A stretch of DNA of 64,000 bases from Candidatus Latescibacterota bacterium (GTDB lineage: Bacteria; Krumholzibacteriota; Krumholzibacteriia; WVZY01), in NCBI GenBank assembly GCA_963791045.1, contig CAWBQK010000007.1, forward strand, positions 1 to 64,000. The letters run 5' to 3'. The position numbers were made by a program, and so were the translations under genes. How positions within the stretch are numbered: position 1 is the first letter of the stretch; each line of letters opens with the position of its first letter. Below, one piece after another: positions 1-64,000 of the stretch. The notes below the pieces were generated by a model. The model was not told the origin of the DNA. It did not search any database and saw only the letters and a program-made list of their open reading frames with translations.

Positions 1-40
1 TGCCTGGGCACCGCAATCTGTGCACACGTAAAGGGCCTTG

Positions 41-121
41 GCGAACTTGCTCACCCGCAATGCGTAGAGCAACGGATTGAAAATCCGTGTGTCGGGGGTT
101 CAATTCCCTCCCTTCGCACCA
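41..121 (+). tRNA. tRNA-Phe(GAA), 5' end degenerate or mis-assembled
   Basis: Anticodon arm ACGGA-TTGAAAA-TCCGT (GAA at 79-81), T arm GGGGG-TTCAATT-CCCTC and 3' CCTTCGC-ACCA are canonical. The 5' acceptor strand reads GCGAACT where GCGAAGG is required, and the D loop is abnormal. Confidence 0.7.
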
Positions 122-248
122 TTTTTTTGTCCCCTTCGGACTCAGAACTCCTGGCGACTCACACCTCATTTCCAGTGAACGTTTTCCTTCCTCGTGTGTT
201 CTTGTATATGACAGGACACATCCACAAGGCCGGGGAGGAGAAACGCCA

Positions 249-1386
249 ATGACACATCCAGCCATCAAAGTCTTACTAGTTTGTTTGTTGCTAATTGCGG
301 CTTTCACTTCAGCCGTGTTGCCGCAGACCGCGCCTCAACCCGTTCCCAGACTCACCGTCCGGCAACTCGACGAGGCGTCGTACGTGGAATTGGCCAAAGA
401 ATGGAAAAAGTACATCGAGACCAATGGCGAGACGGCCGACGCGCTCGTCAACCTCGGCCGGGCATACGACTACAGCAACGAACTCGATGCGGCGGTCGCC
501 GCGGCAAAGCGCGCCGTCGAGGTCGACCCGGATCACCCCGAAGCCCTCGCATTCTACGGGATGCTGACGGCGTCGTACTGTCGTGGATCTGGAGGCGGCG
601 CTCGTGCTTCTCGAGCATTGCAGGGAAGTGGCTCCCGAGTATGGATACGGTTTGACGGGGCTCGCGACGATCTATATGGGAAGGGAGATTTGATCAAAGC
701 GGACGAAGTATTCGAGACGGTGTTCAAGGAGCGGGTGATATCCCGAGCCCCTCCAGGATTATGCGTACAACATGCTGATCGGGCTCCCCGAGGGCGCGAT
801 CCTTTTTACAAACGGTGACAACGACACGTACCCGGCCCTCGCACTCCAGGCGGGGATGGGCTTGAGAAAAGACGTCGCTGTCCTCAACATGAGCCTGCTC
901 AACCTGGAAGACTATGCGAAAGCGCAATTCGAACGTTATCCGGCGATCAAACTGGATGGCAAACTTGAAGCCGACGACGGGAGGTCGCTCCATCAAACCC
1001 TTGTTAAAAGATTCGTCGAAGAGAAAAAAGCGCCGATCTTTTTCGCGCCGTCGGTGAGTTTCAATCACGTTGGATTTGAGCCCGACATTGTTATCGAAGG
1101 TTTCAATCTTCGCGCGGGTAAGAAGGGGCTCTCCGGCGAGGATTCCGCGGATCTTATATTCTCGAAGTATCGGCTGGACTCGGTGACCGACTGGAATTAC
1201 CCCTGGTCGCTCTCGCCCGCCGTGTCTCAAATCATGGCAAACTACGTGACGGCCATGATAAAATTGGCCGACTACGAGGGCGTAACCAAAGAGACCCGGG
1301 CGAAGCTCCTCGAGAAAGCTCTGGAGATCTCGGAGTTCCACAAGTTTGAAAGAACGACGATATACATCAAGCAAAACATGAAATGA
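249..1386 (+). CDS. Exported TPR protein with a C-terminal domain resembling the soluble part of DUF2723/GT117 proteins (split by about 3 indels)
   Basis: GGAGGAG RBS before ATG 249; signal peptide; TPR-like helices (ADALVNLGRAY...AAKRAVEVDPDHPEALAFYG). The frame switches near 580, 678 and 748 into PLQDYAYNMLIGLPEGAILFTNGDNDTYP...RKDVAVLNMSLL. Confidence 0.7.
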
Positions 1387-1973
1387 CGATGACCGAAAAC
1401 CTCCGAAGCCATGATGACGCCGAACTCGTCGCGCTTGCCCAGAAGGGAAGCGCGACGGCGTTCGAGGCGCTCTACGATCGGCACTGCGCCGGGGTTGCAA
1501 GGGCGCTCGCGTCTTTCGCGGGGACCGACCGCGACCTCCTCGACGATCTCACACAGGATGTGTTTCTCAAGGTCGTGAGCAACCTGGCGTCGTATACGCC
1601 GAGTCATCCGTTTCCGCACTGGCTCTTTACCATAGCGCTTAATGTGGGACGCAACCACGCAAGGAGACAATCGAAGGTCGTCCCGGTAAACCCATCCGAT
1701 CTCGAAGGGTTCGCCGCGGAAAACGAGCGTGCCGTTGACGCGACGGATGAGTTGACGGCGGAGACTCTCACCGCGATGGTGGCGAGCCTCCCCGTCCAGA
1801 TGCGCGAGGTCGTCTCGCTTCGCGTGGGCTGTGACATGTCATATGCCGACATCGCGGGAACTCTCGGAATTCCCGAAGGGACCGCCCGGAGCCGGATGCA
1901 CAACGCGATCAAAACCATGAGAGAGAAATCAGGAATCACCCGCGGAGGCAGGAGAACAGAAAATGAAAGATGA
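1383..1973 (+). CDS. ECF (sigma-70 family) RNA polymerase sigma factor
   Basis: Region 2 (DDLTQDVFLKV...WLFTIALN) and region 4 (MSYADIAGTLGIPEGTARSRMHNA); ATGA overlap with the upstream stop. Confidence 0.95.
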   Translation: MTMTENLRSHDDAELVALAQKGSATAFEALYDRHCAGVARALASFAGTDRDLLDDLTQDVFLKVVSNLASYTPSHPFPHWLFTIALNVGRNHARRQSKVVPVNPSDLEGFAAENERAVDATDELTAETLTAMVASLPVQMREVVSLRVGCDMSYADIAGTLGIPEGTARSRMHNAIKTMREKSGITRGGRRTENER

Positions 1974-2292
1974 CCATGATGTCGAAAAAGGTCTGAAGGA
2001 ATTCGAACATCAGCCGGATAAACGGGTGAAGAGAGCGGTTATGTCGGCCTTCGAGCGCGAGTTCGACGGGGGCGGCATTCGACGCGGAAAGGTGAGCATC
2101 TGGAAACGCTCCGTGCCTCTTTACGCGGTTGTTGCTTTTGTCATCGTCATGATGGGATTGTCATATATCGCCGGTAAGCGGTCGCTCAATGCGAACGACG
2201 GACCGTTGGTTCCCAATCAGTTGATTCAGGAAAACAACATGGCGACCGATGAGGAGATAACCTGGACGGTCGCCGAACGGGATCTGCTTTGA
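1963..2292 (+). CDS. Putative single-pass membrane anti-sigma factor
   Basis: Overlaps the ECF sigma stop; short charged N-terminus, one TM helix (VPLYAVVAFVIVMMGLSYIAG), short C-terminal tail. Confidence 0.7.
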   Translation: MKDDHDVEKGLKEFEHQPDKRVKRAVMSAFEREFDGGGIRRGKVSIWKRSVPLYAVVAFVIVMMGLSYIAGKRSLNANDGPLVPNQLIQENNMATDEEITWTVAERDLL

Positions 2293-2331
2293 TATTTTCT
2301 TTTCGGAGTCCTGTCCGCCGCCCGTGTCAGG

Positions 2332-2885
2332 TCAATCCACGAATAGCGACTTGATTTTTCCCCATGTTGAATGCCCGACCGGAATAATGCAATAGCAGCT
2401 CGGGATTGGGTTCACGACCGCCGGCGTGCCGTTTGTTATGACCCACGTGTCATCACACAATTGCACTTCGATCTCACCGGAATCACTCGATGGATCTCCC
2501 AAAACAGGGTAAAAGCAGCAATCCCCGGTCATCCCCTGGCAAAAAATCTGCAGTGTCATGACGTGGATGGGACTTGATAAACACCCTCCATAACCGATCT
2601 GCGTGCCGTTCTCAACGAGCCCGATTTTGATCGGCCACATTGTGATTTCTTCCAGCAGAGTCGCTCCGGTCATGCACGACGGTATCGGCGCGCTGAACCG
2701 CGCTGCCTGAGCGCCAGGTGTATTGGCATGGACAACATAGAAAGAGACAACTGGAAAGGCTCATCGTACAGGTTGCAGTCCGAACCGCCCGGGTTTGAAT
2801 ATATGCCGAGGTGTCCGGGGGACTGGGCGAATGCCGACCCGGCGAAGAACAGTACGCAACACACAATGGTTAGCAAACGATTCAT
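2332..2885 (-). CDS. Cys-rich secreted protein with C-terminal TWGKIKSLF tail (one indel near 2745)
   Basis: Signal peptide MNRLLTIVCCVLFFAGSAFA in ORF 2670..2885 joins ORF 2332..2673, which ends IPVGHSTWGKIKSLFVD. Confidence 0.75.
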
Positions 2886-3041
2886 GGCTGTTCCTCCCTG
2901 TGCTGGTGGCCATGACGTGTAACCTGGTCTGGCTCCAGGACTTACCTAAGGACAATACGCGCCTACATCTCAGCCAGGTTACATTCCAAGTATAGCACCG
3001 TTATGGGGTCCCTGCACGGAAGCGGATTGAGGAAATTCAAG

Positions 3042-3078
3042 AAAAAGCCTCGCGCGATGTTCCACACGCGAGGCTTTT
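3042..3078. terminator. Intrinsic terminator
   Basis: AAAAAGCCTCGCG...CGCGAGGCTTTT hairpin just past the stop of the minus-strand barrel gene. Confidence 0.75.
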
Positions 3079-3132
3079 CCATTAATAGATTGAAGCGCCG
3101 AGCAGGCGTTTCAATTCCGGATCGAACTTTTT

Positions 3133-3924
3133 CTATTGGGACGAAGCGAGTGGGATTCCAACACCCACCATGAATCCAAAAGCGGAGTTTTTGATGTCCA
3201 GATTGTCGGAAGACTTGTCGATTTCCTTGAATCCGTATGTCCATCGCGCTTCACCGAACAGGACCACCGAGTCCAGGTCGAACGACACTCCGGCGCCGAG
3301 GACGCCACCGAAGTCCATTCCTTCAACCTCATCTTTGATATCCTCTGTCTCGGCGTCGGTTTGGGATTCGCCGTCCATGCTGATAGTCATTTCAAATTCG
3401 ACTTCAGCTTTGGTGTTGAACGCAAGCGCTGGACCGGCGAAAAAATCAAATGTCGCGGATTCACTGACGGGGAAAGAGACAACCGCCAGAAGCGGAAACT
3501 CAAAATAATCGAAAGTGAGCGTGTTTTCACCGCTGAATGTGGCGGTGCCCAAGTAAGTGTCTGAGGGGTCATAGACGTCGATGGAACCGGTGTTGTCGCC
3601 CTTTCCACCCTTTTGTGTATACAATCCCTCGAGACGAATTCCAAAACGCTCGTTGACTTGCGCGGTTGCGTAGAGTCCGCCAACAAAACCGGTCTTCGAT
3701 CCGTCGAACGCCTGCGTCATAGATCCCGTACCGTAGAACCCTTCACCGAGATCGAACGTGCCGCTTTCAGTCATTTTTGCATCGTCGCCCGTGACTTTTG
3801 CCAGCCCCAGGCCGGCCTTGACACCCAACTCCCATGTGACCTGAGCGGACACGTTTCCCCAGAGCAGGAACACACAACGCTCCGCGACGGCCACCACTGT
3901 CAGGATACGTAGACTATTCCTCAC
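3133..3924 (-). CDS. Outer-membrane beta-barrel protein (porin/PorT-like, OMP_b-brl_2 type)
   Basis: AGGAG RBS before GTG 3924; signal peptide; ELGVKAGL start, EGLYTQKG and DYFEFPLL strands, terminal FGFMVGVGIPL strand. Confidence 0.85.
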   Translation of the reverse strand: MRNSLRILTVVAVAERCVFLLWGNVSAQVTWELGVKAGLGLAKVTGDDAKMTESGTFDLGEGFYGTGSMTQAFDGSKTGFVGGLYATAQVNERFGIRLEGLYTQKGGKGDNTGSIDVYDPSDTYLGTATFSGENTLTFDYFEFPLLAVVSFPVSESATFDFFAGPALAFNTKAEVEFEMTISMDGESQTDAETEDIKDEVEGMDFGGVLGAGVSFDLDSVVLFGEARWTYGFKEIDKSSDNLDIKNSAFGFMVGVGIPLASSQ

Positions 3925-4209
3925 ACCGTGCTCCTTTCCTTCCAGTCGGGGATGGGCGAGCCTCATAATCTCATTGTATATCGCCATGTTGCTGTTGTTC
4001 TTCGGGTGTGTGGTCAAGCGGCTGAGAGCCCTCCCCGGCACGATTCGAGGCTACGCCCGGATCGCAAAACGTGTCAATAGAGAACATGGAATGGAAACGC
4101 TGGTAAATCCGCGTTGCCGTTGGTAAACTTCTCGAACCCCAGCCCCCGCCCACAAACTTGACCGCGGGGGATATTTGTATCAACCGTATTGAGACGGCAG
4201 GAGGATCCT

Positions 4210-5286
4210 ATGAGGAACATGTCACGCGTTCTGGGTGCCGCGCTGTGTGTCATTTTTGTGATGACGGCGATTCCCGCGGCGGCCGGCGTCGAGTGGTCGC
4301 ATGCAACGTACACAGACGTCATCAACAAGGCGAAGGCGGAGAACAAACACGTCTTCATCGACTTTTATACAACGTGGTGCGGACCGTGCAAGAAGCTCGA
4401 CGAAGTGACATACCAGGACGAAAAGGTCGTCGAGTTTTTGAACGGGATGATTCCCGTTAAGTGGGACGCTGAAAAGGGAGAGGGAGAAACTCTGGCGAAG
4501 CAGTTTAAAATCGGCGCCTACCCCACTCTGATACTTCTTGGCCCGGATGGCAAGGAGATCGACCGTCACCTTGGTTTCCTCGATGCGGAAAAGTTTGTGG
4601 AAGTGATGGACGGTTACAAAAATGGCATCGGCACCGTGGCGTACTACGAGGCGAAAGTAAAAGAAGACCCGAAGGACGCCGAGTCGTGGAAGATCCTCGG
4701 CACCAAATACGCCGATGCATCCCGCGCGAAGGATGCCAAGAAAGCGCTCACGACTTATCTCGACCTCTCACCCGAAGCAAGCGGTGACGACAAGGCGGAG
4801 GTGTTCTACACACTCGCCGACGCCAACTACAAAGCAAAATCATACGAACAGTCCATAAAGATCTACCAGAAAATGACGGTCGAGTTCGCGGGGACGGAAT
4901 GGCACGACCGTGCTCTGGTGATGAGCGCGTACACCTACAACAAGATGGAAGAGCCGGACAAAGCGGCCGATTCGTACATCGAGTACGTCAACCGGCACCC
5001 AGACGATCCGGCGGCAATGAACTCGTTTGCCTGGTTTGCCGCGTCAAAGGGCGTCGCTATGGAGAGGGCCCTCCCGTATGCCGAGAAAGCAGCCAGGCTG
5101 TCGAACGGCGACCCCGGTATCCTCGATACGCTCGCCGAACTCCACTACGCGATGGGAAACTACGACAAGGCGATCGAAGTCGGCCAGGAAGCCCTGGCCA
5201 AAGACCCCGGAGACGACTACTTAACGAAACAGGTCGAGAAGTTCGAAACGGCTAAAAAGGAAGGTAAGGCGCAGGCGATGAAATAG
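4210..5286 (+). CDS. Exported thioredoxin-fold (WCGPC) protein with TPR repeats
   Basis: GGAGGA RBS, signal peptide, IDFYTTWCGPCKKL active site, cis-Pro AYPT, then multiple TPRs (ILDTLAELHYAMGNYDKAIEVGQEALAKDP). Confidence 0.9.
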   Translation: MRNMSRVLGAALCVIFVMTAIPAAAGVEWSHATYTDVINKAKAENKHVFIDFYTTWCGPCKKLDEVTYQDEKVVEFLNGMIPVKWDAEKGEGETLAKQFKIGAYPTLILLGPDGKEIDRHLGFLDAEKFVEVMDGYKNGIGTVAYYEAKVKEDPKDAESWKILGTKYADASRAKDAKKALTTYLDLSPEASGDDKAEVFYTLADANYKAKSYEQSIKIYQKMTVEFAGTEWHDRALVMSAYTYNKMEEPDKAADSYIEYVNRHPDDPAAMNSFAWFAASKGVAMERALPYAEKAARLSNGDPGILDTLAELHYAMGNYDKAIEVGQEALAKDPGDDYLTKQVEKFETAKKEGKAQAMK

Positions 5287-5318
5287 GCCGCGTCGTTCCA
5301 TCCTCCGAGCATGGATAC

Positions 5319-5354
5319 AAAAAGACCCCGGTGTGTTCTCACCGGGGCTTTTTT
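5319..5354. terminator. Bidirectional intrinsic terminator
   Basis: A-run, CCCCGGTG/CACCGGGG stem and T-run between convergent genes. Confidence 0.85.
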
Positions 5355-5377
5355 GTAATCTCTGCCGGGATTCGTGT

Positions 5378-6421
5378 TCAAGCCGCTGGGGTCATCCATC
5401 CGTTGGTCCGCGACATCACTCCCGCCTGATCGACCACAAACGCCTCGGTTGCGGGAAGCGATTCCACAAGCCCAAGGCCCCTCTCCGCGGGAAGGACAAA
5501 GACGGCGGTTGAAAGCGCGTCGGCTTCGGCAACGGACTCGGTGCGAACCGTAACGCTGACGCGGTGCCCCGGAGACAATCCGTTTGACGGGTCGACGATG
5601 TGGTGGAAGAGTCTTTCCTTGTCATAAAATATTTCGTAGCTGCCCGAAGTGGCGACGGCTCCGTCGGTCATCTCGACGATCCCGGGGAAGTTGCCGTTCT
5701 TGCGCGGATCCTCGATCGCGATAGCCCAGGGTTCGCCATCCTGCCTGGCGCCGCGTGTGCGAATGTCTCCGCCGGCGTTTATCAAATGACGGTTGGCGCC
5801 GTTGCGGGCAAGAGTCTCGGACATCCGGTCGACGATAAACCCCTTTGCGATTCCATCGAGGGTAACGCCCATCCCGGCGCGGTCGAAAGCGATCCGATTC
5901 GACGTGACCCGGATGTAGTTCATTCCGACGAGTGCGAGTGATTCGTCAATCTCGCCGCGCGACGGGGCGCCCGTTTTAGCGTGCGATTCGAAGAGGTCGA
6001 CGAGAGGTTTTACAGTGATGTCGAAGGCGCCATCGGTTGACCGGTGCAACTCCGTGGACCGCGTGACAAGCGAGGCGAGTTCAGGCGGCGGGCCATCGAG
6101 GGTTCCCTTATCGTTAAAAACAGAGACAGCCGTTGAGTTGTCATAGCGGTTGAAGATCGCGATCAACCGATCCATCTCCTCGAAGGCACGGCCTATAGAC
6201 TCCTCCGCCCTATCGCGGGAGTCGCCAATGATCGTCGCGGTGACGTAAGTGCCCATGGTCGCACGGGTTTGCTCGATCTTCAAAAGCCGGCCGTCAAGAC
6301 GCACAACCCGGTACGCCGCCTGAAGGGTGCCACCGGCGACCGCGCCGACACCGAAGACGCCGCATGCTTTCAAAAATGTTCTTCGATCGACCCGTGACAA
6401 GAATGCGCGACCACTACCCAT
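5378..6421 (-). CDS. apbE: FAD:protein FMN transferase
   Basis: TMGT, GAFDITV, LDGIAKG, NAGGD, ATSG, HIVDP and ADALSTA motifs; N-terminal twin-arginine signal DRRTFLK. Confidence 0.96.
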   Translation of the reverse strand: MGSGRAFLSRVDRRTFLKACGVFGVGAVAGGTLQAAYRVVRLDGRLLKIEQTRATMGTYVTATIIGDSRDRAEESIGRAFEEMDRLIAIFNRYDNSTAVSVFNDKGTLDGPPPELASLVTRSTELHRSTDGAFDITVKPLVDLFESHAKTGAPSRGEIDESLALVGMNYIRVTSNRIAFDRAGMGVTLDGIAKGFIVDRMSETLARNGANRHLINAGGDIRTRGARQDGEPWAIAIEDPRKNGNFPGIVEMTDGAVATSGSYEIFYDKERLFHHIVDPSNGLSPGHRVSVTVRTESVAEADALSTAVFVLPAERGLGLVESLPATEAFVVDQAGVMSRTNGWMTPAA

Positions 6422-6439
6422 GCAACATCCTCCGTGTAA

Positions 6440-6634
6440 TTAGCGATACTCCTGGTTATCCTTGTGCTGGGCGCATCCGTGACATCCGTCGTGGGTCCCG
6501 CAGGACCGGCATGCGAGCACATCCGTGTCGTGTCCCATTTCAGGCGATCCGCGGCGGACGAGCGTCTGCACGCCGACCCATATACCGATCAGTCCTACAA
6601 CGCCGATAACGGCTATCAAAAGATGATAAAACAT
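6440..6634 (-). CDS. Small membrane protein with a 4-Cys tail (NqrM-like candidate)
   Basis: ATG directly after the rnfA stop; N-terminal TM helix then CRSCGTHDGCHGC; lies between rnfA and apbE. Confidence 0.7.
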   Translation of the reverse strand: MFYHLLIAVIGVVGLIGIWVGVQTLVRRGSPEMGHDTDVLACRSCGTHDGCHGCAQHKDNQEYR

Positions 6635-6635
6635 G

Positions 6636-7217
6636 CTAGCGACCCATCCCCGCAAAACCCATAAACGCCATCGAGAGAACTCCCGCGATCATTAACGTAA
6701 GTGCCGCGCCTTTTACAACCGATGACACGTCGGCAAGCTCGAGCCGTTCGCGAAGTCCCGACATCAGAAGGAGCGCGATGGTGAAACCGACACCGGCGCC
6801 TAGCGCAAACGCGAGTGACTGAAGAAAATTGTACTCCCGGTTGGTCTGGAAAAGCGCGACCCCGAGGATTGCGCAGTTTGTCGTAATGAGCGGGAGAAAA
6901 ATGCCGAGCGCCCGAAAAAGCGCCGGGCTGAATTTCTTGATGAACATTTCGACGAGCTGAACCGAAGAGGCGATCACCACGATATAAGAAATCAGGTGAA
7001 GATAGGGCGCGTTGATTGCGACGAGAACCTTGTGGATGCCAAACGCGCAGATCGAACTTACCAGCATGACAAAGGTGACCGCAGCGCCCATTCGCGCCGC
7101 CTTGTCGATTTTGTCGGACACGCCGAGGAACGGGCAGATCCCGAGAAACATCGCGAGAACGAAGTTGTTGATTAGACACGCCTCGATAAAAATCTGGAGT
7201 GGCGATCCGGTGTTCAT
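6636..7217 (-). CDS. rnfA: Rnf electron transport complex subunit A
   Basis: NNFVLAMFLGICPFLGVS and LGIFLPLITTNCAILG motifs. Confidence 0.96.
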   Translation of the reverse strand: MNTGSPLQIFIEACLINNFVLAMFLGICPFLGVSDKIDKAARMGAAVTFVMLVSSICAFGIHKVLVAINAPYLHLISYIVVIASSVQLVEMFIKKFSPALFRALGIFLPLITTNCAILGVALFQTNREYNFLQSLAFALGAGVGFTIALLLMSGLRERLELADVSSVVKGAALTLMIAGVLSMAFMGFAGMGR

Positions 7218-7849
7218 GCTTGTTGCGCCTTTCTTCGTTCGCGAAACCAATTGAAGAGAAGCAGCCACCCGCCGAGGACAAAAAACGCCCCGCCGGGGAG
7301 AATCATTATCGACCATGGTTCAAAGCTCGAACCAAATATTGGTATTCCGGCGATCGAACCGCTTCCAAATATCTCGCGGACGAAACCAAGCGAAAAACAA
7401 GCGATGGTGAATCCAATCCCCATTCCGAGAGCGTCGAGGATTGATTTGCCGACGCTGTTCTTTGACGCGAAAGCCTCGGATCGTCCTAGAATTATACAGT
7501 TCACCACGATAAGCGAGATAAACGCGCCGAGCGCTTTGTGAATATCGAGCGAGATCGCCTGGAGCAAGTAGTCGACGACGGTGACAAACGTGGCGATAAT
7601 GAGAATAAAAGAGGCGATGCGGACCTGTTTTGGGATAAATTTTCGGACAAGCGATACCATGGTGCTCGACATCACCAGAACAAATGTCGTGGCCGCGCCC
7701 ATCGCGAGGGCGTTGACCACCGAGTTGGTGACGGCGAGGACGGGGCACATCCCGAGGAGCATCACAAAGACGGGGTTCTCCTTCCACAGCCCCTTGAGGA
7801 ATACATCCATGGTCTGTGGCCCTTTTGGCGTTGTTTTGGGCTCCGTCAT
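7214..7849 (-). CDS. rnfE: Rnf electron transport complex subunit E
   Basis: GLWKENPVFVMLLGMCPVLAVT, LIVVNCIILGR and LPGGAF motifs. Confidence 0.96.
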   Translation of the reverse strand: MTEPKTTPKGPQTMDVFLKGLWKENPVFVMLLGMCPVLAVTNSVVNALAMGAATTFVLVMSSTMVSLVRKFIPKQVRIASFILIIATFVTVVDYLLQAISLDIHKALGAFISLIVVNCIILGRSEAFASKNSVGKSILDALGMGIGFTIACFSLGFVREIFGSGSIAGIPIFGSSFEPWSIMILPGGAFFVLGGWLLLFNWFRERRKAQQA

Positions 7850-8559
7850 CTGTCGGCTCCATTTTTGAGCGTGTCGAGGTTCTTGAAGATTACCGGGATA
7901 TTGGCCGCGGTGCTCTTTTCGAGTATCGTGGTGACGGCACGCGACGAAATCGTTGCGCCGGTAATCGATTGAATCTGCCACGGGTCGGTTTTCTCGCCGG
8001 GCTTGACCAGAACGATCGGGTTGATGATGCCGGCGCCGGCGTCATCGAATTGCACTTCGAGAGCTTCGAAGTTGGCGCGGAACTCTGGGTCCTTTTCTAT
8101 CTTGTCGCCGAGCCCCGGGGTTTCTTTGCTTTCGAGCACCTTCATCCCGACTATCGCTTTTTTGGCGGGGGAGTAACCGTAAATCAGCTTCAGCACATCC
8201 TGGAAACCCGATCCCGACGCTTCCATGGCGACACCGACGAGATTCTTGTCGTCGTCGTAACAGGCGTAGAATTTCATTGCCGAAGTTTGATCACCTTCGA
8301 ACGGCTTGAGTGCGCCGTCGACGAGGGTAAAGGTGGACTTTCCCGTCGCACCCGGGACCACTTCGAAGATCGCCCGCTCGAGCGCTTCCGCCTTGTTCTT
8401 CGTGATCACGGGAAGCGTGAGTTGGAAAGTCAAAACGATCAGAATCCCGCACACCAGGCCGATCCCGCCCATGGTCGTTACCATGCGAAAGCTGTTTGCC
8501 GACTGCGACGCCCGTGGCGGTGGCGCTGTGACTGGTTTATTTTTCTCGTCTGTTGTCAT
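7846..8559 (-). CDS. rnfG: Rnf electron transport complex subunit G
   Basis: N-terminal TM helix, ETPGLG, flavinylation motif ITGATISS. Confidence 0.94.
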   Translation of the reverse strand: MTTDEKNKPVTAPPPRASQSANSFRMVTTMGGIGLVCGILIVLTFQLTLPVITKNKAEALERAIFEVVPGATGKSTFTLVDGALKPFEGDQTSAMKFYACYDDDKNLVGVAMEASGSGFQDVLKLIYGYSPAKKAIVGMKVLESKETPGLGDKIEKDPEFRANFEALEVQFDDAGAGIINPIVLVKPGEKTDPWQIQSITGATISSRAVTTILEKSTAANIPVIFKNLDTLKNGADR

Positions 8560-8579
8560 CTCAGAATTCCGGCCCTGGG

Positions 8580-9611
8580 TCAGGCCGTTGATTTCTCCGT
8601 TTTTCTAGCGCCGTAAATCTTCGGTTGCGTGAATCGGTCGATCAGAGGTGTTACCGCGTTCATGAGAAGGATCGAGTACATGACGCCTTCGGGCAGCCCG
8701 CCAAACTGACGGATGGTTACGACAAGAATTCCCACGCCCGCGCCGAATATCCAACACCCACGCGGAGTGACCGGCGAAGTGACAGGGTCGGTCGCCATGA
8801 ATATCGCGCCGAGCATCAAGCCGCCGGAGAACAGGTGGAACAGGCCGTCGGGGAAGCGTTCCGGGTTAATCAAGTGAAGGACCGTTGCGAGAACAAAGAC
8901 GGTCACGAATATAGACAGCGGAATTCGCCAGTTAAGAAACTTGCGGATGGCGAGGTACGCCCCGCCGATGAGTATCAACACGGCGCTGGTTTCCCCGAGG
9001 GATCCAGGGATCGAGCCAAAAAGAAGACCGGTAACTTCGGTCGGGATTTGGTCGAATTTCATTTGCGAAAGGGGCGTGGCCGAACTCACCGCGTCGAACT
9101 GGGGTGAGGTGAAGGGAATCGCAAAGGTATCACCCCGAAGCTCGGCGAATCGGCTGAGGTTGCCGAACGGCGCCCATGTGGTAAGCGCCACGGGAAAACA
9201 TGCTTGCAAGAAAGCCCGTCCGGTGAGAGATGGGTTGAACACATTGTGACCGAGGCCACCAAAAATCACTTTGCCAAAAGTGATCGCCGCCGCGCCTCCG
9301 ACAAACGCCATCCACGCGGGGAGTCCCGGGGGCAGGGTCAGCGCGAGGAGTACGCCGGTCAAGATCGCGCTACCATCGGTGATCGTGCTCTTTTCGAACA
9401 CCCGCCGGCCCGTAAAAATCCACTCGGCCGCGATCGCCCCGAGAACACAAGAAACGATGACGAGGAGGCCGCTCAGGCCAAAAAAGTACACGGATGCGCC
9501 GACAACGGGGAGCAGCGCGTAGAGCACGTGGCGCATGATCGCCGGTGTGTCGACGGGACGTTTCACATAGGGTGACGTCGAAAGAACGAGTCGGGGTGCA
9601 TCGCGGTTCAT
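8580..9611 (-). CDS. rnfD: Rnf electron transport complex subunit D
   Basis: FGGLGHNVFNP, flavinylation motif VSSATPL, GSLGETS, FMATDPVTSP, PEGVMYSILLMN. Confidence 0.96.
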   Translation of the reverse strand: MNRDAPRLVLSTSPYVKRPVDTPAIMRHVLYALLPVVGASVYFFGLSGLLVIVSCVLGAIAAEWIFTGRRVFEKSTITDGSAILTGVLLALTLPPGLPAWMAFVGGAAAITFGKVIFGGLGHNVFNPSLTGRAFLQACFPVALTTWAPFGNLSRFAELRGDTFAIPFTSPQFDAVSSATPLSQMKFDQIPTEVTGLLFGSIPGSLGETSAVLILIGGAYLAIRKFLNWRIPLSIFVTVFVLATVLHLINPERFPDGLFHLFSGGLMLGAIFMATDPVTSPVTPRGCWIFGAGVGILVVTIRQFGGLPEGVMYSILLMNAVTPLIDRFTQPKIYGARKTEKSTA

Positions 9612-10990
9612 TTTGCTCCGGCTTTCTCTCCCGCTGCGCGCTCTTCGCGGGCCTTTTCTTCTTTTTCTCTCGCTTGCTTTTCGCGGAGCATCGCCTTTGC
9701 CACTCTGAACCGCTGGACGAGCGGGATGTTTGACGGGCACACATACGAGCACGATCCGCATTCAATGCAATCCATTATATTATAGTCGAGCATGTCCGCG
9801 AAGCGTCCCACGCGGGAGAGCATCCCAAGCTGGCTGGGGTTGAGAAATACGGGGCAAGCGCCGAGGCATGCCGAACACTTGATGCACGGGTACTCGCGCC
9901 GTGACATTACTTCTTTTTCAGTGAGGCAGACGATACCCGACGTGCCTTTCAAGACGGGTACTTCGAGATTATACTGGGGCGTTCCCATCATCGGTCCGCC
10001 GAAGAGGACTTGTCTCGCGTCGTCGGTCAACCCGCCGCAGTAGGAGAGCACATCGTGGAGTTTGGTTCCGATCGGTATAAGAAGCGTCGACGGCGTGTCG
10101 ATGCCCGCGCCCGTCACGGTGACGACCCTCTCTATCAAAGGCTGCCCGAACTCGAAGAGATCTCCCACTCCGGCGACGGTTGCCACGTTTTGGACAACCA
10201 CTTGTACGTCTATTGGCAAGTTGCCCGATGGGACTTCGCGGTCGATAACGGCCGAGATGAGCATCTTCTCGGCGCCCTGCGGATATTTTGTCTGGAGCGG
10301 AATCAACTCGCATGGCAAATCGGCCGGGATTCTGTCTCTCAATATCTTTATGGCGTCCCACTTGTTGGTCTCAACGCCTATAAATGATTTCTCAGATCCG
10401 AGAATCTTCTGAATGACACGGACGCCAAGAAAGATCTGGTCGGCCCACTCGAGCATTACTCGATGGTCGCTCGTCAAATACGGCTCGCACTCACAGCCGT
10501 TGACAAAGAAATATTGAACCCGTTTACCTTCGGGGGGTGCGAGCTTTACATGAGTGGGAAAAGCGGCTCCGCCCAGACCCACAAAACCGCCGTCCTGGAT
10601 TTTTTGAAGGAGTTCTTTGGGGTTGAGGCGCTCCCAATCAATGGGGCGTTCGTCGAAAAGCGTCTGCGGAGAGTGCGGGTCGCTCTCTATCACGATCGAT
10701 TCGACGAGGCGGCCCGAAGGGTGGTGTCTGTTTTCGATGGCGGTAACTTTACCGGTGACCGACGCGTGCAGAGGAACCGATACAAAGCCGTTCGCGGTGG
10801 CGATAACCTGCCCGCGGTATACTTTGTCGCCGACCGACACTGTCGATTCCGAAGGCGCCCCCAGATGCTGGCTAAGGGGCAGGATTACCTCGTCGGGAAC
10901 GGGTATCCGCTCGATTTTCTGACCTTCCGTCAGATGCTTGTGCCCCTCCGGATGAACTCCGTGGCGAAATGTCTTTGTTCGCTCAGTCAT
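9608..10990 (-). CDS. rnfC: Rnf electron transport complex subunit C
   Basis: QHLGAP, GLGGAAFPTHVK, NGCECEPYLTSD, KYPQGAEK, GGPMMG; two 4Fe-4S motifs (CIKCSACLGACP, CIECGSCSYVCP). Confidence 0.97.
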   Translation of the reverse strand: MTERTKTFRHGVHPEGHKHLTEGQKIERIPVPDEVILPLSQHLGAPSESTVSVGDKVYRGQVIATANGFVSVPLHASVTGKVTAIENRHHPSGRLVESIVIESDPHSPQTLFDERPIDWERLNPKELLQKIQDGGFVGLGGAAFPTHVKLAPPEGKRVQYFFVNGCECEPYLTSDHRVMLEWADQIFLGVRVIQKILGSEKSFIGVETNKWDAIKILRDRIPADLPCELIPLQTKYPQGAEKMLISAVIDREVPSGNLPIDVQVVVQNVATVAGVGDLFEFGQPLIERVVTVTGAGIDTPSTLLIPIGTKLHDVLSYCGGLTDDARQVLFGGPMMGTPQYNLEVPVLKGTSGIVCLTEKEVMSRREYPCIKCSACLGACPVFLNPSQLGMLSRVGRFADMLDYNIMDCIECGSCSYVCPSNIPLVQRFRVAKAMLREKQAREKEEKAREERAAGEKAGAK

Positions 10991-13900
10991 CACCGGTCTC
11001 TTTAGTCGGTGTCGTCTGCTTGTTTCGCTCCAGGAACTCTCCTAGTGTCATTCCAAAAAACTCGTTGTCCTGCCCGTACCCACAAAGATGGAGAAGGGTC
11101 TCGGTAAGCCTCTTTTCGACCGTGTGATCGAGTTTTGGTGGCGGAGGCGGTTCGCGAAGTTCGTCGCCGGCTTCGCCGGATTTGTCGTCGGTGTCCGGTT
11201 TGAATTCGGGCATGATCGTTTCCGAGAGCTCGCGGAGGTAATTCCAGAACTCGAGTCCGTCTTCGACCGCGTCGATCAGCGCGGGAGACACGATAGCGAG
11301 AAAATGCATCTGGTTTTCATCGACGATGTCGATATACGGCTCGTAATCGACCCGGTCGGCGTCGTCTATTTCGAGGAACTCGGCGAGGTGTTTCATTTGA
11401 TCGTTGAGATGTCCCCGAGGCACGACTTTGAAGTGCCGCTGGAAACGCGCCTCCCGGAAGGCCCAGTCCGCCATGGTGAGAGCCGGCGCGATCGATTTCT
11501 CATACCCCGCCGGATCCTTTATCATTACATCCTGACTCGTCCAGTTCCTGTCCGGATCCGGGTTGCCCTCGAGCGACAACATCGCGTCCTCGCGGTCGGG
11601 ATCGAGTTTGAACAGCGGGAACGCTCGGCTCTCATACGCCACCCGCGCCTGGTCGATAACGTGCTCGGGCGCGACGCCGCTGGTCTGCGGATCGGGCGCG
11701 AAAATATGAAAAAGCGAGGGGCGCCGTTGCCGCAATCCCTCGGAGACACCCTGGATCAGGTGACCGGGATTGCCAACACTGGTTTGAAGAACATACACAT
11801 CTCGTTGTGACAAAAGAAGATACCCGAGGTTGTTCTCGGCCTGGACGCCGGCGAGATGCCCCATGTCGGTGTCGGGCTCCCCTGAGTCGTCGTCTTTTAT
11901 CGTCACAGCCTGCGTGTTAATAACCACAACACGTATCGGGTGATCGCTCGTCAAGAGACGGCCGATCTCCTCGCAATTGGTCGATCCGCTGTGCGTAATC
12001 ACAATGACCGGCGGGAGGAGATTTCTTTCGGCGTCGCTCAAACTGGTCTGGTTGAAGTTTTCAAAGAACTCGTCGTGTTCGTACGGGTCGTATTTGTCCG
12101 CGGCTTCGAGTTCCGCCTGACGGCAGAGTTTGAATTCCTCGACCATCTGCCGCGCGATTCCTTCGAAAACACCCTCGGCGAGCGCCGGCGCGTCACCGGG
12201 AAGGTGGCTGACCCATGGATGTTGATGCGGGTTGTACGGATAGGTTCCACTCCAGTAAGCCGTGCCGCCCGGGTCGACGGTAATCGCCATGCGTGCGCGA
12301 CCGGTTCCGCTTCCGCCTTCGAGATAGAGCCGGCGCTGTTCCTTGAGCTGGCCAAGAAGGCCGGTCAAGCGGGCGAGCTGATCCTTGTCGACATCTCGTG
12401 TGTCGTTGTCATCGTCAATCAGCCTGGCGAGCGATTCGGCTGAGAAGCCTTCGCGGCGAACCCGCGACAGTTGCTGTCCGAATCTCTCAAAGTCGTTGAT
12501 TTGAAGTGCCCGCGCGACCTTGCCCTGTATCCTTTGTTCGAGCTCTTCAATCAATGTGTCGAGACGCTTGACGTGCGCGTCGAATCTCGGGCGCATAACC
12601 GATTCGACCGTTGCCGTGACGAGGTGGATCGCCGTTTTTACGCTGTTCCCGGGGAATGCCGCATCGCCGCCGACCATCGAGTGGTACGCCGTCTTGTTGA
12701 GAAGCCTGTAGACATTCTCATCCGGATCTTCTTTTGAAATCGATTTCTCAATTTCTTCACTCGACACTTCTGGAAGCGACATCTGGAAATCCCAGATGTG
12801 GCTGTTCTTTTTGAGAAGTTCGGGTGTCTGGTCGATCCAGGTGTAAGCGTCGTTCGGGCACACTTCGATACAGAGTCCGCATCCGGTGCAGCTCAGTGGG
12901 TTGTGCGCTATCGACAAAAGCCCGCCGCTTCCTTTGGTGTCTTTGTGCGGTGTATTGAAGAACCTGTCGGTCTTGCTCACCGGGTGGTGTTCCACAAGCC
13001 GGTGAATCGGTTCGAATTCCTTTGTGAGCGCCTCGAGCTTCTCACCTTCGAGACCCATCTTATCGGTGAGCCTTGAGAACGCCTCTTTGAGGACCGCTCC
13101 CAATTCGTGGTACTGACCGAGTTCGTCCTTGAGAATCAGAGTGTAAGCCTGTTTGGCAAGATGCTCGGCGGCGCGTTGCATCTGGACCATTGGGGTCCCG
13201 TTCTCTTCGCAGTGTTTCATTGCCGTCTGTAAAAGCGCCGGTATACTCTGAAGCGAAGGGGGAAGCGCCGAGTCGGGGCAGAGCGACCAGCACAGTCCGC
13301 ACCCTTCACAGCTCGTCGGATTCCACAGAGGTATCCGGAGCCGATAAGGCGACATGTCGCGAAACGCGCTGCTCCCCGCGGGCATTATTCCCGTCGCGAG
13401 ATACGGATCGGTTATCGTTTCATCCTGCTCGCCCGCGTTGTAGAGATATCCCACCGAATGCCAGAAACGGTTCACGTCGAACACGGTGTGATCGTGCTGG
13501 TCGACCTGTTGGACCGTCCATGGGGCCTGCGATTCGGTCGGCATGGGACGCCGGTCCTTGTCGAGCGCCTCCCAGTCGAGAAGCGTAAGTTCGTCGGTTC
13601 CGCGCATGACACAATTCGAGATATCCTCAATGAGGTAGTGCGACGGTCCGAAGATGTGGGAAAGGCGTTTGCCAAAATGTTCGAGAAACGTTTTTAGATC
13701 GTCGTCCGATACGAGTTCGCCGACCTTGAGATACGCGCCGAAGAGCGCCCAGATGACAAGCTGATCCACAAACGATGGACGCGAAGCTGTCTCCGAGGCG
13801 ATCTTTCGAGAATCGATCGTGTAGATCCGGATGTCGTGCTTGCGAATCCAGCCGATCGTTCGATTGGAAAGTGACTGCCAGAAATCCTCGGGACTCCGGT

Positions 13901-15662
13901 TGGATTCGATAATAAGGGTCGCCTGGTTTTTTGGCCGGACCCGCGACGGCAGATCCTCTATCAGCCGATCGCCTGAGACGAGAATCATGTCGAGAAGATC
14001 GGGTTTGTTCTTGAGCGGTTCGTCTTCTTTGGCGTGTACGATTGTAAACGTCACCGGCTGGATCGTTGGTTCGAGGCCTCCCACGGGGAATGTTTTGATC
14101 GTCCAGTTGAGCGCGTTGGCCAGTGTCTGGGCGAACAGGTTTCCCGCGAAAATGCCTCCCTGGACGGCGAGCGAATGAAGCTGGATGGCGTATCCTGGCA
14201 GTTCGATACCCTCTGCATCCGGGGCCTCGGCGACGCTCAAATCGTCGAGATCGGGGTACGCCCTGTCGAGCCTCTGTTTCAGTGACTCGAGATGGGGAAA
14301 CCGCCGGTCGGGCGCGTCGAAAACACCGCCGACGTAATAATTCCGTTTGTTCGATCCTCCCTCGAGCATATTGCGAAAGACCGCCGCGAGATCACCGAAC
14401 GAGGGAAGTACGCCGCCGACGCCAAAAGCACCGGAGAATATTCGCGGGCGGTCGCCGGGTCGCTGGTAGCTGTTATACCCGGGATATGGGCTGGCGCCTT
14501 CTCCGGCGGCTCCGTTTTCGATCGCCTTCGAAATGGCCGAACGTATTTCTTTTGTGATTGGAAGGTCCTCGGCCAGGGGCTGGTCCGTCCGCTCGAGAAT
14601 CGTGACGGCGCGTTTGCCCTTCAACATCTGTGTGATTTCGGCGCCGGGGAATGGGCGGTACATCCTTAAACCCACCACACCCGCCTTTATTTTTTCCGTG
14701 GAGCGAAGGTAATCGACAACAGTTTCGAGCTCGTCGAGGATCGCCCCCTGTGCGACGACAACCACGTCGGCGTCTTCGACCCGATACCCGGACACTTTGT
14801 GATACACACGCCCGGTGAGTTTGGCGAAATCGCTCATCGCGAGATCAACGATGCCGCCGATGTGGTCGAGAAAGAACGGCCGTTGGGCGGCAACCGCGCG
14901 GTAATAGCTTTCATGATCCTGTGTGCCGCCGACTCCAACCGGCCTGTCGCGATCGACAAGCACGGGAATTCTCCGTCTTTTTTCGCCAAAGAGAAAGGTC
15001 TGGGAAGGGGTCGGGCATGGAATCATATCTTCGGGGCGGCCAAGGTAGCGCGCCACGAGTCCGCGTTCGGGCAGGCGAACCGTCTGGACGGAATGCGTGG
15101 TTCTGTAGAAGTCCTGGGCGCATATGCCCGGGGTCAACGCTTGCTCGGCGATCCTATGCGCGATAAGCGTTAGATCGGCCGTCTCCTGCGCGTTTTGGGC
15201 AAAGAGCTGAAAACACCCCGCATCGGCCACTCTATAATAATCATCGTGGCTGCCGTGGAGCGCCCCCGCCTGACGTTGTAGCGCGCGGCATGTGAGATTC
15301 ACCACATATGTAAGACGTTTGCCAGCGGCGGAGGAGAGCGCCTCGTGGGTGGCGTTGAGATTGTTCGTGAGCCCCGCCACGCGGAGCCCCACCTGGGCGT
15401 ACCCCGCGAGCTGGCCGAGCATCGGCCTGAGATGTTTGATCTGCCGGACTGTGACCGGCTGGTCGGAGATCGTTTCGTGGCCGGGCGGCGCGAGATTGCG
15501 CATGGGGCCGGTGATCTCCGCCAACTCGGGCACCGCACGTATGAGAACGGCCTCGCTGGCCATATTCTCAACTGTGAAGACCGCGGCGTGACCGTCAAGG
15601 GCGTGTTTTTGCCCCGGGAAATTGAAGCTTTCTGTCCTTGTTTTTGTTTTGCGAAACCACAT
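10983..15662 (-). CDS. Large PFOR/NifJ-like protein with degenerate catalytic motifs and two intact ferredoxin motifs
   Basis: Colinear with single-chain PFOR (HGSHDDY, FAQNAQETADLTLIAHRIAE, RMYRPFP, TILERTD, MPAGSSAFRD, AYESRAFPLF). Retains CEGCGLCWSLCP and CTGCGLCIEVCP but lacks YPITP, GDG and the proximal-cluster cysteines. Confidence 0.88.
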   Translation of the reverse strand: MWFRKTKTRTESFNFPGQKHALDGHAAVFTVENMASEAVLIRAVPELAEITGPMRNLAPPGHETISDQPVTVRQIKHLRPMLGQLAGYAQVGLRVAGLTNNLNATHEALSSAAGKRLTYVVNLTCRALQRQAGALHGSHDDYYRVADAGCFQLFAQNAQETADLTLIAHRIAEQALTPGICAQDFYRTTHSVQTVRLPERGLVARYLGRPEDMIPCPTPSQTFLFGEKRRRIPVLVDRDRPVGVGGTQDHESYYRAVAAQRPFFLDHIGGIVDLAMSDFAKLTGRVYHKVSGYRVEDADVVVVAQGAILDELETVVDYLRSTEKIKAGVVGLRMYRPFPGAEITQMLKGKRAVTILERTDQPLAEDLPITKEIRSAISKAIENGAAGEGASPYPGYNSYQRPGDRPRIFSGAFGVGGVLPSFGDLAAVFRNMLEGGSNKRNYYVGGVFDAPDRRFPHLESLKQRLDRAYPDLDDLSVAEAPDAEGIELPGYAIQLHSLAVQGGIFAGNLFAQTLANALNWTIKTFPVGGLEPTIQPVTFTIVHAKEDEPLKNKPDLLDMILVSGDRLIEDLPSRVRPKNQATLIIESNRSPEDFWQSLSNRTIGWIRKHDIRIYTIDSRKIASETASRPSFVDQLVIWALFGAYLKVGELVSDDDLKTFLEHFGKRLSHIFGPSHYLIEDISNCVMRGTDELTLLDWEALDKDRRPMPTESQAPWTVQQVDQHDHTVFDVNRFWHSVGYLYNAGEQDETITDPYLATGIMPAGSSAFRDMSPYRLRIPLWNPTSCEGCGLCWSLCPDSALPPSLQSIPALLQTAMKHCEENGTPMVQMQRAAEHLAKQAYTLILKDELGQYHELGAVLKEAFSRLTDKMGLEGEKLEALTKEFEPIHRLVEHHPVSKTDRFFNTPHKDTKGSGGLLSIAHNPLSCTGCGLCIEVCPNDAYTWIDQTPELLKKNSHIWDFQMSLPEVSSEEIEKSISKEDPDENVYRLLNKTAYHSMVGGDAAFPGNSVKTAIHLVTATVESVMRPRFDAHVKRLDTLIEELEQRIQGKVARALQINDFERFGQQLSRVRREGFSAESLARLIDDDNDTRDVDKDQLARLTGLLGQLKEQRRLYLEGGSGTGRARMAITVDPGGTAYWSGTYPYNPHQHPWVSHLPGDAPALAEGVFEGIARQMVEEFKLCRQAELEAADKYDPYEHDEFFENFNQTSLSDAERNLLPPVIVITHSGSTNCEEIGRLLTSDHPIRVVVINTQAVTIKDDDSGEPDTDMGHLAGVQAENNLGYLLLSQRDVYVLQTSVGNPGHLIQGVSEGLRQRRPSLFHIFAPDPQTSGVAPEHVIDQARVAYESRAFPLFKLDPDREDAMLSLEGNPDPDRNWTSQDVMIKDPAGYEKSIAPALTMADWAFREARFQRHFKVVPRGHLNDQMKHLAEFLEIDDADRVDYEPYIDIVDENQMHFLAIVSPALIDAVEDGLEFWNYLRELSETIMPEFKPDTDDKSGEAGDELREPPPPPKLDHTVEKRLTETLLHLCGYGQDNEFFGMTLGEFLERNKQTTPTKETGDD

Positions 15663-15692
15663 CAGAGAATATCAATCGGTTCGGTCGGTGGT

Positions 15693-16534
15693 TCAGGTTT
15701 GCCCGCTTTCCGGGGTGTTTTTGAACTGTTGTCCGTCCACCCACGCGATCGCGCCCGTCGGACACCGCCGGATAACATCCGGCGATTCCATGTGGAGCAT
15801 ATCGGTGTTAACGGCAGGAAGGTTGTTTTTCATCCTGACAAGCCCTGGGGAGAATCGGCCACGCATTTGCCGCAGGCCGTGCAAGCTACCTTGCAAAGAT
15901 CGAGTACCTTGTCTCCCTCGAGTTCGGATTTACATTGAACGAGAACATGCTGTCTTGCGGGAACAAGTTCGATGATGCCCTTCGGGCAAATCCTCACACA
16001 GTCCCCACACGCCGTACACTTGTCAAAGTCGATTATCGGGAGCCCGGTCGGGCCCATGGTGATCGCGTCAAAATCACAAACCACCTGGCAGTCGCCAAAT
16101 CCGAGGCAGCCGTAACGGCATCCTTTGACCGCCTCCGCCGCCGCGACCGCCGCCCGGCAAGAAGGGAAGCCCTTGTATTCGGCCATCTGGATGGCGACGT
16201 TAGTGCCGCCCCGCGCAATGGAGACGTGCGATCTTGCGATCGAGCGTGCCCGCGTCGACGCCAAGAAAATCCGCCACCTCCGCCGCCGTTTCGGCTCCTC
16301 CGACCGTGCATTGGCTGGGCTGGATTTCTCCTGCGACCGCTTTTTCGGCGAACATCCGGCAACCGGGGAGTCCGCACGCGCCGCAGTTTGTGTTGGGGAG
16401 CATGTCGAAGACATCGTCGATTCTCGGGTCTTCGAACACTTTGAGTTTGCGTTCGCCACGGCGAGCACGACGGCCAGCACGCTCGCAAGACCCAGCAAAA
16501 ATCCGATGGCTATGACGTTTTGCATTTCTGTCAC
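15693..16534 (-). CDS. rnfB: Rnf electron transport complex subunit B (about 3 indels)
   Basis: N-terminal TM, then in alternating frames VFEDPRIDDVFDMLPNTNCGACGLPGC, CRYGCLGFGDCQVVCDFDAI, CTACGDCVRICP, CKVACTACGKC, RRCPTGAI. Confidence 0.9.
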
Positions 16535-19164
16535 TAGTTGAATTTGGCCGCGCGTTGGACGAGATCGTCCAGGCCCGTTTCATCGGGATTCCCCGGTTTC
16601 CCCGGGTGGATAATGTGCACGGGGCATTTCTCCGCGGCGGTTACCAGCTCGCGGAACGTTCCGGCCGAGGCGTCCTTGACAAACGCCTGTTTGTTTTCGT
16701 TGTAGGCGAACATTTTACCGTTGAGGTTCGTGCACTCGTTGCACGTAGTACACAGAGGCGTGTCGATATAGGGTTCATCGAACGAAATCGCCTCGTCCTC
16801 TTCTTCTTCGGTTTCGACTTCCGGGGCGGCCGGCGCATCCGTTGTGTCCGTCGAGTCGGTCGATGGCGCGGGAGCCGGAGTCGTCGGCGCCAACGGGGCG
16901 TCCATTCCGATTCCGCCTCCGTAGACGATTTGATTGACGATCCGCTGGACCACCTCGCGTGTCAGCTCGCCGATATTGCGTCCAAGCTGCGAATCGAATT
17001 TCTTCTTAATGGCGTCGACTTCTGTTTGCTTGTTGTCTTCCAGCTTTTGCTTCTCGCCTGAAAGCGCGTCGTCGACAAACGAATTGTTAACACCGCCGTT
17101 TTCCTGGATGTTCCGCCAGAAAGAGCCGCACGACTCAACCGCGCCGAGAACGGCCCTGGTCACGACGATTCGGCTGATCCGCCCGTCCGTCCCAACGCCG
17201 GCGATATACGGAATCCTGGTCTCGGCCGTATCCGCGTCCAGCTTGAGGTACTCGTCGACCGGGATCATGTCCTTGTGCCATTTGTCGGCCGGCACGCGCC
17301 AAAAGTGTTGCGAGAGACGAATGTCGCCGAAGAGAAAATCGGCCGGCGTGAACGCAAGGTCGATCGATTTCTCGTCTCCATTCGCGTTCTGGTACGAAAA
17401 CGCGTCAACGGACCACTCGTGGTCGATTCGAGGGTTGTCGGAGACGCTTGTACGGTCGTAAAGCGTACGCCCTTTGCCGGGGTCGTATGTGAATACGGGG
17501 AACACCCGGGACTCGGTCGCCGTCGCCCCGCAGTGGAACGTGGTGAGCCCCGGTTGGTCATCCCGGTTTCCTTCGAAAACGCAAAAAACCGCCGGACCAG
17601 AATAACTGAGACCCTCCATGAGACTTTTCTGAAGAAGCGGTGCATTGGAAACGGGGCACTGAAGCACGTAAATGTCGTCGAGCGCCATCACCATTTTTGC
17701 CAGCCGCGTTTGCCAGCCAAAAATGATGTCCGCACTTTCGCTCGTGCGCTCGGAATCCAGAAGGCTGTCGAGTTGAACGAGAATCTTGACGGGGATTTCC
17801 GACGCAAGTACATCGAAGAGCTGACCCTTGTCGCGATTTGCAAAGAACTCGCCTGTCAACACGAGAAGGATCGGCGGACAGAGTTCGACCTCGGTCGAAG
17901 TCAAATGCGCGAGATCGAAATGATCGAAAAACGCGTCGTGAATCTGTTCGTGGTAACGGTTCGCCACTTCCAGCCGGGCAATTTCGACCGCTTTGAAGAA
18001 TTCGACGAGCGTCTTCATCTGTTCATTGTAGCGGGTGAACACCGCGGCGCAGTCATTCTCGATGATCTCGATTTGGAGGGGTTGATTCGTTTTCTTGGAT
18101 TTTCCTTTGTGCGAAGTCACCTTCGTTATGTCGAAGAGCGGTTTGATGCGGTCGATAACCTCCAGCGCGCCGGTGATCCGCTTGCGCCTTGATTCAGGGA
18201 TCGGATCGCCGAGGTCGCTCTCTTTGAGAATCGAGGACATCGCTTGGAAATCGAGTTCTTCTTCATCGCCGGACCCCACGGACGCCTTGAGATGTTCCGG
18301 GCTCTTGGCCTCGGGAGAGTGTATGAAATCGGCGGCGAGGATTTCCCGGAGCTCGAAAATCAGCATATCGAGATCCTGGCGCCACGCCGTGCAGTGCTTT
18401 CTCCACTGGAGCTGTACGGCGGCTTCGAAGAGCCGGCGAGACGTCGTCTTGTCGCAGACGAGAACCTCACCGTCGGAGCGGAGTGCACCGCGTGCGACAT
18501 TCATGTCCTGCTTCAACATCTGCTTTTCGTCGACGACGAGACGGGTTGCCGCGACGATGTCGTCGGCCGCCTGGTTCCACAAGATGGAAAGACCCGTGCC
18601 CGGCTTTTTCTCGGCAAGTTCTTTTACCTTCGCCTCGAGTTGATAGAGGTGCCTCGTCAATCTCTGGCCTTCGTCGCTCGAGTCCGCGACGGCGGAAATA
18701 ACCTCGTCGACGATCGCGGTCAGGGTCTTCGCCGGCGTCTCCCTGTCGCCTCCGGTCAGGCACAGCGGGTAGTCGTAACGAATATTCGAAAGGTCTTTGA
18801 AGCGTGCAATCAGGGCCGGGGTCGGCCACGACTCTGATGCGTGCGTGACCGGCTCCGAGCCGACATTCCCGTACAGACAAAAACGCCGCAGTTCGGCGAA
18901 AGTGGCGTCGGCTTCATGGCCGTCGTCCTCTCCTTGCTCGGCGTCTCCGGGCGTTTCCGTTTCCCACGCGAGTGCGGGTTCAACGGGAAGCCGCGACGGT
19001 GCGGAAGTTGTATCTGCGCCCGCCGCGGTTGAGTCTGTATTTTCCGTCAGCTGTTCTGTTTGATTCGCCGGATTGCTGTCTTCACTTTTTGCCGGTTCCG
19101 GATCCTTCACCGTTCCCACTCTTAACCACCTCGGCGGCATCCGTCTGGATACCGAATTTGTCAA
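16534..19164 (-). CDS. Degenerate PFOR beta-like domain protein with C-terminal ferredoxin (start uncertain)
   Basis: CPPILLV...LASEIPVKILV...YVLQ...GLSYSGPAVF...ATESRVFPVFTYDP parallels the C-terminal domain of the 1559-aa protein; acidic Pro/Thr linker; C-terminal CTTCNEC...AEKCP. Confidence 0.8.
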   Translation of the reverse strand: MTNSVSRRMPPRWLRVGTVKDPEPAKSEDSNPANQTEQLTENTDSTAAGADTTSAPSRLPVEPALAWETETPGDAEQGEDDGHEADATFAELRRFCLYGNVGSEPVTHASESWPTPALIARFKDLSNIRYDYPLCLTGGDRETPAKTLTAIVDEVISAVADSSDEGQRLTRHLYQLEAKVKELAEKKPGTGLSILWNQAADDIVAATRLVVDEKQMLKQDMNVARGALRSDGEVLVCDKTTSRRLFEAAVQLQWRKHCTAWRQDLDMLIFELREILAADFIHSPEAKSPEHLKASVGSGDEEELDFQAMSSILKESDLGDPIPESRRKRITGALEVIDRIKPLFDITKVTSHKGKSKKTNQPLQIEIIENDCAAVFTRYNEQMKTLVEFFKAVEIARLEVANRYHEQIHDAFFDHFDLAHLTSTEVELCPPILLVLTGEFFANRDKGQLFDVLASEIPVKILVQLDSLLDSERTSESADIIFGWQTRLAKMVMALDDIYVLQCPVSNAPLLQKSLMEGLSYSGPAVFCVFEGNRDDQPGLTTFHCGATATESRVFPVFTYDPGKGRTLYDRTSVSDNPRIDHEWSVDAFSYQNANGDEKSIDLAFTPADFLFGDIRLSQHFWRVPADKWHKDMIPVDEYLKLDADTAETRIPYIAGVGTDGRISRIVVTRAVLGAVESCGSFWRNIQENGGVNNSFVDDALSGEKQKLEDNKQTEVDAIKKKFDSQLGRNIGELTREVVQRIVNQIVYGGGIGMDAPLAPTTPAPAPSTDSTDTTDAPAAPEVETEEEEDEAISFDEPYIDTPLCTTCNECTNLNGKMFAYNENKQAFVKDASAGTFRELVTAAEKCPVHIIHPGKPGNPDETGLDDLVQRAAKFN

Positions 19165-20098
19165 AGGCCTTGTCCAACGTGTTTTCTATTTGCTCACTGC
19201 ACGGCCCGCGTTTTGGTTTCTTGAGATCCTCATAGCGGGGCACCGTTTCATCACGGAAGAAGATACCAACCGGGACGACCTCTTCGAGGCTCGCCAGTTC
19301 TCTCGCCCTGTGGATGTCCAGCGGATCGTGCTCTTCGTGGTTCTTGTAGATCCTGCCAATGGTGTCGCTGATATTTATCCCGTTTTCATGCTTGAGAAGC
19401 AGAACCTTGTCGGGGTTCGATACCACCGAGGAAAAGAAGTCGGGCATGAAATGTGGGCACCGCTGCAGGATTCGAACAAACGAGAACCCTTTATGATGAA
19501 ACGCCTGATGAATGACATCATACAACAATTCAGGAATCCACTCCACGACTTGTGCGACGAATGAGATATTTGATACGCCGAGCGTGGTGCTGAGCGGATT
19601 GAGCGGTCCCAGCGTCTGGCCTCGCGGAGTGGTATTGGTCTTGTACCCCGTGGGAGTCGTTGGGGATGCCTGTTTTTTTGTCAGGCCGTAGATACTGTTG
19701 TCATGGAGCATGCATGTGATGTCCATGTTCAAGCGGATCGCATGGATCCAGTGGGCCGTACCGATACTGCAACAGTCGCCGTCCCCTGTGTTGACAAACA
19801 CATGGAGGTCGGGTCGCCGCATTTTGATCCCTTCGGCGACGGGAAGCGCCCGGCCGTGGAGACCGTGAAAACCATATGTCCCCATATAATGGGGGAATCT
19901 CGCCGCGCAGCCGATGCCGGAAACAAAAGTGGTTTTCTCGGGCGGAAGCTGCTCGTCGCGGCAGAGCCTCTGAACGGCGGCGAGGATTGCGTTGTCGCCG
20001 CATCCCGGGCACCAGCGGGACATCGATCCCTGGTAGGCTTCCAGAGGTTTGTACTCATCCTCAAGATTCAGAATGCATTGTGTTTTTAGACCAAACAT
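19082..20098 (-). CDS. korB: 2-oxoacid:ferredoxin oxidoreductase beta subunit (TPP-binding; substrate not determined)
   Basis: WCPGCG, SGIGC, HGLHGR, GDGD...N-x2-YGLTKKQASPT, ILQRCP. Confidence 0.93.
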   Translation of the reverse strand: MFGLKTQCILNLEDEYKPLEAYQGSMSRWCPGCGDNAILAAVQRLCRDEQLPPEKTTFVSGIGCAARFPHYMGTYGFHGLHGRALPVAEGIKMRRPDLHVFVNTGDGDCCSIGTAHWIHAIRLNMDITCMLHDNSIYGLTKKQASPTTPTGYKTNTTPRGQTLGPLNPLSTTLGVSNISFVAQVVEWIPELLYDVIHQAFHHKGFSFVRILQRCPHFMPDFFSSVVSNPDKVLLLKHENGINISDTIGRIYKNHEEHDPLDIHRARELASLEEVVPVGIFFRDETVPRYEDLKKPKRGPCSEQIENTLDKAFDKFGIQTDAAEVVKSGNGEGSGTGKK

Positions 20099-20102
20099 CG
20101 GA

Positions 20103-22010
20103 CTACCCCTCGCCTATGATGGTTTTGAGACGACGCCGGATTTCAGACTCGATCGCGCCCGGTCTGAATGGCTGCCCGTGAACCCGCGTGAACGAGTCGA
20201 TGTCGAGCAAATACCTGGCGCGGAGAAGCCACCCCAGGTTGGCGAATCTCCGGTTATCCTCATTGATGAGTTCGTCGTCGAGACTGTCGGAGTAATTGAT
20301 TTCGACGCTGAATACGTGTTTGAACCGCTCCATGATCTGTTTGAGTCCCGGAGCCATGGGCTGGAGGAACTTGAGATGGAGCGACGACACCTTGTGACCG
20401 TCACGTTGGAGGCGTTGGACGGCTTCCTCTATTGCGCCCTTGGTGCTGCCCCAGCCAATGACGAGGATGTCACCTTCCGGGTCGCCAAATACTTTTGGCG
20501 TCTTCAGTGTTTTTTGGAATGCAGCGAGTTTGAGGCTCCGGCTTCGGCAGCCTTCTTCGTTAACACCGGGCTCGTAGGCCACCTTGCCCTCGCGTGTGTG
20601 GGCCAGGCCGGTAAGCGTGTACATGCCGTTGGGTTGGCCTGGGATAAAGCGTTGCGACAGGCCTGTCTTGGGGTCCCAGTCGTAGGGCGGGTGTCCCTCG
20701 GGCGCTGGGCTCTGGTCCATCGGCGGCATTGCCCATTCTTTGTTGAATACCGGGCGCGTGAAAGCCTGCTGTCCGGTAGCGAGGTTGGCGTCGCTGAGGA
20801 CGACAACGAGCGTTCGGAATGTCTCGGCGATCTTGCGGGCGGTGATCATAGAGTAGAAACAGTCTTCGATGGTCGCCGCAGCCATGACGATCTTCGGCGC
20901 GTCTCCCGGCGTTCCAAAGATCGACGCAAGGAGGTCCCCCTGTTCGACCTTTGTCGGGAGGCCCGTGCTGGGGCCGCCGCGCTGAACGTTGACCAGGACG
21001 AGAGGAATCTCTCCCATGACCGACAAGCCCATCAGTTCTGTTTTGAGCGCCATGCCCGGACCCGATGTGATGGTGACGGCGCACTTGCCGGCGTACGAAG
21101 CGCCAAGGGCAAAGGCGCACGCGGCGATTTCATCCTCGGCCTGGTGAACGACGCCGCCGACTTCTTCGAAGATGTCGCTGAGGTAATGGGAAGCGGACGT
21201 CGCTGGTGTGATCGGGTACATCGCACACACTTCCATGCCCGATGCGACGACGCCCAAAGCGAGCGACGTATTGCCGTTCATCACGATTTGCGGATCTGTG
21301 ATTCCGCATGACGCCACGCCGAACTTGATGCCAAGATACTTTTCCGCCCAGTTGTAACCCGCTTCGATCAGGTCGATGTTGGGTTTGATGACCTTGTCGC
21401 CCTTTTTCTTGAACTTTTCGACGATTTGGTGGCGGGCGAGCTCGATATTGCGCGTGTAAATCGAGCAAAGCATCCCGAGCACGAACATGTTTTTGCCGCG
21501 CTGCGGATTGTCGACAAGCTTGCGGCATTCCTCCTCAAGAGGTACCTCGTGAACGCGGTAGCCCTCGGCCGTCATTTTGCCGACCATCTGTGTGTATGCT
21601 TCGACGACGTCGGGGTCTGTGTGGGTTTTCCACATGCTTTCGAGGAGGATGGTGCAACCGGGTTTGAACTTGCCCGTCGACATCCCTCCCATAAGAACTT
21701 GTTCGTTGAAAGCGACGACGAGATCGGCGAGGTCGCCGGCATTTGTGATAGGGAAGGACCCTATGCGGATGCGGATGCCGCTTGCGCCGGCGGCGCTGCG
21801 AACCGGCGGCTGAATTTCCGCCGGGATAATCTCGACAGTCCAGACACTGTTGCCCATCTTTGCCGAAACGGTGCCGAACATCTGGCCGGCGGTTTGCGCG
21901 CCTTCACCGGAGTCGGAAACGATTTCAACAATATGGGAGTCCACGATCGTGGGCTCTACAGTCTGTGCCTGCGCGGTGTCTTTGAGTTCTGGATCGGAAG
22001 ATGAGCTCAT
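20103..22010 (-). CDS. korA: 2-oxoacid:ferredoxin oxidoreductase alpha subunit (gamma-alpha fused type)
   Basis: DSGEG N-terminal gamma domain, MYPITP, QAEDEIAA, TSGPG, QRGGPSTGLPTK, GWGST. Confidence 0.94.
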   Translation of the reverse strand: MSSSSDPELKDTAQAQTVEPTIVDSHIVEIVSDSGEGAQTAGQMFGTVSAKMGNSVWTVEIIPAEIQPPVRSAAGASGIRIRIGSFPITNAGDLADLVVAFNEQVLMGGMSTGKFKPGCTILLESMWKTHTDPDVVEAYTQMVGKMTAEGYRVHEVPLEEECRKLVDNPQRGKNMFVLGMLCSIYTRNIELARHQIVEKFKKKGDKVIKPNIDLIEAGYNWAEKYLGIKFGVASCGITDPQIVMNGNTSLALGVVASGMEVCAMYPITPATSASHYLSDIFEEVGGVVHQAEDEIAACAFALGASYAGKCAVTITSGPGMALKTELMGLSVMGEIPLVLVNVQRGGPSTGLPTKVEQGDLLASIFGTPGDAPKIVMAAATIEDCFYSMITARKIAETFRTLVVVLSDANLATGQQAFTRPVFNKEWAMPPMDQSPAPEGHPPYDWDPKTGLSQRFIPGQPNGMYTLTGLAHTREGKVAYEPGVNEEGCRSRSLKLAAFQKTLKTPKVFGDPEGDILVIGWGSTKGAIEEAVQRLQRDGHKVSSLHLKFLQPMAPGLKQIMERFKHVFSVEINYSDSLDDELINEDNRRFANLGWLLRARYLLDIDSFTRVHGQPFRPGAIESEIRRRLKTIIGEG

Positions 22011-22526
22011 TATTGGGGATTTTTGGAAATTACGAGTGTGGTCCTCACTCGCGGTGGCAGGGCGCGTTCCAGTCGCACGGTCAACAATGTGAAAGCCTCA
22101 TTCAGAGGCGGCCACAAAAATCGGCAGTCCGGCTGATTGCACTCAGTCTCACCTGTTTGCTGGACACGCTGACCTTCTTGTTTGCTGTCATGTTAATCAA
22201 CAAGTCTACGCTTGTCTGTCAAAAAGGTCGCAACGGCACTCGGCATACCGAGCCGTCTCTGCCAAATCGTTCGGCTCTTTGCGGAGCCGATAAAAACTCG
22301 ACCGTCACGAGCGTGTTTTTCCGTGGAAAACCGATCGTTCGCGAACGGTCTTTGCGGGGAACGAGTCCCCCGTTTAACGGGACGGACGGTCAACACCGAT
22401 TGACTCGGGGATTGCCGTCCGTTTTGCATTCGCTGTAATATATGACAAACATCAATAGGGTTACAATGAGTTTTTCGGAAAAACAGGCCGTGCATTTTTC
22501 ACGCCAAAAATCGTCGAAGTCTGTGT

Positions 22527-22544
22527 TTGTGAAACCCTTCTCAA
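22527..22544. promoter_or_regulatory. Rex-type operator candidate
   Basis: TTGTGAA-ACCC-TTCTCAA, one mismatch to TTGTGAA-N4-TTCACAA, in the divergent region between the OFOR-Rnf operon and pfkB. Confidence 0.5.
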
Positions 22545-22554
22545 AGGTAGGTCG

Positions 22555-23439
22555 ATGGGTCGGCTGATTGTCGGAATTGGTGAACTTTTGTGGGATATTC
22601 TCCCGGGCGGAAAGCAGCTCGGTGGGGCTCCGGGCAACTTCGCCTGGCATTCCCGGTCGCTGGGCCATCGGGGGAGTGTGTTTTCTTCGGTGGGGGACGA
22701 CTCGGAAGGCCGGGAGGCGCTTGCGCGCTTGAAAGGTTTGGGGCTGGAGACCGGCGGGATATCGATCGACCCGTCGTACCCGACGGGGAGGTCGACGGTG
22801 GCGGTGGACGATGACGGTGTTCCGAGCTTTCACGTCCACGAGAATGCGGCATGGGATCACATTCCGATGGGACCCGTTCTGGAGAAAGCCGCCCCGAGGG
22901 CCGATGCGGCGTTCTTTGGAACGCTGGGCCAGCGGGCGGAAACATCCCGTTTGACCACCCAGGCGTTCTTGAAACGCATGCGTCCGGACGCGATCAAGCT
23001 GTTCGATCTCAACCTTCGCTCTCCATGGTACAGCGACGATACAATTGAACGCGGTCTTGCAGCTGCGACGGTGGTCAAACTGAACGACGACGAGCTGACC
23101 GTCGTCTCGAAGCTGGCCGGGCTCAACGGGTCACCGCTGGAACGCCTGGCCCAGCTGGCGAAGCGCTTCGACCTCAGGGCGGTCGCGCTCACACGAGGTC
23201 CTTCGGGCAGCGTCCTCTATATAGATGGACGCCTGTCGGTTGAGCCGGCTGTCTCCGTCGAGGTTGTCGACACGGTGGGGGCGGGGGACGCCTTTGCCGC
23301 CGCGCTTGTCGCCGGGCTTCTCGAAGGCCACGATTTGGATCGCGTTAACAGACACGCCAACCGGGTGGCGTCCTTCGTTTGCTCGCGCGCGGGAGCCACT
23401 CCCATTCTGCCGCCCGACCTCTTGAAGCCCCGTGATTGA
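22555..23439 (+). CDS. PfkB-family carbohydrate kinase (fructokinase-like)
   Basis: GELLWD, GGAPGN, FDLNLR, KLNDDEL, DTVGAGDAF. Confidence 0.95.
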   Translation: MGRLIVGIGELLWDILPGGKQLGGAPGNFAWHSRSLGHRGSVFSSVGDDSEGREALARLKGLGLETGGISIDPSYPTGRSTVAVDDDGVPSFHVHENAAWDHIPMGPVLEKAAPRADAAFFGTLGQRAETSRLTTQAFLKRMRPDAIKLFDLNLRSPWYSDDTIERGLAAATVVKLNDDELTVVSKLAGLNGSPLERLAQLAKRFDLRAVALTRGPSGSVLYIDGRLSVEPAVSVEVVDTVGAGDAFAAALVAGLLEGHDLDRVNRHANRVASFVCSRAGATPILPPDLLKPRD

Positions 23440-23670
23440 CCGGTTGGGTCCAACACCGGATCGACGCGGCCGCGCGGGAAGCGCGGTGAGTCAACACGCT
23501 CATAACTTATTGTTTAAAAGTATATTGTGAATCTTGCTTCGAGTGGAGACGTTGTTGAGCAATACTCTCGCGAAGGTACGCCGATCTCTCTCATGTATGA
23601 TTTGTCGCATACCCGTGCGGCTAAAACCGCTTGGATTTAACACTTGCCTTTAGCCTGCCCGTGGAAGTCA

Positions 23671-23699
23671 TTGATAATGTTGAGAATGTGTGATAAAAT
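23671..23699 (+). promoter_or_regulatory. Sigma-70 promoter of the giant-protein locus
   Basis: TTGATA-N17-TAAAAT with extended -10 TG. Confidence 0.6.
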
Positions 23700-23757
23700 A
23701 CGCGAGTAACCTGTACATGCCAATCGCTTCGCTTAAGGCAAGAAAAGGAGTTTCGTC

Positions 23758-26700
23758 ATGAAGAGAACCGCCCTTGTTGGGGTGGGCGTTCTTGTGCTTT
23801 TCTGTGCCCTGCTCTCGAGCAGCGCGTCCTATCCGGAAAAACACTCAGCCGCCCTCACTCCTCTGCTTTCCAATCTTACACTCACATCGACATCCGGACT
23901 GGATCTCACGCACGATGATCTTGTGTGCGCTTTCGATCTGTCCGGTGACGCAACAACGACGGCGACGGCGTGGTACATCGGTGACTCGCCCCCGGCGCCG
24001 ATCATGGTGCTGTATGCGCCGTTCGAGGGCGGGGCGACAAGCGCGCTCGTCGACTATTCGGGAAACAGCTTGCCGGTGTCCCCAAACGGTGACCCTACAT
24101 GGGACGCGACAGGCGGTCACGACGGCAACGGTGCGTTTGTTTTTGATGGAAACGACGACCTTACGGGGGGCGAGAATTTCCCCGTCGGATCTTCATACAC
24201 AAAAACAGCGTGGGTATACCGGACGGGAAGCGGGAACAACGGCGGAAACAACGTTATGGCTGGTGACGCCAACGGCGGTGGACATGCTTTCTGGGCGCCC
24301 GACTCCTACGGCAACAAGCTCTCCGCCGGACACAACGGCACGTGGAACTCCGTCCAGGACGGAGTTGCCCTTGCTCTCAATACGTGGTTTTTCGTCGCGG
24401 TGTCTTGGGATGCCGCCACAAACGAGATGGTACTCTACAAGAATGGCGAACCGATCGACAACGCAACGGTTTCCGCGCTGGTTACCGACGCGACGATCTC
24501 GATTGGCTCTTTCGGTTATGGCAACGGGTACATGTGGCAGGGAACGCTCGACGATGTCAGGCTCTACAATCGGGCGCTGTCAGCGGAGCAGATTCAAGCG
24601 ATGTATTACGACGGCTCCAATGTCATCAAGTACGCCGAAACAGAAGTCGGTGACATCTGGCAGGCGCGAGTCACTCCTTTTTCTCAGAGCGAAGCAGGAA
24701 CAACAACAAACAGCGACACGCTCGTTGTCCTGGCTGGATCACCGATAGTGCCGGAGATCACATCGGCGCCTTCGACATCGGCGGTCGTCGGCCAACTTTA
24801 CACCTATGATGCCGACGCGACGGGAAGCCCCGCGGTGGTATTCGCGCTCAGCGGCTCTCCCGCGGGAATGACGATAAACGCTTACACCGGCCTCATCGAA
24901 TGGACGCCGTCCGCGCCGGGAAGCCAGTTGGTGTCGGTCGACGCCTCGAACTCCGCCGGGACGGACAATCAAACCTATGAGATTACGATTACCGCGGGCC
25001 CCGTGCCCGGAATCGAAAACCTCGCGTTGACTTCAACATCGGGGAACGATTTGCCCGCCGACGATCTTACGTGTACGTACGATCTCGCCGGCGTGGCGAC
25101 GACGGCGGCGACGGCCTGGTACGCCGGGTTCATCGCCACCGCTTTCACCTGTAATGGTCTTGATGATGCCCTTCGAAGGGGGAGCGACAAACGCGCTCAT
25201 CGACTATTCAGGGAACAGCTTGCCCGTGACGCCAAACGGCGATCCTACATGGGATGCGACCGCCGGTCACGACGGCAACGGTGCGTTTGTTTTTGATGGA
25301 AACGATGACCTGGCCGCAGGCGAGAATTTCCCCGTCGGATCTTCATATACGAAAACGGCGTGGGTGTACCGGACGGGAAGTGGTGCTAACGGTGGAAACA
25401 ACGTTATGGCCGGTGACGCCAACGGCGGCGGCCACGCTTTCTGGGCGCCTGACTCCTACGGTAACAAGCTCTCCGCCGGTCACAACGGCACATGGAATTC
25501 CGTCCAGGATAATGTCGCGCTTGCTCTCAACACGTGGTTCTTCGTCGCGTTGTCCTGGGATGCGGACAGCGGCAAGATGGTAATGTACAAGGACGGCGTG
25601 GCGATTGACAGCGCGACGGTAACGGCTCAGGTGACCGACGCAACCATATCAATCGGTTCTTTTGGCGCAAGCAATGGCTATATGTGGATGGGGACGCTCG
25701 ACGACGTTCGTCTTTATAACCGGGCCCTCACGTCCGAACAGATCTTCTCCCTCTACAACGGCCCGAATGTTATCCGGTCGACCGAAACGGCGGCCGGCGA
25801 CCTCTGGGTCGCCTGCGTGACACCATTTTCGGCAAGCGCAGCAGGCGTGACGGCATGTGCCGACACCATCGCCATCCAGGCTCTCCCTGAGCGACCCGAG
25901 ATCACAACGGCGCCGCCGACGACGGCAATTGTGGGTCAGCTCTACTCGTACGACGTCGACGCGACCGGTTTTCCAGTGCCGACCTATTCGCTTGGAGACC
26001 ATCCGGCGGGTATGACGATCGATACGCTCACCGGTCTCGTTCAGTGGACCCCCGCAACGGATGGCAGCACACTTGCCACCGTGGTTGCGATGAACAGCGC
26101 AGGCGCGGACAGCCAGACCTACGAGATTGTGGTTTCGGAACCGCCACCGTGTCCGCTCGAGCTTGTCCACTATTACAAGTTTGACGATGCCGCTGAGCCC
26201 TACGAGGACTTCATCTTGGGGAACGATGGTATTTGCGTGACGGATTGTCCGGTGTTGGTGGCCAGCCCGTTGAATGGCGCGCAGCTGTTCGATGGTGAGG
26301 TTGACGAAGTTGACTTGCCGGATGACGGCACCTTCGACTGGCCCTCGGATGCGAGCTTCACAATAGAATTCTGGATGAAGACAAACGAGAGTCGATCGGG
26401 GAACCGGGTCATCATTGGCCGCGATGCGGGGTCGGCAAGCGGCCTCCATTGGTGGATCGGTATGGACGGCAACCGCACGGTTCGTTTCCAGTGCCGCGAC
26501 ACGAGCGGCAGTGGGCTCTACCTCGGCGGCACCGGTCCGGTGCTCAATGATGACGAGTGGCACCACATCGTTGCCGTGCGGGACAACGACGCGGACATTA
26601 ATATGATCTATGTCGATGGTGATCTCATAGACGACGGGGCCTATAATTACGCTAACGGTTTCGAGGCCGATGTTCCGGTGAACGTCGGTTACCTCGTCCT

Positions 26701-28543
26701 TGGCGGTTACTACCGTTATCTCGGCAACCTCGATGAACTTGCAATCTACGACCGGGCGCTGCAGGAAAGCGAAATCGACGAACATTACGCCAACGGCCTT
26801 CTCGGAGTTGGAATTTGTACAGACGTCGATATAGCACCGGCAATTGTGTCGACACCGGTCACAACGGCGTCGGTTGGAGAACTCTACGCATACGACGTCA
26901 ACGCGACGGGGAACCCGGCGCCCACCTATGGGCTCACCGCGAACCCGGCGGGCATGACGATCGATCCGGTATCGGGTCTTATCCAGTGGACCCCCGCGGC
27001 GGCGGGCAGCGCGTTCGTAACCGTCGAGGCGGCCAACTCGGTGGGGACGGACACGCAAAGCTACGCGATTGCGATTTTCGCGCCACCGGCCCTGGCCAAT
27101 CTCGAATTGACTTCGACCAATTTTGGTCTCTACGCGACGACCGATGATCTCCTCTGTCAGTACGACCTTACAGATGGCGCTATCACCGCGGCGACGTCGT
27201 GGTACGTCAGCGGCTCACCGCTAATTCCTCTTATGACGCTTTACCTGCCGTTCGAGGGCGGCGCGGTGAATGCACTGAATGACTATTCAGGCAACGGTAT
27301 CACGACGACGCCGCACGGCAACACGCTGTGGAACGCGACCGCGGGCCATGACGGCTTCGGAGCGTTCGTGTTCGACGGCAACAGCGATATTGGTGCGGGC
27401 GAGAATTTCCCGCTCTCGTCGTCGTACACCAAGACGGCATGGGTGTACAGGACGGGGACCGGCGCCAATGGCGGCAACAACGTGATGGCGGGCAATGAGA
27501 ACACTGGCGGGCACGCGCTGTGGGCGCCCGACATGTTCGGCAACCATCTCTCCGGTGGGCACGACGGGACATGGGATATCGTCCAGGACAGCGTACCCCT
27601 GGCGCTCAACCAGTGGTTCTTCGTGGCGCTGAGCTTCGACTACGACACCGGTGTTATGCGGCTCTACAAAGACGATGTCGTTGTTGACAGCGCGGTTGTC
27701 GACCCCGCCAAACGTGACGTGACCGACGCGACCATCTCGGTCGGTTCTTTCGGCGCGCCGAACAGCTGGTCGTGGATGGGAACTCTCGACGATGTGAGGC
27801 TCTACAACCGGGCGTTGACGCACCAGCAGGTTCATGCGCTCTTCTTCGAGGGATCGAATGTCATCGACGCAGCCGAGACCGTGACCGGACAACAGTGGAT
27901 GGTGTGCGTGACGCCGTTCTCAGCGAACGATGCCGGCGCGACCGTATGCACGGATTCGATCACTATAATGGATGAGACAGTTCCGGTGATGGTCCGATCG
28001 TACGAGTCACGGTGGATCGACAATAATGTTGAAATCAGGTGGGTGCTGCACGGAGTGCCGGGCGAGCTCGACTTTGATATTTATCGCTCCGTGTCCGACG
28101 GGCCCTACGATCGGCTCCTCGGCGCGGACATCCGTCGGGACGGCGTGGACTACGTGCTTGTTGATGCTTCGGCGCAACCGGGGCGTGAGTATGCCTACCG
28201 TGTTTCGGTTCTCGAGGATGGCCGGCCGGTGACGTCGTTTGATACGGCTCCCACCGCGGCGGCGCTCAAGCTCGCACTTCACCAGAACCATCCAAACCCG
28301 TTCAACCCGACGACAACGATCGGGTTCACTCTGGACACGAGCGGTCATGTGTCGCTCCGCGTGTACGACATTTCGGGTCGGCTGATCCGGACTCTCGTCG
28401 ACCAGCAAAGAGCGCCCGGGGTCTTTTCTGAAGAGTGGGACGGACGGAACAGTTACGGCGAGCCCGCGGCCAGTGGAATCTATTTCTACAGGCTCACGGC
28501 GGGCAACAAGACACTGACCCGCAAGGCAGTGCTTCTTAAATAA
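23758..28543 (+). CDS. Giant secreted protein 1 (about 1595 aa): 4 LamG/ConA-like domains, 3 Ig/cadherin-like repeats, C-terminal FlgD-Ig/T9SS-like domain (one indel near 25130)
   Basis: AAGGAG RBS, signal peptide; LamG repeats (SYTKTAWV...WFFVA...LDDVRLYNRAL); Ig repeats (YTYDxDATG...PAGMTI...GLIxWTP); tail LHQNHPNPFNPTT...SGIYFYRL...RKAVLLK. Confidence 0.88.
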
Positions 28544-28548
28544 ATACC

Positions 28549-28581
28549 AACCGGGCGGCGGCATGTGTCGCCGCCCGGTTT
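28549..28581 (+). terminator. Strong hairpin between the two giant genes (terminator or mRNA stabiliser)
   Basis: AACCGGGCGGCG...CGCCGCCCGGTT with only a short T tail. Confidence 0.65.
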
Positions 28582-28663
28582 CGGAACAAAGGGAGTATGG
28601 ACAGGACAACCACATCCTTCGCGTAAGTCAAATTTCGCGTCCTTGTACCAGGGAGTATTTGCT

Positions 28664-31600
28664 ATGAGACGGACTGTTATGTTTGTTTGCGCCTTCTTTG
28701 TGTTGCTCGCTCTTTCCGCCTTTTCGGGCGATAAGACCGATGCGGCGCCTTTGGCGGCCGAACTAACCAATCTGAATTTGTCATCGACATCGGGAAACGA
28801 CTTCACGAGCGATGATTTGAACGTCACGTACACGTTGAGCGGCACGGCGACCACCGCCGCGACTGCGTGGTACAAAAACGGTTCACCACTCATGGCGCTC
28901 CTCATGCCGTTCGAAGGCGGGGCGGCAAATGCCCTTGGCGACTATTCGGGCAACGGCCAGACGGCAACCACGATCGGGCGGACCAGTGTGGAACGCGACA
29001 GGGGGGTACGATGGCGCCGGAGGGTTTGAATTCGACGGCGTTGACGACTACGTGAACGTACCGGACGCGAGTGTTCTGGATGTCGATTACGTAACGCTTG
29101 CCGCGTGGATCAATGTGGACAGCTTCCGCAACGACATGCGTATCGTCTCGAAAGAGTACGGTACGACGGATCCGTATTCGATTTACACGCTCATGCTCAC
29201 CGGCGACAACGAGGATAATCTCGAGATGCGGATGGGGCTTGTCGGACAGACCCGAATCCGCGTCGTCGGTAACGCCACAATCCCAAAAAACGTATGGGTT
29301 CATGTCGCGGCGACCTTCGATGGAAGCCAGGTAGTGGTCTATATAAATGGACAGGCGGACACCGTCGTGGCCGCGTCGGGAACTTTCAGAAAGAACGACC
29401 AGCCGGTTCGTATCGGCGCGAGTGAGTTCTACGGCAGGAACTTCGACGGGGCAATCGACGACGCGCGGATTTATCCCTATGCCGTCTCCGGTTCGCAGAT
29501 CGCCGCCCTCTATAGTAGCGGGCCCGACGTTATCAAGTCTTCGGAGACGAGTGTCGGTGACGATTGGCAGGCACGGGTGACGCCGTTTTCGGCGTCTGAA
29601 GTGGGGTCGACCTATCAGTCCAATACCGTAACCATCGTGTCCGCGGAATGAACCCGGTTTGGTCACGATCATGCCCTGCGGCGATTCGATCACTTATGAC
29701 AATTACAGCGGCGATCCCAGACCGCTCGACGAGCGGACAAGCTACCGCTGGCCGCTGTGGCTGATGCTCGAGTCGGGGTGTTACAACGTCGATTTTGTCG
29801 GGGACACTTTGGCCGGACAGGCAATGTATCCACCGTTCGATCCCGACAACTCGGGTCATCCCGGTTGGACGGACTCGCAAATCGCTTCCAATATCTACAA
29901 CTGGCTCCAGGCGGAGCACGCCGATATCGTCCTTCTTCACATCGGCACCAACGCGCTCGACCCGAGCCCCGCGCAGGTCGAGGATATTCTTGACGAGATC
30001 GATCGCTACGAAGCGGATCATGACACCACAGTGACCGTTCTTCTCGCGCGCATCATAAACAGGATAAGCTACAGTTCGACGACAACTCAATTCAACGACA
30101 ATGTTGAGGCAATGGCGCTCGACCGTGTCACCAACCCTTCGAACGACGCTTACCCAGACGCGATTGTAATGGTGGATATGGAAGACGGCGCGGGGATCGA
30201 CTACTCGGCCGACATGGTCGACAATCTCCACCCGAATCACCGGGGCTACCAGAAGATGGCCGCGCTTTGGTACGAACACCTTCTCGCCGTCTTGCCCTCG
30301 CCATCGCCGTCTTGCGGGAGCTGTCCCCAGGACATCACGCACCACTGGCCGATGGACGAAGCGTCGGGCGCGCCTTACGGCGAGTTCATTCGCGCGAGCA
30401 ACGGGGACTGCGTAAATTGTCCCGACCCGGCGGCGGGAACGGTCGGCGGCGCCCTGTCTTTCAACGGGACGGATGACGAGGTGAGCGTTGAGGCGGACGG
30501 CGTCTTCGATTGGGCGGCCGATGCGAGTTTCTCCATCGAATTCTGGATGAACACCACGGCCAGCACATCGGGAAACCGTGTAATCATCGGACGCGATGAC
30601 GATGCGTCTCTGCTCCACTGGTGGATTGGGGCGGACGACAATGGCTCCGTTCGTTTTCAGCTTCGAGATATCAATTATCAGGGTTTGTATCTCGGAGGGG
30701 CCGGACCGGTGTTGAATAACGGTGACTGGCACCATGTTGTCGCCGTCCGCGACAACAGCGTGGACAGTAACATCGTTTATGTCGACGGCGTGATGATCGA
30801 CGGCGGATACCACGATTATACGGCGGGATTCGAAAGCGTCGCCAATGTCGACGTCAATATTGGTTTTCTGAATCTTAGTGGCCACTACCGCTATGATGGT
30901 CTGATCGATGAGATGGCCACCTACGGCCGTGCGCTCACCCAGACCGAAATCACCCAACATTACAATGACGGCCTTGCAGGATCGGGTATCTGCGACGGGA
31001 TGCCGTCGGCACCCCAGATTGTGTCGACCCCCGTGACCAGCGCGACCGTGGGTGCCCTCTACACCTACGACGTCAACGCCGTGGGGATTCCCGCGGCGAC
31101 TTATTCGTTTCTAACCAACCCGAGTGGAATGACGATCAATCCGGGCACGGGTGTTATCGAATGGTACCCGTCGGCACTCGATATCGGACCGCACAGTGTA
31201 TCGGTCCAAGCGTTGAATTCGCAAGGAACCGACATCCAGAACTTCACGGTCACCGTCGGGCAATCGGGGAATATCGTCCGCATCATGCCGCTCGGTGACT
31301 CGATAACCCGCGGCGCTTATGGAAGCCCAACGAACGTGGGGTACCGGCGGCCGCTCTGGATGCACCTGAGCGGTGCCGGTTGTCCCGTTGAGTTTGTCGG
31401 ACAATTCGAAGACGGGACCCCCGACGATTTCGATCGCAGTCACTACGGCATCGACGGCGAACGCGACGACGAGGTGGCGGCGAATGTCTACGGATACCTG
31501 CAGAATTATCCGGCGGACATCATCCTTCTCCATATCGGCACCAATGCGCTCGATACGAGTGAGAGCGATGTTGAGAACATCCTCGACGAAATCGATCGCT

Positions 31601-34600
31601 TCGAAGCGGATTCGTCGGTGACGATCACCGTGCTGCTCGCGCGGATCATCAACCGCAACCCGTACAGTCTCGACGACCACGCAGTTCAACGACGCCGTTG
31701 AAGGGATGGCGATGGACCGTGTTACCAACGCGGGGAACGACGCGTATCCCGACAACATCGTCATGGTCGACATGGAGGACGGCGCGGAAATCGTCTATTC
31801 GACGGACATGGATGACAATGTTCATCCCAATGACGCGGGATACGCGAAGATGGCGAACCTGTGGTACGCGCATCTCGATACGATGATATGCGGGGTTCAC
31901 GCGACGAGCGTCACGGTGACGTCGACCTCGGGGAATGATTACGACACGGACGACCTCACTTGCGCCTACGGTCTTACCGGTGATGCCACCACGGCCGCCA
32001 CTGCGTGGTACGTGGACAGTTCTCCGCTCATGACAATGTGTCTCCCGATGGAGGGCGGCGCGACCGCGGCATTGAGCGATTACTCGGGGAACGATCTTAC
32101 TGTTGTCGCGAACGGCGATCCCGTGTGGCTGCCGAACGGCGGCCACGACGGTCACGGCGCCTGGGAGTTCGACGGCGCCGGTGACGATCTGAGCGCCGGC
32201 GAGAATTTCCCCACAGGGTCGTCGTACACCAAGACCGCGTGGGTTTACCGGACGGGAAGCGGCGCGAATGGTGGAAACAACATTATCTCCGGCGATGAGA
32301 ACAGCGGGGGCCACGCACTCTGGGCTCCGGACTCGTACGGGAACAGGCTTTCCGGCGGTCACAACCAAACGTGGAATTCCGTCCAGGACGATGTGGCGCT
32401 CGCGCTCAATACGTGGTTCTTTGTGTCGCTGACTTTCGACGAAGCGACAGACAAAATGGTTCTCTACAAGAACGGCGTCGCGATCGACAGTGCGACAGTG
32501 TCGATATCGGTGACGGACCCTACGATCTCGATTGGATCGTTTGGCGTATCGAACGGTTTTATGTTGCAGGGCCGGATCGATGATCCGCGTGTATGGAACC
32601 GGGCGCTTACCGGCGAACAGATCCACTCCCTGTATGTGAGTGGAGCAAATGTGGTCAAGTCCACCGAAACGGTAATCGGCGAACAGTGGCACGCGGAAGT
32701 GACACCGTTCTCGGAAACGGACGCGGGATCGACGAGCCAGTCGAATACCGTGACAATTCAGGCGTCGTCACCGACAGCGCCGACAATTGTTTCCACGCCT
32801 GTTACGTCGGCTGAGGTCGGCTTGCTGTATACATACGATGTGAACGCGGTGGGGACACCCGCCGCGACCTATTCGCTTTTAACCAACCCGGAGCGGAATG
32901 ACGATCAATCCAGGCACGGGTGTGATCGAATGGACGCCGTCGGCGCTCCAGACCGGACCGCACAGCGTATCGGTCCAAGCGTTGAATTCGCAAGGGACTG
33001 ACGTCCAGAACTATACGGTCACCGTCGAGCAATCGGGGGATATCGTTCGCATCATGCCGCTCGGTGACTCGATAACCCGCGGGGCTTATGGAAGCGCAAC
33101 GAATGTCGGATATCGACGGCCGCTGTGGATGCAGCCTGAGCGGCGCCGGTTGTCCCGTTGAGTTTGTCGGACAATTCGAAGACGGGACCCCCGACGATTT
33201 CGACCGCAGTCACTACGGCATCGACGGTGAACGCGATGACGAGGTGGCGGCGAATGTCTACGGATACCTGCAGAATTATCCGGCGGACATCATCCTTCTC
33301 CATATCGGCACCAATGCGCTCGACACGAGTGAGAGCGATGTGGAGAACATCCTCGACGAAATCGACCGCTTCGAAGCGGATTCGTCGGTGACAATTACCG
33401 TCCTTCTCGCTCGGATAGTCAACCGCAACCCGTACAGCCTGACGACCACCCAGTTCAACGACGCCGTTGAAGGGATGGCGATGGACCGTGTTACTAATGC
33501 GGCGAACGACGCGTATCCCGACAACATCGTCATGGTTGATATGGAGGATGGCGCGGGAATCGTTTATTCGACGGACATGGCCGATGCCCTCCATCCCAAC
33601 GACGCGGGATACGAGAAGATGGCCGGCCTGTGGTACGCCCATCTCGACACCATGATCTGCGGGATCCAGGCGACGAGCGTCACGGTGACGTCCACGTCGG
33701 GGAATGATCTCGACACCGATGATCTCACCTGCGCCTACGGGCTTGGCGGTGACGCCACCACGGCCGCCACTGCGTGGTACATGGACGGATCGCCTGTGAT
33801 GAGGATGTTCCTCCCGATGGAGGGTGGCGCAACCGCGGCATTGAACGATTACTCGGGGAACGATCTTACTGTTGTCGCGAACGGCGATCCCGTGTGGCTG
33901 CCCAACGGCGGCCACGACGGCCACGGCGCGTGGGAGTTCGACGGCGCCGGGGATGAATTGAATGCCGGTGAGAATTTCCCCGTACTCGCGTCGTACACCA
34001 AGACGGCGTGGGTGTACAGGACGGGAAGCGGCGCCAACGGCGGAAACAATATCATTTCGGGGAACCAGGATCCCAACGGCCATGCGTTGTGGGCGGCGGA
34101 CCGTAACGAGAACCGGCTCTCCGCGGGGCACAATACCAACTGGGAGCTCGTCGAGGATACCGTACCGCTCGCCTTGAACACCTGGTTTTTCGTCGCGGTG
34201 AGCTACGACCGGTCCACGCACGTGATGACGCTGTACAAGAACGGGGCCGTTATCGATCAGGAGCCGGTTCCGGTGGCCGACCGTGATGTGCTGGATACGA
34301 CGATTTCGATCGGATCGTTCGGCGTGTCGAACGGCTGGATGTGGCAGGGAACGATCGATGACCCACGGATATGGACCCGTGTCCTTACCGATGACGAGAT
34401 CCTGTCGCTGTATACATCCGGACCCGATGTTATCAAGTGGAGCGAGACGAATGTGGGCGAGCAGTGGAGCGCCGCGGTGACACCGTTCTCGGAAACGGAC
34501 GCGGGCTCAACTGTCCAGTCGAATACGGTGACGATCCAGCCGTCGACACCGACGGCGCCGACAATTGTGTCCTCGCCTGTAACAACAGCTGAGCTCGGCG

Positions 34601-37155
34601 TGCTGTATACGTACGACGTGAACGCATCGGGGAGTCCGGCGCCGACGTACAGTCTCACCGACAACCCGGCGGGAATGACGATCAATACAACCACCGGGCT
34701 TATCGAATGGACACCGGCGCTTGCGGAAAGCGCGTACGTAACGGTCGTGGCGACCAACACGCAGGGCACGGACAGCCAGACCTACGGGATTGAGGTTACG
34801 GAGGGGGTAACTCCCACCGTAACCGATCTCGACCCTGACATCGACGTCGGGGAATGATTTCACGACCGATGACCTCACGTGCTCGTACACGCTTGCCAAT
34901 GGCGCGGCGACGGCGGCGACGGCGTGGTATCTTGGCGGCGATCCGCTTGTGCCTTTGATGGCGCTGTATCTCCCGATGGAGGGCGGCGCGACCGCGGCCT
35001 TGAACGATTATTCGGGCAATTCGATTGTCGCGACGGCACACGGCGATCCCGTGTGGCTCCCGACCGGCGGCCACGACGGACACGGCGCCTGGGAATTCGA
35101 CGGCTCCGGTGACGACCTCAACTGTGGTGAGAACTTCCCGACAGGGTCATCGTATACCAAGACCGCGTGGGTGTACCGGACGGGAAGCGGCGCGAACGGC
35201 GGAAACAACATTATCTCCGGCGACGCGAACAGCGGCGGTCACGCGATGTGGGCGCCGGATGGGTATGGCAACAAGCTTTCCGCCGGTCACAACGGCACCT
35301 GGAATTCCGTCCAGGACGATGTCGCGCTTGCGCTCAATACGTGGTTCTTCGTGTCGCTCACTTACGATGAAGGCACCGACAAGATGGTTCTCTACAAGAA
35401 CGGCATCGCGATCGACAGTGCGACCGTGTCGGTATCGGTGACCGACGCGACCATCTCGATCGCGTCGTTTGGCGCGTCGAACGGTTACATGTTGCAGGGC
35501 CGGATCGATGACGCGCGTGTGTGGAACCGCGTGCTATCCGGTGAGCAGATCCACTCGCTCTATGCGAACGGCGCCGATGTTGTCAAATCCACTGAGACGG
35601 TTCTCGGCGATCACTGGCAGGCCGAGGTGACCGCATTCACGGCGGGCGAAGTCGGATCCACGGCATTGACCGATGTTCTTACCATCGTCGATATCGTGCC
35701 GACGCCGCCGGTGATCGTGTCGATCCCTGACACGACCGCTTTGACCGGGGAGCTTTACTCGTACAATGTTGATGCGACAGGAAGTCCCGCGCCTGCATAT
35801 GGATTGCTCGCCAATCCCGCGGGGATGACGATCAATTCCGGAAGCGGTCTCATAGAGTGGACCCCGTCACTTGCCGAAAGCGCTTTTGTCGAGGTTCGCG
35901 CGTTCAATTCCGAGGGAGCGGATACTCAAGCGTACTGGATCGAAGTCACCACACCTGTGGTTCCCGGTGTCGAGAATGTTGTGTTGACGTCGACCTCGGG
36001 CCACGACGACCCGACGGACGACATCACGAGTTCGTACGATTTCAACGGGGATGCCGTGACCGCTGCGACGGCGTGGTACAGCGGGTCGACCGGCTCTCCG
36101 CTCGATCCGCTTATGGCGTTCTACCTGCCGATGGAGGGTGGCGCGACCGCGGCGCTCAACGATTATTCGGGCAATTCGATTGTCGCGACAACGAACGGGA
36201 ACCCCGTGTGGCTCCCCACCGGTGGTCATGACGGCCACGGCGCGTGGGAGTTTGACGGTACAGGCGATGATCTCGACGGTGGTGAGAACTTCCCGACGAA
36301 CTCGTCGTACACAAAGACCGCCTGGGTGTACTGGACGGGGAGCGGCGAGAATGGCGGGAACAACATTATTGCCGGTGACCAAAACAGCGGAGGTCACGCA
36401 TTGTGGGCGGCGGACATGTTTAGCAACCACCTGTCGGCCGGTCACAATGGCACGTGGAATTCGGTTGAGGACGATGTCGCGCTCGCTCAGAACACCTGGG
36501 TGTTTGTCTCGCTCTCGTACGACGATGCGACCGATAAAATGGTTCTCTACAAGAACGGTGTGGCGATTGACAGCGCGACGGTGTCGACACCGGTTACCGA
36601 TCCGACCATATCGATCGGTTCGTTCGGTGCATCGAACGGCTGGATGATCCAGGGCCGGATCGACGACCCGCGGGTGTGGAACGCGCGCTCACCGGCGAAC
36701 AGATCTTTTCGCTGTATTCAACCGGCCAGGATGTTGTGAAGGCGACGGAAACACTCGAGGGTGAAGACTGGATGGCGTGCGTCACGCCGTTCTCGGCGTC
36801 GGATGTCGGGACGACTGTATGTTCGGACACGATGACGCTCGAAACGGGCACCGGTATTGGTGACACACCGGTTCCCACGCAAACAGCGCTGCACCAGAAC
36901 CACCCCAACCCGTTCAATCCGACGACGGCGATCAGTTATGATCTCGTGTCGAACACAAGAGTGTCGCTCAGGGTCTACGATGTCAGCGGCCGGCTTGTGA
37001 AGACACTGGTTGATGATATCCGGCCGGCCGGGCGCCAGACGACGACCTGGGATGGGACGGACAACTCGGGGAACCAGGTGAGCACGGGGGTCTATTTCTA
37101 CCGGTTGAATACCGCCGGCAATGTGTTCACGAAGAAGATGGTTCTTCTGAAATAA
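28664..37155 (+). CDS. Giant secreted protein 2 (about 2830 aa): 3 SGNH hydrolase, 6 LamG and 4 Ig domains, C-terminal FlgD-Ig/T9SS-like domain (split into 8 ORFs by indels)
   Basis: Signal peptide MRRTVMFVCAFFVLLALSAFS. The fragments join inside repeats that are intact in other copies. SGNH motifs IMPxGDSIT, LLHIGTN and DxxHPN; tail LHQNHPNPFNPTT...TGVYFYRL...KKMVLLK. Confidence 0.85.
31010..34550 (+). repeat. Intragenic tandem duplication of about 1.77 kb (Ig + SGNH + LamG module); boundaries approximate
   Basis: Long near-identical DNA stretches at an offset of about 1770, e.g. 31371-31640 versus 33141-33410. Confidence 0.85.
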
Positions 37156-37184
37156 ATTTGCAGACTCGCAAACCAGCCGACCAG

Positions 37185-37227
37185 GTCCGGCCGTCGGGTT
37201 GACAAAACCCGGCGGCCGGACTTTTTT
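37185..37227 (+). terminator. Intrinsic terminator
   Basis: 16-bp stem GTCCGGCCGTCGGGTT/AACCCGGCGGCCGGAC followed by T6. Confidence 0.9.
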
Positions 37228-37412
37228 AAGAAAAGCGCCGGGGCGTGAAAAGCATTATTGCGTTGGTGCTTGTTTAACTGAATCCCGTAATAAATTGATA
37301 AATAGTGATATACGACTTCGGTGTCTAGTTGTTAAAATTCTCTGATTATCATCCGCGCCTGTGTGTGATAGCGTGGGGCTTCTTTACCAAAGCGCCATGA
37401 GAGGTCCCCAAC

Positions 37413-38747
37413 GTGCCCCGACGGATTCGCAAAATCATTCTTCTCGCTCTCGTCTGCGCGCCCGCGTTGTTCGGGCCATCCGCCGTCCGTGCCGCGGCTA
37501 CCGCCGCCGATTCGACCGGCGCGACCGGCGCGCGGGAACCGCAACACCAGCGGATCACGGAAAGAGAAATTGAAGGTACGGGCAAAAAGATCGCGATGCT
37601 ACCCGTACGAATCCTCCTCCTCCCTTTCAGGCTTGTCGGCGCCGGGCTCGAAGCGGGGTTTGAAACCGTCGAAGAGAAGAACCTGATCAAAAGATCGACG
37701 TATTTTCGGCGCCGGTTGCGGGCGACCGGGTTGTCGCTCAGTTTTGGCGTCGGTTACGATGGCGCGGGACTTGGAGCGCGGGTGGGATGGACACCACCCC
37801 GCCGAAAAAAAATCACACCGACTTTGACGGCGGCGTTGTCCACAAATCTCTATCAGGTCTACGGTCTTCGTCTCGATTTTTCCCGCGTTTTCGCCAACAA
37901 GGTTGTCGCGGCCGCGGACTTCCGATACCTGGGACTCCCGCAGGAAGACTTCTTTGGAATAGGCCAGGACTCGCAGCGCGACGACAGGACGACATACAAC
38001 CGCGAAACCCCCGAGATCATAGTGAGTGTGTTCAAGCCGGTGCGTCCCAGGCTGCGCTTCGAGGCGGACGTTGGTTATCAGAAAAGTAATATCTTAAGCG
38101 GTGAGGACGAGAAGTTCCCGTCGATCGAAGAGGTCTTCGACGCGGCCGACGTGCCGGGACTCGATACCGGCGCCGAACTGCTGCTCGGCACGCTCGTTAT
38201 GGAGTGGATGAACCTCGATCGTCCGGGCGATCCCAGGTCCGGGATGTTTATCCGATTGCTTGGGGGAATCGCCAAGGATCTTCGGTCGGGCGATTTCGAT
38301 CACTGGCGGTATGGAGTCGATCTCCGCGTATACCTTCCCATGCTTGGTTGGGGCAACCGTTTCGGCCCGCGGAGCACACTCGCAGTTCGGGTTAAAGGTG
38401 ATTTCACCGACCCCATGAGCGGGGGAGACGTGCCGTTTTACCGCATGCCGACCGTTGGTGGCAGCACGACATTGCGTGGGTTTACGGAATTCCGATTTGC
38501 CGATCGCAACGCGATTGTGACCAATGTCGAATACAAGTACCCGATCCAGAAGATACTCGAAGCGGTGATTTTCTGGGACGAAGGTCAGGTGTTTCACACA
38601 ATGGACGAATTTAATATTCACAAGTTCAAGTCGTCGTTCGGCGGGGGAATGAGGCTCATTCTCGAACAAAGCGCGTTCGTCAGCCTGGAGATCGGCACGG
38701 GGTCCGAGGAAACACGATTCTATTTCAAATTTGGAAAGGCGTACTAG
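37413..38747 (+). CDS. Omp85 (BamA/TamA-family) outer-membrane barrel without obvious POTRA domains
   Basis: Signal peptide, amphipathic strands, loop-6 motif GGSTTLRGF, FWDEGQVF, SFGGGMR, C-terminal FYFKFGKAY. Confidence 0.88.
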   Translation: MPRRIRKIILLALVCAPALFGPSAVRAAATAADSTGATGAREPQHQRITEREIEGTGKKIAMLPVRILLLPFRLVGAGLEAGFETVEEKNLIKRSTYFRRRLRATGLSLSFGVGYDGAGLGARVGWTPPRRKKITPTLTAALSTNLYQVYGLRLDFSRVFANKVVAAADFRYLGLPQEDFFGIGQDSQRDDRTTYNRETPEIIVSVFKPVRPRLRFEADVGYQKSNILSGEDEKFPSIEEVFDAADVPGLDTGAELLLGTLVMEWMNLDRPGDPRSGMFIRLLGGIAKDLRSGDFDHWRYGVDLRVYLPMLGWGNRFGPRSTLAVRVKGDFTDPMSGGDVPFYRMPTVGGSTTLRGFTEFRFADRNAIVTNVEYKYPIQKILEAVIFWDEGQVFHTMDEFNIHKFKSSFGGGMRLILEQSAFVSLEIGTGSEETRFYFKFGKAY

Positions 38748-38760
38748 CCGCGTGTAAAGC

Positions 38761-40566
38761 ATGAGGGTTTTTGACAGGGCATATGATCGAATGACCGCGA
38801 CTGGATCGGGTACGCCGGCCCTGAAGTGGTGCTTCTCGGTATTCCTGGCGCTCGTGATTCTCGTTGGCGGTCTCGGGTGTGGCGGAAATCGTCACGAGTT
38901 CAAAAAACCCATCGAAGTTGATTTCGATATGGAGGACATCCCCGAACCCGAAGAAAAGAACCCGAGTCAATACTACGATTTTGTCGACCGGACATTCTTC
39001 AAGGAAACCATGCGCGGGCTCGACCTTCCCCGGCAGTTCAGGAAAATCCCCGGCAAACCCAAAGAAGCATTCAATGTGGACGCCATGGGCGGCGTTCCCA
39101 ACTCGAGCTGGTTTACAAACCGCAATGTCACAAGGCAAATGACTCTCGGTGAGATCAGACGCGGCCCCAACACCACCGACGGGCCGGCGGACAGCGTCTG
39201 GGCCGTCGTGCGCGGCAAAACCCAGGGGGTAACCCCCGGCTTCACGATAAAGGACTCACGCGGTGACCGGTATATCATCAAATTCGATCCGCCCCAGAAT
39301 CCGGAGATGAGTACGGCGGCGGAGGTGATTTCAACAAAGTTATTCTACGCGATGGGCTTCAACGTACCGGAGAATACCATTGTTCATTTTGATGTCGACC
39401 GGCTTGTCGTCGACGCGGATGCGAAATTTGTCGACAAGATAGGTCACAAGCGCGTCATGACTCAGAACGATTTGAGCGAGATGCTCCGGGCCGTCGCGCG
39501 CCGGTCGGACGGCACGTTTCGCGCGGTGGCGAGCAAATTTCTCGACGGCAAACCGAAAGGGCCGTACTCGTACATCGGTCTTCGTAAGGATGATCCCAAC
39601 GATATTATTCGCCACGAGCATCGCCGCGACCTGCGGGGCTTGAGGATTATGGCGGCATGGCTTCAACACAACGACGTCCGCAGGATCAACTCGCTGGACA
39701 TGTACGTGACCGAAGACGGGCGGAGTTTTCTCAAACATCATCTCATCGATTTTGGCGCGACCCTCGGGAGCGCGAGTCTTTTCCCAAACCCTCCGTCCGA
39801 GGGGCTCGAATACCAATTCGATACGCAGGAATCGTTAAAATCCCTTTTCTCGCTCGGTGTTTACAAACGGCCGTGGTACGACGCTCTCGAGGTTGAGTTT
39901 CCGTCGGTCGGATACATCGAATCGGAACTGTTCGACCCGTCGAGATGGAAGGCCAACTATCCGATCCCCGCGTTCCAGAACATGACGAGTCTCGACGCGT
40001 ATTGGGCGGCGAAGATTGTCATGTCGTTTACCGATGATCAGATCCGAGCCGCCGTCGAGATGGGAGATCTTACCGACAAGGGCGCGGAGGATTACCTCAC
40101 TAGGATTCTCGTTGAACGGCGGGACAAGATCGGCCGCTACTGGTTCGGCCGTGTCAACGCCCTGGACAATTTCTCGATCGTTCGCGACGGAGATGAGCAG
40201 CGACTCGAGTTCGACGATCTCGAAGTTGCCGCCGGATTCGAACGGGCGGCGGACACTTCGTACCGCTACGGTTTCTATCACAACGCGTGTGACGGCACAC
40301 ACGAACTTGCCGGTGACCGTGTGTTGGAATCACCCGGTGCAGACACCAGGCCGGGGATTCCCCTTGGATCCGAGTTCGCGAATATGGCATCCGAAGCTTT
40401 ATCGAGATCCGATTCGCGTAAAGACTGCGACAGGTATTTTTATGTCGTGGTGCGGACGGGGAGGGGGCCGGCGTCCGGCGATTGGGGAAAGTGGGTCAAG
40501 ATTCATCTCCACCTCGACGACTCCCGCCGCGGTTTTGAAATCGTCGGCGTCGATCGCGAGGGTTGA
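38761..40566 (+). CDS. Lipoprotein with atypical protein-kinase-like fold motifs (start may be 38791)
   Basis: Lipobox GLG-C40; Gly-rich GKTQGVTPG, YIIK174, E188, HND305xxxxN310, ID330FG. Confidence 0.72.
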   Translation: MRVFDRAYDRMTATGSGTPALKWCFSVFLALVILVGGLGCGGNRHEFKKPIEVDFDMEDIPEPEEKNPSQYYDFVDRTFFKETMRGLDLPRQFRKIPGKPKEAFNVDAMGGVPNSSWFTNRNVTRQMTLGEIRRGPNTTDGPADSVWAVVRGKTQGVTPGFTIKDSRGDRYIIKFDPPQNPEMSTAAEVISTKLFYAMGFNVPENTIVHFDVDRLVVDADAKFVDKIGHKRVMTQNDLSEMLRAVARRSDGTFRAVASKFLDGKPKGPYSYIGLRKDDPNDIIRHEHRRDLRGLRIMAAWLQHNDVRRINSLDMYVTEDGRSFLKHHLIDFGATLGSASLFPNPPSEGLEYQFDTQESLKSLFSLGVYKRPWYDALEVEFPSVGYIESELFDPSRWKANYPIPAFQNMTSLDAYWAAKIVMSFTDDQIRAAVEMGDLTDKGAEDYLTRILVERRDKIGRYWFGRVNALDNFSIVRDGDEQRLEFDDLEVAAGFERAADTSYRYGFYHNACDGTHELAGDRVLESPGADTRPGIPLGSEFANMASEALSRSDSRKDCDRYFYVVVRTGRGPASGDWGKWVKIHLHLDDSRRGFEIVGVDREG

Positions 40567-40567
40567 T

Positions 40568-41596
40568 CTACCCGTCGTATTTCGCGATGTATTCCTCGGC
40601 TTTTTCCACAAGCTCCTTGTTGCCCAGAAAAAGTGGTGTGCGCACGTGGAGTCCTTCGGGCTCGAGCTCGCGGAGCGGCCCGCGTCCCGTCGACGCGTAC
40701 CCGCCAGCTTGTTCGATAACAAACGCCATCGGGTTGGCCTCGTAGAGGAGCCGCAGTTTGCCGTGAGGTTTCTTGGGGTCTCTTGTATCCGCCGGGTAGT
40801 AGAACACTCCGCCGGCTAGAAGCGTGCGGTGGATATCGGCGACCATCGAACCGATGTATCTGAGCGAGTGCGACCGCGGCGCGCCCTCTTCCCCCTGGAG
40901 CCACCTCGTGTAGCGTTGAATCCCCTCCGTCCAATACTTTTCGTATCCCTGGTTTACGCTGTAATACTTGGGCGTTTCGGGGAGCCGGATGTCCGGGTGG
41001 GAAAGGAGGAACTCACCGATGCTCGGATCGAGCGTAAAACCGTTAACTCCGTGTCCCGCCGTATAGACGAGCATTGTGCTCGATCCGTACACCATGTACC
41101 CGCCGGCGACGATTTCCGAACCCTTCTGCAGGACGTCTTCTATCGTTCCGCGGCCGGACTTGGATTTGCGCTTGTAGATGGCGAAGATCGTGCCCACCGA
41201 GACATTGAAGTCGATATTCGAAGACCCATCGAGCGGGTCGAACAAAAGAACATAATTGCCCGTCTTGTGTTTGTCCGGAATCGGCATGATATCGTCTTCT
41301 TCTTCCGAAGCCATAACGGCGAGACGTTCGGTGTGGTTGTTGAGTTGAAAGATCGTGTTCTGCGCGTAGAGGTCGAGCTTCTGGACTTCTTCGTCCTGGA
41401 CGTTCGTATGTCCCGCCGCCCCGAGTATATCGGCGAGCCCCGCCCGGGTCGTCCGACTGGCGATGAGCTTGCCCGCAAGGGCGAGATCGTAGAGGAGCTG
41501 AGTGAGGGCTCCGCTCGCGTCGGGAAATTTCTCCTGGGCGTTGAGGATGTGTCGTTCGATTGTGATCACGTTGTGGTTGGCCGGTATCGATGGCAT
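40568..41596 (-). CDS. fbp: Fructose-1,6-bisphosphatase class 1
   Basis: [46 protein letters not shown]. Confidence 0.98.
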
Positions 41597-41714
41597 CTGC
41601 TCGTTCCTCCGAATTTTTGCTGAAATCAGGTGTCGGGCGACGGTGGCGCAAAGGGGATTTTACACGCTCTTGTTGGGTCGTGCACGCGAATTCTTTTCTT
41701 CTGTATGTTTTGGG

Positions 41715-41743
41715 TTGAAACCCGAACCTTCTGCCGTTAAAAT
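41715..41743 (+). promoter_or_regulatory. Sigma-70 promoter of the ABC operon
   Basis: TTGAAA-N17-TAAAAT. Confidence 0.55.
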
Positions 41744-41894
41744 AATTGCCCGTCACGCAGCCCATCTCAAGCCAAGGCCGAACAGTGTGGAACACTTGGG
41801 GTGGTTTTTTGTATAAAACCGACGAATCGAAACGGGGGTCCGTGCCGAGCGCAGGATTCCACTGCTTTGATCCGACGAATCAGCGAGGTTTCCA

Positions 41895-42677
41895 ATGGGG
41901 GACACACCCAAAAAGCCAATGATCGAGGCCTCGGGGCTCTCGAAATATTACGGCCCTTTTGTGGCGATCAAGGATGTCACTTTTTCGATTCCGCAGGGCC
42001 AGATCGTCGCGTTCCTCGGCCCGAATGGGGCGGGTAAATCGACGACGATGAAAATTCTCAGCGGTTTTCTCGCGCCAAGCGAAGGTAAGGCGCTAATCGC
42101 CGGGCACGATGTCCACAAGAACCGGCTTGCCGCGGCGAGACGCCTCGGGTACCTTCCCGAGAACGGACCGCTTTACAACGACATGACACCGCTCGCGCTG
42201 CTCGAGTTCTTTGGCGAGGCGCGTTGTCTTGAGCCGCGACTCCGCGGCGAAAGGATCGATGTCGTCGTCGAGCAGTGCGCGATACGCGAAGTGCTCGAAA
42301 AACCGATAGGCAAACTCTCCAGGGGATACCGGCAGCGTGTCGGTCTCGCGCAGGCGCTTCTCCACGATCCCGACGTCCTTATAATGGATGAACCCACCGC
42401 GGGGCTCGATCCCAATCAGATTCGCGATTTCAGACAGAACATTAAGGTGTTGGGGATGACCAAGACCATTCTGATTTCGACACACATTCTCCAGGAAGTG
42501 GTCGCGGTGGGCGAGCGTGTGCTCATGATTCACGATGGCAAGTTGATCTTTGACGGTCCGCCGGCCGATCTCGAGAAGGATGGATCGCTTGAGGAACCGT
42601 TTTACCGGATGACCAACTTTGGCAAACCCAGCGCGCAGGCTGCTGGTAGCGAGATTCAAAATGAACGGCAAGATTAA
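41895..42677 (+). CDS. ABC transporter ATP-binding protein (GldA-like)
   Basis: GPNGAGKST, LSRGYRQR, MDEPTAGLDP, STH. Confidence 0.95.
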   Translation: MGDTPKKPMIEASGLSKYYGPFVAIKDVTFSIPQGQIVAFLGPNGAGKSTTMKILSGFLAPSEGKALIAGHDVHKNRLAAARRLGYLPENGPLYNDMTPLALLEFFGEARCLEPRLRGERIDVVVEQCAIREVLEKPIGKLSRGYRQRVGLAQALLHDPDVLIMDEPTAGLDPNQIRDFRQNIKVLGMTKTILISTHILQEVVAVGERVLMIHDGKLIFDGPPADLEKDGSLEEPFYRMTNFGKPSAQAAGSEIQNERQD

Positions 42678-45333
42678 TTTCTCGATTGTAAAAGCACTGT
42701 GCAAACGCGATCTCCGTCTGTATTTCAGCAATCCGACGGGTTACGTTTTCATAACACTGTTTATTTTTCTCAGCGCCGCCGCGGCGTTTTGGCAAGAACG
42801 GTTTTTCCTCAACAACCTCGCCAATCTCGAACAGTTGAACGTGGCCTTTCCGTTCCTTCTGATGTTCTTCGTTCCCGCGATCACGATGGGCGTGTGGGCC
42901 GACGAACGCAAGCAGGGGACGGACGAACTCCTGCTGACGCTGCCCGCCACGGATTTTGAAATTGCGATGGGGAAGTATCTCTCGACGCTCGGGATTTACA
43001 CGGCGGCTCTCGCGCTGTCGCTCAGCCATCTCGTGGTGCTTTTCTGGCTGGGGAACCCCGATCCGGGTCTCATGTTCGCGAACTATCTCGGGTACTGGTT
43101 GATCGGCGCGGCATTTATCTCGCTGGGAATGCTCGCGTCTCTTCTGAGTCCGAACGCGACGATCGCATTTATCCTCGGCACCATTTTCTGCGCGATCTTC
43201 GTGTACCTCGGCACCGTGATGACGCTCGGCGGTCCTCGGGCGGAAGAGGCGGCCTTGTCGCTCACCGTGTGGGAGTTCTTTGGCGACTTTTCCCGCGGAG
43301 TGGTAAGTCTCTCCGGGCTTCTTTATTTTGCATCGGTGACTTCTCTAGCGTTGTATCTGAACGTGATTCTCCTCGGTCGCCGCAACTGGCCTCAGGAGGC
43401 GGATGGCTACAAGATGTGGGTTCATCAGACGGTACGCGCCGTTGCCCTCGTTGTTGCGGTGATCGCGTTCAACGCCCTGGTCAACCGCGTGAGTCTTCGT
43501 GTCGATTTCACGGCCGAGAAACTCCACTCGCTTTCAGTTGAAACAAAACATCTTATCAAAGAGATCCCCGACGATCGCCCCGTGTTCGTACAGGCATACA
43601 TCAGTAAAAATGTTCCAAAGACATTCGTGCAGACGAGGGCGAACCTGTACGGTTTTCTGAAGGAAATCGATGCGCTGGCCGGAAGAAAGGTGCAGGTGTT
43701 GATACACGACACCGAGCCGTTCAGCAAGGAAGCGCTCGAAGCGCGCGAGAAATTCGGAATACTCCCGATGGAGGTTCCCATTGTCGCCGGCACCGTACAG
43801 AATTCCCAGATATTCATGGGGGTCGCCTTTACCTGCGGCGCGGAAGAGGACGTTATTCAGTTTTTTGACCGAGGACTCCCGGTCGAATACGAATTGGCCC
43901 GGAGCATTCGGGTTGTGGCGCGGACGCAGCGCAAAAAGATCGGCGTTTTGAACACCGCGGTCAAACTGTTCGGTGGTTTTGATTTCAATTCGTTCCAGAG
44001 TCAACCGGGATGGCCCGTGGTCGACGAACTGAGGAAACAATACGAAGTCGTACAGATTTCGGCGACCGAACCGATAACGGATGAACTCGACGGGATGATC
44101 GTTGCGCTGCCGTCGTCGCTTCCGCAGGCGGAGATGGACAATCTCCTCTCTTATATAAAGGCGGGTAACCCGGCGCTGCTCCTCGTCGATCCACTTCCCG
44201 TTAGCAACCTGTCGCTTGCGCCTTCCGAAGAATCCGGCGCGAACGTGAACCCGTTCATGAGGAACCGCGGGCCGCAGCCCGAGCCAAAAGGCGACATAAA
44301 CCGCTTAATGCGCGAACTCGGTGTGCAATGGCATATACAGCAGGTGATCTGGGATGCGTACAACCCGCACCCCGATCTTGCGAATCTTCCTCCCGAAGTG
44401 GTGTTCATTGGTGGGGGAAACAACAACCCAGAGTCCTTCAACCCGCGTTACACGGCGACGGCCGGACTCCAAGAACTCGTATTGTTATTCCCGGGAACAA
44501 TCGAACAGGCACCGAATTCGCCGTACAATTTTGAAAAACTCGTTCAAACGGGAGCGATGTCCGGAGCGGCTGCATTTCAACCAGCTTGTACAAAACATCA
44601 TTTTTTGGGTCCCAGCTCGTCACGCAGGGGCTTCCGCACTACCCACTGGCCAACGAATTTCCGGTTGCCGCGCATATCTTCGGCGCCGGGTGAAGATGTG
44701 GACACCACCGGCGCACCGAAGAAGTTCAACGTGGTCGTGGTTGCGGATCTCGATTTTATTTCGACACAGTTTTTTGAGATCAGGAAACGCGGTATCGAAG
44801 GGCTGAATTTCGACAACGTGTCGTTCTTCCTCAACTGTATCGATATGCTCGTCGGTGACGATTCTTTTATCGCGTTAAGACAGAGAAGGGTGAAACATCG
44901 CACGCTCGAGACGGTCGAGGCGAGGACGAGGGAGTTTATCGAACGCCGTGCATCCGAGGAACAGGAGGCGGAAATTGAGGCTCAACGAGCATTGGCGGAG
45001 GCGCAAAGGCGGCTCGACTCAAAAGTCAATGAAGTACGGAAGCGCACGGATCTCGACGAGCAGACAAAAAAAATCATGGAGCGGAATCTCCAGGAAGTCG
45101 AATCGCGCAGATTCGAAACGATGAAATCAAATATAAAAGCGGAAAAAAACGCAAAGGTTCAACGAAGCAAAGAGAACATGGAATCCCAGATACGCAGCAT
45201 TCAAAGCGACATCAAAATGCTTGCCGGTCTGGTTCCACCGATCCCGGTGTTCATGGTTGGAATAATGGTCTTTCTCAGCCGACGAAAACGTGAAAAAGAG
45301 GGCGCGGCGGCCGCCAGAAGGTTGAGGGGGTAG
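42661..45333 (+). CDS. GldF-like ABC-2 permease fused to a GldG-like domain (compensated frameshift near 44570-44680)
   Basis: YFSNPTGYVF, ADERKQGTDELLLTLP, GKY, RVDFTAEKLHSLS, EYELARSI, VVADLDF, coiled coil and C-terminal TM. Confidence 0.9.
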   Translation: MNGKINFSIVKALCKRDLRLYFSNPTGYVFITLFIFLSAAAAFWQERFFLNNLANLEQLNVAFPFLLMFFVPAITMGVWADERKQGTDELLLTLPATDFEIAMGKYLSTLGIYTAALALSLSHLVVLFWLGNPDPGLMFANYLGYWLIGAAFISLGMLASLLSPNATIAFILGTIFCAIFVYLGTVMTLGGPRAEEAALSLTVWEFFGDFSRGVVSLSGLLYFASVTSLALYLNVILLGRRNWPQEADGYKMWVHQTVRAVALVVAVIAFNALVNRVSLRVDFTAEKLHSLSVETKHLIKEIPDDRPVFVQAYISKNVPKTFVQTRANLYGFLKEIDALAGRKVQVLIHDTEPFSKEALEAREKFGILPMEVPIVAGTVQNSQIFMGVAFTCGAEEDVIQFFDRGLPVEYELARSIRVVARTQRKKIGVLNTAVKLFGGFDFNSFQSQPGWPVVDELRKQYEVVQISATEPITDELDGMIVALPSSLPQAEMDNLLSYIKAGNPALLLVDPLPVSNLSLAPSEESGANVNPFMRNRGPQPEPKGDINRLMRELGVQWHIQQVIWDAYNPHPDLANLPPEVVFIGGGNNNPESFNPRYTATAGLQELVLLFPGTIEQAPNSPYNFEKLVQTGAMSGAAAFQPACTKHHFLGPSSSRRGFRTTHWPTNFRLPRISSAPGEDVDTTGAPKKFNVVVVADLDFISTQFFEIRKRGIEGLNFDNVSFFLNCIDMLVGDDSFIALRQRRVKHRTLETVEARTREFIERRASEEQEAEIEAQRALAEAQRRLDSKVNEVRKRTDLDEQTKKIMERNLQEVESRRFETMKSNIKAEKNAKVQRSKENMESQIRSIQSDIKMLAGLVPPIPVFMVGIMVFLSRRKREKEGAAAARRLRG

Positions 45334-45335
45334 TC

Positions 45336-46713
45336 ATGAGTGAAATCAGGAGAAACATTATTTTCTGTGCCGTGGCGGTTGTGCTGGTCGTCCTGGCTGT
45401 GTTTTCGACGTCACCAAAAGATAACACCGGACGCGTTTCTCGATCAGGGTGATTCCTTTTTTCCCGACTTCACCGATCCCAATGCTGGCCCGGACGCTCG
45501 AGGTGATCAATTATGATGAGAGACCGGGTTCGGCAAAGCCATTCAAGGTGACTTTTAAGGGACGGGATCTGGACGATTCCGTCGCATCATGACTATCCGG
45601 CGGATGGGAAGGATCGTCTGGCGCAGACCGCGGCGGGGATCATCGGGATCAAGAAGGATGACTATCGTTCGGACAACGCGGCCGATCATGAAGCGTGCGG
45701 TGTAGTCGATCCGCTCGACGAAAACACGTTGAATCTCAAGGGCGCGGTCAGCGCGTAACCATCAAGGGCGAGAACGATGTGATTCTTGCCGATCTGATCG
45801 TTGGGTTGCCTGTCGAAGGCAGGGAAAACATGCGTTTCGTCCGGGTGCCGGGTCAGAAACGTGTTTACGCGTCTCTGATGGATCTCGATATATCGACAAC
45901 GTTCGGTGATTGGATCTTTACGGATCTTCTCGAGGTCAACAAAGACGACATCGAGAACTGGTTCTCAAGGACTACTCGATCAACGAGAGGACGGGGAAAG
46001 TTGAGGACCGCGACGTTATCGTTCTCGAGAAGCACGGAGACTGGACGACGCCGGGGATGAAAAGTGATGAGGAGATCGACAAGGCGACCATCGACGCCGT
46101 GCTTGGCGCGCTCGATGAACTCGCCATCGTGGGGGTTCGCCCCAAGCCGGAGGGGCTGTCGGCGGCGTTGACAATTCGGTCGGACAGCCTGTCGTTCAAC
46201 AGGTCGGATATGATGTCGCTCCAGAGCAAAGGGTACTTTTTCTCGCGGGACGGGAGGCTGCTTTCAAACGAGGGCGAGATTCAGGCGCGGTCGGTCGACG
46301 GGTTGGTTTACACGCTTCGTTTTGGAGAGATTGTCTACGGCTCGGGACTTGCCGTCACGGCGGGCACGAACGCCGGCGCGCCCGCGGGCACAGAGACGGG
46401 GGAGAACCGATACCTGTTTGCAACCGTCAGTTTTGACAAGTCGATATTTCCCGAGCCGGTTCAACCGGCGAACGTGGATTTCCGCTCGAAGGCGGACAGC
46501 TTGTGGACGAACGACGACCGGCTGAACAAGTCGCTCGACGACGCTTATCGCCAGTGGGCGGATAAGTACAACCAAAGCCAAACGCGGGCGTCCGAGCTCA
46601 ACGCGAGATTCGCCAAGTGGTATTACGTGATTTCGTCCGCGAGTTTCGAAAAACTGCGACCGCCGAGGTCCGATCTCGTCAAAAAGATCGAAGTGAAGAA
46701 TACGGAAGGTTGA
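45336..46713 (+). CDS. DUF4340-type accessory protein (several indels)
   Basis: ATG just after the GldFG stop, N-terminal TM, FFPDFTDP, WTIPSHHDYPAD, LADLIVG...FVRVPGQKRVY, YTLRFGE, LNARFAKWYYVIS in successive frames. Confidence 0.75.
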
Positions 46714-46722
46714 TCGTTCCGG

Positions 46723-48177
46723 TTACTTGATATAGCCGAGCGAACGAAGCTGTTCGAGCCGTTCGTTCTGGTCGATTGCGTCGCGGACCCTCTTGCCGCG
46801 CTCCGCCAACCACTCCTCAGTGTCGTGCGTGGGAACGTACTGTAGTCCCGACTTTTCCATCCAGTCCATATCTATGACTCCGCGGAGCGGCGCCCCGTCC
46901 ATGTCCTCACCGATAGGAATGCCTTTCAACGTCAGAATAGTGGGAAGCAGGTCGAGAACGCTCCCCAAAGTCGGGAGGTCGGACAGGTTGATCTCGGCGC
47001 CCGGGCTTGACCTGAAGCGATCGCCCGCGGCGATGATGATGCCTGGTGGGGCATCGAGGTGATGTGCTGAATTCGTGTACAGAGGCGGATCGTCCTTATT
47101 GAATACGCGTTGTTCGTTTATCGTATGCATGCCGTGATCCGACACGACGAGAACCTCGGTGTTTTCCGGCGCGAGATCGAGTATCTCGCCGATGATCCGG
47201 TCGACATAGATATAGTGATCGGCGACGACCTTTCCGAAGTTCTCGATTTGTTTGTCGTCGGGCGGGTTGGTGAAATCTTCAGGGTACGCATACATCCAAA
47301 AACGGTGCCCGGCGACGTCGGGCCCGCCGAGATACAACGCCAGAAGATCGAAATTTGTCTTCGTTTCAATTATGTCTTTGGCGACCCGCACATAGGTTGC
47401 GTCCGCCCTGAACGCCCACTGTGCCTGGTCCCACATCAACTGGCTGAAACCGTCCAGGGGATACGGCGGTTGTCCGAATATTCCGTCGGTGATTGTATCC
47501 AGGTTCTGGTCGACGGTCTCGAGCAGCCCCATCACGTGGTTTTGCATTTCGGGCGGATACACCTGGTCCTCGACGCCTTTCAACAGCGCGCCCTTCCACA
47601 GCGCGCGCTGCGGATTTCGCAGAACTCCCGTCGTATTTGTCTGCGTTACCATAATGCCGTTTATTGCTTCGGCGGGGTATGTCATCCACCACCCAATGCA
47701 ATGAACATCGAGGTTGTAGTCGCTAAGAATGTTCCAGAACGCTTTCGTTTTTCTGTGTCCGCTGGTGTAGTACCTGTATTCCTTTCCGCCGCGGACCCGC
47801 TGTTCGTAAACAAAATGCAGAATTCCGTGTTTTTGCGGTATCTTTCCCGTCGCGACCGACGTCCATATCACTGCGGAGAATGTCGGCTGCATTGACTGGA
47901 GGTATCCGTAGACACCGCGTTTCATCAGCCCTTCCATGTTTGGGAGCTTGCCGTCGGCGATGAGCGGTTTCATCACTTCCCATTCCATGCCGTCCACAGC
48001 GAATAGGATCAGTGGGGTTCGTTTCGTTTTCGGCTCGGTTTTCTTCGGTTTTGAGCAGCCCGCCAGTGCGATAACGGCGGTCAAGAATGCGAACAAAAGA
48101 ACAAACGTCCCGGCGGTTCGAATGTGGGTTGTGATTGTGTTTTTATGCGGTGTCTGGAATGCAGCTCTGGTGGTCAT
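46723..48177 (-). CDS. Alkaline phosphatase superfamily (nucleotide pyrophosphatase/phosphodiesterase-like) exported enzyme, possibly a lipoprotein
   Basis: LAGC after a hydrophobic stretch; VDG, PTFSAVIWTSVATG (Ser nucleophile), DVAGH, SDHG, C-terminal LRSLGYI. Confidence 0.88.
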   Translation of the reverse strand: MTTRAAFQTPHKNTITTHIRTAGTFVLLFAFLTAVIALAGCSKPKKTEPKTKRTPLILFAVDGMEWEVMKPLIADGKLPNMEGLMKRGVYGYLQSMQPTFSAVIWTSVATGKIPQKHGILHFVYEQRVRGGKEYRYYTSGHRKTKAFWNILSDYNLDVHCIGWWMTYPAEAINGIMVTQTNTTGVLRNPQRALWKGALLKGVEDQVYPPEMQNHVMGLLETVDQNLDTITDGIFGQPPYPLDGFSQLMWDQAQWAFRADATYVRVAKDIIETKTNFDLLALYLGGPDVAGHRFWMYAYPEDFTNPPDDKQIENFGKVVADHYIYVDRIIGEILDLAPENTEVLVVSDHGMHTINEQRVFNKDDPPLYTNSAHHLDAPPGIIIAAGDRFRSSPGAEINLSDLPTLGSVLDLLPTILTLKGIPIGEDMDGAPLRGVIDMDWMEKSGLQYVPTHDTEEWLAERGKRVRDAIDQNERLEQLRSLGYIK

Positions 48178-48412
48178 GATGAACTCTCGATTGTTGTCCG
48201 GTTGAGCGATGAGTTTCTCGAATGTGTCTTGAAACCAATCATACGCCCGCGAGATTGATCTGTCCAGGGATTGCGGCGTCAGGAGTCCGCGCCGGCGGGG
48301 GGCGGTTTGTCCGTGGTGATGGACAATACCCCCGGTCGCGTGGTATTTTTTGTTGATCAAAAATGCAAATCGTCAATGGACGCCGGGAATCCGCAAAGGA
48401 GATAACAGGCCA

Positions 48413-49549
48413 ATGTCGCCAATTCAATCATTTGAACCGCCGCAAAGAACACTCATGGGACCTGGGCCGTCGGACGTGCATCCCCGTGTGCTCGAAGCCA
48501 TGGCGCGACCGACCATCGGGCATCTGGACCCCGAGTTCGTGAGACTGATGGATGAATTGAAGATTCTCGTTCAGCACACCTTCCTTACCGAAAACGAAAT
48601 GACTATGGTGGTGTCGGGGCCCGGATCGGTGGGTATGGAAACCTGTTTCGTGAATCTTGTTGAGCCGGGCGACAAGGTTGTCGTTTGCAGGAACGGGGTT
48701 TTTGGCGGAAGGATGATTGAAAATGTAGAGAGGTTCGGTGGAACCGCTGTTGTTGTCGACGATGAATGGGGAAGGGCTGTGGATCCCGCGGGGCTCGAAG
48801 AAGCGCTCGTTGCGAATCCCGACGCGAAGTTCGTCGCGTTTGTTCATGCCGAGACATCCACTGGCGCGCTCTGTGATGCGAAGACGCTGATCGAATTGGC
48901 GCACAAACACGGCTGCCTCACGATAGTCGACACCGTCACATCGCTCGGCGGCGTCCCCGTCAAAATCGATGAATGGGGGGCCGACGCCGTTTACTCGGGG
49001 AGCCAGAAGTGCTTGTCGTGCGCCCCGGGCCTCGCGCCGATCACCTTCAACGACCGCGCGATGGCAGTCGTCACGGAGCGCGAATCGAAGATTTCGAGCT
49101 GGTTCATGGATCTCAATCTCGTTCTGACGTATTGGGGCAGCCACGCGAAACGAGCCTACCACCACACCGCCCCCGTAAACGCGCTTTACGGTCTTCACGA
49201 AGCCCTGTTGATGCTCGAAGAAGAAGGCCTGGAGAACGCATGGGCGCGTCATCTCGACAATCATCACAGGTTGCGTGCCGGCCTCGAATCGATCGGGCTC
49301 GGATTTATCGTCCCGGAGAACGAGCGGATACCGCAACTGAATGCCGTAACCATTCCCGAGGGTGCGGACGATGCTGTTGTTCGCTCGCGACTTCTCGGCG
49401 AATTCGGTCTTGAGATCGGAGCGGGCCTCGGTCCACTCGCGGGAAAAATCTGGCGGATTGGATTGATGGGACATTCGTCAAACGAAAGAAATGTAGATTA
49501 TTGTGTCGAGATTCTGGGCGCCGTTCTCGATCAAAGCCGAAGGGGGTAG
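48413..49549 (+). CDS. Class V PLP aminotransferase (alanine-glyoxylate/serine-pyruvate type)
   Basis: LMGPGPS, VHAETSTG, VDTVTSLGG, SGSQK, YHHTAP, WRIGLMG. Confidence 0.95.
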   Translation: MSPIQSFEPPQRTLMGPGPSDVHPRVLEAMARPTIGHLDPEFVRLMDELKILVQHTFLTENEMTMVVSGPGSVGMETCFVNLVEPGDKVVVCRNGVFGGRMIENVERFGGTAVVVDDEWGRAVDPAGLEEALVANPDAKFVAFVHAETSTGALCDAKTLIELAHKHGCLTIVDTVTSLGGVPVKIDEWGADAVYSGSQKCLSCAPGLAPITFNDRAMAVVTERESKISSWFMDLNLVLTYWGSHAKRAYHHTAPVNALYGLHEALLMLEEEGLENAWARHLDNHHRLRAGLESIGLGFIVPENERIPQLNAVTIPEGADDAVVRSRLLGEFGLEIGAGLGPLAGKIWRIGLMGHSSNERNVDYCVEILGAVLDQSRRG

Positions 49550-49552
49550 CCG

Positions 49553-50494
49553 ATGAAAACGCCGGTTTCGTTTGTTTCAATTTGTGTCGTTGCGGCCGTG
49601 TTGTGGTCGACGCTCGCGGGATGTGGGGGCGGCGGAGACGCCGACGACCCGGCGACGGCGGCGTATGTCGAGGAGATCGAAACGTGGCGAACCGAGCGGG
49701 TCGAAGGGCTGACGCGTTCGGGCGGGTGGCTGACGTTGGCCGGCCTTCACTGGCTCGACGAGGGAGAGAACAGTTTTGGGTCGGATCCATCGAATGATGT
49801 CGTTTTCCCCGAAGGCAAGGCCCCGGCGGTCATGGGAACGCTCGTGCTCAACGATGGCGCCCTTCGGATGGTTCTCCAGGGCGGTATCGAAGTGACATCG
49901 AACGGGCACCCCGTGGGCTCAATGGTTCTTTATCACGACGGAGACGAAGAACACGAGGCGACGATGCTTGCCCACGGTTCGCTGTCCTGGTATGCGATCA
50001 AACGAGGCGAACGAATCGGGATTCGTGTGAAGGACAGCGAAAGCAAGGATCTCGTGGAATTCAAGGGAATCGACAATTACTCCGTTGACCCGGCTTTGCG
50101 GATCGAAGGTGTTCTCGAACCACGCGAATCGGGCGACACGATAGAAATTACCAATGTTCTCGGCGCCGTTTCACAGGAACGATCCCCGGGCACGCTGGTT
50201 TTTGAAATAGACGGGCAGAAGTTGGGACTCGACGGAATCGCCTATGATGAAGACGATGACCTCTTTGTCGTGTTTGGCGACAGGTCGAACGGCAAGGAAA
50301 CGTACGGCGGAGGACGTTTTCTCGTCGTCGAGCGCCCCGGCGACGACGGCAAGGTCGTTATTGATTTCAACAAGGCATACAATCCTCCCTGCGCGTTTAC
50401 AAAATATGCGACCTGCCCGCTTCCGCCCGAGCAGAACGTTTTGCCCGTTGCGATCCGCGCGGGGGAAAAAACATACAAAAAACCGGGACACTGA
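49553..50494 (+). CDS. DUF1684-family lipoprotein
   Basis: LAGC lipobox; GWLTLAGLHWL, FGDRSNGKETYGGGRFL, DFNKAYNPPCAFTKYATCPLPP. Confidence 0.93.
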   Translation: MKTPVSFVSICVVAAVLWSTLAGCGGGGDADDPATAAYVEEIETWRTERVEGLTRSGGWLTLAGLHWLDEGENSFGSDPSNDVVFPEGKAPAVMGTLVLNDGALRMVLQGGIEVTSNGHPVGSMVLYHDGDEEHEATMLAHGSLSWYAIKRGERIGIRVKDSESKDLVEFKGIDNYSVDPALRIEGVLEPRESGDTIEITNVLGAVSQERSPGTLVFEIDGQKLGLDGIAYDEDDDLFVVFGDRSNGKETYGGGRFLVVERPGDDGKVVIDFNKAYNPPCAFTKYATCPLPPEQNVLPVAIRAGEKTYKKPGH

Positions 50495-50516
50495 TTCGCG
50501 GTGTCCCGGTCTTTTT
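50477..50516. terminator. Bidirectional intrinsic terminator
   Basis: A6, ACCGGGACAC/GTGTCCCGGT stem and T5 between convergent genes. Confidence 0.85.
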
Positions 50517-50550
50517 CAAACCGGATTATATGCGTTTGAGCGTTTCCCGG

Positions 50551-50856
50551 TTACAGTCCCAGTTCCTTCTTCTTCTCTTCGGCCCCGGGGAACGGATCTT
50601 CTTTCTCGGTAATTACCGGAAGCCCTGGTGCCTTATCCGCGTTGATTTCGATCCACTTCTTCTGATCTTCGGGCACTTCGTCTTCGGGGTAGATAGCCTC
50701 AACGGGGCACTCGGGTACGCAAGCGCCGCAGTCGATGCATTCGTCCGGATCGATGTACACCATCTCTTCATCCGCGTGGAAGCAATCAACGGGACAAACT
50801 ACGACGCAATCGGTGAAACGGCATTTGTGGCAGTTTTCCGTTACAACGTAGGCCAT
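50551..50856 (-). CDS. fdxA: 7Fe-type (FdxA family) ferredoxin
   Basis: [48 protein letters not shown]-terminal WIEINA extension. Confidence 0.95.
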
Positions 50857-50922
50857 CTCGCACTACTCCTTGTTAATGAATCGTACTCATGTTTTGCCGT
50901 CGGATAACGGCTTGATCCAAAG

Positions 50923-50951
50923 ACTTTACGACCGTTGCCGATTCAGGTCAA
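50923..50951 (-). promoter_or_regulatory. Sigma-70 promoter of the ferredoxin gene
   Basis: TTGACC-N17-TAAAGT on the minus strand. Confidence 0.55.
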
Positions 50952-51180
50952 GTATGAACCGAAGGCAATGATCGCATCGGTGCGGTGCGTGAAAAGGTGG
51001 ATAATCTTGACACGGATGGGGCCAAATCTGGTATGATCGGCGTTGTGATCCGTCCGGCTCGATTTCCTTGTGGGGTGGATGGGATCCGCGGTTCGAAACC
51101 TCGAACAATTGCTACAGGTTTATATGGGCGCTTGCGTTCGAACGCCCCGCGGGAGCCGGAATTCCGCGGGTTGGAGCGCG

Positions 51181-51193
51181 TAAGTGCTTGATA
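51181..51193. promoter_or_regulatory. IHF-like site upstream of the por operon
   Basis: TAAGTGCTTGATA is the reverse complement of a WATCAA-N4-TTR match. Confidence 0.4.
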
Positions 51194-51363
51194 AAAATGG
51201 CGGACGCCAATGCTGTTGGGGCGGGTACGTCCGCGACGCGGATACAGGACGTTTATATAGTGTGATACAAATCGATAGAGGCCGTCTGCTGACCGCCGGA
51301 ACCGACTTTTAGCGACGGCTGGTAACCGAGGAGCAATCCTCAAATAACTTGGAGGTCCGTACG

Positions 51364-51936
51364 GTGCTCGAGATTCGAATACATGGGAGGGGAGGTCAGG
51401 GCGCCGTGATCGCGTCCAAGGTTCTCGCCGCCGCTTTTTTTGAAGAGGGGCATTTCGTTCAGGCGTTTCCCGCTTTCGGAGTGGAACGCAGAGGGGCCCC
51501 GGTAATGGCTTTCATCCGCACCGACGTAGCGCCGGTTCGGCTTCGTTGTAATGTTTACCACCCTCACCATTTGATTGTTCTCGATCAGGCGCTTGTTGAG
51601 ACCATCGACATTACCGAGGGTTTCAGGGAGGATGGGTGGATTCTTCTCAATACTCATCGCAAGCCCGAAGAATTTGCGTATTCAAAGAAATACAAAGTGG
51701 CGACCGTGGATGCCAATGACATTGCCGTCCGCCACCGTCTTGGTAGCCGCGCGACCCCGATCGTCAATACGGCGATTCTCGGCGCTTTTGCCCGTTGTAC
51801 GGGTCTGGTCGATATCGAATCGGTTGTCAAGGTTATCGCCGCGGCCGTGCCGCTGAACGTGGACGGCAACAAGCAGGCGGCAAGGGATGCGTTTGAAGAA
51901 ACGACACTGTTCAACCCCGAACTGCAGACGCGTTAG
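51364..51936 (+). CDS. porC: 2-oxoacid:ferredoxin oxidoreductase gamma subunit
   Basis: EIRIHGRGGQG, FPAFGVERRGAP, IVNTAILGA; GGAGG RBS before GTG. Confidence 0.94.
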   Translation: MLEIRIHGRGGQGAVIASKVLAAAFFEEGHFVQAFPAFGVERRGAPVMAFIRTDVAPVRLRCNVYHPHHLIVLDQALVETIDITEGFREDGWILLNTHRKPEEFAYSKKYKVATVDANDIAVRHRLGSRATPIVNTAILGAFARCTGLVDIESVVKVIAAAVPLNVDGNKQAARDAFEETTLFNPELQTR

Positions 51937-51951
51937 GAGGAAGGGGGTACG

Positions 51952-53637
51952 ATGAGCAAGAAGAAAAGTACGGAAAAGAAAGTTTTCCGGGGCGTCGAAG
52001 AGATGCCGCTGTCGTCGGTTTCCGACAGTGATATGAGTTGGAACAAGACAGGGAGCTGGCGGAACGTCAAACCGTTCTATGATGAAAAGAAATCTCCATG
52101 TATCGCGGGATGTCCTGCGGGGACGAACATCCAGGGTTATATTGCGCTGATGCAGGAGAAAAAATACGAGGACGCGGTGCGGATGTTGTGGGAAAAGAAT
52201 CCGATGCCGTCGATCTGCGGCCGCGTGTGTTACCACCCGTGTACCGTGGAATGCGCAAGGGGCGGGATCGAAGAGCCGATAAATATTCCCGCTATTGAAC
52301 GCTTTCTCGGTGATTGGGCGATAGAGAACGGCGTCGTTGAGACCGCCGGCAGCGAAGCCCCGAAAGACGCGACGATAGGCGTCATCGGCGGTGGTCCCGG
52401 CGGATTGAGCTTCGCCTACTTCATGGCGAAGAAAGGGTACCCGGTGACGCTCTACGAGGCCAAAGATGAGCTCGGAGGTGTTCTTCGCTACGGTATCCCC
52501 GAGTATCGTCTGCCCAGGGACGTGCTCGACAGCGAGATCGGCCGCATCGTCAAACTCGGTGTGACTGTCAAGACCGGACAGGACGTCGGACAGGACGTTC
52601 CCATTGAAGCGATCAGCGGTTTTACGGCGAGTTTCCTTGGGATGGGTTTGCAAAAGAGCCGCCGTCTTGGTCTTGAGGGTGAGGAGATGGAGGGTGTGAT
52701 GGCCGGCTTGTCCTTTTTGAAGAGCGTCAATTCGGGCAATCCGATTGATGTCGGCAAAAAGGTTCTCGTTATCGGCGGTGGCAATACGGCGATGGACGTC
52801 GCCAGATGCGCAATACGCATGGGCGCCGAAGTGGAAGTCGTTTACAGACGCACGCGGAACGAGATGCCCGCCATCGAGGATGAAATCGAAGAAGCGGTTG
52901 CTGAAGGCGCCAAACTCACTTTCCTTGCCGCGCCCGTTGAAATTCTTGCCGACGGCGGTAAATTCAAGGGGATGAAGGTTCAGAAGATGGAGTTGGGTGA
53001 ACCCGATGACAGCGGTCGCAGGCGGCCGGTGCCCGTTGAAGGGTCCGAGTACGAAATTACGGGTGACGCGCTTCTGGTCGCGGCGGGCGAGCAGTCCAAT
53101 GTCGAAGCGTTCGAAAAACTGGTAAAAACGGATTACGGGTTTGTCGTGACGGACGATGCCGGCCAGACCAGTGACGATCGTATCTTCGCCGGCGGCGACG
53201 TGGTCACCGGCGCGGCGACGGTCGTTGAAGCGATCGCGCGCGGAAGAAAAGCGGCCAAGTATGTCCACGCAAAGTTGACCGGTGTCCTCGTCGAAGACGA
53301 TGACCGGAGGGTCATCACGATGTCGGACATCAACGATGCGTATTTTACTCCGACAAAACAGGTAGCGACCGCCCACGTTCCTCTTGAAAAAATGACAAAC
53401 CGGTTCTCCGAGGTCAAACAGGGCCTCGGCGAGGGTGAGATTCAACAGGAACTGGATCGTTGTATGAGCTGTGGTGTGTGCAACGGGTGCGACATCTGCT
53501 GGATGTTCTGCCCCGACGCCGCGATCACGAGAGAAAACGGCGTCTACACGATCAATTACGATTATTGCAAGGGCTGTTTGATCTGCCAGCAAGAGTGTCC
53601 GAGGGGAGTTATTTCGTCTGAAAGGGAAGATACTTAA
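51952..53637 (+). CDS. Delta subunit carrying an inserted GltD/NfnB-like FAD/NAD(P)H oxidoreductase domain
   Basis: KTGSWRNVKP, PCIAGCP, CGRVCYHPC, GGGPGG, RYGIPEYRLP, GGGNTAMD/YRR, FAGGD; C-terminal CNGCDICWMFCPD and YCKGCLICQQECP. Confidence 0.9.
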   Translation: MSKKKSTEKKVFRGVEEMPLSSVSDSDMSWNKTGSWRNVKPFYDEKKSPCIAGCPAGTNIQGYIALMQEKKYEDAVRMLWEKNPMPSICGRVCYHPCTVECARGGIEEPINIPAIERFLGDWAIENGVVETAGSEAPKDATIGVIGGGPGGLSFAYFMAKKGYPVTLYEAKDELGGVLRYGIPEYRLPRDVLDSEIGRIVKLGVTVKTGQDVGQDVPIEAISGFTASFLGMGLQKSRRLGLEGEEMEGVMAGLSFLKSVNSGNPIDVGKKVLVIGGGNTAMDVARCAIRMGAEVEVVYRRTRNEMPAIEDEIEEAVAEGAKLTFLAAPVEILADGGKFKGMKVQKMELGEPDDSGRRRPVPVEGSEYEITGDALLVAAGEQSNVEAFEKLVKTDYGFVVTDDAGQTSDDRIFAGGDVVTGAATVVEAIARGRKAAKYVHAKLTGVLVEDDDRRVITMSDINDAYFTPTKQVATAHVPLEKMTNRFSEVKQGLGEGEIQQELDRCMSCGVCNGCDICWMFCPDAAITRENGVYTINYDYCKGCLICQQECPRGVISSEREDT

Positions 53638-54810
53638 ATGAAAATCGTCATCGAAGGCAATCATGCGGTGTCCTACGCTGTCAAGGCTGCGGATGTCGAT
53701 GTTATAGCCGCATACCCGATCACTCCGCAAACACAGATCGTCGAGAAGCTCTCGGAAATGTGCGCCAGTGGAGAACTCGATGCGAAGTTTATCAAGGTGG
53801 AATCAGAACACTCGGCCATGGCGGCCGCGATAGGCGCGAGCGCTGCTGGCGTCAGATCGTTTACAGCAACGTCGTCCCAGGGTCTTCTCCTTATGCACGA
53901 GATGCTTCATTGGGCGGTAGGGGCTCGTCTCCCAGTTGTGCTTGCCAACGTCAACCGCGCGGTTGGACCTCCGTGGAACGTGTGGACGGACCAGAACGAT
54001 TCGCTCTCTCAGCGCGATGTGGGGATGATCCAGCTCTACTGCGAGAGCAACCAGGAAGTGTTCGACACGACCCTCCAGATGTTCTGGGTGAGCGAGAAGA
54101 TCATGCTTCCGTCGATGCTGAATCTCGACGCGTTCTGCCTGTCGCACACATCCGAGATTGTGGACGTCATGGAGTCCGACGAGGCAATCAAGTTTTTGCC
54201 GCGGTACGAGCCAAAACAGTTTTTGGATACGGAAAATCCGCTATCTTTTGGAAACCTAACCGCTCCTGATTTCTATTATGAGCTCCGCTGGCAGATTGAC
54301 CGCGATCTTCGCGCCAGTCTCGACCTGATCAAGCAGGCAGACGAGGAGTTCTACAAACTCTTCGGACGGCGGCATGGAGTAATCGAGGAGTACAGGACCG
54401 AAGGCGCGGATATGCTCCTCTTCACCTCGGGAACGATAACGAGTACGTCACGCGTCGTTGTCGACGAGTGGCGCGAAAAGGGAAAAAAGGTCGGTCTGGT
54501 TAAGATGCGACTCTTCAGACCGTTTCCGACCGAAGAGATTCGAAGGGTTTGCAGCGGCGCCAAGAAGGTCGTCGTGATTGACCGCAACATTGGTTTCAGT
54601 ATCGGTGGCATCTGGGCGCAGGAAATCAAAGCGGCGCTCTGGAATGCAAAGATCCACAAGCCGGTTTTTGATTTCATTGCGGGAATTGGCGGCAGGGATG
54701 TAACACCGGAAACCATTCATGAAATCCTGGAACAGGCCGAACAACTCGATGAGCCGGATCGGGACAACTACTGGATAGGGGTGAAACATGAGCCAGTGCA
54801 TACTGCCTGA
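53638..54810 (+). CDS. porA: 2-oxoacid (pyruvate/ketoisovalerate-type):ferredoxin oxidoreductase alpha subunit
   Basis: AYPITPQT, VESEHSA, TATSSQGL, RLFRPFP, GIGGRD. Confidence 0.95.
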   Translation: MKIVIEGNHAVSYAVKAADVDVIAAYPITPQTQIVEKLSEMCASGELDAKFIKVESEHSAMAAAIGASAAGVRSFTATSSQGLLLMHEMLHWAVGARLPVVLANVNRAVGPPWNVWTDQNDSLSQRDVGMIQLYCESNQEVFDTTLQMFWVSEKIMLPSMLNLDAFCLSHTSEIVDVMESDEAIKFLPRYEPKQFLDTENPLSFGNLTAPDFYYELRWQIDRDLRASLDLIKQADEEFYKLFGRRHGVIEEYRTEGADMLLFTSGTITSTSRVVVDEWREKGKKVGLVKMRLFRPFPTEEIRRVCSGAKKVVVIDRNIGFSIGGIWAQEIKAALWNAKIHKPVFDFIAGIGGRDVTPETIHEILEQAEQLDEPDRDNYWIGVKHEPVHTA

Positions 54811-55687
54811 AGATGAGAGGATGAGTTCGGGACACCTTGGGTGTCAGGGGTGCGGCGCGACCAACGCCATGCGGTTCGCGCTGAAGGGGCTTGGCCCAAA
54901 GACCGCTATTGTTATGCCGGCATGTTGCTGGTCGGTGATCGATGGCCCGTTTCCACATTCTTCGATCGGTGTTCCAGTGTATCACACGGCATTTGAAACG
55001 GCGGCAAGCGCTGCCGCCGGAGTCAAAGCGGGTCTTGTGATGCGTGGTGATAGCGACACGGAAGTTGTAGCATGGGCCGGGGACGGCGGTACGTTTGACA
55101 TCGGTCTCCAGGCGCTCAGCGGCGCCGCCGAGCGGAACGATGATTTCATATACGCGTGCTATGACAACGAAGCGTACATGAACACGGGGATCCAACGTTC
55201 GGGCGCCACACCATATGGTGCGTGGACCACGACGACCCCGACGAAGTTCCCGAAGGAGAATCCCAAGAAAAACATGCTCGATATTCTGGTCGCGCACCAG
55301 ATCCCGTATGCCGCGACGGCGTCAATCGCATACCCGGAGGATCTGATCGCCAAGTTCCAGAAGGCGAGAACGATAAAGGGTACGCGGTTCATCCATATTT
55401 TCGCGCCGTGTCCGACCGGCTGGAAGACGCCCCCTGAAATGACGATCGAGCTGGCCCGTCTTGCCACTGAGACTCACATTTTTCCGCTGCTCGAGGTTTA
55501 TGACGGAAACAGGTACGAGGTATCAAGGCCGAATCGAATTAAAAAAGTTGAAGAGTACGTCAAACTTCAGGGGAGATTCCGGCATTTCAAAGACGAAGAT
55601 ACCGCCCGGATGCAAGATGATGTCGACAGAAGATGGGCGACTCTGCTTGCAAGGGAGAACGAAGGAGGACCGGAAAAAGCGCAGTGA
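54788..55687 (+). CDS. porB: 2-oxoacid:ferredoxin oxidoreductase beta subunit
   Basis: GHLGCQGCG, PACC, GDGGTFDIG...DNEAYMNTGIQRS, PCPTGW. Confidence 0.95.
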   Translation: MSQCILPEDERMSSGHLGCQGCGATNAMRFALKGLGPKTAIVMPACCWSVIDGPFPHSSIGVPVYHTAFETAASAAAGVKAGLVMRGDSDTEVVAWAGDGGTFDIGLQALSGAAERNDDFIYACYDNEAYMNTGIQRSGATPYGAWTTTTPTKFPKENPKKNMLDILVAHQIPYAATASIAYPEDLIAKFQKARTIKGTRFIHIFAPCPTGWKTPPEMTIELARLATETHIFPLLEVYDGNRYEVSRPNRIKKVEEYVKLQGRFRHFKDEDTARMQDDVDRRWATLLARENEGGPEKAQ

Positions 55688-55709
55688 CGTGATCGGGTAG
55701 GATTCCGGT

Positions 55710-56801
55710 TTAGCGTTTCGCGATGTGGTTGAAAAGGTCTTTCACGATCGCCATGTTTTGAAACCAATCAGCGCGGGCCTCTATGAGGTCCGCGTTTTTC
55801 TTTGCAGCGTCCGCGCGAAGCTGAGGGTCGCGCCACGCGTTGATGATGGCGCCGGCGACTGCCGTGGTGTCGTGGGGGGGGACGATGAAACCATTCGAGC
55901 CGTGCTCGATCCACTCGCGGTTTGCGGGAATGTCGCTGACGATCGGAAAGAGACCGCACGCCATTGCCTCGAGAAGCGACACCGATGTGGTGTCGGATAA
56001 TGCGATTGAAACAAAAACGGTGTGATCCCTCAATTGCGCGGGGACATTGTTGTGGTGCGTCTCGCCCGGGAAATCCATCGAATTCGCGAAGACGCCACCG
56101 CCGGCTCTTGCTTCCGCTTCGAGCGCTTGTCTTCGTGAACCCGAACCGGCGATCGTGAGATGGGCGTCGGGGATGGCGCCGGCCACTTCCGCGAACGCCC
56201 GGATAAGGGTGTCAATATTGTACACCGGTTCCAGTTTCCGGTTGCTGAGCACGCGAAGCCTGTCTGTCGCGGTGTTTTCGGTCGCGGGAAAAAACTTGGT
56301 TCTGTCGACGCCAAACGGGAACGTGATTACCCGGTCGGGGTGGGCGCCGAGTTCGATGATGCGTTGACTCATTACTTCCGCGTCGGATGTGATGTACGAT
56401 GCGCGACGGATTACATGCCGGGTCCGTTCCAGGTGAAAGACACTCTTGTCGGGGAGCATCATGATATCGCTGCCCCAGGCGCTCAGCACCCACGGCGCGA
56501 ATCCGCACATGGCCGCGATCACGCCGTAGTTAGGGACGAAGTGGGCGTTTACAATGTGAGGGTCGAACCTTCGGATGATCGATAAAACAGCTGGGACGGC
56601 GAGGGGGTATCGGATGAGATCGGGAAGAAGGCGGGGTACCCGGATTCTCTGGCACGCTTCCGCTACGCCATCGACGGATTCGAGGCTGACGGTGATCGGC
56701 TCGAACCCGTTTGCCGCCAGGAATCCGCTCCAGCGGTGGATGTGAACCTGTCGGGCGTCGCCGAGAATGAGGACTCGTATTTTGGTTTCCGTATCGTTCA
56801 T
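55710..56801 (-). CDS. GT4-family glycosyltransferase
   Basis: NAHF, AWGSDI, FGVD, RKLEPVY, SLLEAMACG, SDIPANREWI. Confidence 0.93.
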   Translation of the reverse strand: MNDTETKIRVLILGDARQVHIHRWSGFLAANGFEPITVSLESVDGVAEACQRIRVPRLLPDLIRYPLAVPAVLSIIRRFDPHIVNAHFVPNYGVIAAMCGFAPWVLSAWGSDIMMLPDKSVFHLERTRHVIRRASYITSDAEVMSQRIIELGAHPDRVITFPFGVDRTKFFPATENTATDRLRVLSNRKLEPVYNIDTLIRAFAEVAGAIPDAHLTIAGSGSRRQALEAEARAGGGVFANSMDFPGETHHNNVPAQLRDHTVFVSIALSDTTSVSLLEAMACGLFPIVSDIPANREWIEHGSNGFIVPPHDTTAVAGAIINAWRDPQLRADAAKKNADLIEARADWFQNMAIVKDLFNHIAKR

Positions 56802-56811
56802 ACCGGGGATG

Positions 56812-56909
56812 AGTTTAGGTGTTTAAAATCCTCGTGTCAAAGAAAGGTTCGGTAATGAGTTAGCCTCAGAAAAGCGGCGGTTGACACTCCCTTAGGGTCG
56901 GGTTAATGT
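56812..56909. promoter_or_regulatory. Back-to-back divergent sigma-70 promoters
   Basis: Minus strand TTGACA(56840)-N17-TAAACT(56812); plus strand TTGACA(56881)-N17-TAATGT(56909). Confidence 0.7.
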
Positions 56910-56939
56910 TAGGGGTCGCCAATGAAAGGATGGAATCTG

Positions 56940-57626
56940 ATGCGTAGATTTTTGCCGTGGGTGATCGCCGTCGGCTTGTTGGTAGGATGCGGTAAAACCC
57001 ATCCGATGAAAGTTGTGGTGGATCCGTCGTTTGAAAGCGGTGACCTGAGCAAAATCGCCGTACTTCCGTTTTCCAGCGCGCTTCATCACACCGCGGATCC
57101 CGATGGGGTGGCGCCGCGCACTTTTGACCAGTTGTTCCGCGCGGAGCTTGACAAGCGCGAAGATTATCAGTGGATTTCTCCCACGTCGGTCGAGTACGCC
57201 ATCAAGCGCGAGGAACTCGAGGATGACTACGTGGCGTTCGTTGATACCTGGCGCAAAAAACATCAGGTCGACAAGGCATTTCTTTCCAGGCTTGGAGGAG
57301 CCCTCCAGGTTGACGGCGTATTGATCGGTGTCGTCGAATTATGGCAGCAGGACGAGGTGGATGTGAGGGAAACAGCGACACCAACGACTTATGTTGGCGC
57401 GACGGTGACGATATTCGATGTTAAGGACGGCAAGGTTCTCTTTGAGGCGTCGGACGAGGATTTCCTCGAGGGGGCGAGAAGCGAGAATCGTGATCAGTCG
57501 ATCGTACGAAGCGGTTCCGGAAAGATATACAAAGATGCCGGCGGATCGGCCTACCAAGCTCCGGCGCCGGATGAAGTCGCCATAAAGGTCGTTTCCGCTC
57601 TCGTGTCGAGTATTCCTGCGAGATAG
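56940..57626 (+). CDS. Lipoprotein of unknown function (CsgG/LpoB/DUF799-like alpha/beta fold candidate)
   Basis: LVGC lipobox; KIAVLPF, LQVDGVLIGVV, TIFDVKDGKVLF. Confidence 0.75.
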   Translation: MRRFLPWVIAVGLLVGCGKTHPMKVVVDPSFESGDLSKIAVLPFSSALHHTADPDGVAPRTFDQLFRAELDKREDYQWISPTSVEYAIKREELEDDYVAFVDTWRKKHQVDKAFLSRLGGALQVDGVLIGVVELWQQDEVDVRETATPTTYVGATVTIFDVKDGKVLFEASDEDFLEGARSENRDQSIVRSGSGKIYKDAGGSAYQAPAPDEVAIKVVSALVSSIPAR

Positions 57627-57668
57627 CGGGCGGACGGCGGACCCAAAACAGAACGCGGCATTCGCAGT

Positions 57669-58142
57669 ATGAAAAACGAAAGCTTCTGGATGCGGTGCGC
57701 CCTGGACGAAGCCGAGAAGGCGCTTGCCGCCGGAGAAGTTCCCGTCGGCGCCGTGGTTGTGTGTAAGGGTGAGGTTGTCGGGAGAGGCCACAATCGGACC
57801 GAGAAGACGGGATTTCCCTTCGAACACGCCGAAGTCGTCGCGATGTGGGACGCGGTGAGAAAACATGACCGCTGGGTGTTGAACGAAAGTGCGGTGTATG
57901 TGACGGTCGAACCCTGCGTGATGTGTGTCGGGGCGATGCTTCTCGCGCGTGTCCCAAAGGTTTTTTTTGGCGCGCGCGAACCCAAGACCGGGGCGTGCGA
58001 AAGCGTATTGTCGATTCCAAACGAACCCGGGCTCGAACACAAAATTGCCGTTATTGGTGGGATCGAAGCCGATCGCTGCGCCGAGTTGATGAAAGCGTTT
58101 TTTCGCGGGAGGCGAGACGAAAACAACGAAATGAGAAAATAA
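57669..58142 (+). CDS. tadA: tRNA adenosine(34) deaminase
   Basis: GEVPVGAV, HAE, TVEPCVMC, FGAREPKTGA, AFFR. Confidence 0.92.
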   Translation: MKNESFWMRCALDEAEKALAAGEVPVGAVVVCKGEVVGRGHNRTEKTGFPFEHAEVVAMWDAVRKHDRWVLNESAVYVTVEPCVMCVGAMLLARVPKVFFGAREPKTGACESVLSIPNEPGLEHKIAVIGGIEADRCAELMKAFFRGRRDENNEMRK

Positions 58143-58208
58143 GACCTCCCCCGCGCGTGGGCTTTTTGGGAAGGACGCGTGGCTCGGGGTATTTCCGGAA
58201 TTTCCGGC

Positions 58209-58299
58209 GGAGAGATGCGAGAGCTGGCTTAATCGGCACGATTGGAAATCGTGTGAGCGCGTAAGCGTTCCGAGGGTTCGAATCCCTCTCTCTCCGCCA
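58209..58299 (+). tRNA. tRNA-Ser(GGA)
   Basis: GGAGAGA/TCTCTCC acceptor stem, CACGA-TTGGAAA-TCGTG anticodon arm, long variable arm, GGTTCGAATCC, CCA. Confidence 0.97.
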
Positions 58300-58324
58300 T
58301 TTTTTTATGCCCTCCTGCGAGAAG

Positions 58325-58487
58325 GCGCGCGGGTCCTGTCGCCAATTACCCATAGCGAAGCGGAGTGCGGGGTGTCATGTTCAGATGCTTCGGCCATCTC
58401 CATGGTAAGCCCGCGCGTGGCTTACGCCTGAAGAGAGTGAGGTAACGGTGCATGTCACCCCGCACTTCTCACTATCGTTCCGCGCGC
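58325..58487 (+). ncRNA. Unidentified structured RNA-like element
   Basis: Nested stems 58325-32/58480-87 and 58362-80/58450-68 enclosing hairpins, one with a C(UUCG)G loop. Confidence 0.45.
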
Positions 58488-58780
58488 GACGGGGGCCCCA
58501 TTGACGCCACCCGCGCGAAGCAACTGCGTGGAGTTTGACGCATACCAATGCGGTCTTTCCTTGAAATAACCTCTCGTTTGTGGTAAAATAACCCATCATT
58601 GTCTGAGAACACATTTTCTCGGGCAGATGCTGGCGATTCCATAACTATATGTTTCACTTGGTGTTAGAGCGCACGGGATAGAGGAGTGAAACGTTGGGCT
58701 CCGTCTTTTTCACAAGTCGGGGCCCTTCGTGTGTCTTGTTTGCCAGTACCGAGGTGGACAGGCGGTCCGGCCTGTCGGTA

Positions 58781-58820
58781 TGCCATATTATTGACTTTGG
58801 CAATGTTTGTATGGTAAAAT
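58781..58820 (+). promoter_or_regulatory. Sigma-70 promoter overlapped by a TGCCA-N12-TGGCA palindrome
   Basis: TTGACT-N18-TAAAAT with extended -10 TG; inverted repeat at 58781-58802. Confidence 0.5.
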
Positions 58821-58895
58821 TGAGCTATAGGAAAATATACGGACTTATCGGGGGAGCTGCGGTTTCGCTTTCTTAACACAACACCAGGAGCACAT

Positions 58896-59552
58896 GTGGG
58901 AAACCAGTTGAAAAATATCACTATAATACTTGTTCTCGGGGTTTTTGCGGCGGCACCGGTTGTTGCGGCGATAGTCACGAGCCACTTGGCGTCCGACGCC
59001 GAAATGCTCGGGGCGGCCGAGAATTTCGCCTTTGTGGCCGAAGGCCGAATCGGTGACCTCGGAGGCGCCGCCACATTCGAGCTGGACCTCGGTGACGATA
59101 CGGGCAATCCGTACACCGTGGAGCAATACGCCTGGCAAAGCGGCGTCGAGGAACCGTTTGTCCTGACATATGTGAAGGCGACCAACGTGGTGTCCTACAC
59201 CCTGGGCGGCAAAACGCTCACGTACTCCCCGGGGCTTTCGTTCCAGGAGATTTTTGTCAGAGCGAGAGCGGTCAATGATGGCACCAGTGTTGAAGTCTAT
59301 GACCTCATTCTCAACGGCGAAGCGGTCGGAGACGCATCGAGCGCCTTCGGGCCTGACGGGCTCGATATTCTGGCGATAAGTGGTGTTGAGCTTTACGACG
59401 GATTCACGCTGACGGGGACCGCACGCTTGACCTGGACGGGGAGCCCGCCGACCCAGTCCCGCCTTGCTTTTCAGATAAAGGTTGGAAGCGCCCCCACGGT
59501 TCCGGTTGAGGACTCGAGTTGGGGTAAGGTCAAGTCTCTCTACGCGGACTGA
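58896..59552 (+). CDS. Secreted beta-rich protein with C-terminal SWGKVKSLY tail (start uncertain)
   Basis: Signal peptide, FVAEGRIGD...ATFELD body, Pro/Thr linker APTVPVEDS, then SWGKVKSLYAD. Confidence 0.85.
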   Translation: MGNQLKNITIILVLGVFAAAPVVAAIVTSHLASDAEMLGAAENFAFVAEGRIGDLGGAATFELDLGDDTGNPYTVEQYAWQSGVEEPFVLTYVKATNVVSYTLGGKTLTYSPGLSFQEIFVRARAVNDGTSVEVYDLILNGEAVGDASSAFGPDGLDILAISGVELYDGFTLTGTARLTWTGSPPTQSRLAFQIKVGSAPTVPVEDSSWGKVKSLYAD

Positions 59553-59582
59553 CCCGCGGCTCAAAAACCGTTCCTCTGTTTG

Positions 59583-59619
59583 CCCTCTGCCGGCCCATTG
59601 CAGGCCGGCGGAGGGTTTT
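59583..59619 (+). terminator. Intrinsic terminator
   Basis: CCCTCTGCCGGCC/GGCCGGCGGAGGG stem followed by TTTT. Confidence 0.85.
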
Positions 59620-59720
59620 ATTTGGGCCCCCAATCCACGCCCCGTGCAAAACACTGCAAGCAAACGCATATATTTAGACTAACGACTTGCCTGCGGCCTC
59701 TCTTGGGTTAATATGCCCGT

Positions 59721-59810
59721 GGAGAGATGCCAGAGTGGTTGAATGGGGCGGTCTCGAAAACCGTTGAGTGCGCAAGCGCTCCGGGGGTTCGAATCCCCCT
59801 CTCTCCGCCA
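59721..59810 (+). tRNA. tRNA-Ser(CGA)
   Basis: GCGGT-CTCGAAA-ACCGT anticodon arm, long variable arm, T arm, CCA. Confidence 0.97.
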
Positions 59811-59843
59811 TTTTTTTTATCGCGAACGTAACAGATTATCGGT

Positions 59844-59919
59844 GGGGATGTAGCTCAGTTGGGAGAGCGCCTCGTTCGCAACGAGGGGGTCGGCGGTTCG
59901 AGTCCGCTCATCTCCACCA
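59844..59919 (+). tRNA. tRNA-Ala(CGC)
   Basis: 76 nt, GGGGATG acceptor with G3:U70, CCTCG-TTCGCAA-CGAGG anticodon arm, CCA. Confidence 0.97.
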
Positions 59920-59941
59920 TTTTCGTTCATGACTATAATGA

Positions 59942-60212
59942 GATCGTGCTAGACGGGGAGTTAGCGGTGCCCTGTACCCGCAATCCGCTATAGCGGGGTT
60001 GAATCCCTGCCCGCGGGCGTCCGGTGTCGTGATCTTCTTTTGCGGAAGTGGCGTTGATGGTCAGGTCCCATGCAATGGCCACCCATGAACCCCGTCAGGA
60101 CCGGAAGGTAGCAGCGGTAAGTGGTTACCGGTCATGTGATATGGGGTTGCCTGATTGGAGTTAACCCGCAGAGGAAGAGCGGTGTCGGCGTTCAGAGGCA
60201 GGTGCACGGTCT
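59942..60212 (+). ncRNA. ffs: Signal recognition particle RNA, large (Alu-domain) bacterial type
   Basis: Domain IV GTCAGGACCGGAAGGTAGCAGC; 5' CGTGCTAGACGGGGAGTTAGCGGTGCCCTGTACCCGCAATCCGCT resembles Bacillus scRNA; ends pair (CGTGC/GCACG); lies directly upstream of dnaX. Confidence 0.93.
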
Positions 60213-60237
60213 CCTGTTCACACTTTAGGAGAAAAGG

Positions 60238-62063
60238 ATGAGCTACGAGGTCCTGGCGAGGAAATGGCGGCCGCAGACCTTCGACGAGGTCGTCGGCCAG
60301 GACCACATCACACGGACGCTGAAGAAAGCCGTCGAGCTCGGGCGGCTTTCGCACGCCTACCTTTTTTCCGGGCCCCGCGGCTGCGGCAAAACCAGTACGG
60401 CGCGTATTCTTGCCAAGGTGATCAACTGCACCGCACTCGAAGACGGAAATCCCATGCAACAAATGTGACTCATGTGATCGGGGTTACCCAGGGCAAAAAC
60501 CTGGATGTGATGGAGATCGACGGCGCCTCTCATACCGGTGTCGGTGAGGTCCGCGACCTTCAGGAAAGCATCGGTTACGTTCCCAGCCAGTTTAAAAACA
60601 AGGTTTACATCATCGACGAAGTCCACATGCTGTCGACGCATGCGTTCAACGCGCTTTTGAAGACACTTGAAGGAACCGCCCGCCGCATGTGTATTTCATC
60701 TTCGCCACGACGGCCCCCCACAAGATACCCGACACCATAAAATCGCGATGCCAGACGACATCAGTTCAAGCGGCTCGAGATCCGGGATATCGCCGTTCAT
60801 CTCGAAAAAATATGCGACGTGGAAAAGGTCAGATTTGAGAAGGACGCGCTGCGGCTTCTTGGCCGCAAAGCCGAGGGGAGCATGCGCGACGGGCAGAGTC
60901 TTCTCGATCAGTGTATCACCGCGTCTTCGGGTGATGTGAAAACACAGGCCGTCCGGGAAATTCTCGGGCTTCTGGATCAGGAACTCGTGATCGCTTTCCT
61001 ACGGAAGATTGCCGAGGGCGATTCGGGCGGTGTGCTCGCCCAGCTCGACGGAGCGATCCATGAGGGTGTCGATCTCGAGGAACTTCTCAACGCGCTCATC
61101 GAGGGGTTCAGGGACCTGATGTTGTTGGCAACTCCGGGCGATCTGGGTGATTTGGTGTTCAGGACCGCGGATGAACTGGAATTGATGCGTGGCCCGCTCG
61201 AATTGTACGAACTCGCCGACCTCGTTACTATTGTCGAGAGACTTTGCAATCTCAGTCCGCGTCTCAAGCTCGCGAGCGATCCGAGAATACTTCTCGAAAG
61301 CGTGCTGGTGGATTTGTCTCTGCTGGACCGCCAGATAAACATACGCGAATTAATAAACACGCTCGAAGGTTCCGGTTCGGAGCCGGGGCCGTCCCGAAAA
61401 CGTCCCGCGCAACCGGCGCCGAAGACAAAAAAAGGAACACAAACGGCGCCACGCGAATCGACCGCCCTTAGTGCGGCTGCCCCTGGTGCCGCGGCCCTTA
61501 GTGCGGCAGCCACGACGGAGCCCGGGGAAGACCGGCCTGTTGTGGTCGACCCTGCGGCGGGAGTCCGCAGGCCGGTGGTGGGATCGGTCGCGGCGGATTC
61601 CGGCGTTGATCCACTCGCTGCCGCCGGCGACCGTGACGGTGATGTGAATGCGAAGGACGTCGATCTGAGTTCGATGGACTATGCGAGTCAGCGGAAACTT
61701 TGGGAGAGCTTTGTTACCTACGTCCGGCAAAAAAAGGTTGCCCTCGGGGTGTGTTTGATTTCCGGTACGCTGCAGTCGATCGAGAAGAACGTGGTGACAC
61801 TTCGGTTTGCAAAAGGGTTTTCGTTCCAGAAAGACCAGGTTGAAAACGCGGCCAATCTGAAATTCTTAAACCTCATGACAAAAAAATATTTTGGACGAGA
61901 CCTCGAACTCGTTTGTTCATCGGATGACGGGTCCGGTCGCGCGCCTGTCCCCGGTCGTCGAAAGGGAAATTCTCAAAGCGACAAACCGGGAATCGAAACC
62001 AACCCGATTGTAAAAAAAATTCTCACCGAATTCGACGGTGAGATCGAACGCTACCATCAGTAG
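60238..62063 (+). CDS. dnaX: DNA polymerase III subunit gamma/tau (about 3 indels near 60465, 60668 and 60760)
   Basis: [53 protein letters not shown] in successive frames. Confidence 0.95.
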
Positions 62064-62079
62064 TCAAGGAGACCAACAA

Positions 62080-62391
62080 ATGGCGAATATTGGAAAATTG
62101 ATGAAGCAAGCCCAGGAAATGCAGCAAAAGATGGAGAAGATCCAACAAGAACTCGCCGAAAAAGAGGTTGAGGCGTCCAGCGGTGGGGGAATGGTCACTG
62201 TCAAGATGAACGGGCAGCAGGAAGTACTGGGCATCACGATCGACCCCGAGGTTTTTAACGACGGCGACAAGGAGATGCTTGAAGATCTCGTGGTCGCGGC
62301 GGTCAACGAAGCCCGGCGGCTGGTTCTCGAACTCACCCAACAGGAAATGGGAAAACTCACCGGCGGCCTGCCGATGCCGGGGCTTTTCTGA
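62080..62391 (+). CDS. ybaB: YbaB/EbfC nucleoid-associated protein
   Basis: MKQAQEMQ, SGGGMVTV, EMLEDLVVAAVNEA; lies between dnaX and recR. Confidence 0.96.
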   Translation: MANIGKLMKQAQEMQQKMEKIQQELAEKEVEASSGGGMVTVKMNGQQEVLGITIDPEVFNDGDKEMLEDLVVAAVNEARRLVLELTQQEMGKLTGGLPMPGLF

Positions 62392-62458
62392 TATCCGCCG
62401 AACCCGCTCAAATCCAGATTTCCAAGGCGAGCTTCTTGCAAAGTGAAAGGAGTATTGG

Positions 62459-63058
62459 ATGGAGTACGGTTCCGAGACTCTGGCCGGCTTGATAAAGCTG
62501 CTTTCGAGGATGCCGGGCATAGGGTTAAAGACGTCCCAGCGTCTCGCCTTGCACCTTCTCAGGTCGAAGACCGAGGACGTGGAGAAGCTGGGCAATCTCA
62601 TCCTCGAGTTGAAAGAAAAGGTCGGGTTTTGCGAATCCTGCGGGAGTATCACCGAGGGTGCGCAATGTGCAATTTGCAAGGATCCTGGCCGGAATCAGGA
62701 GATTATCTGTGTCGTCGAGCAGCCCCAGGATGTTCTCATTTTGGAGAAAACGGGGCAGTACAAGGGGCTTTATCATGTGCTCCACGGAGTTCTTTCTCCG
62801 ATCGACGGTATAGGCCCTGAAGACATTAATCTGGCCCGATTTGACGAGAGAATAAGGAATAACGGGGTAAAAGAGGTCATTATAGCGACCAATCCGTCGG
62901 TGGAAGGTGACACGACCGCCCTTTTTATCGCAAAAGCTCTCGAATCCGCGGGGTGTACTGTCACGAGACTTGCAAGGGGGCTCCCCATGGGAGGATCTCT
63001 CGAGTTCGCCGACGACCTGACTTTGGCTCGGGCGCTGGAGCGAAGAGAGAAACTCTAG
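62459..63058 (+). CDS. recR: Recombination mediator RecR
   Basis: MPGIGLKT HhH, C4 zinc finger, ICVVE, YHVLHG, ATNPSVEGDTTA, RLARGLPMGG. Confidence 0.98.
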   Translation: MEYGSETLAGLIKLLSRMPGIGLKTSQRLALHLLRSKTEDVEKLGNLILELKEKVGFCESCGSITEGAQCAICKDPGRNQEIICVVEQPQDVLILEKTGQYKGLYHVLHGVLSPIDGIGPEDINLARFDERIRNNGVKEVIIATNPSVEGDTTALFIAKALESAGCTVTRLARGLPMGGSLEFADDLTLARALERREKL

Positions 63059-63091
63059 GCCGAGATCTTGTCTCTCACTGCGGAGTAGCTC

Positions 63092-63588
63092 ATGGTAAAA
63101 GCCGACTGGACGATATACGAGGAAGACTATTGGGCAATCAATAGTGTGCTCAAGGAGTTGCTGAAGAATTCCAACTCTCAGAGCGTCTCCTGATCGACAA
63201 GACGGGGCAGATGATCGCCAGCGTCGGGCTCGAACCCGATTTCGATCTGATGAGCTTCGCGTCTTTGTGCGCGGCCGATTTCGAAGCGAACAGCCAACTG
63301 GCCAAATTAATCGGGGAGAAGGATTTCTCGACCCTTTATCACCAGGGGTCGGATGAGAGCATGTACCTCGCGAAGGTCGCTTCTCACATCATCCTCGTCG
63401 TGCTTTTCAACAAACGCACCACGCTCGGCCTGGTTCGGTTGCGTGTAAAGAAGGCCGTTGAGGGGCTGAACACGATCCTCAATCGCTTGTTCGACAAACT
63501 CGAGTACGAAAACGAAGATTTGAAAGAATTCGATGAAGAGTTCACCGAAGAACTCACTAAAGAAATCGACGCTCTTTTCTCGGATTAG
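63092..63588 (+). CDS. mglB: Roadblock/LC7 protein MglB (indel near 63188)
   Basis: [12 protein letters not shown]...[10 protein letters not shown] continues in another frame as [10 protein letters not shown]...[10 protein letters not shown]...[10 protein letters not shown]...[12 protein letters not shown]. Confidence 0.9.
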
Positions 63589-63602
63589 TTCAGGTAAGGA
63601 AA

Positions 63603-64000
63603 ATGTCGCTAATAAATTATTCGTCCCGGGAAATCAATTGCAAGATAGTCTATTATGGTCCGGGTCTTTGCGGGAAGACGACAAACATTCAGTACGTCTA
63701 CAACAAGGTCGCGCCCGAAACCAAGGGTAAGCTGATTACGCTCGCCACCGAAATGGACCGTACGTTGTTTTTTGATTTTCTGCCGCTCGAACTCGGTACG
63801 GTTAAAGGATTCAAGACTCGTTTCCATCTTTACACTGTTCCCGGCCAGGTGTACTACGACGCCAGCCGGAAACTGATTCTGCGCGGCGTCGACGGTATTG
63901 TCTTTGTCGCCGATTCTCAGATGTCTCGATACGACGCCAACATCGAGAGTCTTTACAACCTCCACGAAAACCTCGAAGAGTACAACCTCAGTGTCGACGA
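63603..64000 (+). CDS. mglA: Small GTPase MglA (runs off the window end)
   Basis: [61 protein letters not shown]. Confidence 0.97.

Follow-up and report, generated by a model that had tools for sequence, protein, structure and literature searches.

We find that twelve genes within a 64,000-nucleotide stretch of a Candidatus Latescibacterota genome (hereafter the window) form a single operon, and we suggest, with confidence only slightly above even, that it serves energy-conserving oxidation of 2-oxoglutarate at low oxygen through a dedicated ferredoxin-arm relay whose contacts are predicted (Table 1). In this scheme, the 2-oxoacid:ferredoxin oxidoreductase KorAB, whose activity its sequence supports, would decarboxylate its probable substrate 2-oxoglutarate, giving succinyl-CoA, and since KorAB lacks a built-in ferredoxin domain, electrons would be handed to the single [4Fe-4S] ferredoxin at the end of a flexible arm, of about 50 residues, on a protein here termed X. 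X and a second protein, Y, would be the two halves of a pseudo-PFOR scaffold, presumably dimeric, descended by clear homology from an active pyruvate:ferredoxin oxidoreductase (PFOR) of 1650 aa. Y, which co-occurs with Rnf, would dock there as a specific adapter, usually adding two [4Fe-4S] clusters, and electrons would then enter RnfB, with Rnf reducing NAD+ and pumping Na+ or H+. The coupling of NAD+ reduction to Na+ or H+ pumping by Rnf is established chemistry. KorAB probably makes only loose contact with the scaffold and is not a fixed 1:1 subunit.

All 12 genes are on the minus strand, ordered korA-korB-X-rnfB-Y-rnfC-rnfD-rnfG-rnfE-rnfA-small Cys protein-apbE, with junctions of -38 to +30 nt (no gap exceeding 30 nt) and overlaps at 6 of 11, bearing out the tight operon described in an earlier account of this DNA made without database searches (the sequence-only reading). 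That account also pointed out the separation of rnfB from rnfC; the presence of the PFOR-like Y between them is unusual, yet the order rnfB-CDGEA is itself an ordinary Rnf arrangement, as the available parts of the literature indicate (Caldithrix abyssi, PMC5317091; also PMC3534657). The subunit set A, B, C, D, E and G is complete, with RnfG just below its TIGR cut-off and RnfB frameshifted here and intact in relatives. RnfD and RnfG contain SSAT and TGAT respectively, which we take to be flavinylation motifs, and apbE lies alongside.

Table 1 Features of the operon and its edges (positions in the window)
Feature	Position	Strand	Description
Rex- or CRP/FNR-type palindrome	22527..22544	.	~0.5 kb upstream of korA
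korA	20103..22010	-	2-oxoacid:ferredoxin oxidoreductase alpha, domains III-I-II, 635 aa, catalytically intact
korB	19082..20098	-	beta subunit (TPP + proximal [4Fe-4S]), 338 aa, intact
X	16534..19164	-	dead C-terminal half of long PFOR + terminal single-cluster ferredoxin
rnfB	15693..16525	-	~277 aa, broken by three one-base frameshifts
Y	10983..15662	-	dead long PFOR, domains I-II-III-IV-V-VI + stalk, 1559 aa
rnfC	9608..10990	-	TIGR01945 532 bits (cut-off 246)
rnfD	8580..9611	-	TIGR01946 336 bits (cut-off 207)
rnfG	7846..8559	-	PF04205; TIGR01947 91 bits, slightly under cut-off 102
rnfE	7214..7849	-	PF02508 220 bits; 75-81% identity to relatives
rnfA	6636..7217	-	TIGR01943 241 bits (cut-off 229)
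small Cys protein	6440..6634	-	64 aa, one membrane helix + Cys cluster; KD19 2.45
apbE	5378..6421	-	flavin transferase, PF02424 239 bits
Terminator-like hairpin	5325..5348	.	bidirectional; ends operon; strongest among 35 found

Although rnfB had been read as one open frame, three-frame translation places frame changes near 16478, 16203 and 15838 (the flanking junctions, +8 and +30, are computed from ATG 16525 and stop 15693). These are probably sequencing or assembly errors: two of the three are one-base differences within homopolymer runs, the base missing at 15838 is present in a close relative's contig (a single contig, depth 2.7), an intact relative's RnfB recovers three abutting pieces in tblastn (60-74% identity), and the frame is intact in 7 of 7 relatives with long contigs and at Rnf-type genome loci wherever the contig spans the gene. 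The gene could, however, be a true pseudogene in this organism.

KorAB has the hallmarks of a working enzyme. KorA (TIGR03710 512.7 bits, cut-off 482.75; best PDB match 6n2n_A, the Magnetococcus OGOR, E 6.9e-80) retains YPITP, AEDE and QRGGP, and KorB (PDB matches 5b46_B and 6n2n_B; TIGR02177 241.8 bits, under its cut-off of 261.9) retains WCPGCG, GIGC..R, GDGD and the C-terminal Cys, so the pair carries the features of a two-subunit OFOR (YPITP, catalytic Glu and substrate Arg in alpha; CxxC, GDG and a third Cys in beta). YPITP is found in 99 of 99 KorA homologues and an Arg after GIGC in 115 of 115 KorB; in alignment to 6n2n, the Arg is the same in all 115 and an Ile in 93 of 99 KorA. We take both residues to be substrate-related, and the sequence comparisons suggest an OGOR-like enzyme acting on 2-oxoglutarate. 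Genes for sucCD lie inside the cassette at loci L091 and L196, and after Y at L119 and L151. The two-subunit enzymes of Magnetococcus marinus (6N2N) and Sulfolobus tokodaii (5B46) share domains III-I-II + VI, all catalytic motifs and the aligned Ile and Arg, and presumably use free ferredoxin, whereas the KorA clade considered here is almost always followed by X.

X and Y, as had been proposed from the sequence, are two non-catalytic PFOR derivatives, without thiamine-site motifs and with Fe-S sites retained. Aligned to 6cin and 7plm, Y keeps the two [4Fe-4S] sites of domain V and lacks the TPP motifs, the catalytic Glu, the domain VI cysteines and a C-terminal ferredoxin. X comprises a degenerate domain V, helical inserts, a beta-like domain VI, stalk helices, a disordered linker and a ferredoxin (PF13370 at residues 800-853). 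Its length of 876 aa in the sequence-only reading holds if counted from TTG 19164, but the likely start is GTG 19119 (~861 aa), which corresponds to residue 16, where the alignment of the closest relative's X begins; the database protein (P0001) has 868 aa. Alignment and Foldseek recover the PFOR fold and domain order in both proteins: the model of X (pLDDT 82 overall, below 50 in the linker) has 6ciq/6cio as top matches, that of Y 720-1548 (pLDDT 81) matches 6cin (E 3.8e-14), and X is homologous to Y 724-1532 (HHalign prob 100). Neither has a membrane helix. None of 57 Y and none of 151 X has YPITP, GDG..NT or the domain VI cysteines, which are found in 15/15, 14/15 and 15/15 intact long PFORs, respectively, and the catalytic Glu column is absent in 31 Y homologues. 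It is therefore scarcely credible that X and Y are working PFORs, as genome papers annotate them (PMC6315080 among them) and as Pfam and NCBIfam PFOR matches would imply, the more so as the TIGR02176 score is 164 bits, far under the cut-off of 911.

The Fe-S sites are distributed differently. Ferredoxin cysteines are present in 151 of 151 X, which in no case hold the domain V 2x[4Fe-4S] sites; domain V cysteines are present in 53 of 57 Y, none of which has a C-terminal ferredoxin. Cofactor loss is thus complementary. The domain V wire is not universal, because 4 of 57 Y lack its cysteines; Planctomycete Y proteins persist without them. Homology to the 1650-aa PFOR, whose gene takes the equivalent place in rnfB-por-rnfCDGEA operons (35% identity for Y, 26% for X), indicates that both are its dead paralogues, and 11 rnfB-PorL-rnfCDGEA loci encode an intact PFOR bearing the same C-terminal ferredoxin. 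PFOR/NifJ (6CIN, 1B0P) and long PFOR share fold and domain order with Y and the core of X, which unlike them lack every TPP-site motif; helical inserts, stalk and C-terminal ferredoxin occur in long PFOR but not in solved PFORs. X-Y sequence distances show the best correlation of 21 gene pairs (rho 0.88, 20 loci), which may reflect only shared fast rates and shared transfer.

Linkage of X and Y to rnf, which the sequence-only reading proposed to survey, is kept in at least 6 phyla. The Rnf form occurs at 30 of 80 genome loci and an nfnAB-korAB-X form without Y or Rnf at 34, no locus having both; KorAB-X is paired with NfnAB about as often as with Rnf, a partnership absent from the earlier account. 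Nfn-form loci hold X but never Y; X thus travels with KorAB, and Y with Rnf. X is the gene directly after korB at 70 of 80 genome loci (of the rest, 6 are too short, 1 has an intervening gene and 3 are unscored as korB), one locus (L111) having X alone, and Y follows rnfB at 30 of 30 genome loci and at all 44 metagenome loci with room. In metagenomes, rnfB is absent downstream of X at 19 of 71 assessable loci, and 17 of 59 lack an adjacent korB. Both nfn genes occur at 32 of 34 Nfn-type loci (identity from one representative each: NF004862 382 bits, cut-off 220; TIGR01316 584 bits, cut-off 472), and rnfD exceeds its cut-off in 4 of 25 Nfn-type genomes versus 24 of 25 Rnf-type. Long PFOR separately shows the same Rnf-or-Nfn choice.

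Tentatively, these loci may represent a family of 2-oxoacid:NAD+ redox pumps docked at the membrane, with a PFOR-derived dimer as the built-in input module of Rnf. The ancestral module would have been an active long PFOR with a swinging ferredoxin; duplication would have yielded two pseudoenzymes splitting the Fe-S cargo, with catalysis outsourced to KorAB and the substrate shifting to 2-oxoglutarate, and one lineage would then have lost Y and Rnf and connected KorAB-X to bifurcating NfnAB instead. If so, many facultative anaerobes and chemosynthetic symbionts would have in their TCA cycle a modular coupling site that is ferredoxin-independent.

A matching gene set has been listed as 'rTCA cycle cluster 2' of the Escarpia laminata symbiont (Rubin-Blum et al. 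2019, PMC6315080, Table S1, Notes 2 and 4), with a Riftia counterpart in the supplements of PMC11636981 and PMC7787665. It shares the order korA-korB-por-like-rnfB-por-(sucC-sucD), its expression has been reported, and the Riftia 'PFOR-like ferredoxin' WP_006475426.1 / 'KorG' EGV52902.1 belongs to the X family by sequence. This set, in the same paper's supplement, is the true counterpart, rather than the four-gene kor sets that the sequence-only reading had mentioned as perhaps described elsewhere: korABCD with hdrABC/flxABCD/tfrAB, found in tubeworm symbionts, likewise interleaves an OGOR with an electron-transfer complex, and direct electron shuttling has been proposed for it, but its genes are different, with no Rnf inside and no pseudoenzymes. 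Assignment of our operon to that KorABCD-Hdr-Flx cluster was rejected, as it has no separate small korC/korD, hdrABC or tfrAB, and the two are separate clusters in PMC6315080 Table S1. The tubeworm papers treat 'por' (Y) as a functional PFOR and suggest that Rnf recycles ferredoxin in the ordinary way, from which our reading differs; their text and supplements (Figure S4 aside) make no mention of lost catalytic motifs, a tethered ferredoxin, long-PFOR descent or an Nfn form.

Published Riftia symbiont data support co-regulation of the homologous genes and their production as proteins: expression of korA, korB and the X gene changes in concert (logFC -2.62, -2.57 and -1.91), and the proteome contains KorA at 0.022-0.032, KorB at 0.016-0.031, X at 0.034-0.042 and Y at 0.044-0.063 %orgNSAF. 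These data also bear on the idea, put forward in the sequence-only reading, that KorAB, X, Y and Rnf form a stable supercomplex of fixed stoichiometry with an unbroken Fe-S wire, which we consider unlikely. Interleaved, overlapping genes kept across phyla would favour it, as would helix 721-750 of X (occupancy 0.94-1.0 in Rnf-type versus 0.01-0.23 in Nfn-type) and the behaviour of X and Y in homogenate versus fractions, closer to membrane complexes (ratio ~1.3) than to soluble enzymes (~0.2) by our own arithmetic on published rows, despite the lack of membrane helices. However, KorA and KorB give ratios of ~0.2, like soluble enzymes, and the cassette RnfB and a nearby RnfC (each 0-0.006 %orgNSAF in the fractions) lie about tenfold under X and Y, which argues against a strict 1:1 supercomplex; the same holds for the long PFOR presumed intact, which is 10- to 15-fold over its RnfC. 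The 50-residue arm, modelled as disordered, would also be better suited to shuttling than to a fixed wire, some sulfur-oxidising symbiont loci have a split operon, and part of the metagenomic X lack rnfB downstream, as counted above.

The excess of X and Y over Rnf, the survival of Planctomycete Y without domain V cysteines and the location of X away from rnf at some symbiont loci would also suit assembly, protective or regulatory partners (e.g. in oxygen shielding or redox sensing), with free ferredoxin or flavodoxin carrying the electrons. We judge this improbable, since the ferredoxin is the best-conserved region of X (column conservation 0.66-0.89 versus ~0.2-0.6 elsewhere in Rnf-type X) and is retained in both Rnf and Nfn forms, two contexts needing an electron carrier, and no separate ferredoxin gene family recurs among ORFs of at least 70 aa in the 80 loci.

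Under the favoured ferredoxin-arm relay, the direction in this organism is probably oxidative. Conversely, ion-driven Rnf might reduce the ferredoxin arm and KorAB carboxylate succinyl-CoA (rTCA, roTCA or anaplerotic CO2 fixation), a direction suggested by several Gammaproteobacteria cassettes that have sucCD and a soluble, NuoF-linked fumarate reductase-like set as neighbours, by the cassette's occurrence in autotrophic symbionts and by Magnetococcus OGOR being the closest solved KorA. Here it seems rather unlikely: PF16114 (ACL) finds nothing in this genome (81% complete, and with no positive in the control set) and matches only 7 of 51 carriers; most carriers belong to heterotrophic groups and also have sucA (over its cut-off in 41 of 50, and in this genome); Riftia cassette genes drop as the rTCA operon climbs; and Rubin-Blum et al. 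favour an oxidative KorAB (PMC6315080). Citrate synthase is encoded in this genome, which leaves room for roTCA, and sulfur-oxidising symbionts may run the route in reverse.

Rnf is usually portrayed as a pump of six subunits that receives its electrons from free ferredoxin. With Rnf of the rnfBCDGEA type (Caldithrix abyssi Cabys_3129-3134; structures from Clostridium tetanomorphum and Acetobacterium woodii) the operon shares the six subunits plus apbE and the BCDGEA order, but it differs in having a 1559-aa pseudoenzyme inserted after rnfB, ahead of rnfC, and an OGOR and a ferredoxin-arm protein upstream; the available part of a 2025 RNF/NQR review makes no mention of 'supercomplex', 'oxoglutarate' or 'additional subunit'. 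If the relay is correct, a pseudoenzyme-built, evolutionarily traceable input module would constitute a new Rnf wiring, and 2-oxoglutarate oxidation would gain an ion-pumping step in organisms that have the ordinary dehydrogenase as well. An annotation is also put right, as the 'PFOR' of genome-based tubeworm and clam symbiont reconstructions is unable to bind thiamine by known motifs. The system is open to testing, as named species carry homologues (X in Endothiovibrio diazotrophicus, the Nfn form in Photobacterium sagamiensis) and the proteins are already seen in symbiont proteomes.

The small Cys protein has no Pfam match and is kept at the same position in relatives; nqr operons are followed by NqrM and ApbE (available part of PMC12174285), and by analogy it may be an NqrM-like Fe-S maturation factor. 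The upstream palindrome (13/14 match) is one of four such sites in the genome, against none in two shuffles, and could instead serve the divergent pfkB gene. A Rex-type gene is found in the genome. FNR-like boxes lie upstream of 9 of 29 Nfn-type loci (0.1 expected) and 6 of 23 Rnf-type loci (0.9 expected).

The window takes in 64 kb from the start of contig C7 (source genome G000, 3.66 Mb, 81% complete). Its operon comprises twelve genes, korA-korB-X-rnfB-Y-rnfC-rnfD-rnfG-rnfE-rnfA-small Cys protein-apbE, in just the order that the sequence-only reading had given; the junctions range from -38 to +30 nt, and a bidirectional hairpin lies beyond the last gene. A sigma-70 scan for internal promoters returned 6 sites against 6.1 expected, an absence of excess that has no power to discriminate, with minus-strand sites 5' of korA (one) and within rnfD (one). 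The rnfB reading frame shifts three times in the assembly, likely through assembly error, because two breaks lie within homopolymer runs, a base is restored at one break in a single low-depth contig from a close relative, and other relatives have an unbroken RnfB. The four sequencing runs (contigs with small shares) were informative for one of these three breaks, and a genome-wide frameshift count covered 36 test genes, too small a set for a rate. A rearranged operon in two close relatives (G010 and G012) was ruled out, as the breaks are 100-N runs joining scaffolded pieces.

Coordinates of the operon and of other features in the source genome and in related loci
Location	Strand	Feature	Observation
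Window 22010-5378	-	Operon	Twelve genes
Window 19119	-	Start of X	Probably GTG, giving ~861 aa
Window 4189-5286		Thioredoxin-TPR protein	Convergent with operon; common bidirectional terminator
Window 23758-36739		Series of ORFs	Encode secreted proteins (laminin-G, Ig, FlgD/T9SS type); apparently split into overlapping pieces
Window 51349-55687		Another OFOR	Consecutive porC-like, 561-aa GltD-like, porA-like and porB-like genes; NAD(P)-linked subunit in the place expected for the delta subunit
G000:C9:37586-39916		nfnAB-like pair	Apart from operon
G000:C11:304886-313475		Second rnf cluster	Multiheme-cytochrome-like gene, apbE, frameshifted rnfC; 698-aa RnfB fused with GltD/NfnB-like domain
G000:C11:310.3k and C11:336.9k		Further split genes	
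L066:3195-6870		frdB-like, frdA-like and nuoF-like genes	Immediately 5' of korA, also in L076, L092, L122 and L135 (Gammaproteobacteria); possibly a soluble NADH-dependent fumarate reductase
L090:1377-2735; L097:4411-5748		Extra RnfC-like gene	5' of korA in two Calditrichota loci; circularly permuted, barrel-sandwich domain C-terminal
L210:5112-12859; L211:5975-14145		Intact long PFOR	Adjoining GltD-like gene

Y (1559 aa) can be aligned to PFOR end to end, lacks YPITP, the catalytic Glu, the domain VI cysteines and the GDG..N motif, and possesses both domain V cluster motifs; TPP or domain VI motifs occur in none of 57 Y sequences, while domain V is kept in 53. HHalign establishes homology between X and Y 724-1532 (probability 100, E 3.5e-69). 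The domain V cysteines are gone from X, which carries a C-terminal single-cluster ferredoxin (at about residues 795-876) after a disordered linker, the four ferredoxin cysteines being present in 151 of 151 X (a set that includes near-identical proteins). Fe-S retention in the two proteins is complementary, and the earlier view that both are non-catalytic is borne out by the disappearance of catalytic motifs across the family. Catalysis by Y is highly improbable, and a non-carrier role for X and Y is unlikely. The model of X has a pLDDT of 82 (under 50 in the linker, 741-794), and for the models of both proteins PFOR-family folds are the sole matches at E < 0.001 among the matches listed; neither sequence contains a membrane helix. 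The ESM Atlas offers only automatic 'ferredoxin family' clusters and related TPP_enzyme_C plus Fer4_13 clusters, and the closest named homologues of X are Candidatus Latescibacterota records. Some X retain dead alpha/gamma domains (P0053, P0095, L053), several Y also lack domain III, and four Y (L082, L087, L093, L166) lack the domain V cysteines and keep their position between rnfB and rnfC.

The neighbouring KorA scores above the TIGR03710 cut-off and KorB slightly under that of TIGR02177, with every TPP and cluster motif retained in KorB. The closest solved structure to KorA is the Magnetococcus OGOR 6n2n, which has the same residues as are found across loci at two positions: Arg after GIGC (115/115 KorB) and Ile after P[AS]E (93/99 KorA). 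We take these to be selectors of 2-oxoglutarate, which would then be the substrate; succinyl-CoA synthetase genes lie 3' of Y in four loci. Nothing is unusual about the six Rnf subunits, the small Cys membrane protein or ApbE.

A strong match to Y (>700 bits) is present in 15 of 40 relatives, and seven long contigs of relatives preserve an identical gene order up to their limits. A scan of a genome collection yielded at least 585 relatives of X, and among the best 80 loci analysed X is followed by rnfB and then Y in 30, nfnA/nfnB occur without Y in 34, and the other 16, mostly contig ends, are unassigned; Y and nfnAB occur together in none of these 80. The Rnf form is found in Latescibacterota-like genomes, Gammaproteobacteria, Calditrichota, Bacteroidota with Rhodothermales, KSB1 and Planctomycetota, and the Nfn form (nfnAB-korAB-X; carried for example by Photobacterium sagamiensis) in Alpha-, Beta- and Gammaproteobacteria, Acidobacteriota, Chloroflexota, Actinomycetota, Verrucomicrobiota and Myxococcota. 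Because the Nfn form is a single group (support 99) nested among Rnf forms in a quick KorA tree, whose outgroups are very distant, the swap looks like one event followed by spread. In the best 80 of at least 533 metagenome loci, skewed to Gammaproteobacteria, rnfB is next after X in 52, not next in 19, and the contig is too short in 9; Y follows rnfB in all 44 loci with room. Linkage to rnf is therefore strong but not absolute: the X-rnfB-Y arrangement behind the hard-wired OFOR-Rnf supercomplex of the sequence-only reading recurs across phyla, yet rnfB is displaced from X in those 19 metagenome loci. In L111 and the metagenome loci L123-L156 (Ca. Parabeggiatoa and a set of related gammaproteobacterial loci), korB or rnfB does not adjoin X; three of these cases have rnf or Y genes upstream on the opposite strand.

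When rnfD and part of Y were used to search 51 genomes, they revealed a second long protein ~4.3 kb 5' of another rnfD. Eleven of 18 fetched regions (L199-L209, from 11 genomes) read rnfB-[1635-1656 aa PFOR]-rnfCDGEA, an intact sister operon whose apparently uncharacterised long PFOR has all catalytic motifs and an X-like C-terminal ferredoxin. In two more regions the intact long PFOR is associated with a GltD-like gene, which in L210, the only one scanned, is a single-chain NfnB-NfnA fusion; the remainder comprise two long PFORs without ferredoxin and three additional Y loci. Identity to the Rnf-linked long PFOR is 32-36% over ~1500 residues for Y and 24-28% over the C-terminal 500-700 for X. 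In a FastTree analysis of the region common to X (15 rows), Y (10) and the intact enzymes (16), each of the three forms one group, and the X and Y subtrees broadly resemble each other. In the simplest history a long PFOR would have duplicated, its two copies would have shed complementary Fe-S cargo, and KorAB would have been recruited; we infer the order of these steps without a root. The case for a stalk helix as an Rnf-specific feature is weakened by a similar helix in Nfn-linked long PFORs.

A potential explanation for this arrangement, to which we give somewhat better than even chances, is a dedicated relay to which KorAB is loosely attached: X and Y would form a dimer, the ferredoxin arm of X would carry electrons, and Y would act as adapter to Rnf. 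Homologues of these proteins are expressed in tubeworm symbionts. In the accessible text of Rubin-Blum et al. 2019 (PMC6315080), the Escarpia symbiont is reported to express a cluster of sucD, sucC, por, rnfB, por-like, korB and korA, 'por' is read as PFOR, and rnf clusters are reported to be co-transcribed with two por genes. The available portion of PMC11636981 reports that KorA(3), KorB(3) and an adjoining 'PFOR-like ferredoxin', WP_006475426.1, decrease together, and our sequence comparison places the latter in the X family. The Riftia rows in the available part of PMC7787665 give %orgNSAF values of 0.022-0.032 for KorA, 0.016-0.031 for KorB, 0.034-0.042 for X, 0.044-0.063 for a 1520-aa protein, and 0-0.006 for both RnfB (EGV52904) and RnfC (EGV52915); we assign EGV52905 to Y and EGV52308 to the long PFOR by their position, length and name rather than by sequence. 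Homogenate-to-fraction ratios that we calculated from those sulfur-rich rows, in an experiment that was no membrane fractionation, are ~1.3 for X and Y, 0.2 for KorA, KorB, SucC and Mdh, 0.9 for the long PFOR, and 2-3 for another RnfC and NuoD. A fixed supercomplex, which would suit the recurrent gene order, is a doubtful alternative. Complex prediction for X and Y of a relative (L030), covering only domain VI to the stalk (X 499 aa, Y 501 aa), scored 0.00 twice with 48 paired rows and is uninformative either way on contact. No description of X and Y as pseudoenzymes was found in the literature searched, whose coverage leaves out most subscription journals. The system is likewise undescribed in the accessible text of the 2025-2026 reviews PMC13768988 and PMC12174285, or of PMC12337175, PMC13147460, PMC5317091, PMC3534657 and PMC4914600, though figures, supplements and subscription papers outside that text could alter this picture.

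The direction of the reaction is a separate question, and oxidation in the source organism is fairly probable. G000 also encodes sucA, citrate synthase, a heme-copper oxidase, a Rex-type gene, a second Rnf and nfnAB. A search of this 81% complete genome for PF16114 gave no match. The cassette as a substitute for 2-oxoglutarate dehydrogenase is ruled out, given that sucA scores above cut-off in 41 of 50 carriers (23/25 Rnf-type, 18/25 Nfn-type). Together with the upstream sites below, this would suit use of the operon in place of the dehydrogenase when oxygen is low. FNR-like boxes occur 5' of Nfn-type (9/29) and Rnf-type (6/23) loci more often than in mononucleotide shuffles (0.1 and 0.9 expected); of 24 metagenome loci, 1 has such a box (0.5 expected). 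In the window a Rex- or CRP-type palindrome lies 0.5 kb 5' of the operon, and G000 as a whole contains 32 TTGTGAA-N4-TTCACAA-like sites (<=2 mismatches; 3-4 in shuffles), one of them near the citrate synthase gene.

Follow-up and report, generated by a model that had tools for sequence, protein, structure and literature searches.

An rnf operon of Candidatus Latescibacterota bacterium encodes a paralogue of pyruvate:ferredoxin oxidoreductase (PFOR), here called PFL, that has lost the family's catalytic motifs and kept the ligands of two of its Fe-S clusters. The gene lies in a 64,000-nucleotide stretch of DNA (GCA_963791045.1 CAWBQK010000007.1:1-64000; the window). With moderate confidence, we regard PFL as a pseudo-enzyme, predicted from its sequence to have lost the binding of thiamine diphosphate (TPP), of substrate, and of the proximal [4Fe-4S] cluster, and probably that of CoA as well. 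It is most likely a built-in adaptor and not an enzyme, because the motifs for catalysis are gone, conservation is strong, two Fe-S clusters appear to remain, and the gene sits in an Rnf operon adjoining a working 2-oxoacid enzyme.

Gene Structure and Operon Context

The PFL frame runs uninterrupted for 1,559 codons on the minus strand, and the plus strand across 10983-15662 is rich in stops. An earlier note on this DNA had reported the unbroken frame, which is indeed present; the strand, the rnf context, and a second dead (motif-less) paralogue, X876, had escaped it. PFL belongs to a single minus-strand operon ordered korA-korB-X876-rnfB-PFL-rnfCDGEA-(four-Cys peptide)-apbE:

20103..22010, minus strand: korA, alpha subunit of a two-subunit 2-oxoacid:ferredoxin oxidoreductase, motifs intact
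19082..20098, minus strand: korB, beta subunit, TPP and Cys motifs intact
16534..19164, minus strand: X876, second dead PFOR piece (BLASTP to residues 987-1686 of intact P0077, E 3e-74)
15693..16534, minus strand: rnfB, with three single-base indels in the window assembly (14/14 orthologues have one frame)
10983..15662, minus strand: PFL, 1,559-aa PFOR paralogue without catalytic motifs, domains I-II-III-IV-V-VI plus a tail (ORF translation)
9608..10993, minus strand: rnfC (TIGR01945, 532 bits), its start overlapping the PFL stop by 11 bases
8580-9761, minus strand: rnfD (Pfam)
7846-8559, minus strand: rnfG (Pfam)
7214-7981, minus strand: rnfE (Pfam)
6636-7316, minus strand: rnfA (Pfam)
6440..6655, minus strand: 71-aa peptide with one membrane helix and four Cys, neighbour of rnfA and apbE
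5378..6421, minus strand: apbE flavin transferase (Pfam ApbE, 239 bits)
5325..5348, no strand assigned: strong two-way terminator-like hairpin at the operon end (9 pairs, 7 G-C, T run)

The stop codon of X876 overlaps the start of rnfB, and translation of X876 probably begins only past the stop codon of korB. Ahead of korA, a sigma-70-like site (22466-22437) was rejected as chance-level. No Pfam family was found for the 71-aa peptide; a regular expression for it matched 5/42 loci, a count that is unreliable given its overly strict pattern. At one of the rnfB indels the window is short one base, at 16448, where a contig approximately 85% identical to it (run X4) has an extra base; among the sequencing runs screened for the window's words, none exceeded 0.11 of the sampled words. 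If the three frameshifts are real, the Rnf pump would be broken in this organism.

The order rnfB-PFL-rnfC(DGEA) is present in the related loci that extend far enough. Among dead-clade loci, X876 is present in 14/14 of those extending upstream past rnfB, and korB in 10/10 of those extending beyond X876, although the loci are kin, so that these counts overstate independence. In five relatives without PFL (genomes at least 95% complete), RnfC was not found.

Pfam identifies POR_N (residues 105-261), PFOR_II (residues 298-380), and Fer4 in PFL, together with a weak POR/gamma match (residues 501-666); TPP_enzyme_C was not found in this search. The colinearity with PFOR that the earlier note described is confirmed for domains I, II, III, (IV, V), and VI by Pfam, PDB alignments, and structural match. 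The note also expected automated pipelines to mislabel PFL as an active PFOR. This holds for the names given by JGI, where alone relatives carry a PFOR name ('pyruvate-ferredoxin/flavodoxin oxidoreductase'), but not for those of NCBI ('4Fe-4S binding protein', '2-oxoacid:acceptor oxidoreductase family protein', 'hypothetical protein'), nor for the NCBIfam PFOR equivalog TIGR02176, which PFL matches at 164.2 bits against a curated cut-off of 911.35.

Loss of the Catalytic Motifs

Motif columns were taken from an alignment of 24 sequences, comprising 13 dead-clade rows and 11 other rows with intact relatives, which places the former motifs in PFL as follows:

15525..15539, minus strand: former YPITP substrate loop, now RAVPE (residues 42-46)
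15420..15443, minus strand: former TPP-activating Glu segment, now QIKHLRPM (residues 74-81), with L78 in the Glu column
12645..12665, minus strand: former C-x-G-C proximal-cluster ligands, now DAAFPGN (residues 1000-1006)
12264..12272, minus strand: former TGC (third Cys ligand), now PGG (residues 1131-1133)
11985..11996, minus strand: former GGDG Mg/diphosphate motif, now THSG (residues 1223-1226)
11691..11699, minus strand: former P-C (fourth Cys ligand), now APD (residues 1322-1324)

Every replacement listed in the earlier note (YPITP, Glu, GACxGC, TGC, GDG, and xPC) is reproduced here. The motifs are lost in 13/13 dead-clade rows and kept in the 11 others, P0086 being partly deviant; YPITP, for example, is retained in none of the 13 and in 10 of the 11, the exception being CPIAP in P0086. 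The four Cys positions of the proximal [4Fe-4S] cluster are F1003, N1006, G1133, and D1324 in PFL, and the DTQ-YSNTGGQ segment, with its NTGGQ diphosphate motif, is also replaced. In the available text of the sources on motif roles, the conserved Glu of PFOR and 2-oxoacid:ferredoxin oxidoreductases hydrogen-bonds N1' of TPP (PMC5020499, PMC13768988) and GGDG is the Mg/diphosphate motif (PMC5020499).

Of the positions conserved to at least 95% in 49 intact relatives, 110 are lost in the 24 dead-clade rows; the dead clade has gained only 12 conserved positions of its own, none of them Cys, His, or Asp. Conservation falls at residues 41-120, 481-680, and 1121-1280, with no fall at 721-1000; the losses map to the CoA domain and to the sites of TPP and of the proximal cluster, and the ferredoxin domain has kept the level of conservation seen among intact relatives. 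The Arg of the C-R-A segment, which binds the substrate carboxylate in OFORs (PMC5020499, available text), is mostly kept, and a substitute loop, GGD-G/A-x-x-P-G, is conserved at the position of the former Cys pair. PFL shows homology to an enzyme family, absence of the catalytic and cofactor residues, and purifying selection, as a pseudo-enzyme does.

Ferredoxin Domain, Tail, and Fold

Both ferredoxin motifs are intact, as the earlier note had stated, and in domain V all eight Cys that belong to the medial and distal clusters are invariant in 24/24 rows.

13275..13310, minus strand: ferredoxin motif 1, CxxCxxCxxxCP (residues 785-796; C785/788/791/795)
12855..12890, minus strand: ferredoxin motif 2, CxxCxxCxxxCP (residues 925-936; C925/928/931/935)
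10986..11222, minus strand: C-terminal tail (residues 1481-1559), a linker modelled with low confidence and then a short helical motif that is conserved

The figure of roughly 130 residues given earlier for an insert between the motifs is right for the spacing and too large for the insert: the spacing is 129 residues in PFL and 45 in three canonical PFORs, so the insert itself is approximately 80 residues. Four intact long relatives (spacing 124-125) share it, which makes it a family-wide feature and not one specific to the dead clade. The tail stands where intact relatives bear a tethered ferredoxin; the corresponding single-cluster domain on a linker (Fer4_13) is absent from PFL and present on the separate X876. 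G1528 of the tail is invariant in the A2 consensus. A regular expression for the tail motif matched 11/120 proteins, an unreliable count from too strict a pattern.

An AF2 model of residues 720-1559 (pLDDT 79.4) superimposes on single-chain PFOR 6cin_A with a VIA Z of 27.4 (446 residues aligned, rmsd 3.9), and its low-confidence stretches are the former NTGGQ loop and the segment just past the former TGC site. According to this model, the PFOR fold is retained in the C-terminal half. The earlier note had proposed alignment to structurally characterized single-chain PFORs as a check; the alignment with intact relatives finds the motifs absent, and the superposition on 6cin_A finds the fold of this half kept.

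An Old Clade under Purifying Selection

The dead forms constitute one clade (24/81 rows) with SH-like support of 100, which is 98 after 400 trait columns are dropped; in an IQ-TREE analysis of 43 rows the SH-aLRT is 97. In these trees the clade, which is old, has as its sister the intact giant PFORs whose genes stand between rnfB and rnfC. Full-length open frames persist to 27% identity, and the best 150 matches include 59 full-length clusters (50% identity level) with none of the four motifs. A further 22/150 fell into 'mixed' motif classes, which are mostly regular-expression noise and include P0063 and P0073, known to be dead by alignment. A second long ORF (1,608 aa) in relative G010, considered as a co-resident intact copy, belongs to another family. 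Metagenome-assembled genomes carrying the dead form are labelled Latescibacterota, Krumholzibacteriia, Gammaproteobacteria, Gemmatimonadota, Cloacimonadota, and Bacteroidota.

Selection was estimated in a sub-lineage labelled as gammaproteobacterial and not in the window's own close relatives; PFL of the window and its nearest orthologue (69% identity) have a dN of 0.22 with dS saturated. Pairs among L015, L016, and L017 gave dN/dS of 0.11, 0.086, and 0.087, so that the comparison across orthologues called for by the earlier note indicates purifying selection and not neutral evolution. By domain, values among close relatives range from 0.04 to 0.21 (0.05-0.07 in the ferredoxin region; 0.2 in the tail, the highest of any part), and the former catalytic segments (132 codons) give 0.056. 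The single clade, the low dN/dS, and the conserved ferredoxin domain support the note's reading of selective loss in place of decay.

KorAB and X876

KorA exceeds the cut-off of TIGR03710 (512.7 bits) and matches 6n2n_A (E 7e-80), and KorB matches 5b46_B (E 3e-51). The observation that these neighbours keep all of the motifs stands upon inspection: KorA retains YPITP and the Glu, and KorB retains C-P-G-C, GIGC, GDGD, and C-P. Judged by sequence, KorAB is a working two-subunit 2-oxoacid:ferredoxin oxidoreductase, most like the 2-oxoglutarate enzymes.

X876 consists of a Cys-less portion of domain V, domain VI, a long helix, a disordered tether of approximately 46 residues, and a single-cluster ferredoxin, and it lacks the same catalytic motifs as PFL. 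Its AF2 model (pLDDT 79.4) matches 6cin_A (VIA Z 19.4) and ferredoxin I 1fxr (Z 9.1). Of the intact-type loci, 16/16 with korB encode a short X876 homologue (hhalign probability 96.6%, E 5e-10) in the interval from korB to rnfB, as against 0/21 without korB. A complex prediction for X876 and the PFL tail (residues 1481-1559) gave no answer (score 0.00, mark 0.32) and is evidence neither way.

Comparison with Known Systems

The closest systems are the intact giant PFORs of the sister clade. Dmytrenko et al. (2014, PMC4287430) note such a gene between rnfB and rnfC in the rnf2 operon of the Solemya velum symbiont, in one sentence that was the sole exception in a literature search whose sources, in their available parts, yielded no description of a dead PFOR, of the PFL operon type, or of PFOR pieces in rnf operons. 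PFL shares with these proteins its gene position, the extra-long Cys-motif spacing (124-129 residues), an insert of approximately 93 residues in domain VI, and 33-35% identity over the full length; unlike them, it lacks the catalytic motifs, the four proximal-cluster Cys, and the C-terminal ferredoxin (carried instead by X876), is shorter by approximately 100 residues, and has a brief, conserved helical motif at its end. The single-chain homodimeric PFORs of M. thermoacetica (6CIN) and D. africanus (1B0P) have the same colinear domains I-VI and eight medial and distal Cys, whereas PFL has no TPP site or proximal cluster, a degraded CoA domain, two large inserts, and an rnf-operon location.

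KorAB, with its motifs intact, belongs with the two-subunit 2-oxoacid and 2-oxoglutarate:ferredoxin oxidoreductases of S. tokodaii (5B46) and M. marinus (6N2N). Such enzymes contain the proximal cluster alone and are without a ferredoxin domain (PMC13768988, available text), and PFL, which in contrast has a ferredoxin domain and none of the catalytic equipment, could together with X876 supply what they lack. In the Riftia symbiont, a gene labelled 'PFOR-like' drops in expression along with dimeric korAB (PMC11636981, available text).

A parallel from another superfamily may be drawn with complex I. There, the molybdopterin-enzyme-like domain of NuoG/Nqo3 is a dead enzyme module kept as an Fe-S-bearing subunit. 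By analogy, PFL would likewise place a cofactor-less former catalytic domain beside intact Fe-S clusters in the context of an ion-pumping redox complex, its assembly with Rnf being proposed from gene context.

Proposed Role and Alternatives

Gene context suggests, with somewhat better than even probability, that PFL and X876 together connect KorAB to Rnf, as an Fe-S scaffold or relay without catalytic activity; the earlier note had likewise suggested a scaffold or electron wire. PFL would descend from giant PFORs encoded between rnfB and rnfC that lost their chemistry, and with X876 would build a scaffold at RnfB/RnfC, on the side of Rnf that faces the cytoplasm. KorAB would oxidize a 2-oxoacid, the tethered ferredoxin of X876 would ferry the electrons to RnfB, possibly via the two PFL clusters, and Rnf would reduce NAD+ and pump ions, with no requirement for free ferredoxin in this chain; alternatively, the entire chain could run in reverse. 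We infer here that these proteins assemble, that the PFL clusters form part of the route taken by the electrons, and which way the electrons run. The PFL clusters may be a dead end and not a wire, because the medial cluster has no obvious inner partner once the proximal cluster is gone. KorAB is not a simple replacement for the activity lost from PFL, since korAB also adjoins intact, presumably active PFORs of the sister clade; nor is the module the sole route, because the genome also encodes a canonical PFOR, a four-subunit OFOR cluster, and a 2-oxoglutarate dehydrogenase E1. (Two apparent TGA codons in a porA-like gene proved to be an artefact of the match range; ORF 53638-54810 is intact.)

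An alternative that we consider rather unlikely makes PFL a conserved, non-catalytic subunit with no specificity for KorAB and a place outside the main electron path. It might then, for example, serve as a docking platform at which RnfB meets free ferredoxin or other 2-oxoacid oxidoreductases, act as a gate that senses redox state, or help to assemble or stabilize this Rnf type. For many intact relatives (Ectothiorhodospira, Thiothrix, Allochromatium, and others) the gene is part of an rnf operon that has no korAB, which ties the PFOR body to Rnf first of all, and the other ferredoxin-reducing enzymes of the genome, like the missing inner partner deduced from PFOR architecture (PMC13768988, available text), fit such a role. 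The constant presence of korB and X876 in the ten loci that reach far enough speaks against it, however, and the eight invariant Cys, with the low dN/dS across the ferredoxin region, indicate that the clusters are important.

That PFL is still an enzyme, through a rebuilt active site, another cofactor, or a TPP site completed in trans with X876 or KorB, is improbable. Purifying selection over the whole protein, former catalytic segments included, the conserved substitute loop, and the C-R-A Arg would fit such an enzyme, but the GDG, NTGGQ, YPITP, and Glu positions vary from row to row with no single conserved alternative, the gained positions include no Cys, His, or Asp, X876 lacks the same motifs, and the former NTGGQ loop and the stretch just past the former TGC site are modelled with low confidence. 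Least credible is a decaying pseudogene with a frame open by chance, a reading to which the loss of all catalytic signatures and the frameshifted rnfB might point, and which the selection and breadth data have already refuted: the dead forms make up one old clade, with full-length frames at great divergence, 59 motif-less clusters, dN/dS of about 0.1, and a retained fold.

Implications

The adaptor reading can be extended, tentatively and with considerable doubt, to a scheme in which the two dead PFOR paralogues form a permanent Rnf adaptor that hard-wires a two-subunit 2-oxoglutarate:ferredoxin oxidoreductase, giving a ferredoxin-free, ion-pumping 2-oxoacid:NAD+ oxidoreductase supercomplex that could be reversed into a 2-oxoacid synthase driven by membrane potential; it would have arisen when an active PFOR, already bound to Rnf, lost its chemistry and was retained for its architecture. 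Reconstructions that count genes of the dead clade, which is large and spans genomes under several taxonomic labels, as PFOR on the basis of JGI labels over-credit pyruvate oxidation or synthesis. The electron source of Rnf is thought to be freely diffusing ferredoxin. If the proposed role is correct, the pump would have its electron donor built in, along with a ferredoxin on a tether and two large enzyme bodies that are catalytically dead, a new coupling of carbon metabolism to ion translocation and a clear bacterial case, as in complex I, of an enzyme recycled as architecture.

Gene Order and Neighboring Genes

The uninterrupted 1559-codon open reading frame that the earlier note placed at 10983–15662 is confirmed, though on the minus strand. 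It encodes PFL, a PFOR paralogue without catalytic motifs, in a minus-strand series ordered korA, korB, X876, rnfB, PFL, rnfC, rnfD, rnfG, rnfE, rnfA, a 71-aa peptide, and apbE. Stop and start codons overlap from X876 to rnfB and from PFL to rnfC, and a strong terminator-like hairpin is found downstream of apbE. The smaller features of this series and two others in the window are as follows.

6440–6655, minus strand: 71-aa ORF flanked by rnfA and apbE, carrying one membrane helix and the motif C-x2-C-x5-C-x2-C
15693–16534, minus strand: rnfB, with three single-base indels near 16448, 16212, and 15842
16534–19164, minus strand: X876, 876 aa, whose sole Pfam match is a C-terminal Fer4_13
23758–28543, plus strand: two large secreted-type proteins with Laminin_G_3 and He_PIG domains, the second with a type IX secretion C-terminal sorting domain match below the Pfam cut-off
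51349–55687, plus strand: four-subunit OFOR-like cluster

The 71-aa ORF matches no Pfam family; similar peptides occur downstream of rnfA in loci L016, L017, L031, L043, and L080. In rnfB, the frame of the listed 234-aa ORF contains neither the conserved Fe-S domain at the N terminus nor the last 50 residues, which lie in other frames. All 14 orthologues have the gene in one frame, and three single-base corrections align the window copy with them. Because there is no other sign of decay, the indels are possibly an assembly error, the alternative being mutation.

KorA and KorB, the neighboring two-subunit 2-oxoacid:ferredoxin oxidoreductase, keep every motif, as the earlier note had held, and are closest to the 2-oxoglutarate enzyme of M. 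marinus (6n2n_A) and the two-subunit enzyme of S. tokodaii (5b46_B). In the genome, no alpha subunit of this type other than the one from this korA exceeds the cut-off; also encoded are 2-oxoglutarate dehydrogenase E1 and a canonical PFOR (G000:C9:68-2446, 1201 bits) cut by a contig end. The intact arrangement, in which rnfB and rnfC flank a PFOR, received a single-sentence mention in 2014 (PMC4287430); our literature search found no paper on the catalytically dead form or on X876.

Loss of Catalytic Motifs in PFL

Pfam matches in PFL comprise POR_N (domain I), PFOR_II (domain II), a weak POR (domain III), and two Fer4 motifs, with no match to a TPP-binding domain; the protein scores 164 bits against the NCBIfam PFOR equivalog, for which the cut-off is 911. 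In phmmer searches of the PDB, residues 19–379 align with the M. thermoacetica PFOR (6cin_A, E 1.4e-34), and the C-terminal part aligns only weakly. An AF2 model of residues 720–1559 (pLDDT 79.4) matches PFOR over 446 residues (Z 27.4, rmsd 3.9) and, at a Z of about 19, the beta subunits of OFORs; the former NTGGQ segment is among the loops modelled with low confidence.

Searching 5.8 billion proteins yielded 101 relatives: about 70 of 1475–1590 aa without a TPP_enzyme_C match, about 14 of 1640–1695 aa with TPP_enzyme_C and a C-terminal Fer4_13, and a few canonical PFORs, each about 1170 aa long. When 24 rows are aligned, the latter two groups retain YPITP, the Glu, the C-x-G-C pair, TGC, GGDG, DTQ-YSNTGGQ, and P-C, P0086 being partly deviant; all seven are gone in all 13 rows of the first group, PFL included. 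The replacements listed in the earlier note were reproduced exactly, and the eight Cys of the two ferredoxin motifs, described there as intact, are invariant in all 24 rows. The motifs are indeed separated in PFL by 129 residues, close to the insert of roughly 130 aa reported; however, the corresponding spacing is 124–125 residues in intact long relatives and 45 in canonical PFORs, so the insert is a family trait. In P0086, an intact-clade member, YPITP reads CPIAP and both the Glu and NTGGQ are missing, but the Cys ligands remain; P0089, of the dead clade, has GGDG at the GDG site. Both may be intermediate states.

In active enzymes, the Thr of YPITP binds substrate (its mutants are inactive), the Glu activates TPP, GDG and an Asn bind Mg2+ and diphosphate, and CXGC ligates the proximal cluster (PMC5020499). 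Domains I and VI bind TPP and pyruvate, III binds CoA, VI holds the proximal cluster, and V the medial and distal clusters (PMC13768988). Judged from its sequence, PFL would be unable to bind TPP or the proximal cluster by the known mode; it is predicted to retain two clusters, from their Cys ligands, and the PFOR fold.

Maintenance of the Dead Form

Scanning one genome per species yielded at least 499 relatives, from which 73 loci were retained. By motif class these fall into two clearly distinct sets, the intact forms and the dead ones, the latter at 17 loci, some of them partial. A tree built from 81 full-length rows, with canonical PFORs as the root, places the 24 dead rows in a single clade with SH-like support of 100; its sister group comprises 49 intact rows, most of them linked to rnf. 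The clade persists with 400 trait-bearing columns removed (support 98) and in IQ-TREE on 43 rows (SH-aLRT 97). Since the dead forms are monophyletic in all three analyses, one ancient loss suffices to explain the pattern. PFL residues 990–1559, searched without a profile against 1.84 billion cluster representatives, gave 376 matches (E up to 1e-30); four catalytic motifs are all missing from 120 of the best 150, and 59 of those 120 are at least 1400 aa long.

The dN/dS comparison proposed in the earlier note gave 0.086–0.11 for three closely related dead-clade genes (dS 0.23–0.75); between PFL and the nearest orthologue with DNA available, which shares 69% identity, dS is saturated and dN is 0.22. 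A closer relative, P0002, is 86% identical at the protein level. By domain, all values fall within 0.04–0.21, with the minimum in domain I and the ferredoxin region and the maximum in the tail. Compared with the intact forms, the dead clade loses most conservation at residues 41–120, 481–680 (the CoA domain), and 1121–1280, but none at 721–1000 (the ferredoxin domain and its insert). The dead clade has lost 110 positions nearly invariant in intact forms and gained only 12 clade-specific ones, none of them Cys, His, or Asp.

X876 and Linkage to KorAB and Rnf

X876 aligns to residues 987–1686 of an intact long PFOR (E 3e-74) and, like PFL, lacks GDG and the Cys ligands. Its model combines a body resembling PFOR domains V/VI (Z 19.4) with a long helix, about 46 residues of disordered tether, and a single-cluster ferredoxin; 63 residues of this ferredoxin align with ferredoxin I of D. 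africanus at 29% identity (Z 9.1).

The rnfB-PFL-rnfCDGEA order recurs in related loci. X876 is found in all 14 dead-clade loci extending upstream of rnfB, and korB in all 10 extending beyond X876, although counts over loci are not independent and MAG taxon labels are as deposited. An RnfC match is absent from five relatives without PFL, each at least 95% complete. All 16 intact-type loci with korB encode, between korB and rnfB, a 347-aa protein homologous to the core of X876 (hhalign probability 96.6%, E 5e-10), and none of the 21 without korB does; this X876-type pseudo-beta subunit therefore tracks KorAB, not the dead state of PFL.

Several loci depart from these arrangements. Two of the dead clade (L020:4992-5891 and L030:3148-4248) have korB and X876 separated by an extra gene homologous to PFL domains I–II, as though a second copy of PFOR were divided between two genes. 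An Acidobacteriota MAG (L037:10001-21509) has two PFOR-like genes flanking rnfB, downstream of korAB. No rnf gene occurs within 10 kb of the intact giant PFORs at L025, L026, L036, L040, L051, L056, L057, L064, and L070 (Acidobacteriota and similar MAGs), some of which have an apbE on the opposite strand.

A Proposed Role for PFL and X876

Decay of PFL is very unlikely: the single clade, the low dN/dS, and the retained conservation of the ferredoxin domain bear out the earlier note's view of selective loss, and by these comparisons PFL is under selection and co-inherited with Rnf, KorAB, and X876. Cryptic activity is also unlikely, if less so. A stronger competitor, though still the less probable reading, is that PFL serves mainly as a scaffold, which geometry would favor because its medial cluster has no known inner partner once the proximal cluster is lost.

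We lean toward PFL and X876 being structural Fe-S subunits that dock KorAB onto Rnf. Electrons would then pass from the single KorB cluster to the tethered ferredoxin of X876, perhaps through the PFL clusters, and on to RnfB.

What the first reader, a model, noticed from the sequence alone, without database searches (positions are those of the whole stretch)
37413..40566. Omp85 barrel paired with an exported lipoprotein bearing a complete kinase motif set
Seen: a POTRA-less Omp85 gene is followed 13 bp later by a lipoprotein gene. The lipoprotein has, in correct order, a Gly-rich loop (GKTQGVTPG), beta3 Lys174 (YIIK), alphaC Glu188, catalytic D305-x4-N310 and D330FG. Known: these are the protein-kinase-like fold hallmarks seen in HipA, PI3/4K-like, CotH and Fam20 kinases, and extracytoplasmic bacterial kinases are rare. 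Inference: a two-gene envelope phosphorylation system in which the barrel exposes the kinase at the surface or delivers its substrate. The adjacent Ser/Thr-rich giant proteins are possible but unproven substrates, and a terminator separates them from this pair.
Basis: partly seen in the sequence, partly recalled or inferred. Interest (0 to 1): 0.75.

Follow-up and report, generated by a model that had tools for sequence, protein, structure and literature searches.

The report
Exported kinase-like lipoprotein with Omp85 barrel
Two neighbouring genes encode an outer-membrane barrel and an exported enzyme with a complete kinase-type active site, a widespread but undescribed pairing that hints that some bacteria phosphorylate targets outside the cytoplasm.

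Summary
37413-38747 encodes a POTRA-less, 16-stranded Omp85 barrel. Thirteen bases later, 38761-40566 encodes a signal-peptide/lipobox protein.

- **Fold:** the AlphaFold model (pLDDT 92.3) matches only atypical kinases at the top: CtkA Z 13.6, Fam20 13.0, PI4KIIa 12.5, CotH 12.5.
- **Family:** 2982 clusters at 50% identity, with no Pfam or NCBIfam model above threshold.
- **Pairing:** a same-strand Omp85 gene lies directly upstream in 89 of 98 distinct assessable places, across many phyla.
- **Binding:** complex prediction gives weak support (0.50; best control 0.00).
- **Accessory genes:** half of the loci with enough flank (32 of 63) also carry ATP/ADP-carrier-like (TLC) and/or lipoprotein metallophosphoesterase genes. 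Of 78 kinase-positive genomes, 75 have a TLC gene. One carrier-kinase fusion exists.
- **This genome:** the phosphoesterase and TLC-HEAT genes sit together on another contig.

My best reading (0.45) is an extracytoplasmic, nucleotide-fed phosphotransferase docked to its barrel. Substrate and activity are untested. The neighbouring giant proteins are not conserved partners. This scan had already found the module on other DNA at least eight times. I found no published description.

The parts
37183..37229 (+). Intrinsic terminator of the upstream T9SS-tail gene. It sets the 5' boundary of the pair's transcription unit.
   Evidence: 18-bp stem, dG -38.6 kcal/mol, z -5.0, followed by a U run.
37413..38747 (+). 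POTRA-less ('noNterm') Omp85-family outer-membrane barrel, 444 aa. Signal peptide about aa 1-26, periplasmic helical region aa 56-104, 16-stranded barrel aa 105-444.
   Evidence: Pfam PF01103 at 69.8 bits, cut-off 24. NCBIfam Omp85_fam and BamA models score below their cut-offs. AF2 model pLDDT 86.4 with 16 strands. Foldseek matches BamA/TamA barrels at E 4e-14.
38748..38760 (+). 13-nt intergenic spacer. The two genes are probably co-transcribed.
   Evidence: Co-transcription is inferred.
38761..38880 (+). Signal peptide and lipobox-like end (…LVGGLG-C40) of the kinase-like protein.
   Evidence: Read from the sequence. Cys is conserved in this column in 34/50 homologues.
38881..39159 (+). N-terminal extension, aa 41-133, with conserved motifs (D56, P63, S115-x-W117, R121).
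   Evidence: Alignment A1. Modelled at pLDDT 88-97 from about aa 50. The Fam20 alignments begin at model residues 50-52.
39160..40155 (+). Protein-kinase-like catalytic core, aa 134-465. Gly-rich loop 152-160, K174, E188, invariant R275/D278/D281/R288/R289/R292 cluster, catalytic loop D305-N310, D330-F-G.
   Evidence: VIA-align: CtkA Z 13.6, Fam20 13.0, PI4KIIa 12.5, CotH 12.5. Foldseek: Fam20C E 1e-5. Conservation counts.
39667..39756 (+). Catalytic loop to DFG, aa 303-332 (D305, N310, D330).
   Evidence: D305 50/50, N310 45/50, D330 49/50. The segment lies after helix 289-300 and around strands 311-318 and 321-328, as in kinases.
40156..40566 (+). C-terminal Ig/FN3-like beta-sandwich, aa 466-601, plus the stop codon.
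   Evidence: VIA-align Z 7-8 to FN3/Ig domains over 466-590. This is the least conserved part of the family.
40568..41596 (-). Convergent fructose-1,6-bisphosphatase gene. It sets the 3' boundary, so no carrier gene follows the pair in this genome.
   Evidence: Pfam FBPase E 3.4e-66.

Best explanation
The two genes form one operon for an envelope enzyme complex. The first product is a 16-stranded Omp85 barrel in the outer membrane. In place of POTRA domains it carries a short helical periplasmic segment. The second product is exported by Sec, is probably lipid-anchored at Cys40, and folds as an atypical protein-kinase-like enzyme with a complete catalytic set (K174, E188, D305, N310, D330). 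I propose that it docks on its barrel on the periplasmic side and transfers phosphate from a nucleotide to an envelope or exported substrate. I further propose that an inner-membrane ATP/ADP-carrier-like transporter supplies the nucleotide and that a lipoprotein metallophosphoesterase opposes or recycles the reaction. In this genome those two genes lie together on another contig.

Shown here: the genes, the folds, the conserved active site, the conserved pairing, and the co-occurrence with the carrier.

Inferred: lipidation, docking, the side of the membrane, the nucleotide donor, the direction of carrier transport, and phosphotransfer itself. The substrate is unknown.
For: **Fold.** The model has pLDDT 92.3 and pTM 0.91. 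The 14 best of 48,161 chains are all atypical kinases (Z 13.6 to 9.3), and the next rows fall to Z 8 for the C-terminal Ig-like domain. Foldseek's 10 best rows are Fam20C/Fam20A chains, with CtkA, Rio2 and Hydra Fam20 next.

**Active site.** The residues are conserved in 43-50 of 50 homologues. They sit where kinase secondary structure puts them: K174 at the end of a strand, E188 in the following helix, D305-N310 after helix 289-300, and D330 after the strand pair 311-328.

**Family size.** 2982 clusters at E <= 1e-3.

**Pairing.** A same-strand Omp85 gene lies directly upstream in 91 of 100 loci with at least 900 bp upstream. After removing two duplicate places this is 89 of 98, or 88 of 97 without the window's own locus. 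The record titles name many phyla.

**Binding.** Complex prediction gave weak support. The median score was 0.50 (runs 0.49, 0.56, 0.50) against a best control of 0.00. The runs agree in at least 56% of contacts, and partner pLDDT is at least 82. Passes of 0.60 or under were reached by only 18 of the 157 solved complexes and by both of the 2 mismatched pairs (of 215) that passed, so this counts for little.

**Nucleotide link.**
- TLC (PF03219) carrier-like genes occur in 29 of 80 loci, and Metallophos lipoprotein genes in 18 of 80.
- One or both occur in 32 of 63 loci with at least 2.5 kb downstream.
- In a 201-genome sample of the phylum, 75 of 78 kinase-positive genomes have a TLC match, against 22 of 123 kinase-negative ones.
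- In three genera where presence varies, the same genomes carry both: g23 with 3 of 8, g27 with 2 of 7 and g22 with 1 of 3.
- One protein, P0270, fuses such a carrier through a Pro-rich linker and one more hydrophobic segment to the kinase-like domain.

**Own genome.** Metallophos, TLC-HEAT and cNMP-binding genes lie in a row on contig C11. They are 50% and 57% identical to copies that are linked to the pair elsewhere.
Against: - No activity, localisation or expression data exist. No RNA run was available to test expression.
- ATP-dependent chemistry in the periplasm has no accepted precedent, and the transport direction of these carriers is unknown.
- In this window no carrier or phosphoesterase is adjacent to the pair.
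- The short carrier type that follows the kinase gene in two same-family genomes was not found in this genome, which is 81% complete.
- About half of the related loci (31 of 63) show neither accessory gene nearby.
- TLC genes occur without the kinase in 22 genomes, mostly one genus.
- Related genomes are not independent, so the co-occurrence is overstated.
- 9 of 98 distinct places lack the Omp85 neighbour.
- The carrier-kinase fusion is a single cluster seen on 2 contigs, and its DNA could not be inspected.
- Kinase folds also catalyse other reactions. SidJ, a glutamylase, is among the Foldseek rows.
- I could not superpose residues because no coordinates were available. The mapping of motifs onto catalytic positions therefore rests on order and secondary structure.
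Confidence: 0.45

Rival explanations
1. Surface display. The POTRA-less barrel acts as a dedicated translocator, in the manner of Slam or two-partner secretion. It moves the lipoprotein to the cell surface, where the enzyme acts on external substrates.
For: Barrel-then-lipoprotein gene order is conserved. noNterm Omp85 genes in Leptospira are likewise followed by lipoprotein genes, and a translocase role was discussed for them (PMC11358297, passages). The C-terminal Ig-like domain is common in surface proteins; that point is from my own knowledge.
Against: An external enzyme would have no evident phosphate donor. The linked inner-membrane carrier-like genes and a fusion that tethers the kinase domain to such a carrier fit the periplasm better. 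16 of 50 homologues lack the Cys. The Leptospira authors themselves argue that an extracellular dome over the barrel speaks against transport.
Confidence: 0.2
2. Nucleotide or phosphate scavenging. The barrel admits external nucleotides or nucleic-acid fragments, the phosphoesterase and the kinase-fold protein bind or process them in the periplasm, and the TLC carrier imports the products.
For: Characterised TLC/NTT carriers import nucleotides (PMC5381601, abstract and passages). The carrier, the phosphoesterase and PAP2 phosphatases recur next to the pair.
Against: A binding or salvage role does not explain the strict conservation of the catalytic Asp/Asn/Asp and Lys. A kinase step in salvage would still need a donor in the periplasm. 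Omp85 barrels are not known as solute channels; that point is from my own knowledge.
Confidence: 0.12
3. Structural accessory. The lipoprotein is a non-catalytic partner of a specialised Omp85 insertase, as BamD or RcsF are to BamA, and its kinase fold has been co-opted as a scaffold.
For: The barrel model matches BamA barrels, including entries with lipoproteins bound (6t1w BamA-RcsF, 7ojf SlyB-BamA). The complex prediction passed weakly.
Against: Pseudokinases usually lose catalytic residues (my own knowledge). Here D305 is kept in 50/50, D330 in 49/50 and K174 in 48/50. The recurring carrier and phosphoesterase genes would have no explanation.
Confidence: 0.1
4. The adjacent LamG/He_PIG type IX secretion proteins are the substrates of the kinase.
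For: They lie next to the pair in this window. Their S+T content is 14-19%, against 11% in the pair. Both sets are exported.
Against: A strong terminator separates them from the pair. A T9SS-tail protein cluster occurs in only 6 of 80 related loci. The module also occurs in record titles from phyla that, to my knowledge, lack type IX secretion, such as Acidobacteriota and Myxococcota.
Confidence: 0.03

Closest known systems
CtkA (JHP0940) of Helicobacter pylori, PDB 3akj/3akk: a secreted HipA-like Ser/Thr kinase
   Same: It is the best structural match: Z 13.6, rmsd 4.0 A, 224 residues aligned over model 139-471. Both are bacterial atypical kinase folds that leave the cytoplasm.
   Different: There is no sequence-level relationship. 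HipA_C scores 17.2 bits against a cut-off of 30.5. A PDB profile search found no kinase. hhalign against canonical HipA gave probability 2%. CtkA has no lipobox, no Omp85 partner and no Ig-like tail, and it acts in host cells (recalled).
Fam20 secretory-pathway kinases (Fam20C Golgi casein kinase, PDB 4kqa/4kqb/5yh0; Hydra Fam20, 5xom)
   Same: They are the top Foldseek hits (E 1e-5), with Z 13.0 and 12.8 and the longest alignments: 264 residues, starting at model residues 50-52. They work outside the cytosol in a compartment that must import ATP (recalled; review PMC7948968 seen only in a search listing).
   Different: They are eukaryotic and share no detectable sequence similarity. They have no outer-membrane partner. 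The functional analogy with an ATP-fed compartment is inference.
'noNterm' Omp85 proteins (Heinz and Lithgow 2014, PMC4104836; Leptospira paralogues, PMC11358297)
   Same: Both are 16-stranded Omp85 barrels without POTRA domains. In Leptospira too, a lipoprotein gene follows immediately downstream (passages). The function of the class is unknown.
   Different: The downstream lipoproteins there carry DUF1566 or Big/integrin domains, not a kinase fold. Whether this barrel belongs to the same noNterm subgroup (DUF5982) was not tested.
NTT-HEAT(-cNBD) nucleotide-transporter fusions of free-living bacteria (Major, Embley and Williams 2017, PMC5381601)
   Same: This genome's carrier is TLC + HEAT, 917 aa, followed by a cNMP-binding gene. 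That is the arrangement the paper describes, with function unknown (passages).
   Different: The passages I read do not connect these carriers with a kinase-like protein or an Omp85 barrel. A search of that paper for 'gene neighb' gave 0 hits. I did not read its supplements.
CotH spore-coat kinases (PDB 5jda), PI4KIIalpha (4hnd), actin-fragmin kinase (1cja), HipA/HipT (4pu3, 7ab3), MavQ (7m7a)
   Same: All share the atypical kinase fold at Z 12.5 to 10.4.
   Different: None matches by sequence, and none is paired with an Omp85 barrel. The spread over protein and lipid kinases leaves the substrate class open.

Membership tests
Protein-kinase-like (PKL) fold superfamily | Bilobal kinase fold | tested here: met
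   The model has pLDDT 92.3. The 14 best VIA-align rows are all kinases at Z 13.6-9.3, clearly above the next unrelated rows at Z 8. Foldseek gives Fam20C at E 1e-5.
Protein-kinase-like (PKL) fold superfamily | Nucleotide-binding Lys (beta3) and its partner Glu (alphaC) | tested here: met
   K174 is kept in 48/50 and lies at the end of strand 170-174. E188 is kept in 43/50 (plus 6 Asp) and lies in helix 183-198. Equivalence to the kinase positions rests on order, not on a residue-level superposition.
Protein-kinase-like (PKL) fold superfamily | Catalytic Asp, metal-binding Asn and the DFG Asp | tested here: met
   D305 50/50, N310 45/50, D330 49/50, F331 41/50 and G332 39/50. They are placed after helix 289-300 and strands 311-328.
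Protein-kinase-like (PKL) fold superfamily | Nucleotide-dependent phosphotransfer activity | not testable with these tools
   This needs biochemistry.
HipA / CtkA family (Pfam HipA_C PF07804, HipA_2 PF20613) | Score above the curated Pfam cut-off | tested here: not met
   HipA_2 scores 18.7 bits (cut-off 27) and HipA_C 17.2 bits (cut-off 30.5), over the N-lobe only, aa 148-217. Only 3 of 50 and 1 of 50 family members match at E <= 0.05.
HipA / CtkA family (Pfam HipA_C PF07804, HipA_2 PF20613) | Profile-profile similarity to canonical HipA | tested here: not met
   hhalign of A1 against 12 canonical HipA proteins gave probability 2% and E 0.024, with 54 columns aligned in the N-lobe.
Fam20 and CotH families | Sequence match to the family model | tested here: not met
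   No such Pfam family appears at E <= 1 for the protein or at E <= 0.05 for 50 members. The similarity is in fold only.
Omp85 superfamily (PF01103) | Omp85 barrel domain above cut-off, with 16 strands | tested here: met
   69.8 bits against a cut-off of 24. The model has 16 strands. BamA/TamA barrels match at E 4e-14, with TM-score up to 0.80 on the target.
BamA / TamA / TpsB subfamilies of Omp85 | One or more periplasmic POTRA domains; score above the equivalog cut-off | tested here: not met
   No POTRA family appears at E <= 1. The N-terminal region is modelled as helices. TIGR03303 BamA scores 39 bits against a cut-off of 297.
noNterm Omp85 (Heinz and Lithgow class) | Omp85 barrel with no N-terminal POTRA or other domain | tested here: met
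   Only about 78 residues lie between the signal peptide and the barrel, and they are modelled as disorder and helices. Membership of the DUF5982 subgroup was not tested.
Bacterial lipoprotein | Signal peptide ending in a lipobox with an invariant Cys | tested here: inconclusive
   The LVGGLG-C40 pattern fits the lipobox as I recall it. Cys is present in 34/50 homologues. No SPII predictor was available.
TLC/NTT ATP/ADP carrier (PF03219), for the accessory gene on contig C11 | Score above the Pfam cut-off | tested here: met
   67.4 bits against a cut-off of 21, plus HEAT_2 at 80.1 bits. Transport substrate and direction are not testable here.

The most novel reading that the evidence does not exclude
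Diderm bacteria of many phyla run nucleotide-dependent phosphorylation outside the cytoplasm. An NTT-type carrier exports ATP into the periplasm. A Fam20/CtkA-like kinase, docked to a POTRA-less Omp85 barrel, phosphorylates proteins, lipids or glycans of the envelope, perhaps as they pass or are inserted at the barrel. A lipoprotein metallophosphoesterase reverses or recycles the reaction. This would be a bacterial counterpart of the ATP-fed Golgi kinase system. This genome would show that the kinase-barrel pair and the carrier-phosphoesterase pair can work from separate loci.
Probability: 0.3. Interest if true: 0.9.

Novelty: new variant of a known kind. Interest (0 to 1): 0.78.

Why it matters
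The periplasm is taught as a compartment without ATP, and no periplasmic or outer-membrane kinase system is established in bacteria. Here a very large family (2982 clusters at 50% identity) of exported proteins has an intact kinase active site, has no family model that names it, and no paper that my searches found.

Three observations make the question directly testable. The family is paired with its own outer-membrane barrel in about nine places out of ten. It is linked by gene neighbourhood, by genome co-occurrence and by one fusion to ATP/ADP-carrier-like transporters whose role in free-living bacteria is an open question (PMC5381601). The resulting predictions are concrete: the carrier exports ATP, the enzyme phosphorylates an envelope target, and the phosphoesterase opposes it.

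The work would also give a first functional handle on noNterm Omp85 proteins, a class with no known function.

Tried and rejected
- **Sequence routes to a known family led nowhere.** phmmer of the protein and hmmsearch of the 50-sequence profile against PDB sequences found no kinase. NCBIfam gave nothing for the kinase-like protein. Pfam gave only sub-threshold HipA hits. hhalign against canonical HipA gave probability 2%.
- **Apparent Omp85-kinase fusions were rejected.** In L094, L075 and L073 one stop-to-stop frame matched both proteins. The matches are truncated or split over frames, as after frameshifts or deletions.
- **The search for longer fused forms found one protein.** Searching residues 130-470 against proteins of 1053-3005 aa gave 1 hit among 1741 candidates, P0270. 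The tool itself calls a blank here weak evidence.
- **Expression could not be assessed.** No RNA holder was listed among the 4 runs returned, and all 4 had small shares of the words. I did not lay reads.
- **Complex prediction.** It gave weak support only, and no interface was given.
- **Giant neighbours as substrates.** Rejected as unsupported.
- **Calls that failed.** The search for related loci with the 50-sequence alignment failed because no stretch was conserved enough, and worked with a 12-sequence alignment. The wide structural search for the barrel model did not complete, so I used Foldseek instead. The ESM Atlas look-up failed twice.
- **Literature.** Four searches found no description of the pair or of a kinase link for the carriers: kinase-like/Omp85/lipoprotein/Fam20/CotH; periplasmic ATP/nucleotide transporter/HEAT repeat/Omp85/atypical or secreted kinase, with 0 papers; Fam20/bacterial homolog/HipA/CotH/PI4KII/outer membrane; and ADP translocase/HEAT repeat/free-living. 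Papers in subscription journals are not covered.


Full report
**What is there.** The window holds two same-strand ORFs, 37413..38747 (444 aa) and 38761..40566 (601 aa), separated by 13 nt.
- Upstream lies an 18-bp hairpin with a U run at 37183-37229 (dG -38.6 kcal/mol, z -5.0). It ends the preceding gene, whose product carries a type IX secretion C-terminal domain.
- Downstream, a fructose-1,6-bisphosphatase gene converges on the pair, and its stop codon lies one base after that of the second gene.
- The pair is therefore a self-contained two-gene unit in this genome.

**The barrel.**
- Protein 1 matches Pfam Omp85 at 69.8 bits (cut-off 24) over aa 105-442. No POTRA family appears at E <= 1.
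- The BamA models of NCBIfam score far below their cut-offs.
- I modelled it with an alignment of 42 partner barrels taken from related loci. The model has pLDDT 86.4. It shows a signal helix, a disordered stretch, three helices (56-61, 63-88, 91-104) and 16 strands.
- It matches BamA and TamA barrels at E about 4e-14.
- It belongs to the POTRA-less 'noNterm' class of Heinz and Lithgow (PMC4104836, one passage read).
- The partner barrels are more divergent than the enzymes: mean column identity is 26% against 36%.

**The enzyme.**
- Protein 2 begins with a hydrophobic signal sequence that ends in LVGGLG-C40. 34 of 50 homologues keep Cys in that column.
- Pfam gives only sub-threshold HipA hits on the N-lobe, NCBIfam gives nothing, and PDB sequences give nothing.
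- Modelled with 50 homologues, it has pLDDT 92.3 and pTM 0.91.
- A search that aligned the model to 48,161 representative chains put 14 atypical kinases on top: CtkA Z 13.6, Hydra Fam20 13.0, zebrafish Fam20C 12.8, PI4KIIalpha 12.5, CotH 12.5, actin-fragmin kinase 11.7, HipT 10.7, HipA 10.6 and MavQ 10.4. Scores then fall to Z 8, where FN3/Ig domains match the C-terminal aa 466-590. Foldseek agrees, with Fam20C at E 1e-5.
- Their order along the secondary structure is that of a kinase. I could not superpose residues, because no coordinates were available to me.
- The family also has an invariant cluster, R275, D278, D281, R288, R289 and R292 (50/50 each), just before the catalytic loop. Its role is unknown. 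A binding site for an anionic substrate is my guess.
- A profile-profile comparison with 12 canonical HipA proteins gave probability 2%. This is a separate family of the kinase-like fold, not a HipA.

**Size and spread of the family.** 3050 of the 8000 scored candidates matched, all nameless or 'hypothetical' and without a Pfam domain. A search of every representative at 50% identity found 2982 clusters at E <= 1e-3 and 898 at E <= 1e-30. Record titles name Krumholzibacteriia, Latescibacterota, Acidobacteriota, Ignavibacteria, Calditrichia, KSB1, Zixibacteria, Marinimicrobia, Gemmatimonadota, Planctomycetota, Bacteroidota, Myxococcota and others. In a 201-genome sample of the window's own phylum, 78 genomes have the family.

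**Is the pairing conserved?** I examined 110 loci. Thirty came from the phylum sample with 1.5 kb flanks and include the window's own locus. Eighty were the best of 550 confirmed hits in species-representative genomes.
- A same-strand Omp85 gene lies directly upstream in 95 of 110 loci, and in 91 of the 100 loci with at least 900 bp upstream.
- Two places were fetched twice (L004 = L031, L013 = L063). The distinct count is therefore 89 of 98, or 88 of 97 without the window itself.
- In the nine exceptions (L008, L052, L056, L060, L065, L072, L087, L094, L107) the upstream neighbour is something else, an extra gene is inserted (L052), or, in L094, the barrel match lies inside the kinase's own frame.
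- Three cases where one frame matched both proteins (L094, L075, L073) look like frameshift or deletion artefacts.
- Complex prediction on the two mature proteins, with my own alignments, gave weak support. The scores were 0.49, 0.56 and 0.50 against a best control of 0.00, with at least 56% of contacts shared and partner pLDDT at least 82. By the tool's calibration, a pass at 0.60 or under is more often wrong than right unless the guess was likely beforehand. Conserved synteny makes it likely here, but I count this as a minor point.

**What else travels with it.** Notes from this scan on other genomes said the module is often next to ATP/ADP-carrier-like and phosphoesterase genes. I tested this on my own loci.
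- I clustered 325 neighbour proteins from the 80 loci with 4 kb flanks. The two largest families were a TLC (PF03219)/MFS carrier, some copies with HEAT repeats (41 genes in 29 loci, mostly just downstream on the same strand), and a calcineurin-like metallophosphoesterase (18 loci).
- Many N-termini of that phosphoesterase read as signal peptide plus Cys.
- PAP2 phosphatases occur in 4 loci.
- Of the 63 loci with at least 2.5 kb downstream, 32 have the carrier and/or the phosphoesterase.
- In the 201-genome sample, 75 genomes have both the kinase-like gene and a TLC match, 3 have the kinase only (completeness 80, 88 and 71%), 22 have TLC only (mostly one genus) and 101 have neither.
- In genera g23, g27 and g22, where presence varies, the same genomes carry both. 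Related genomes are not independent, so I treat this as suggestive.
- A search for longer relatives found one protein, P0270 (1055 aa, 1 cluster, 2 contigs). Its first 450 residues are 44-48% identical to the short carriers encoded just downstream of the kinase gene in L021, L005, L040 and others. After a Pro-rich linker and one more hydrophobic segment that ends in LLSC, its remainder is 31% identical to the kinase-like protein (E 6e-60).
- If that fusion is real, it ties the enzyme physically to the carrier. It also places the enzyme, through the extra membrane pass, on the periplasmic side. This assumes the usual cytoplasmic C-terminus of such carriers, which is my own knowledge and was not tested.

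**This genome in particular.**
- No carrier or phosphoesterase gene lies next to the pair.
- The genome (81% complete) has one TLC match. It is a 917-aa TLC-HEAT protein on contig C11, preceded by a metallophosphoesterase gene and followed by cNMP-binding and PAS histidine-kinase genes.
- These are 57% (99% coverage) and 50% identical to copies that sit beside the pair in other genomes.
- TLC-HEAT followed by a cNMP-binding gene is the arrangement Major et al. describe as widespread and of unknown function (PMC5381601, abstract and passages).
- The short carrier that follows the kinase gene in two genomes of the same family (L004, L005) was not found in this genome.
- The set is therefore split two and two. 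That argues that the pair is the core and the other genes are accessory or act in trans.

**How it most likely works.** Shown: an exported, probably lipid-anchored enzyme with a kinase fold and an intact, conserved active site; its own POTRA-less outer-membrane barrel; and frequent linkage to carrier-like and phosphoesterase genes. Inferred: the enzyme docks on the barrel from the periplasm; a carrier exchanges cytoplasmic ATP for periplasmic ADP; the enzyme phosphorylates an envelope or exported substrate; and the phosphoesterase opposes or recycles the reaction. I give the whole chain 0.45. I give more than 0.9 to 'real conserved barrel-enzyme module' and about 0.65 to 'catalytically active phosphotransferase'. 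The rivals are surface display (0.2), nucleotide scavenging (0.12), a non-catalytic accessory of the barrel (0.1) and the neighbouring giant proteins as substrates (0.03).

**Comparison with what is known.**
- In fold it works like CtkA/HipA, Fam20, CotH and PI4KII kinases, but it is a member of none by sequence.
- The barrel is a noNterm Omp85. In Leptospira such barrels are also followed by lipoprotein genes, and their function is unknown (PMC11358297, passages).
- The closest functional analogy is eukaryotic: the Golgi kinase Fam20C in an ATP-fed lumen. That analogy is recalled, not tested.

**Novelty.** Four literature searches found no description of this family, of the pairing, or of a kinase link for NTT-like carriers. 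The library lacks most subscription journals. No Pfam or NCBIfam model reaches its cut-off on the enzyme. The scan itself had noted the same module at least eight times on other genomes. Those notes agree with what I found, and their carrier lead held up in my own test. This window adds the split arrangement in one genome and the single carrier-kinase fusion.

**Verdict.** This is a new, large family of exported kinase-fold enzymes with a dedicated Omp85 partner. Its function is untested but can now be framed as specific experiments.

Noticed in passing
window 33088-37155 (+): The ORFs 33088..34857, 34949..36739 and 36676..37155 carry repeated LamG (Laminin_G_3), He_PIG and GDSL-lipase domains. 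Only the last short ORF carries the type IX secretion tail. They read like one large gene broken by frame changes, either through assembly errors or as a decaying gene. 25154..28543 is an intact paralogue of 1129 aa with the tail.
   Followed up: partly
L112 (G000:C11:130500-146500), about 9900-10060 on the - strand: The metallophosphoesterase gene next to TLC-HEAT lacks a signal peptide in its own frame. A signal-peptide-like start (MTLAGSTRLIIMTICVC...) lies just upstream in another frame, across a run of G. This is either a frameshift or a homopolymer assembly error. Orthologues in other genomes begin with a signal peptide plus Cys.
   Followed up: partly
P0270 (protein from the public collection; DNA not inspected): A single 1055-aa protein fuses a TLC-like carrier, a Pro-rich linker, a hydrophobic segment ending in LLSC, and the kinase-like domain. 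It is seen as one cluster on 2 contigs.
   Followed up: partly
L031-L110, flanks of the pair: Sensor histidine kinases, several with 7TMR-DISM domains, occur in 12 of 80 loci. Hanks-type Ser/Thr kinases (Pkinase) occur in 8 of 80 loci near the pair. These may be regulators of the module, or chance neighbours.
   Followed up: no
phylum sample, genus g13: One genus has TLC matches in 16 of 17 genomes and no kinase-like gene in 0 of 17. Its matches are weaker (E 1e-5 to 1e-9) and its frames are of about 760 and 460-510 aa. These carriers can evidently exist without the kinase module.
   Followed up: no
G000:C11:402305-403000 (L116): The same genome also has one canonical HipA toxin-type kinase (HipA_C E 4e-54), unrelated to the finding.
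   Followed up: no
L008, L045, L056, L060 and others (Latescibacterota records): Several genomes have two copies of the kinase-like gene (one search lists 2-3 matches in 16 genomes). Some second copies lack the Omp85 neighbour.
   Followed up: no
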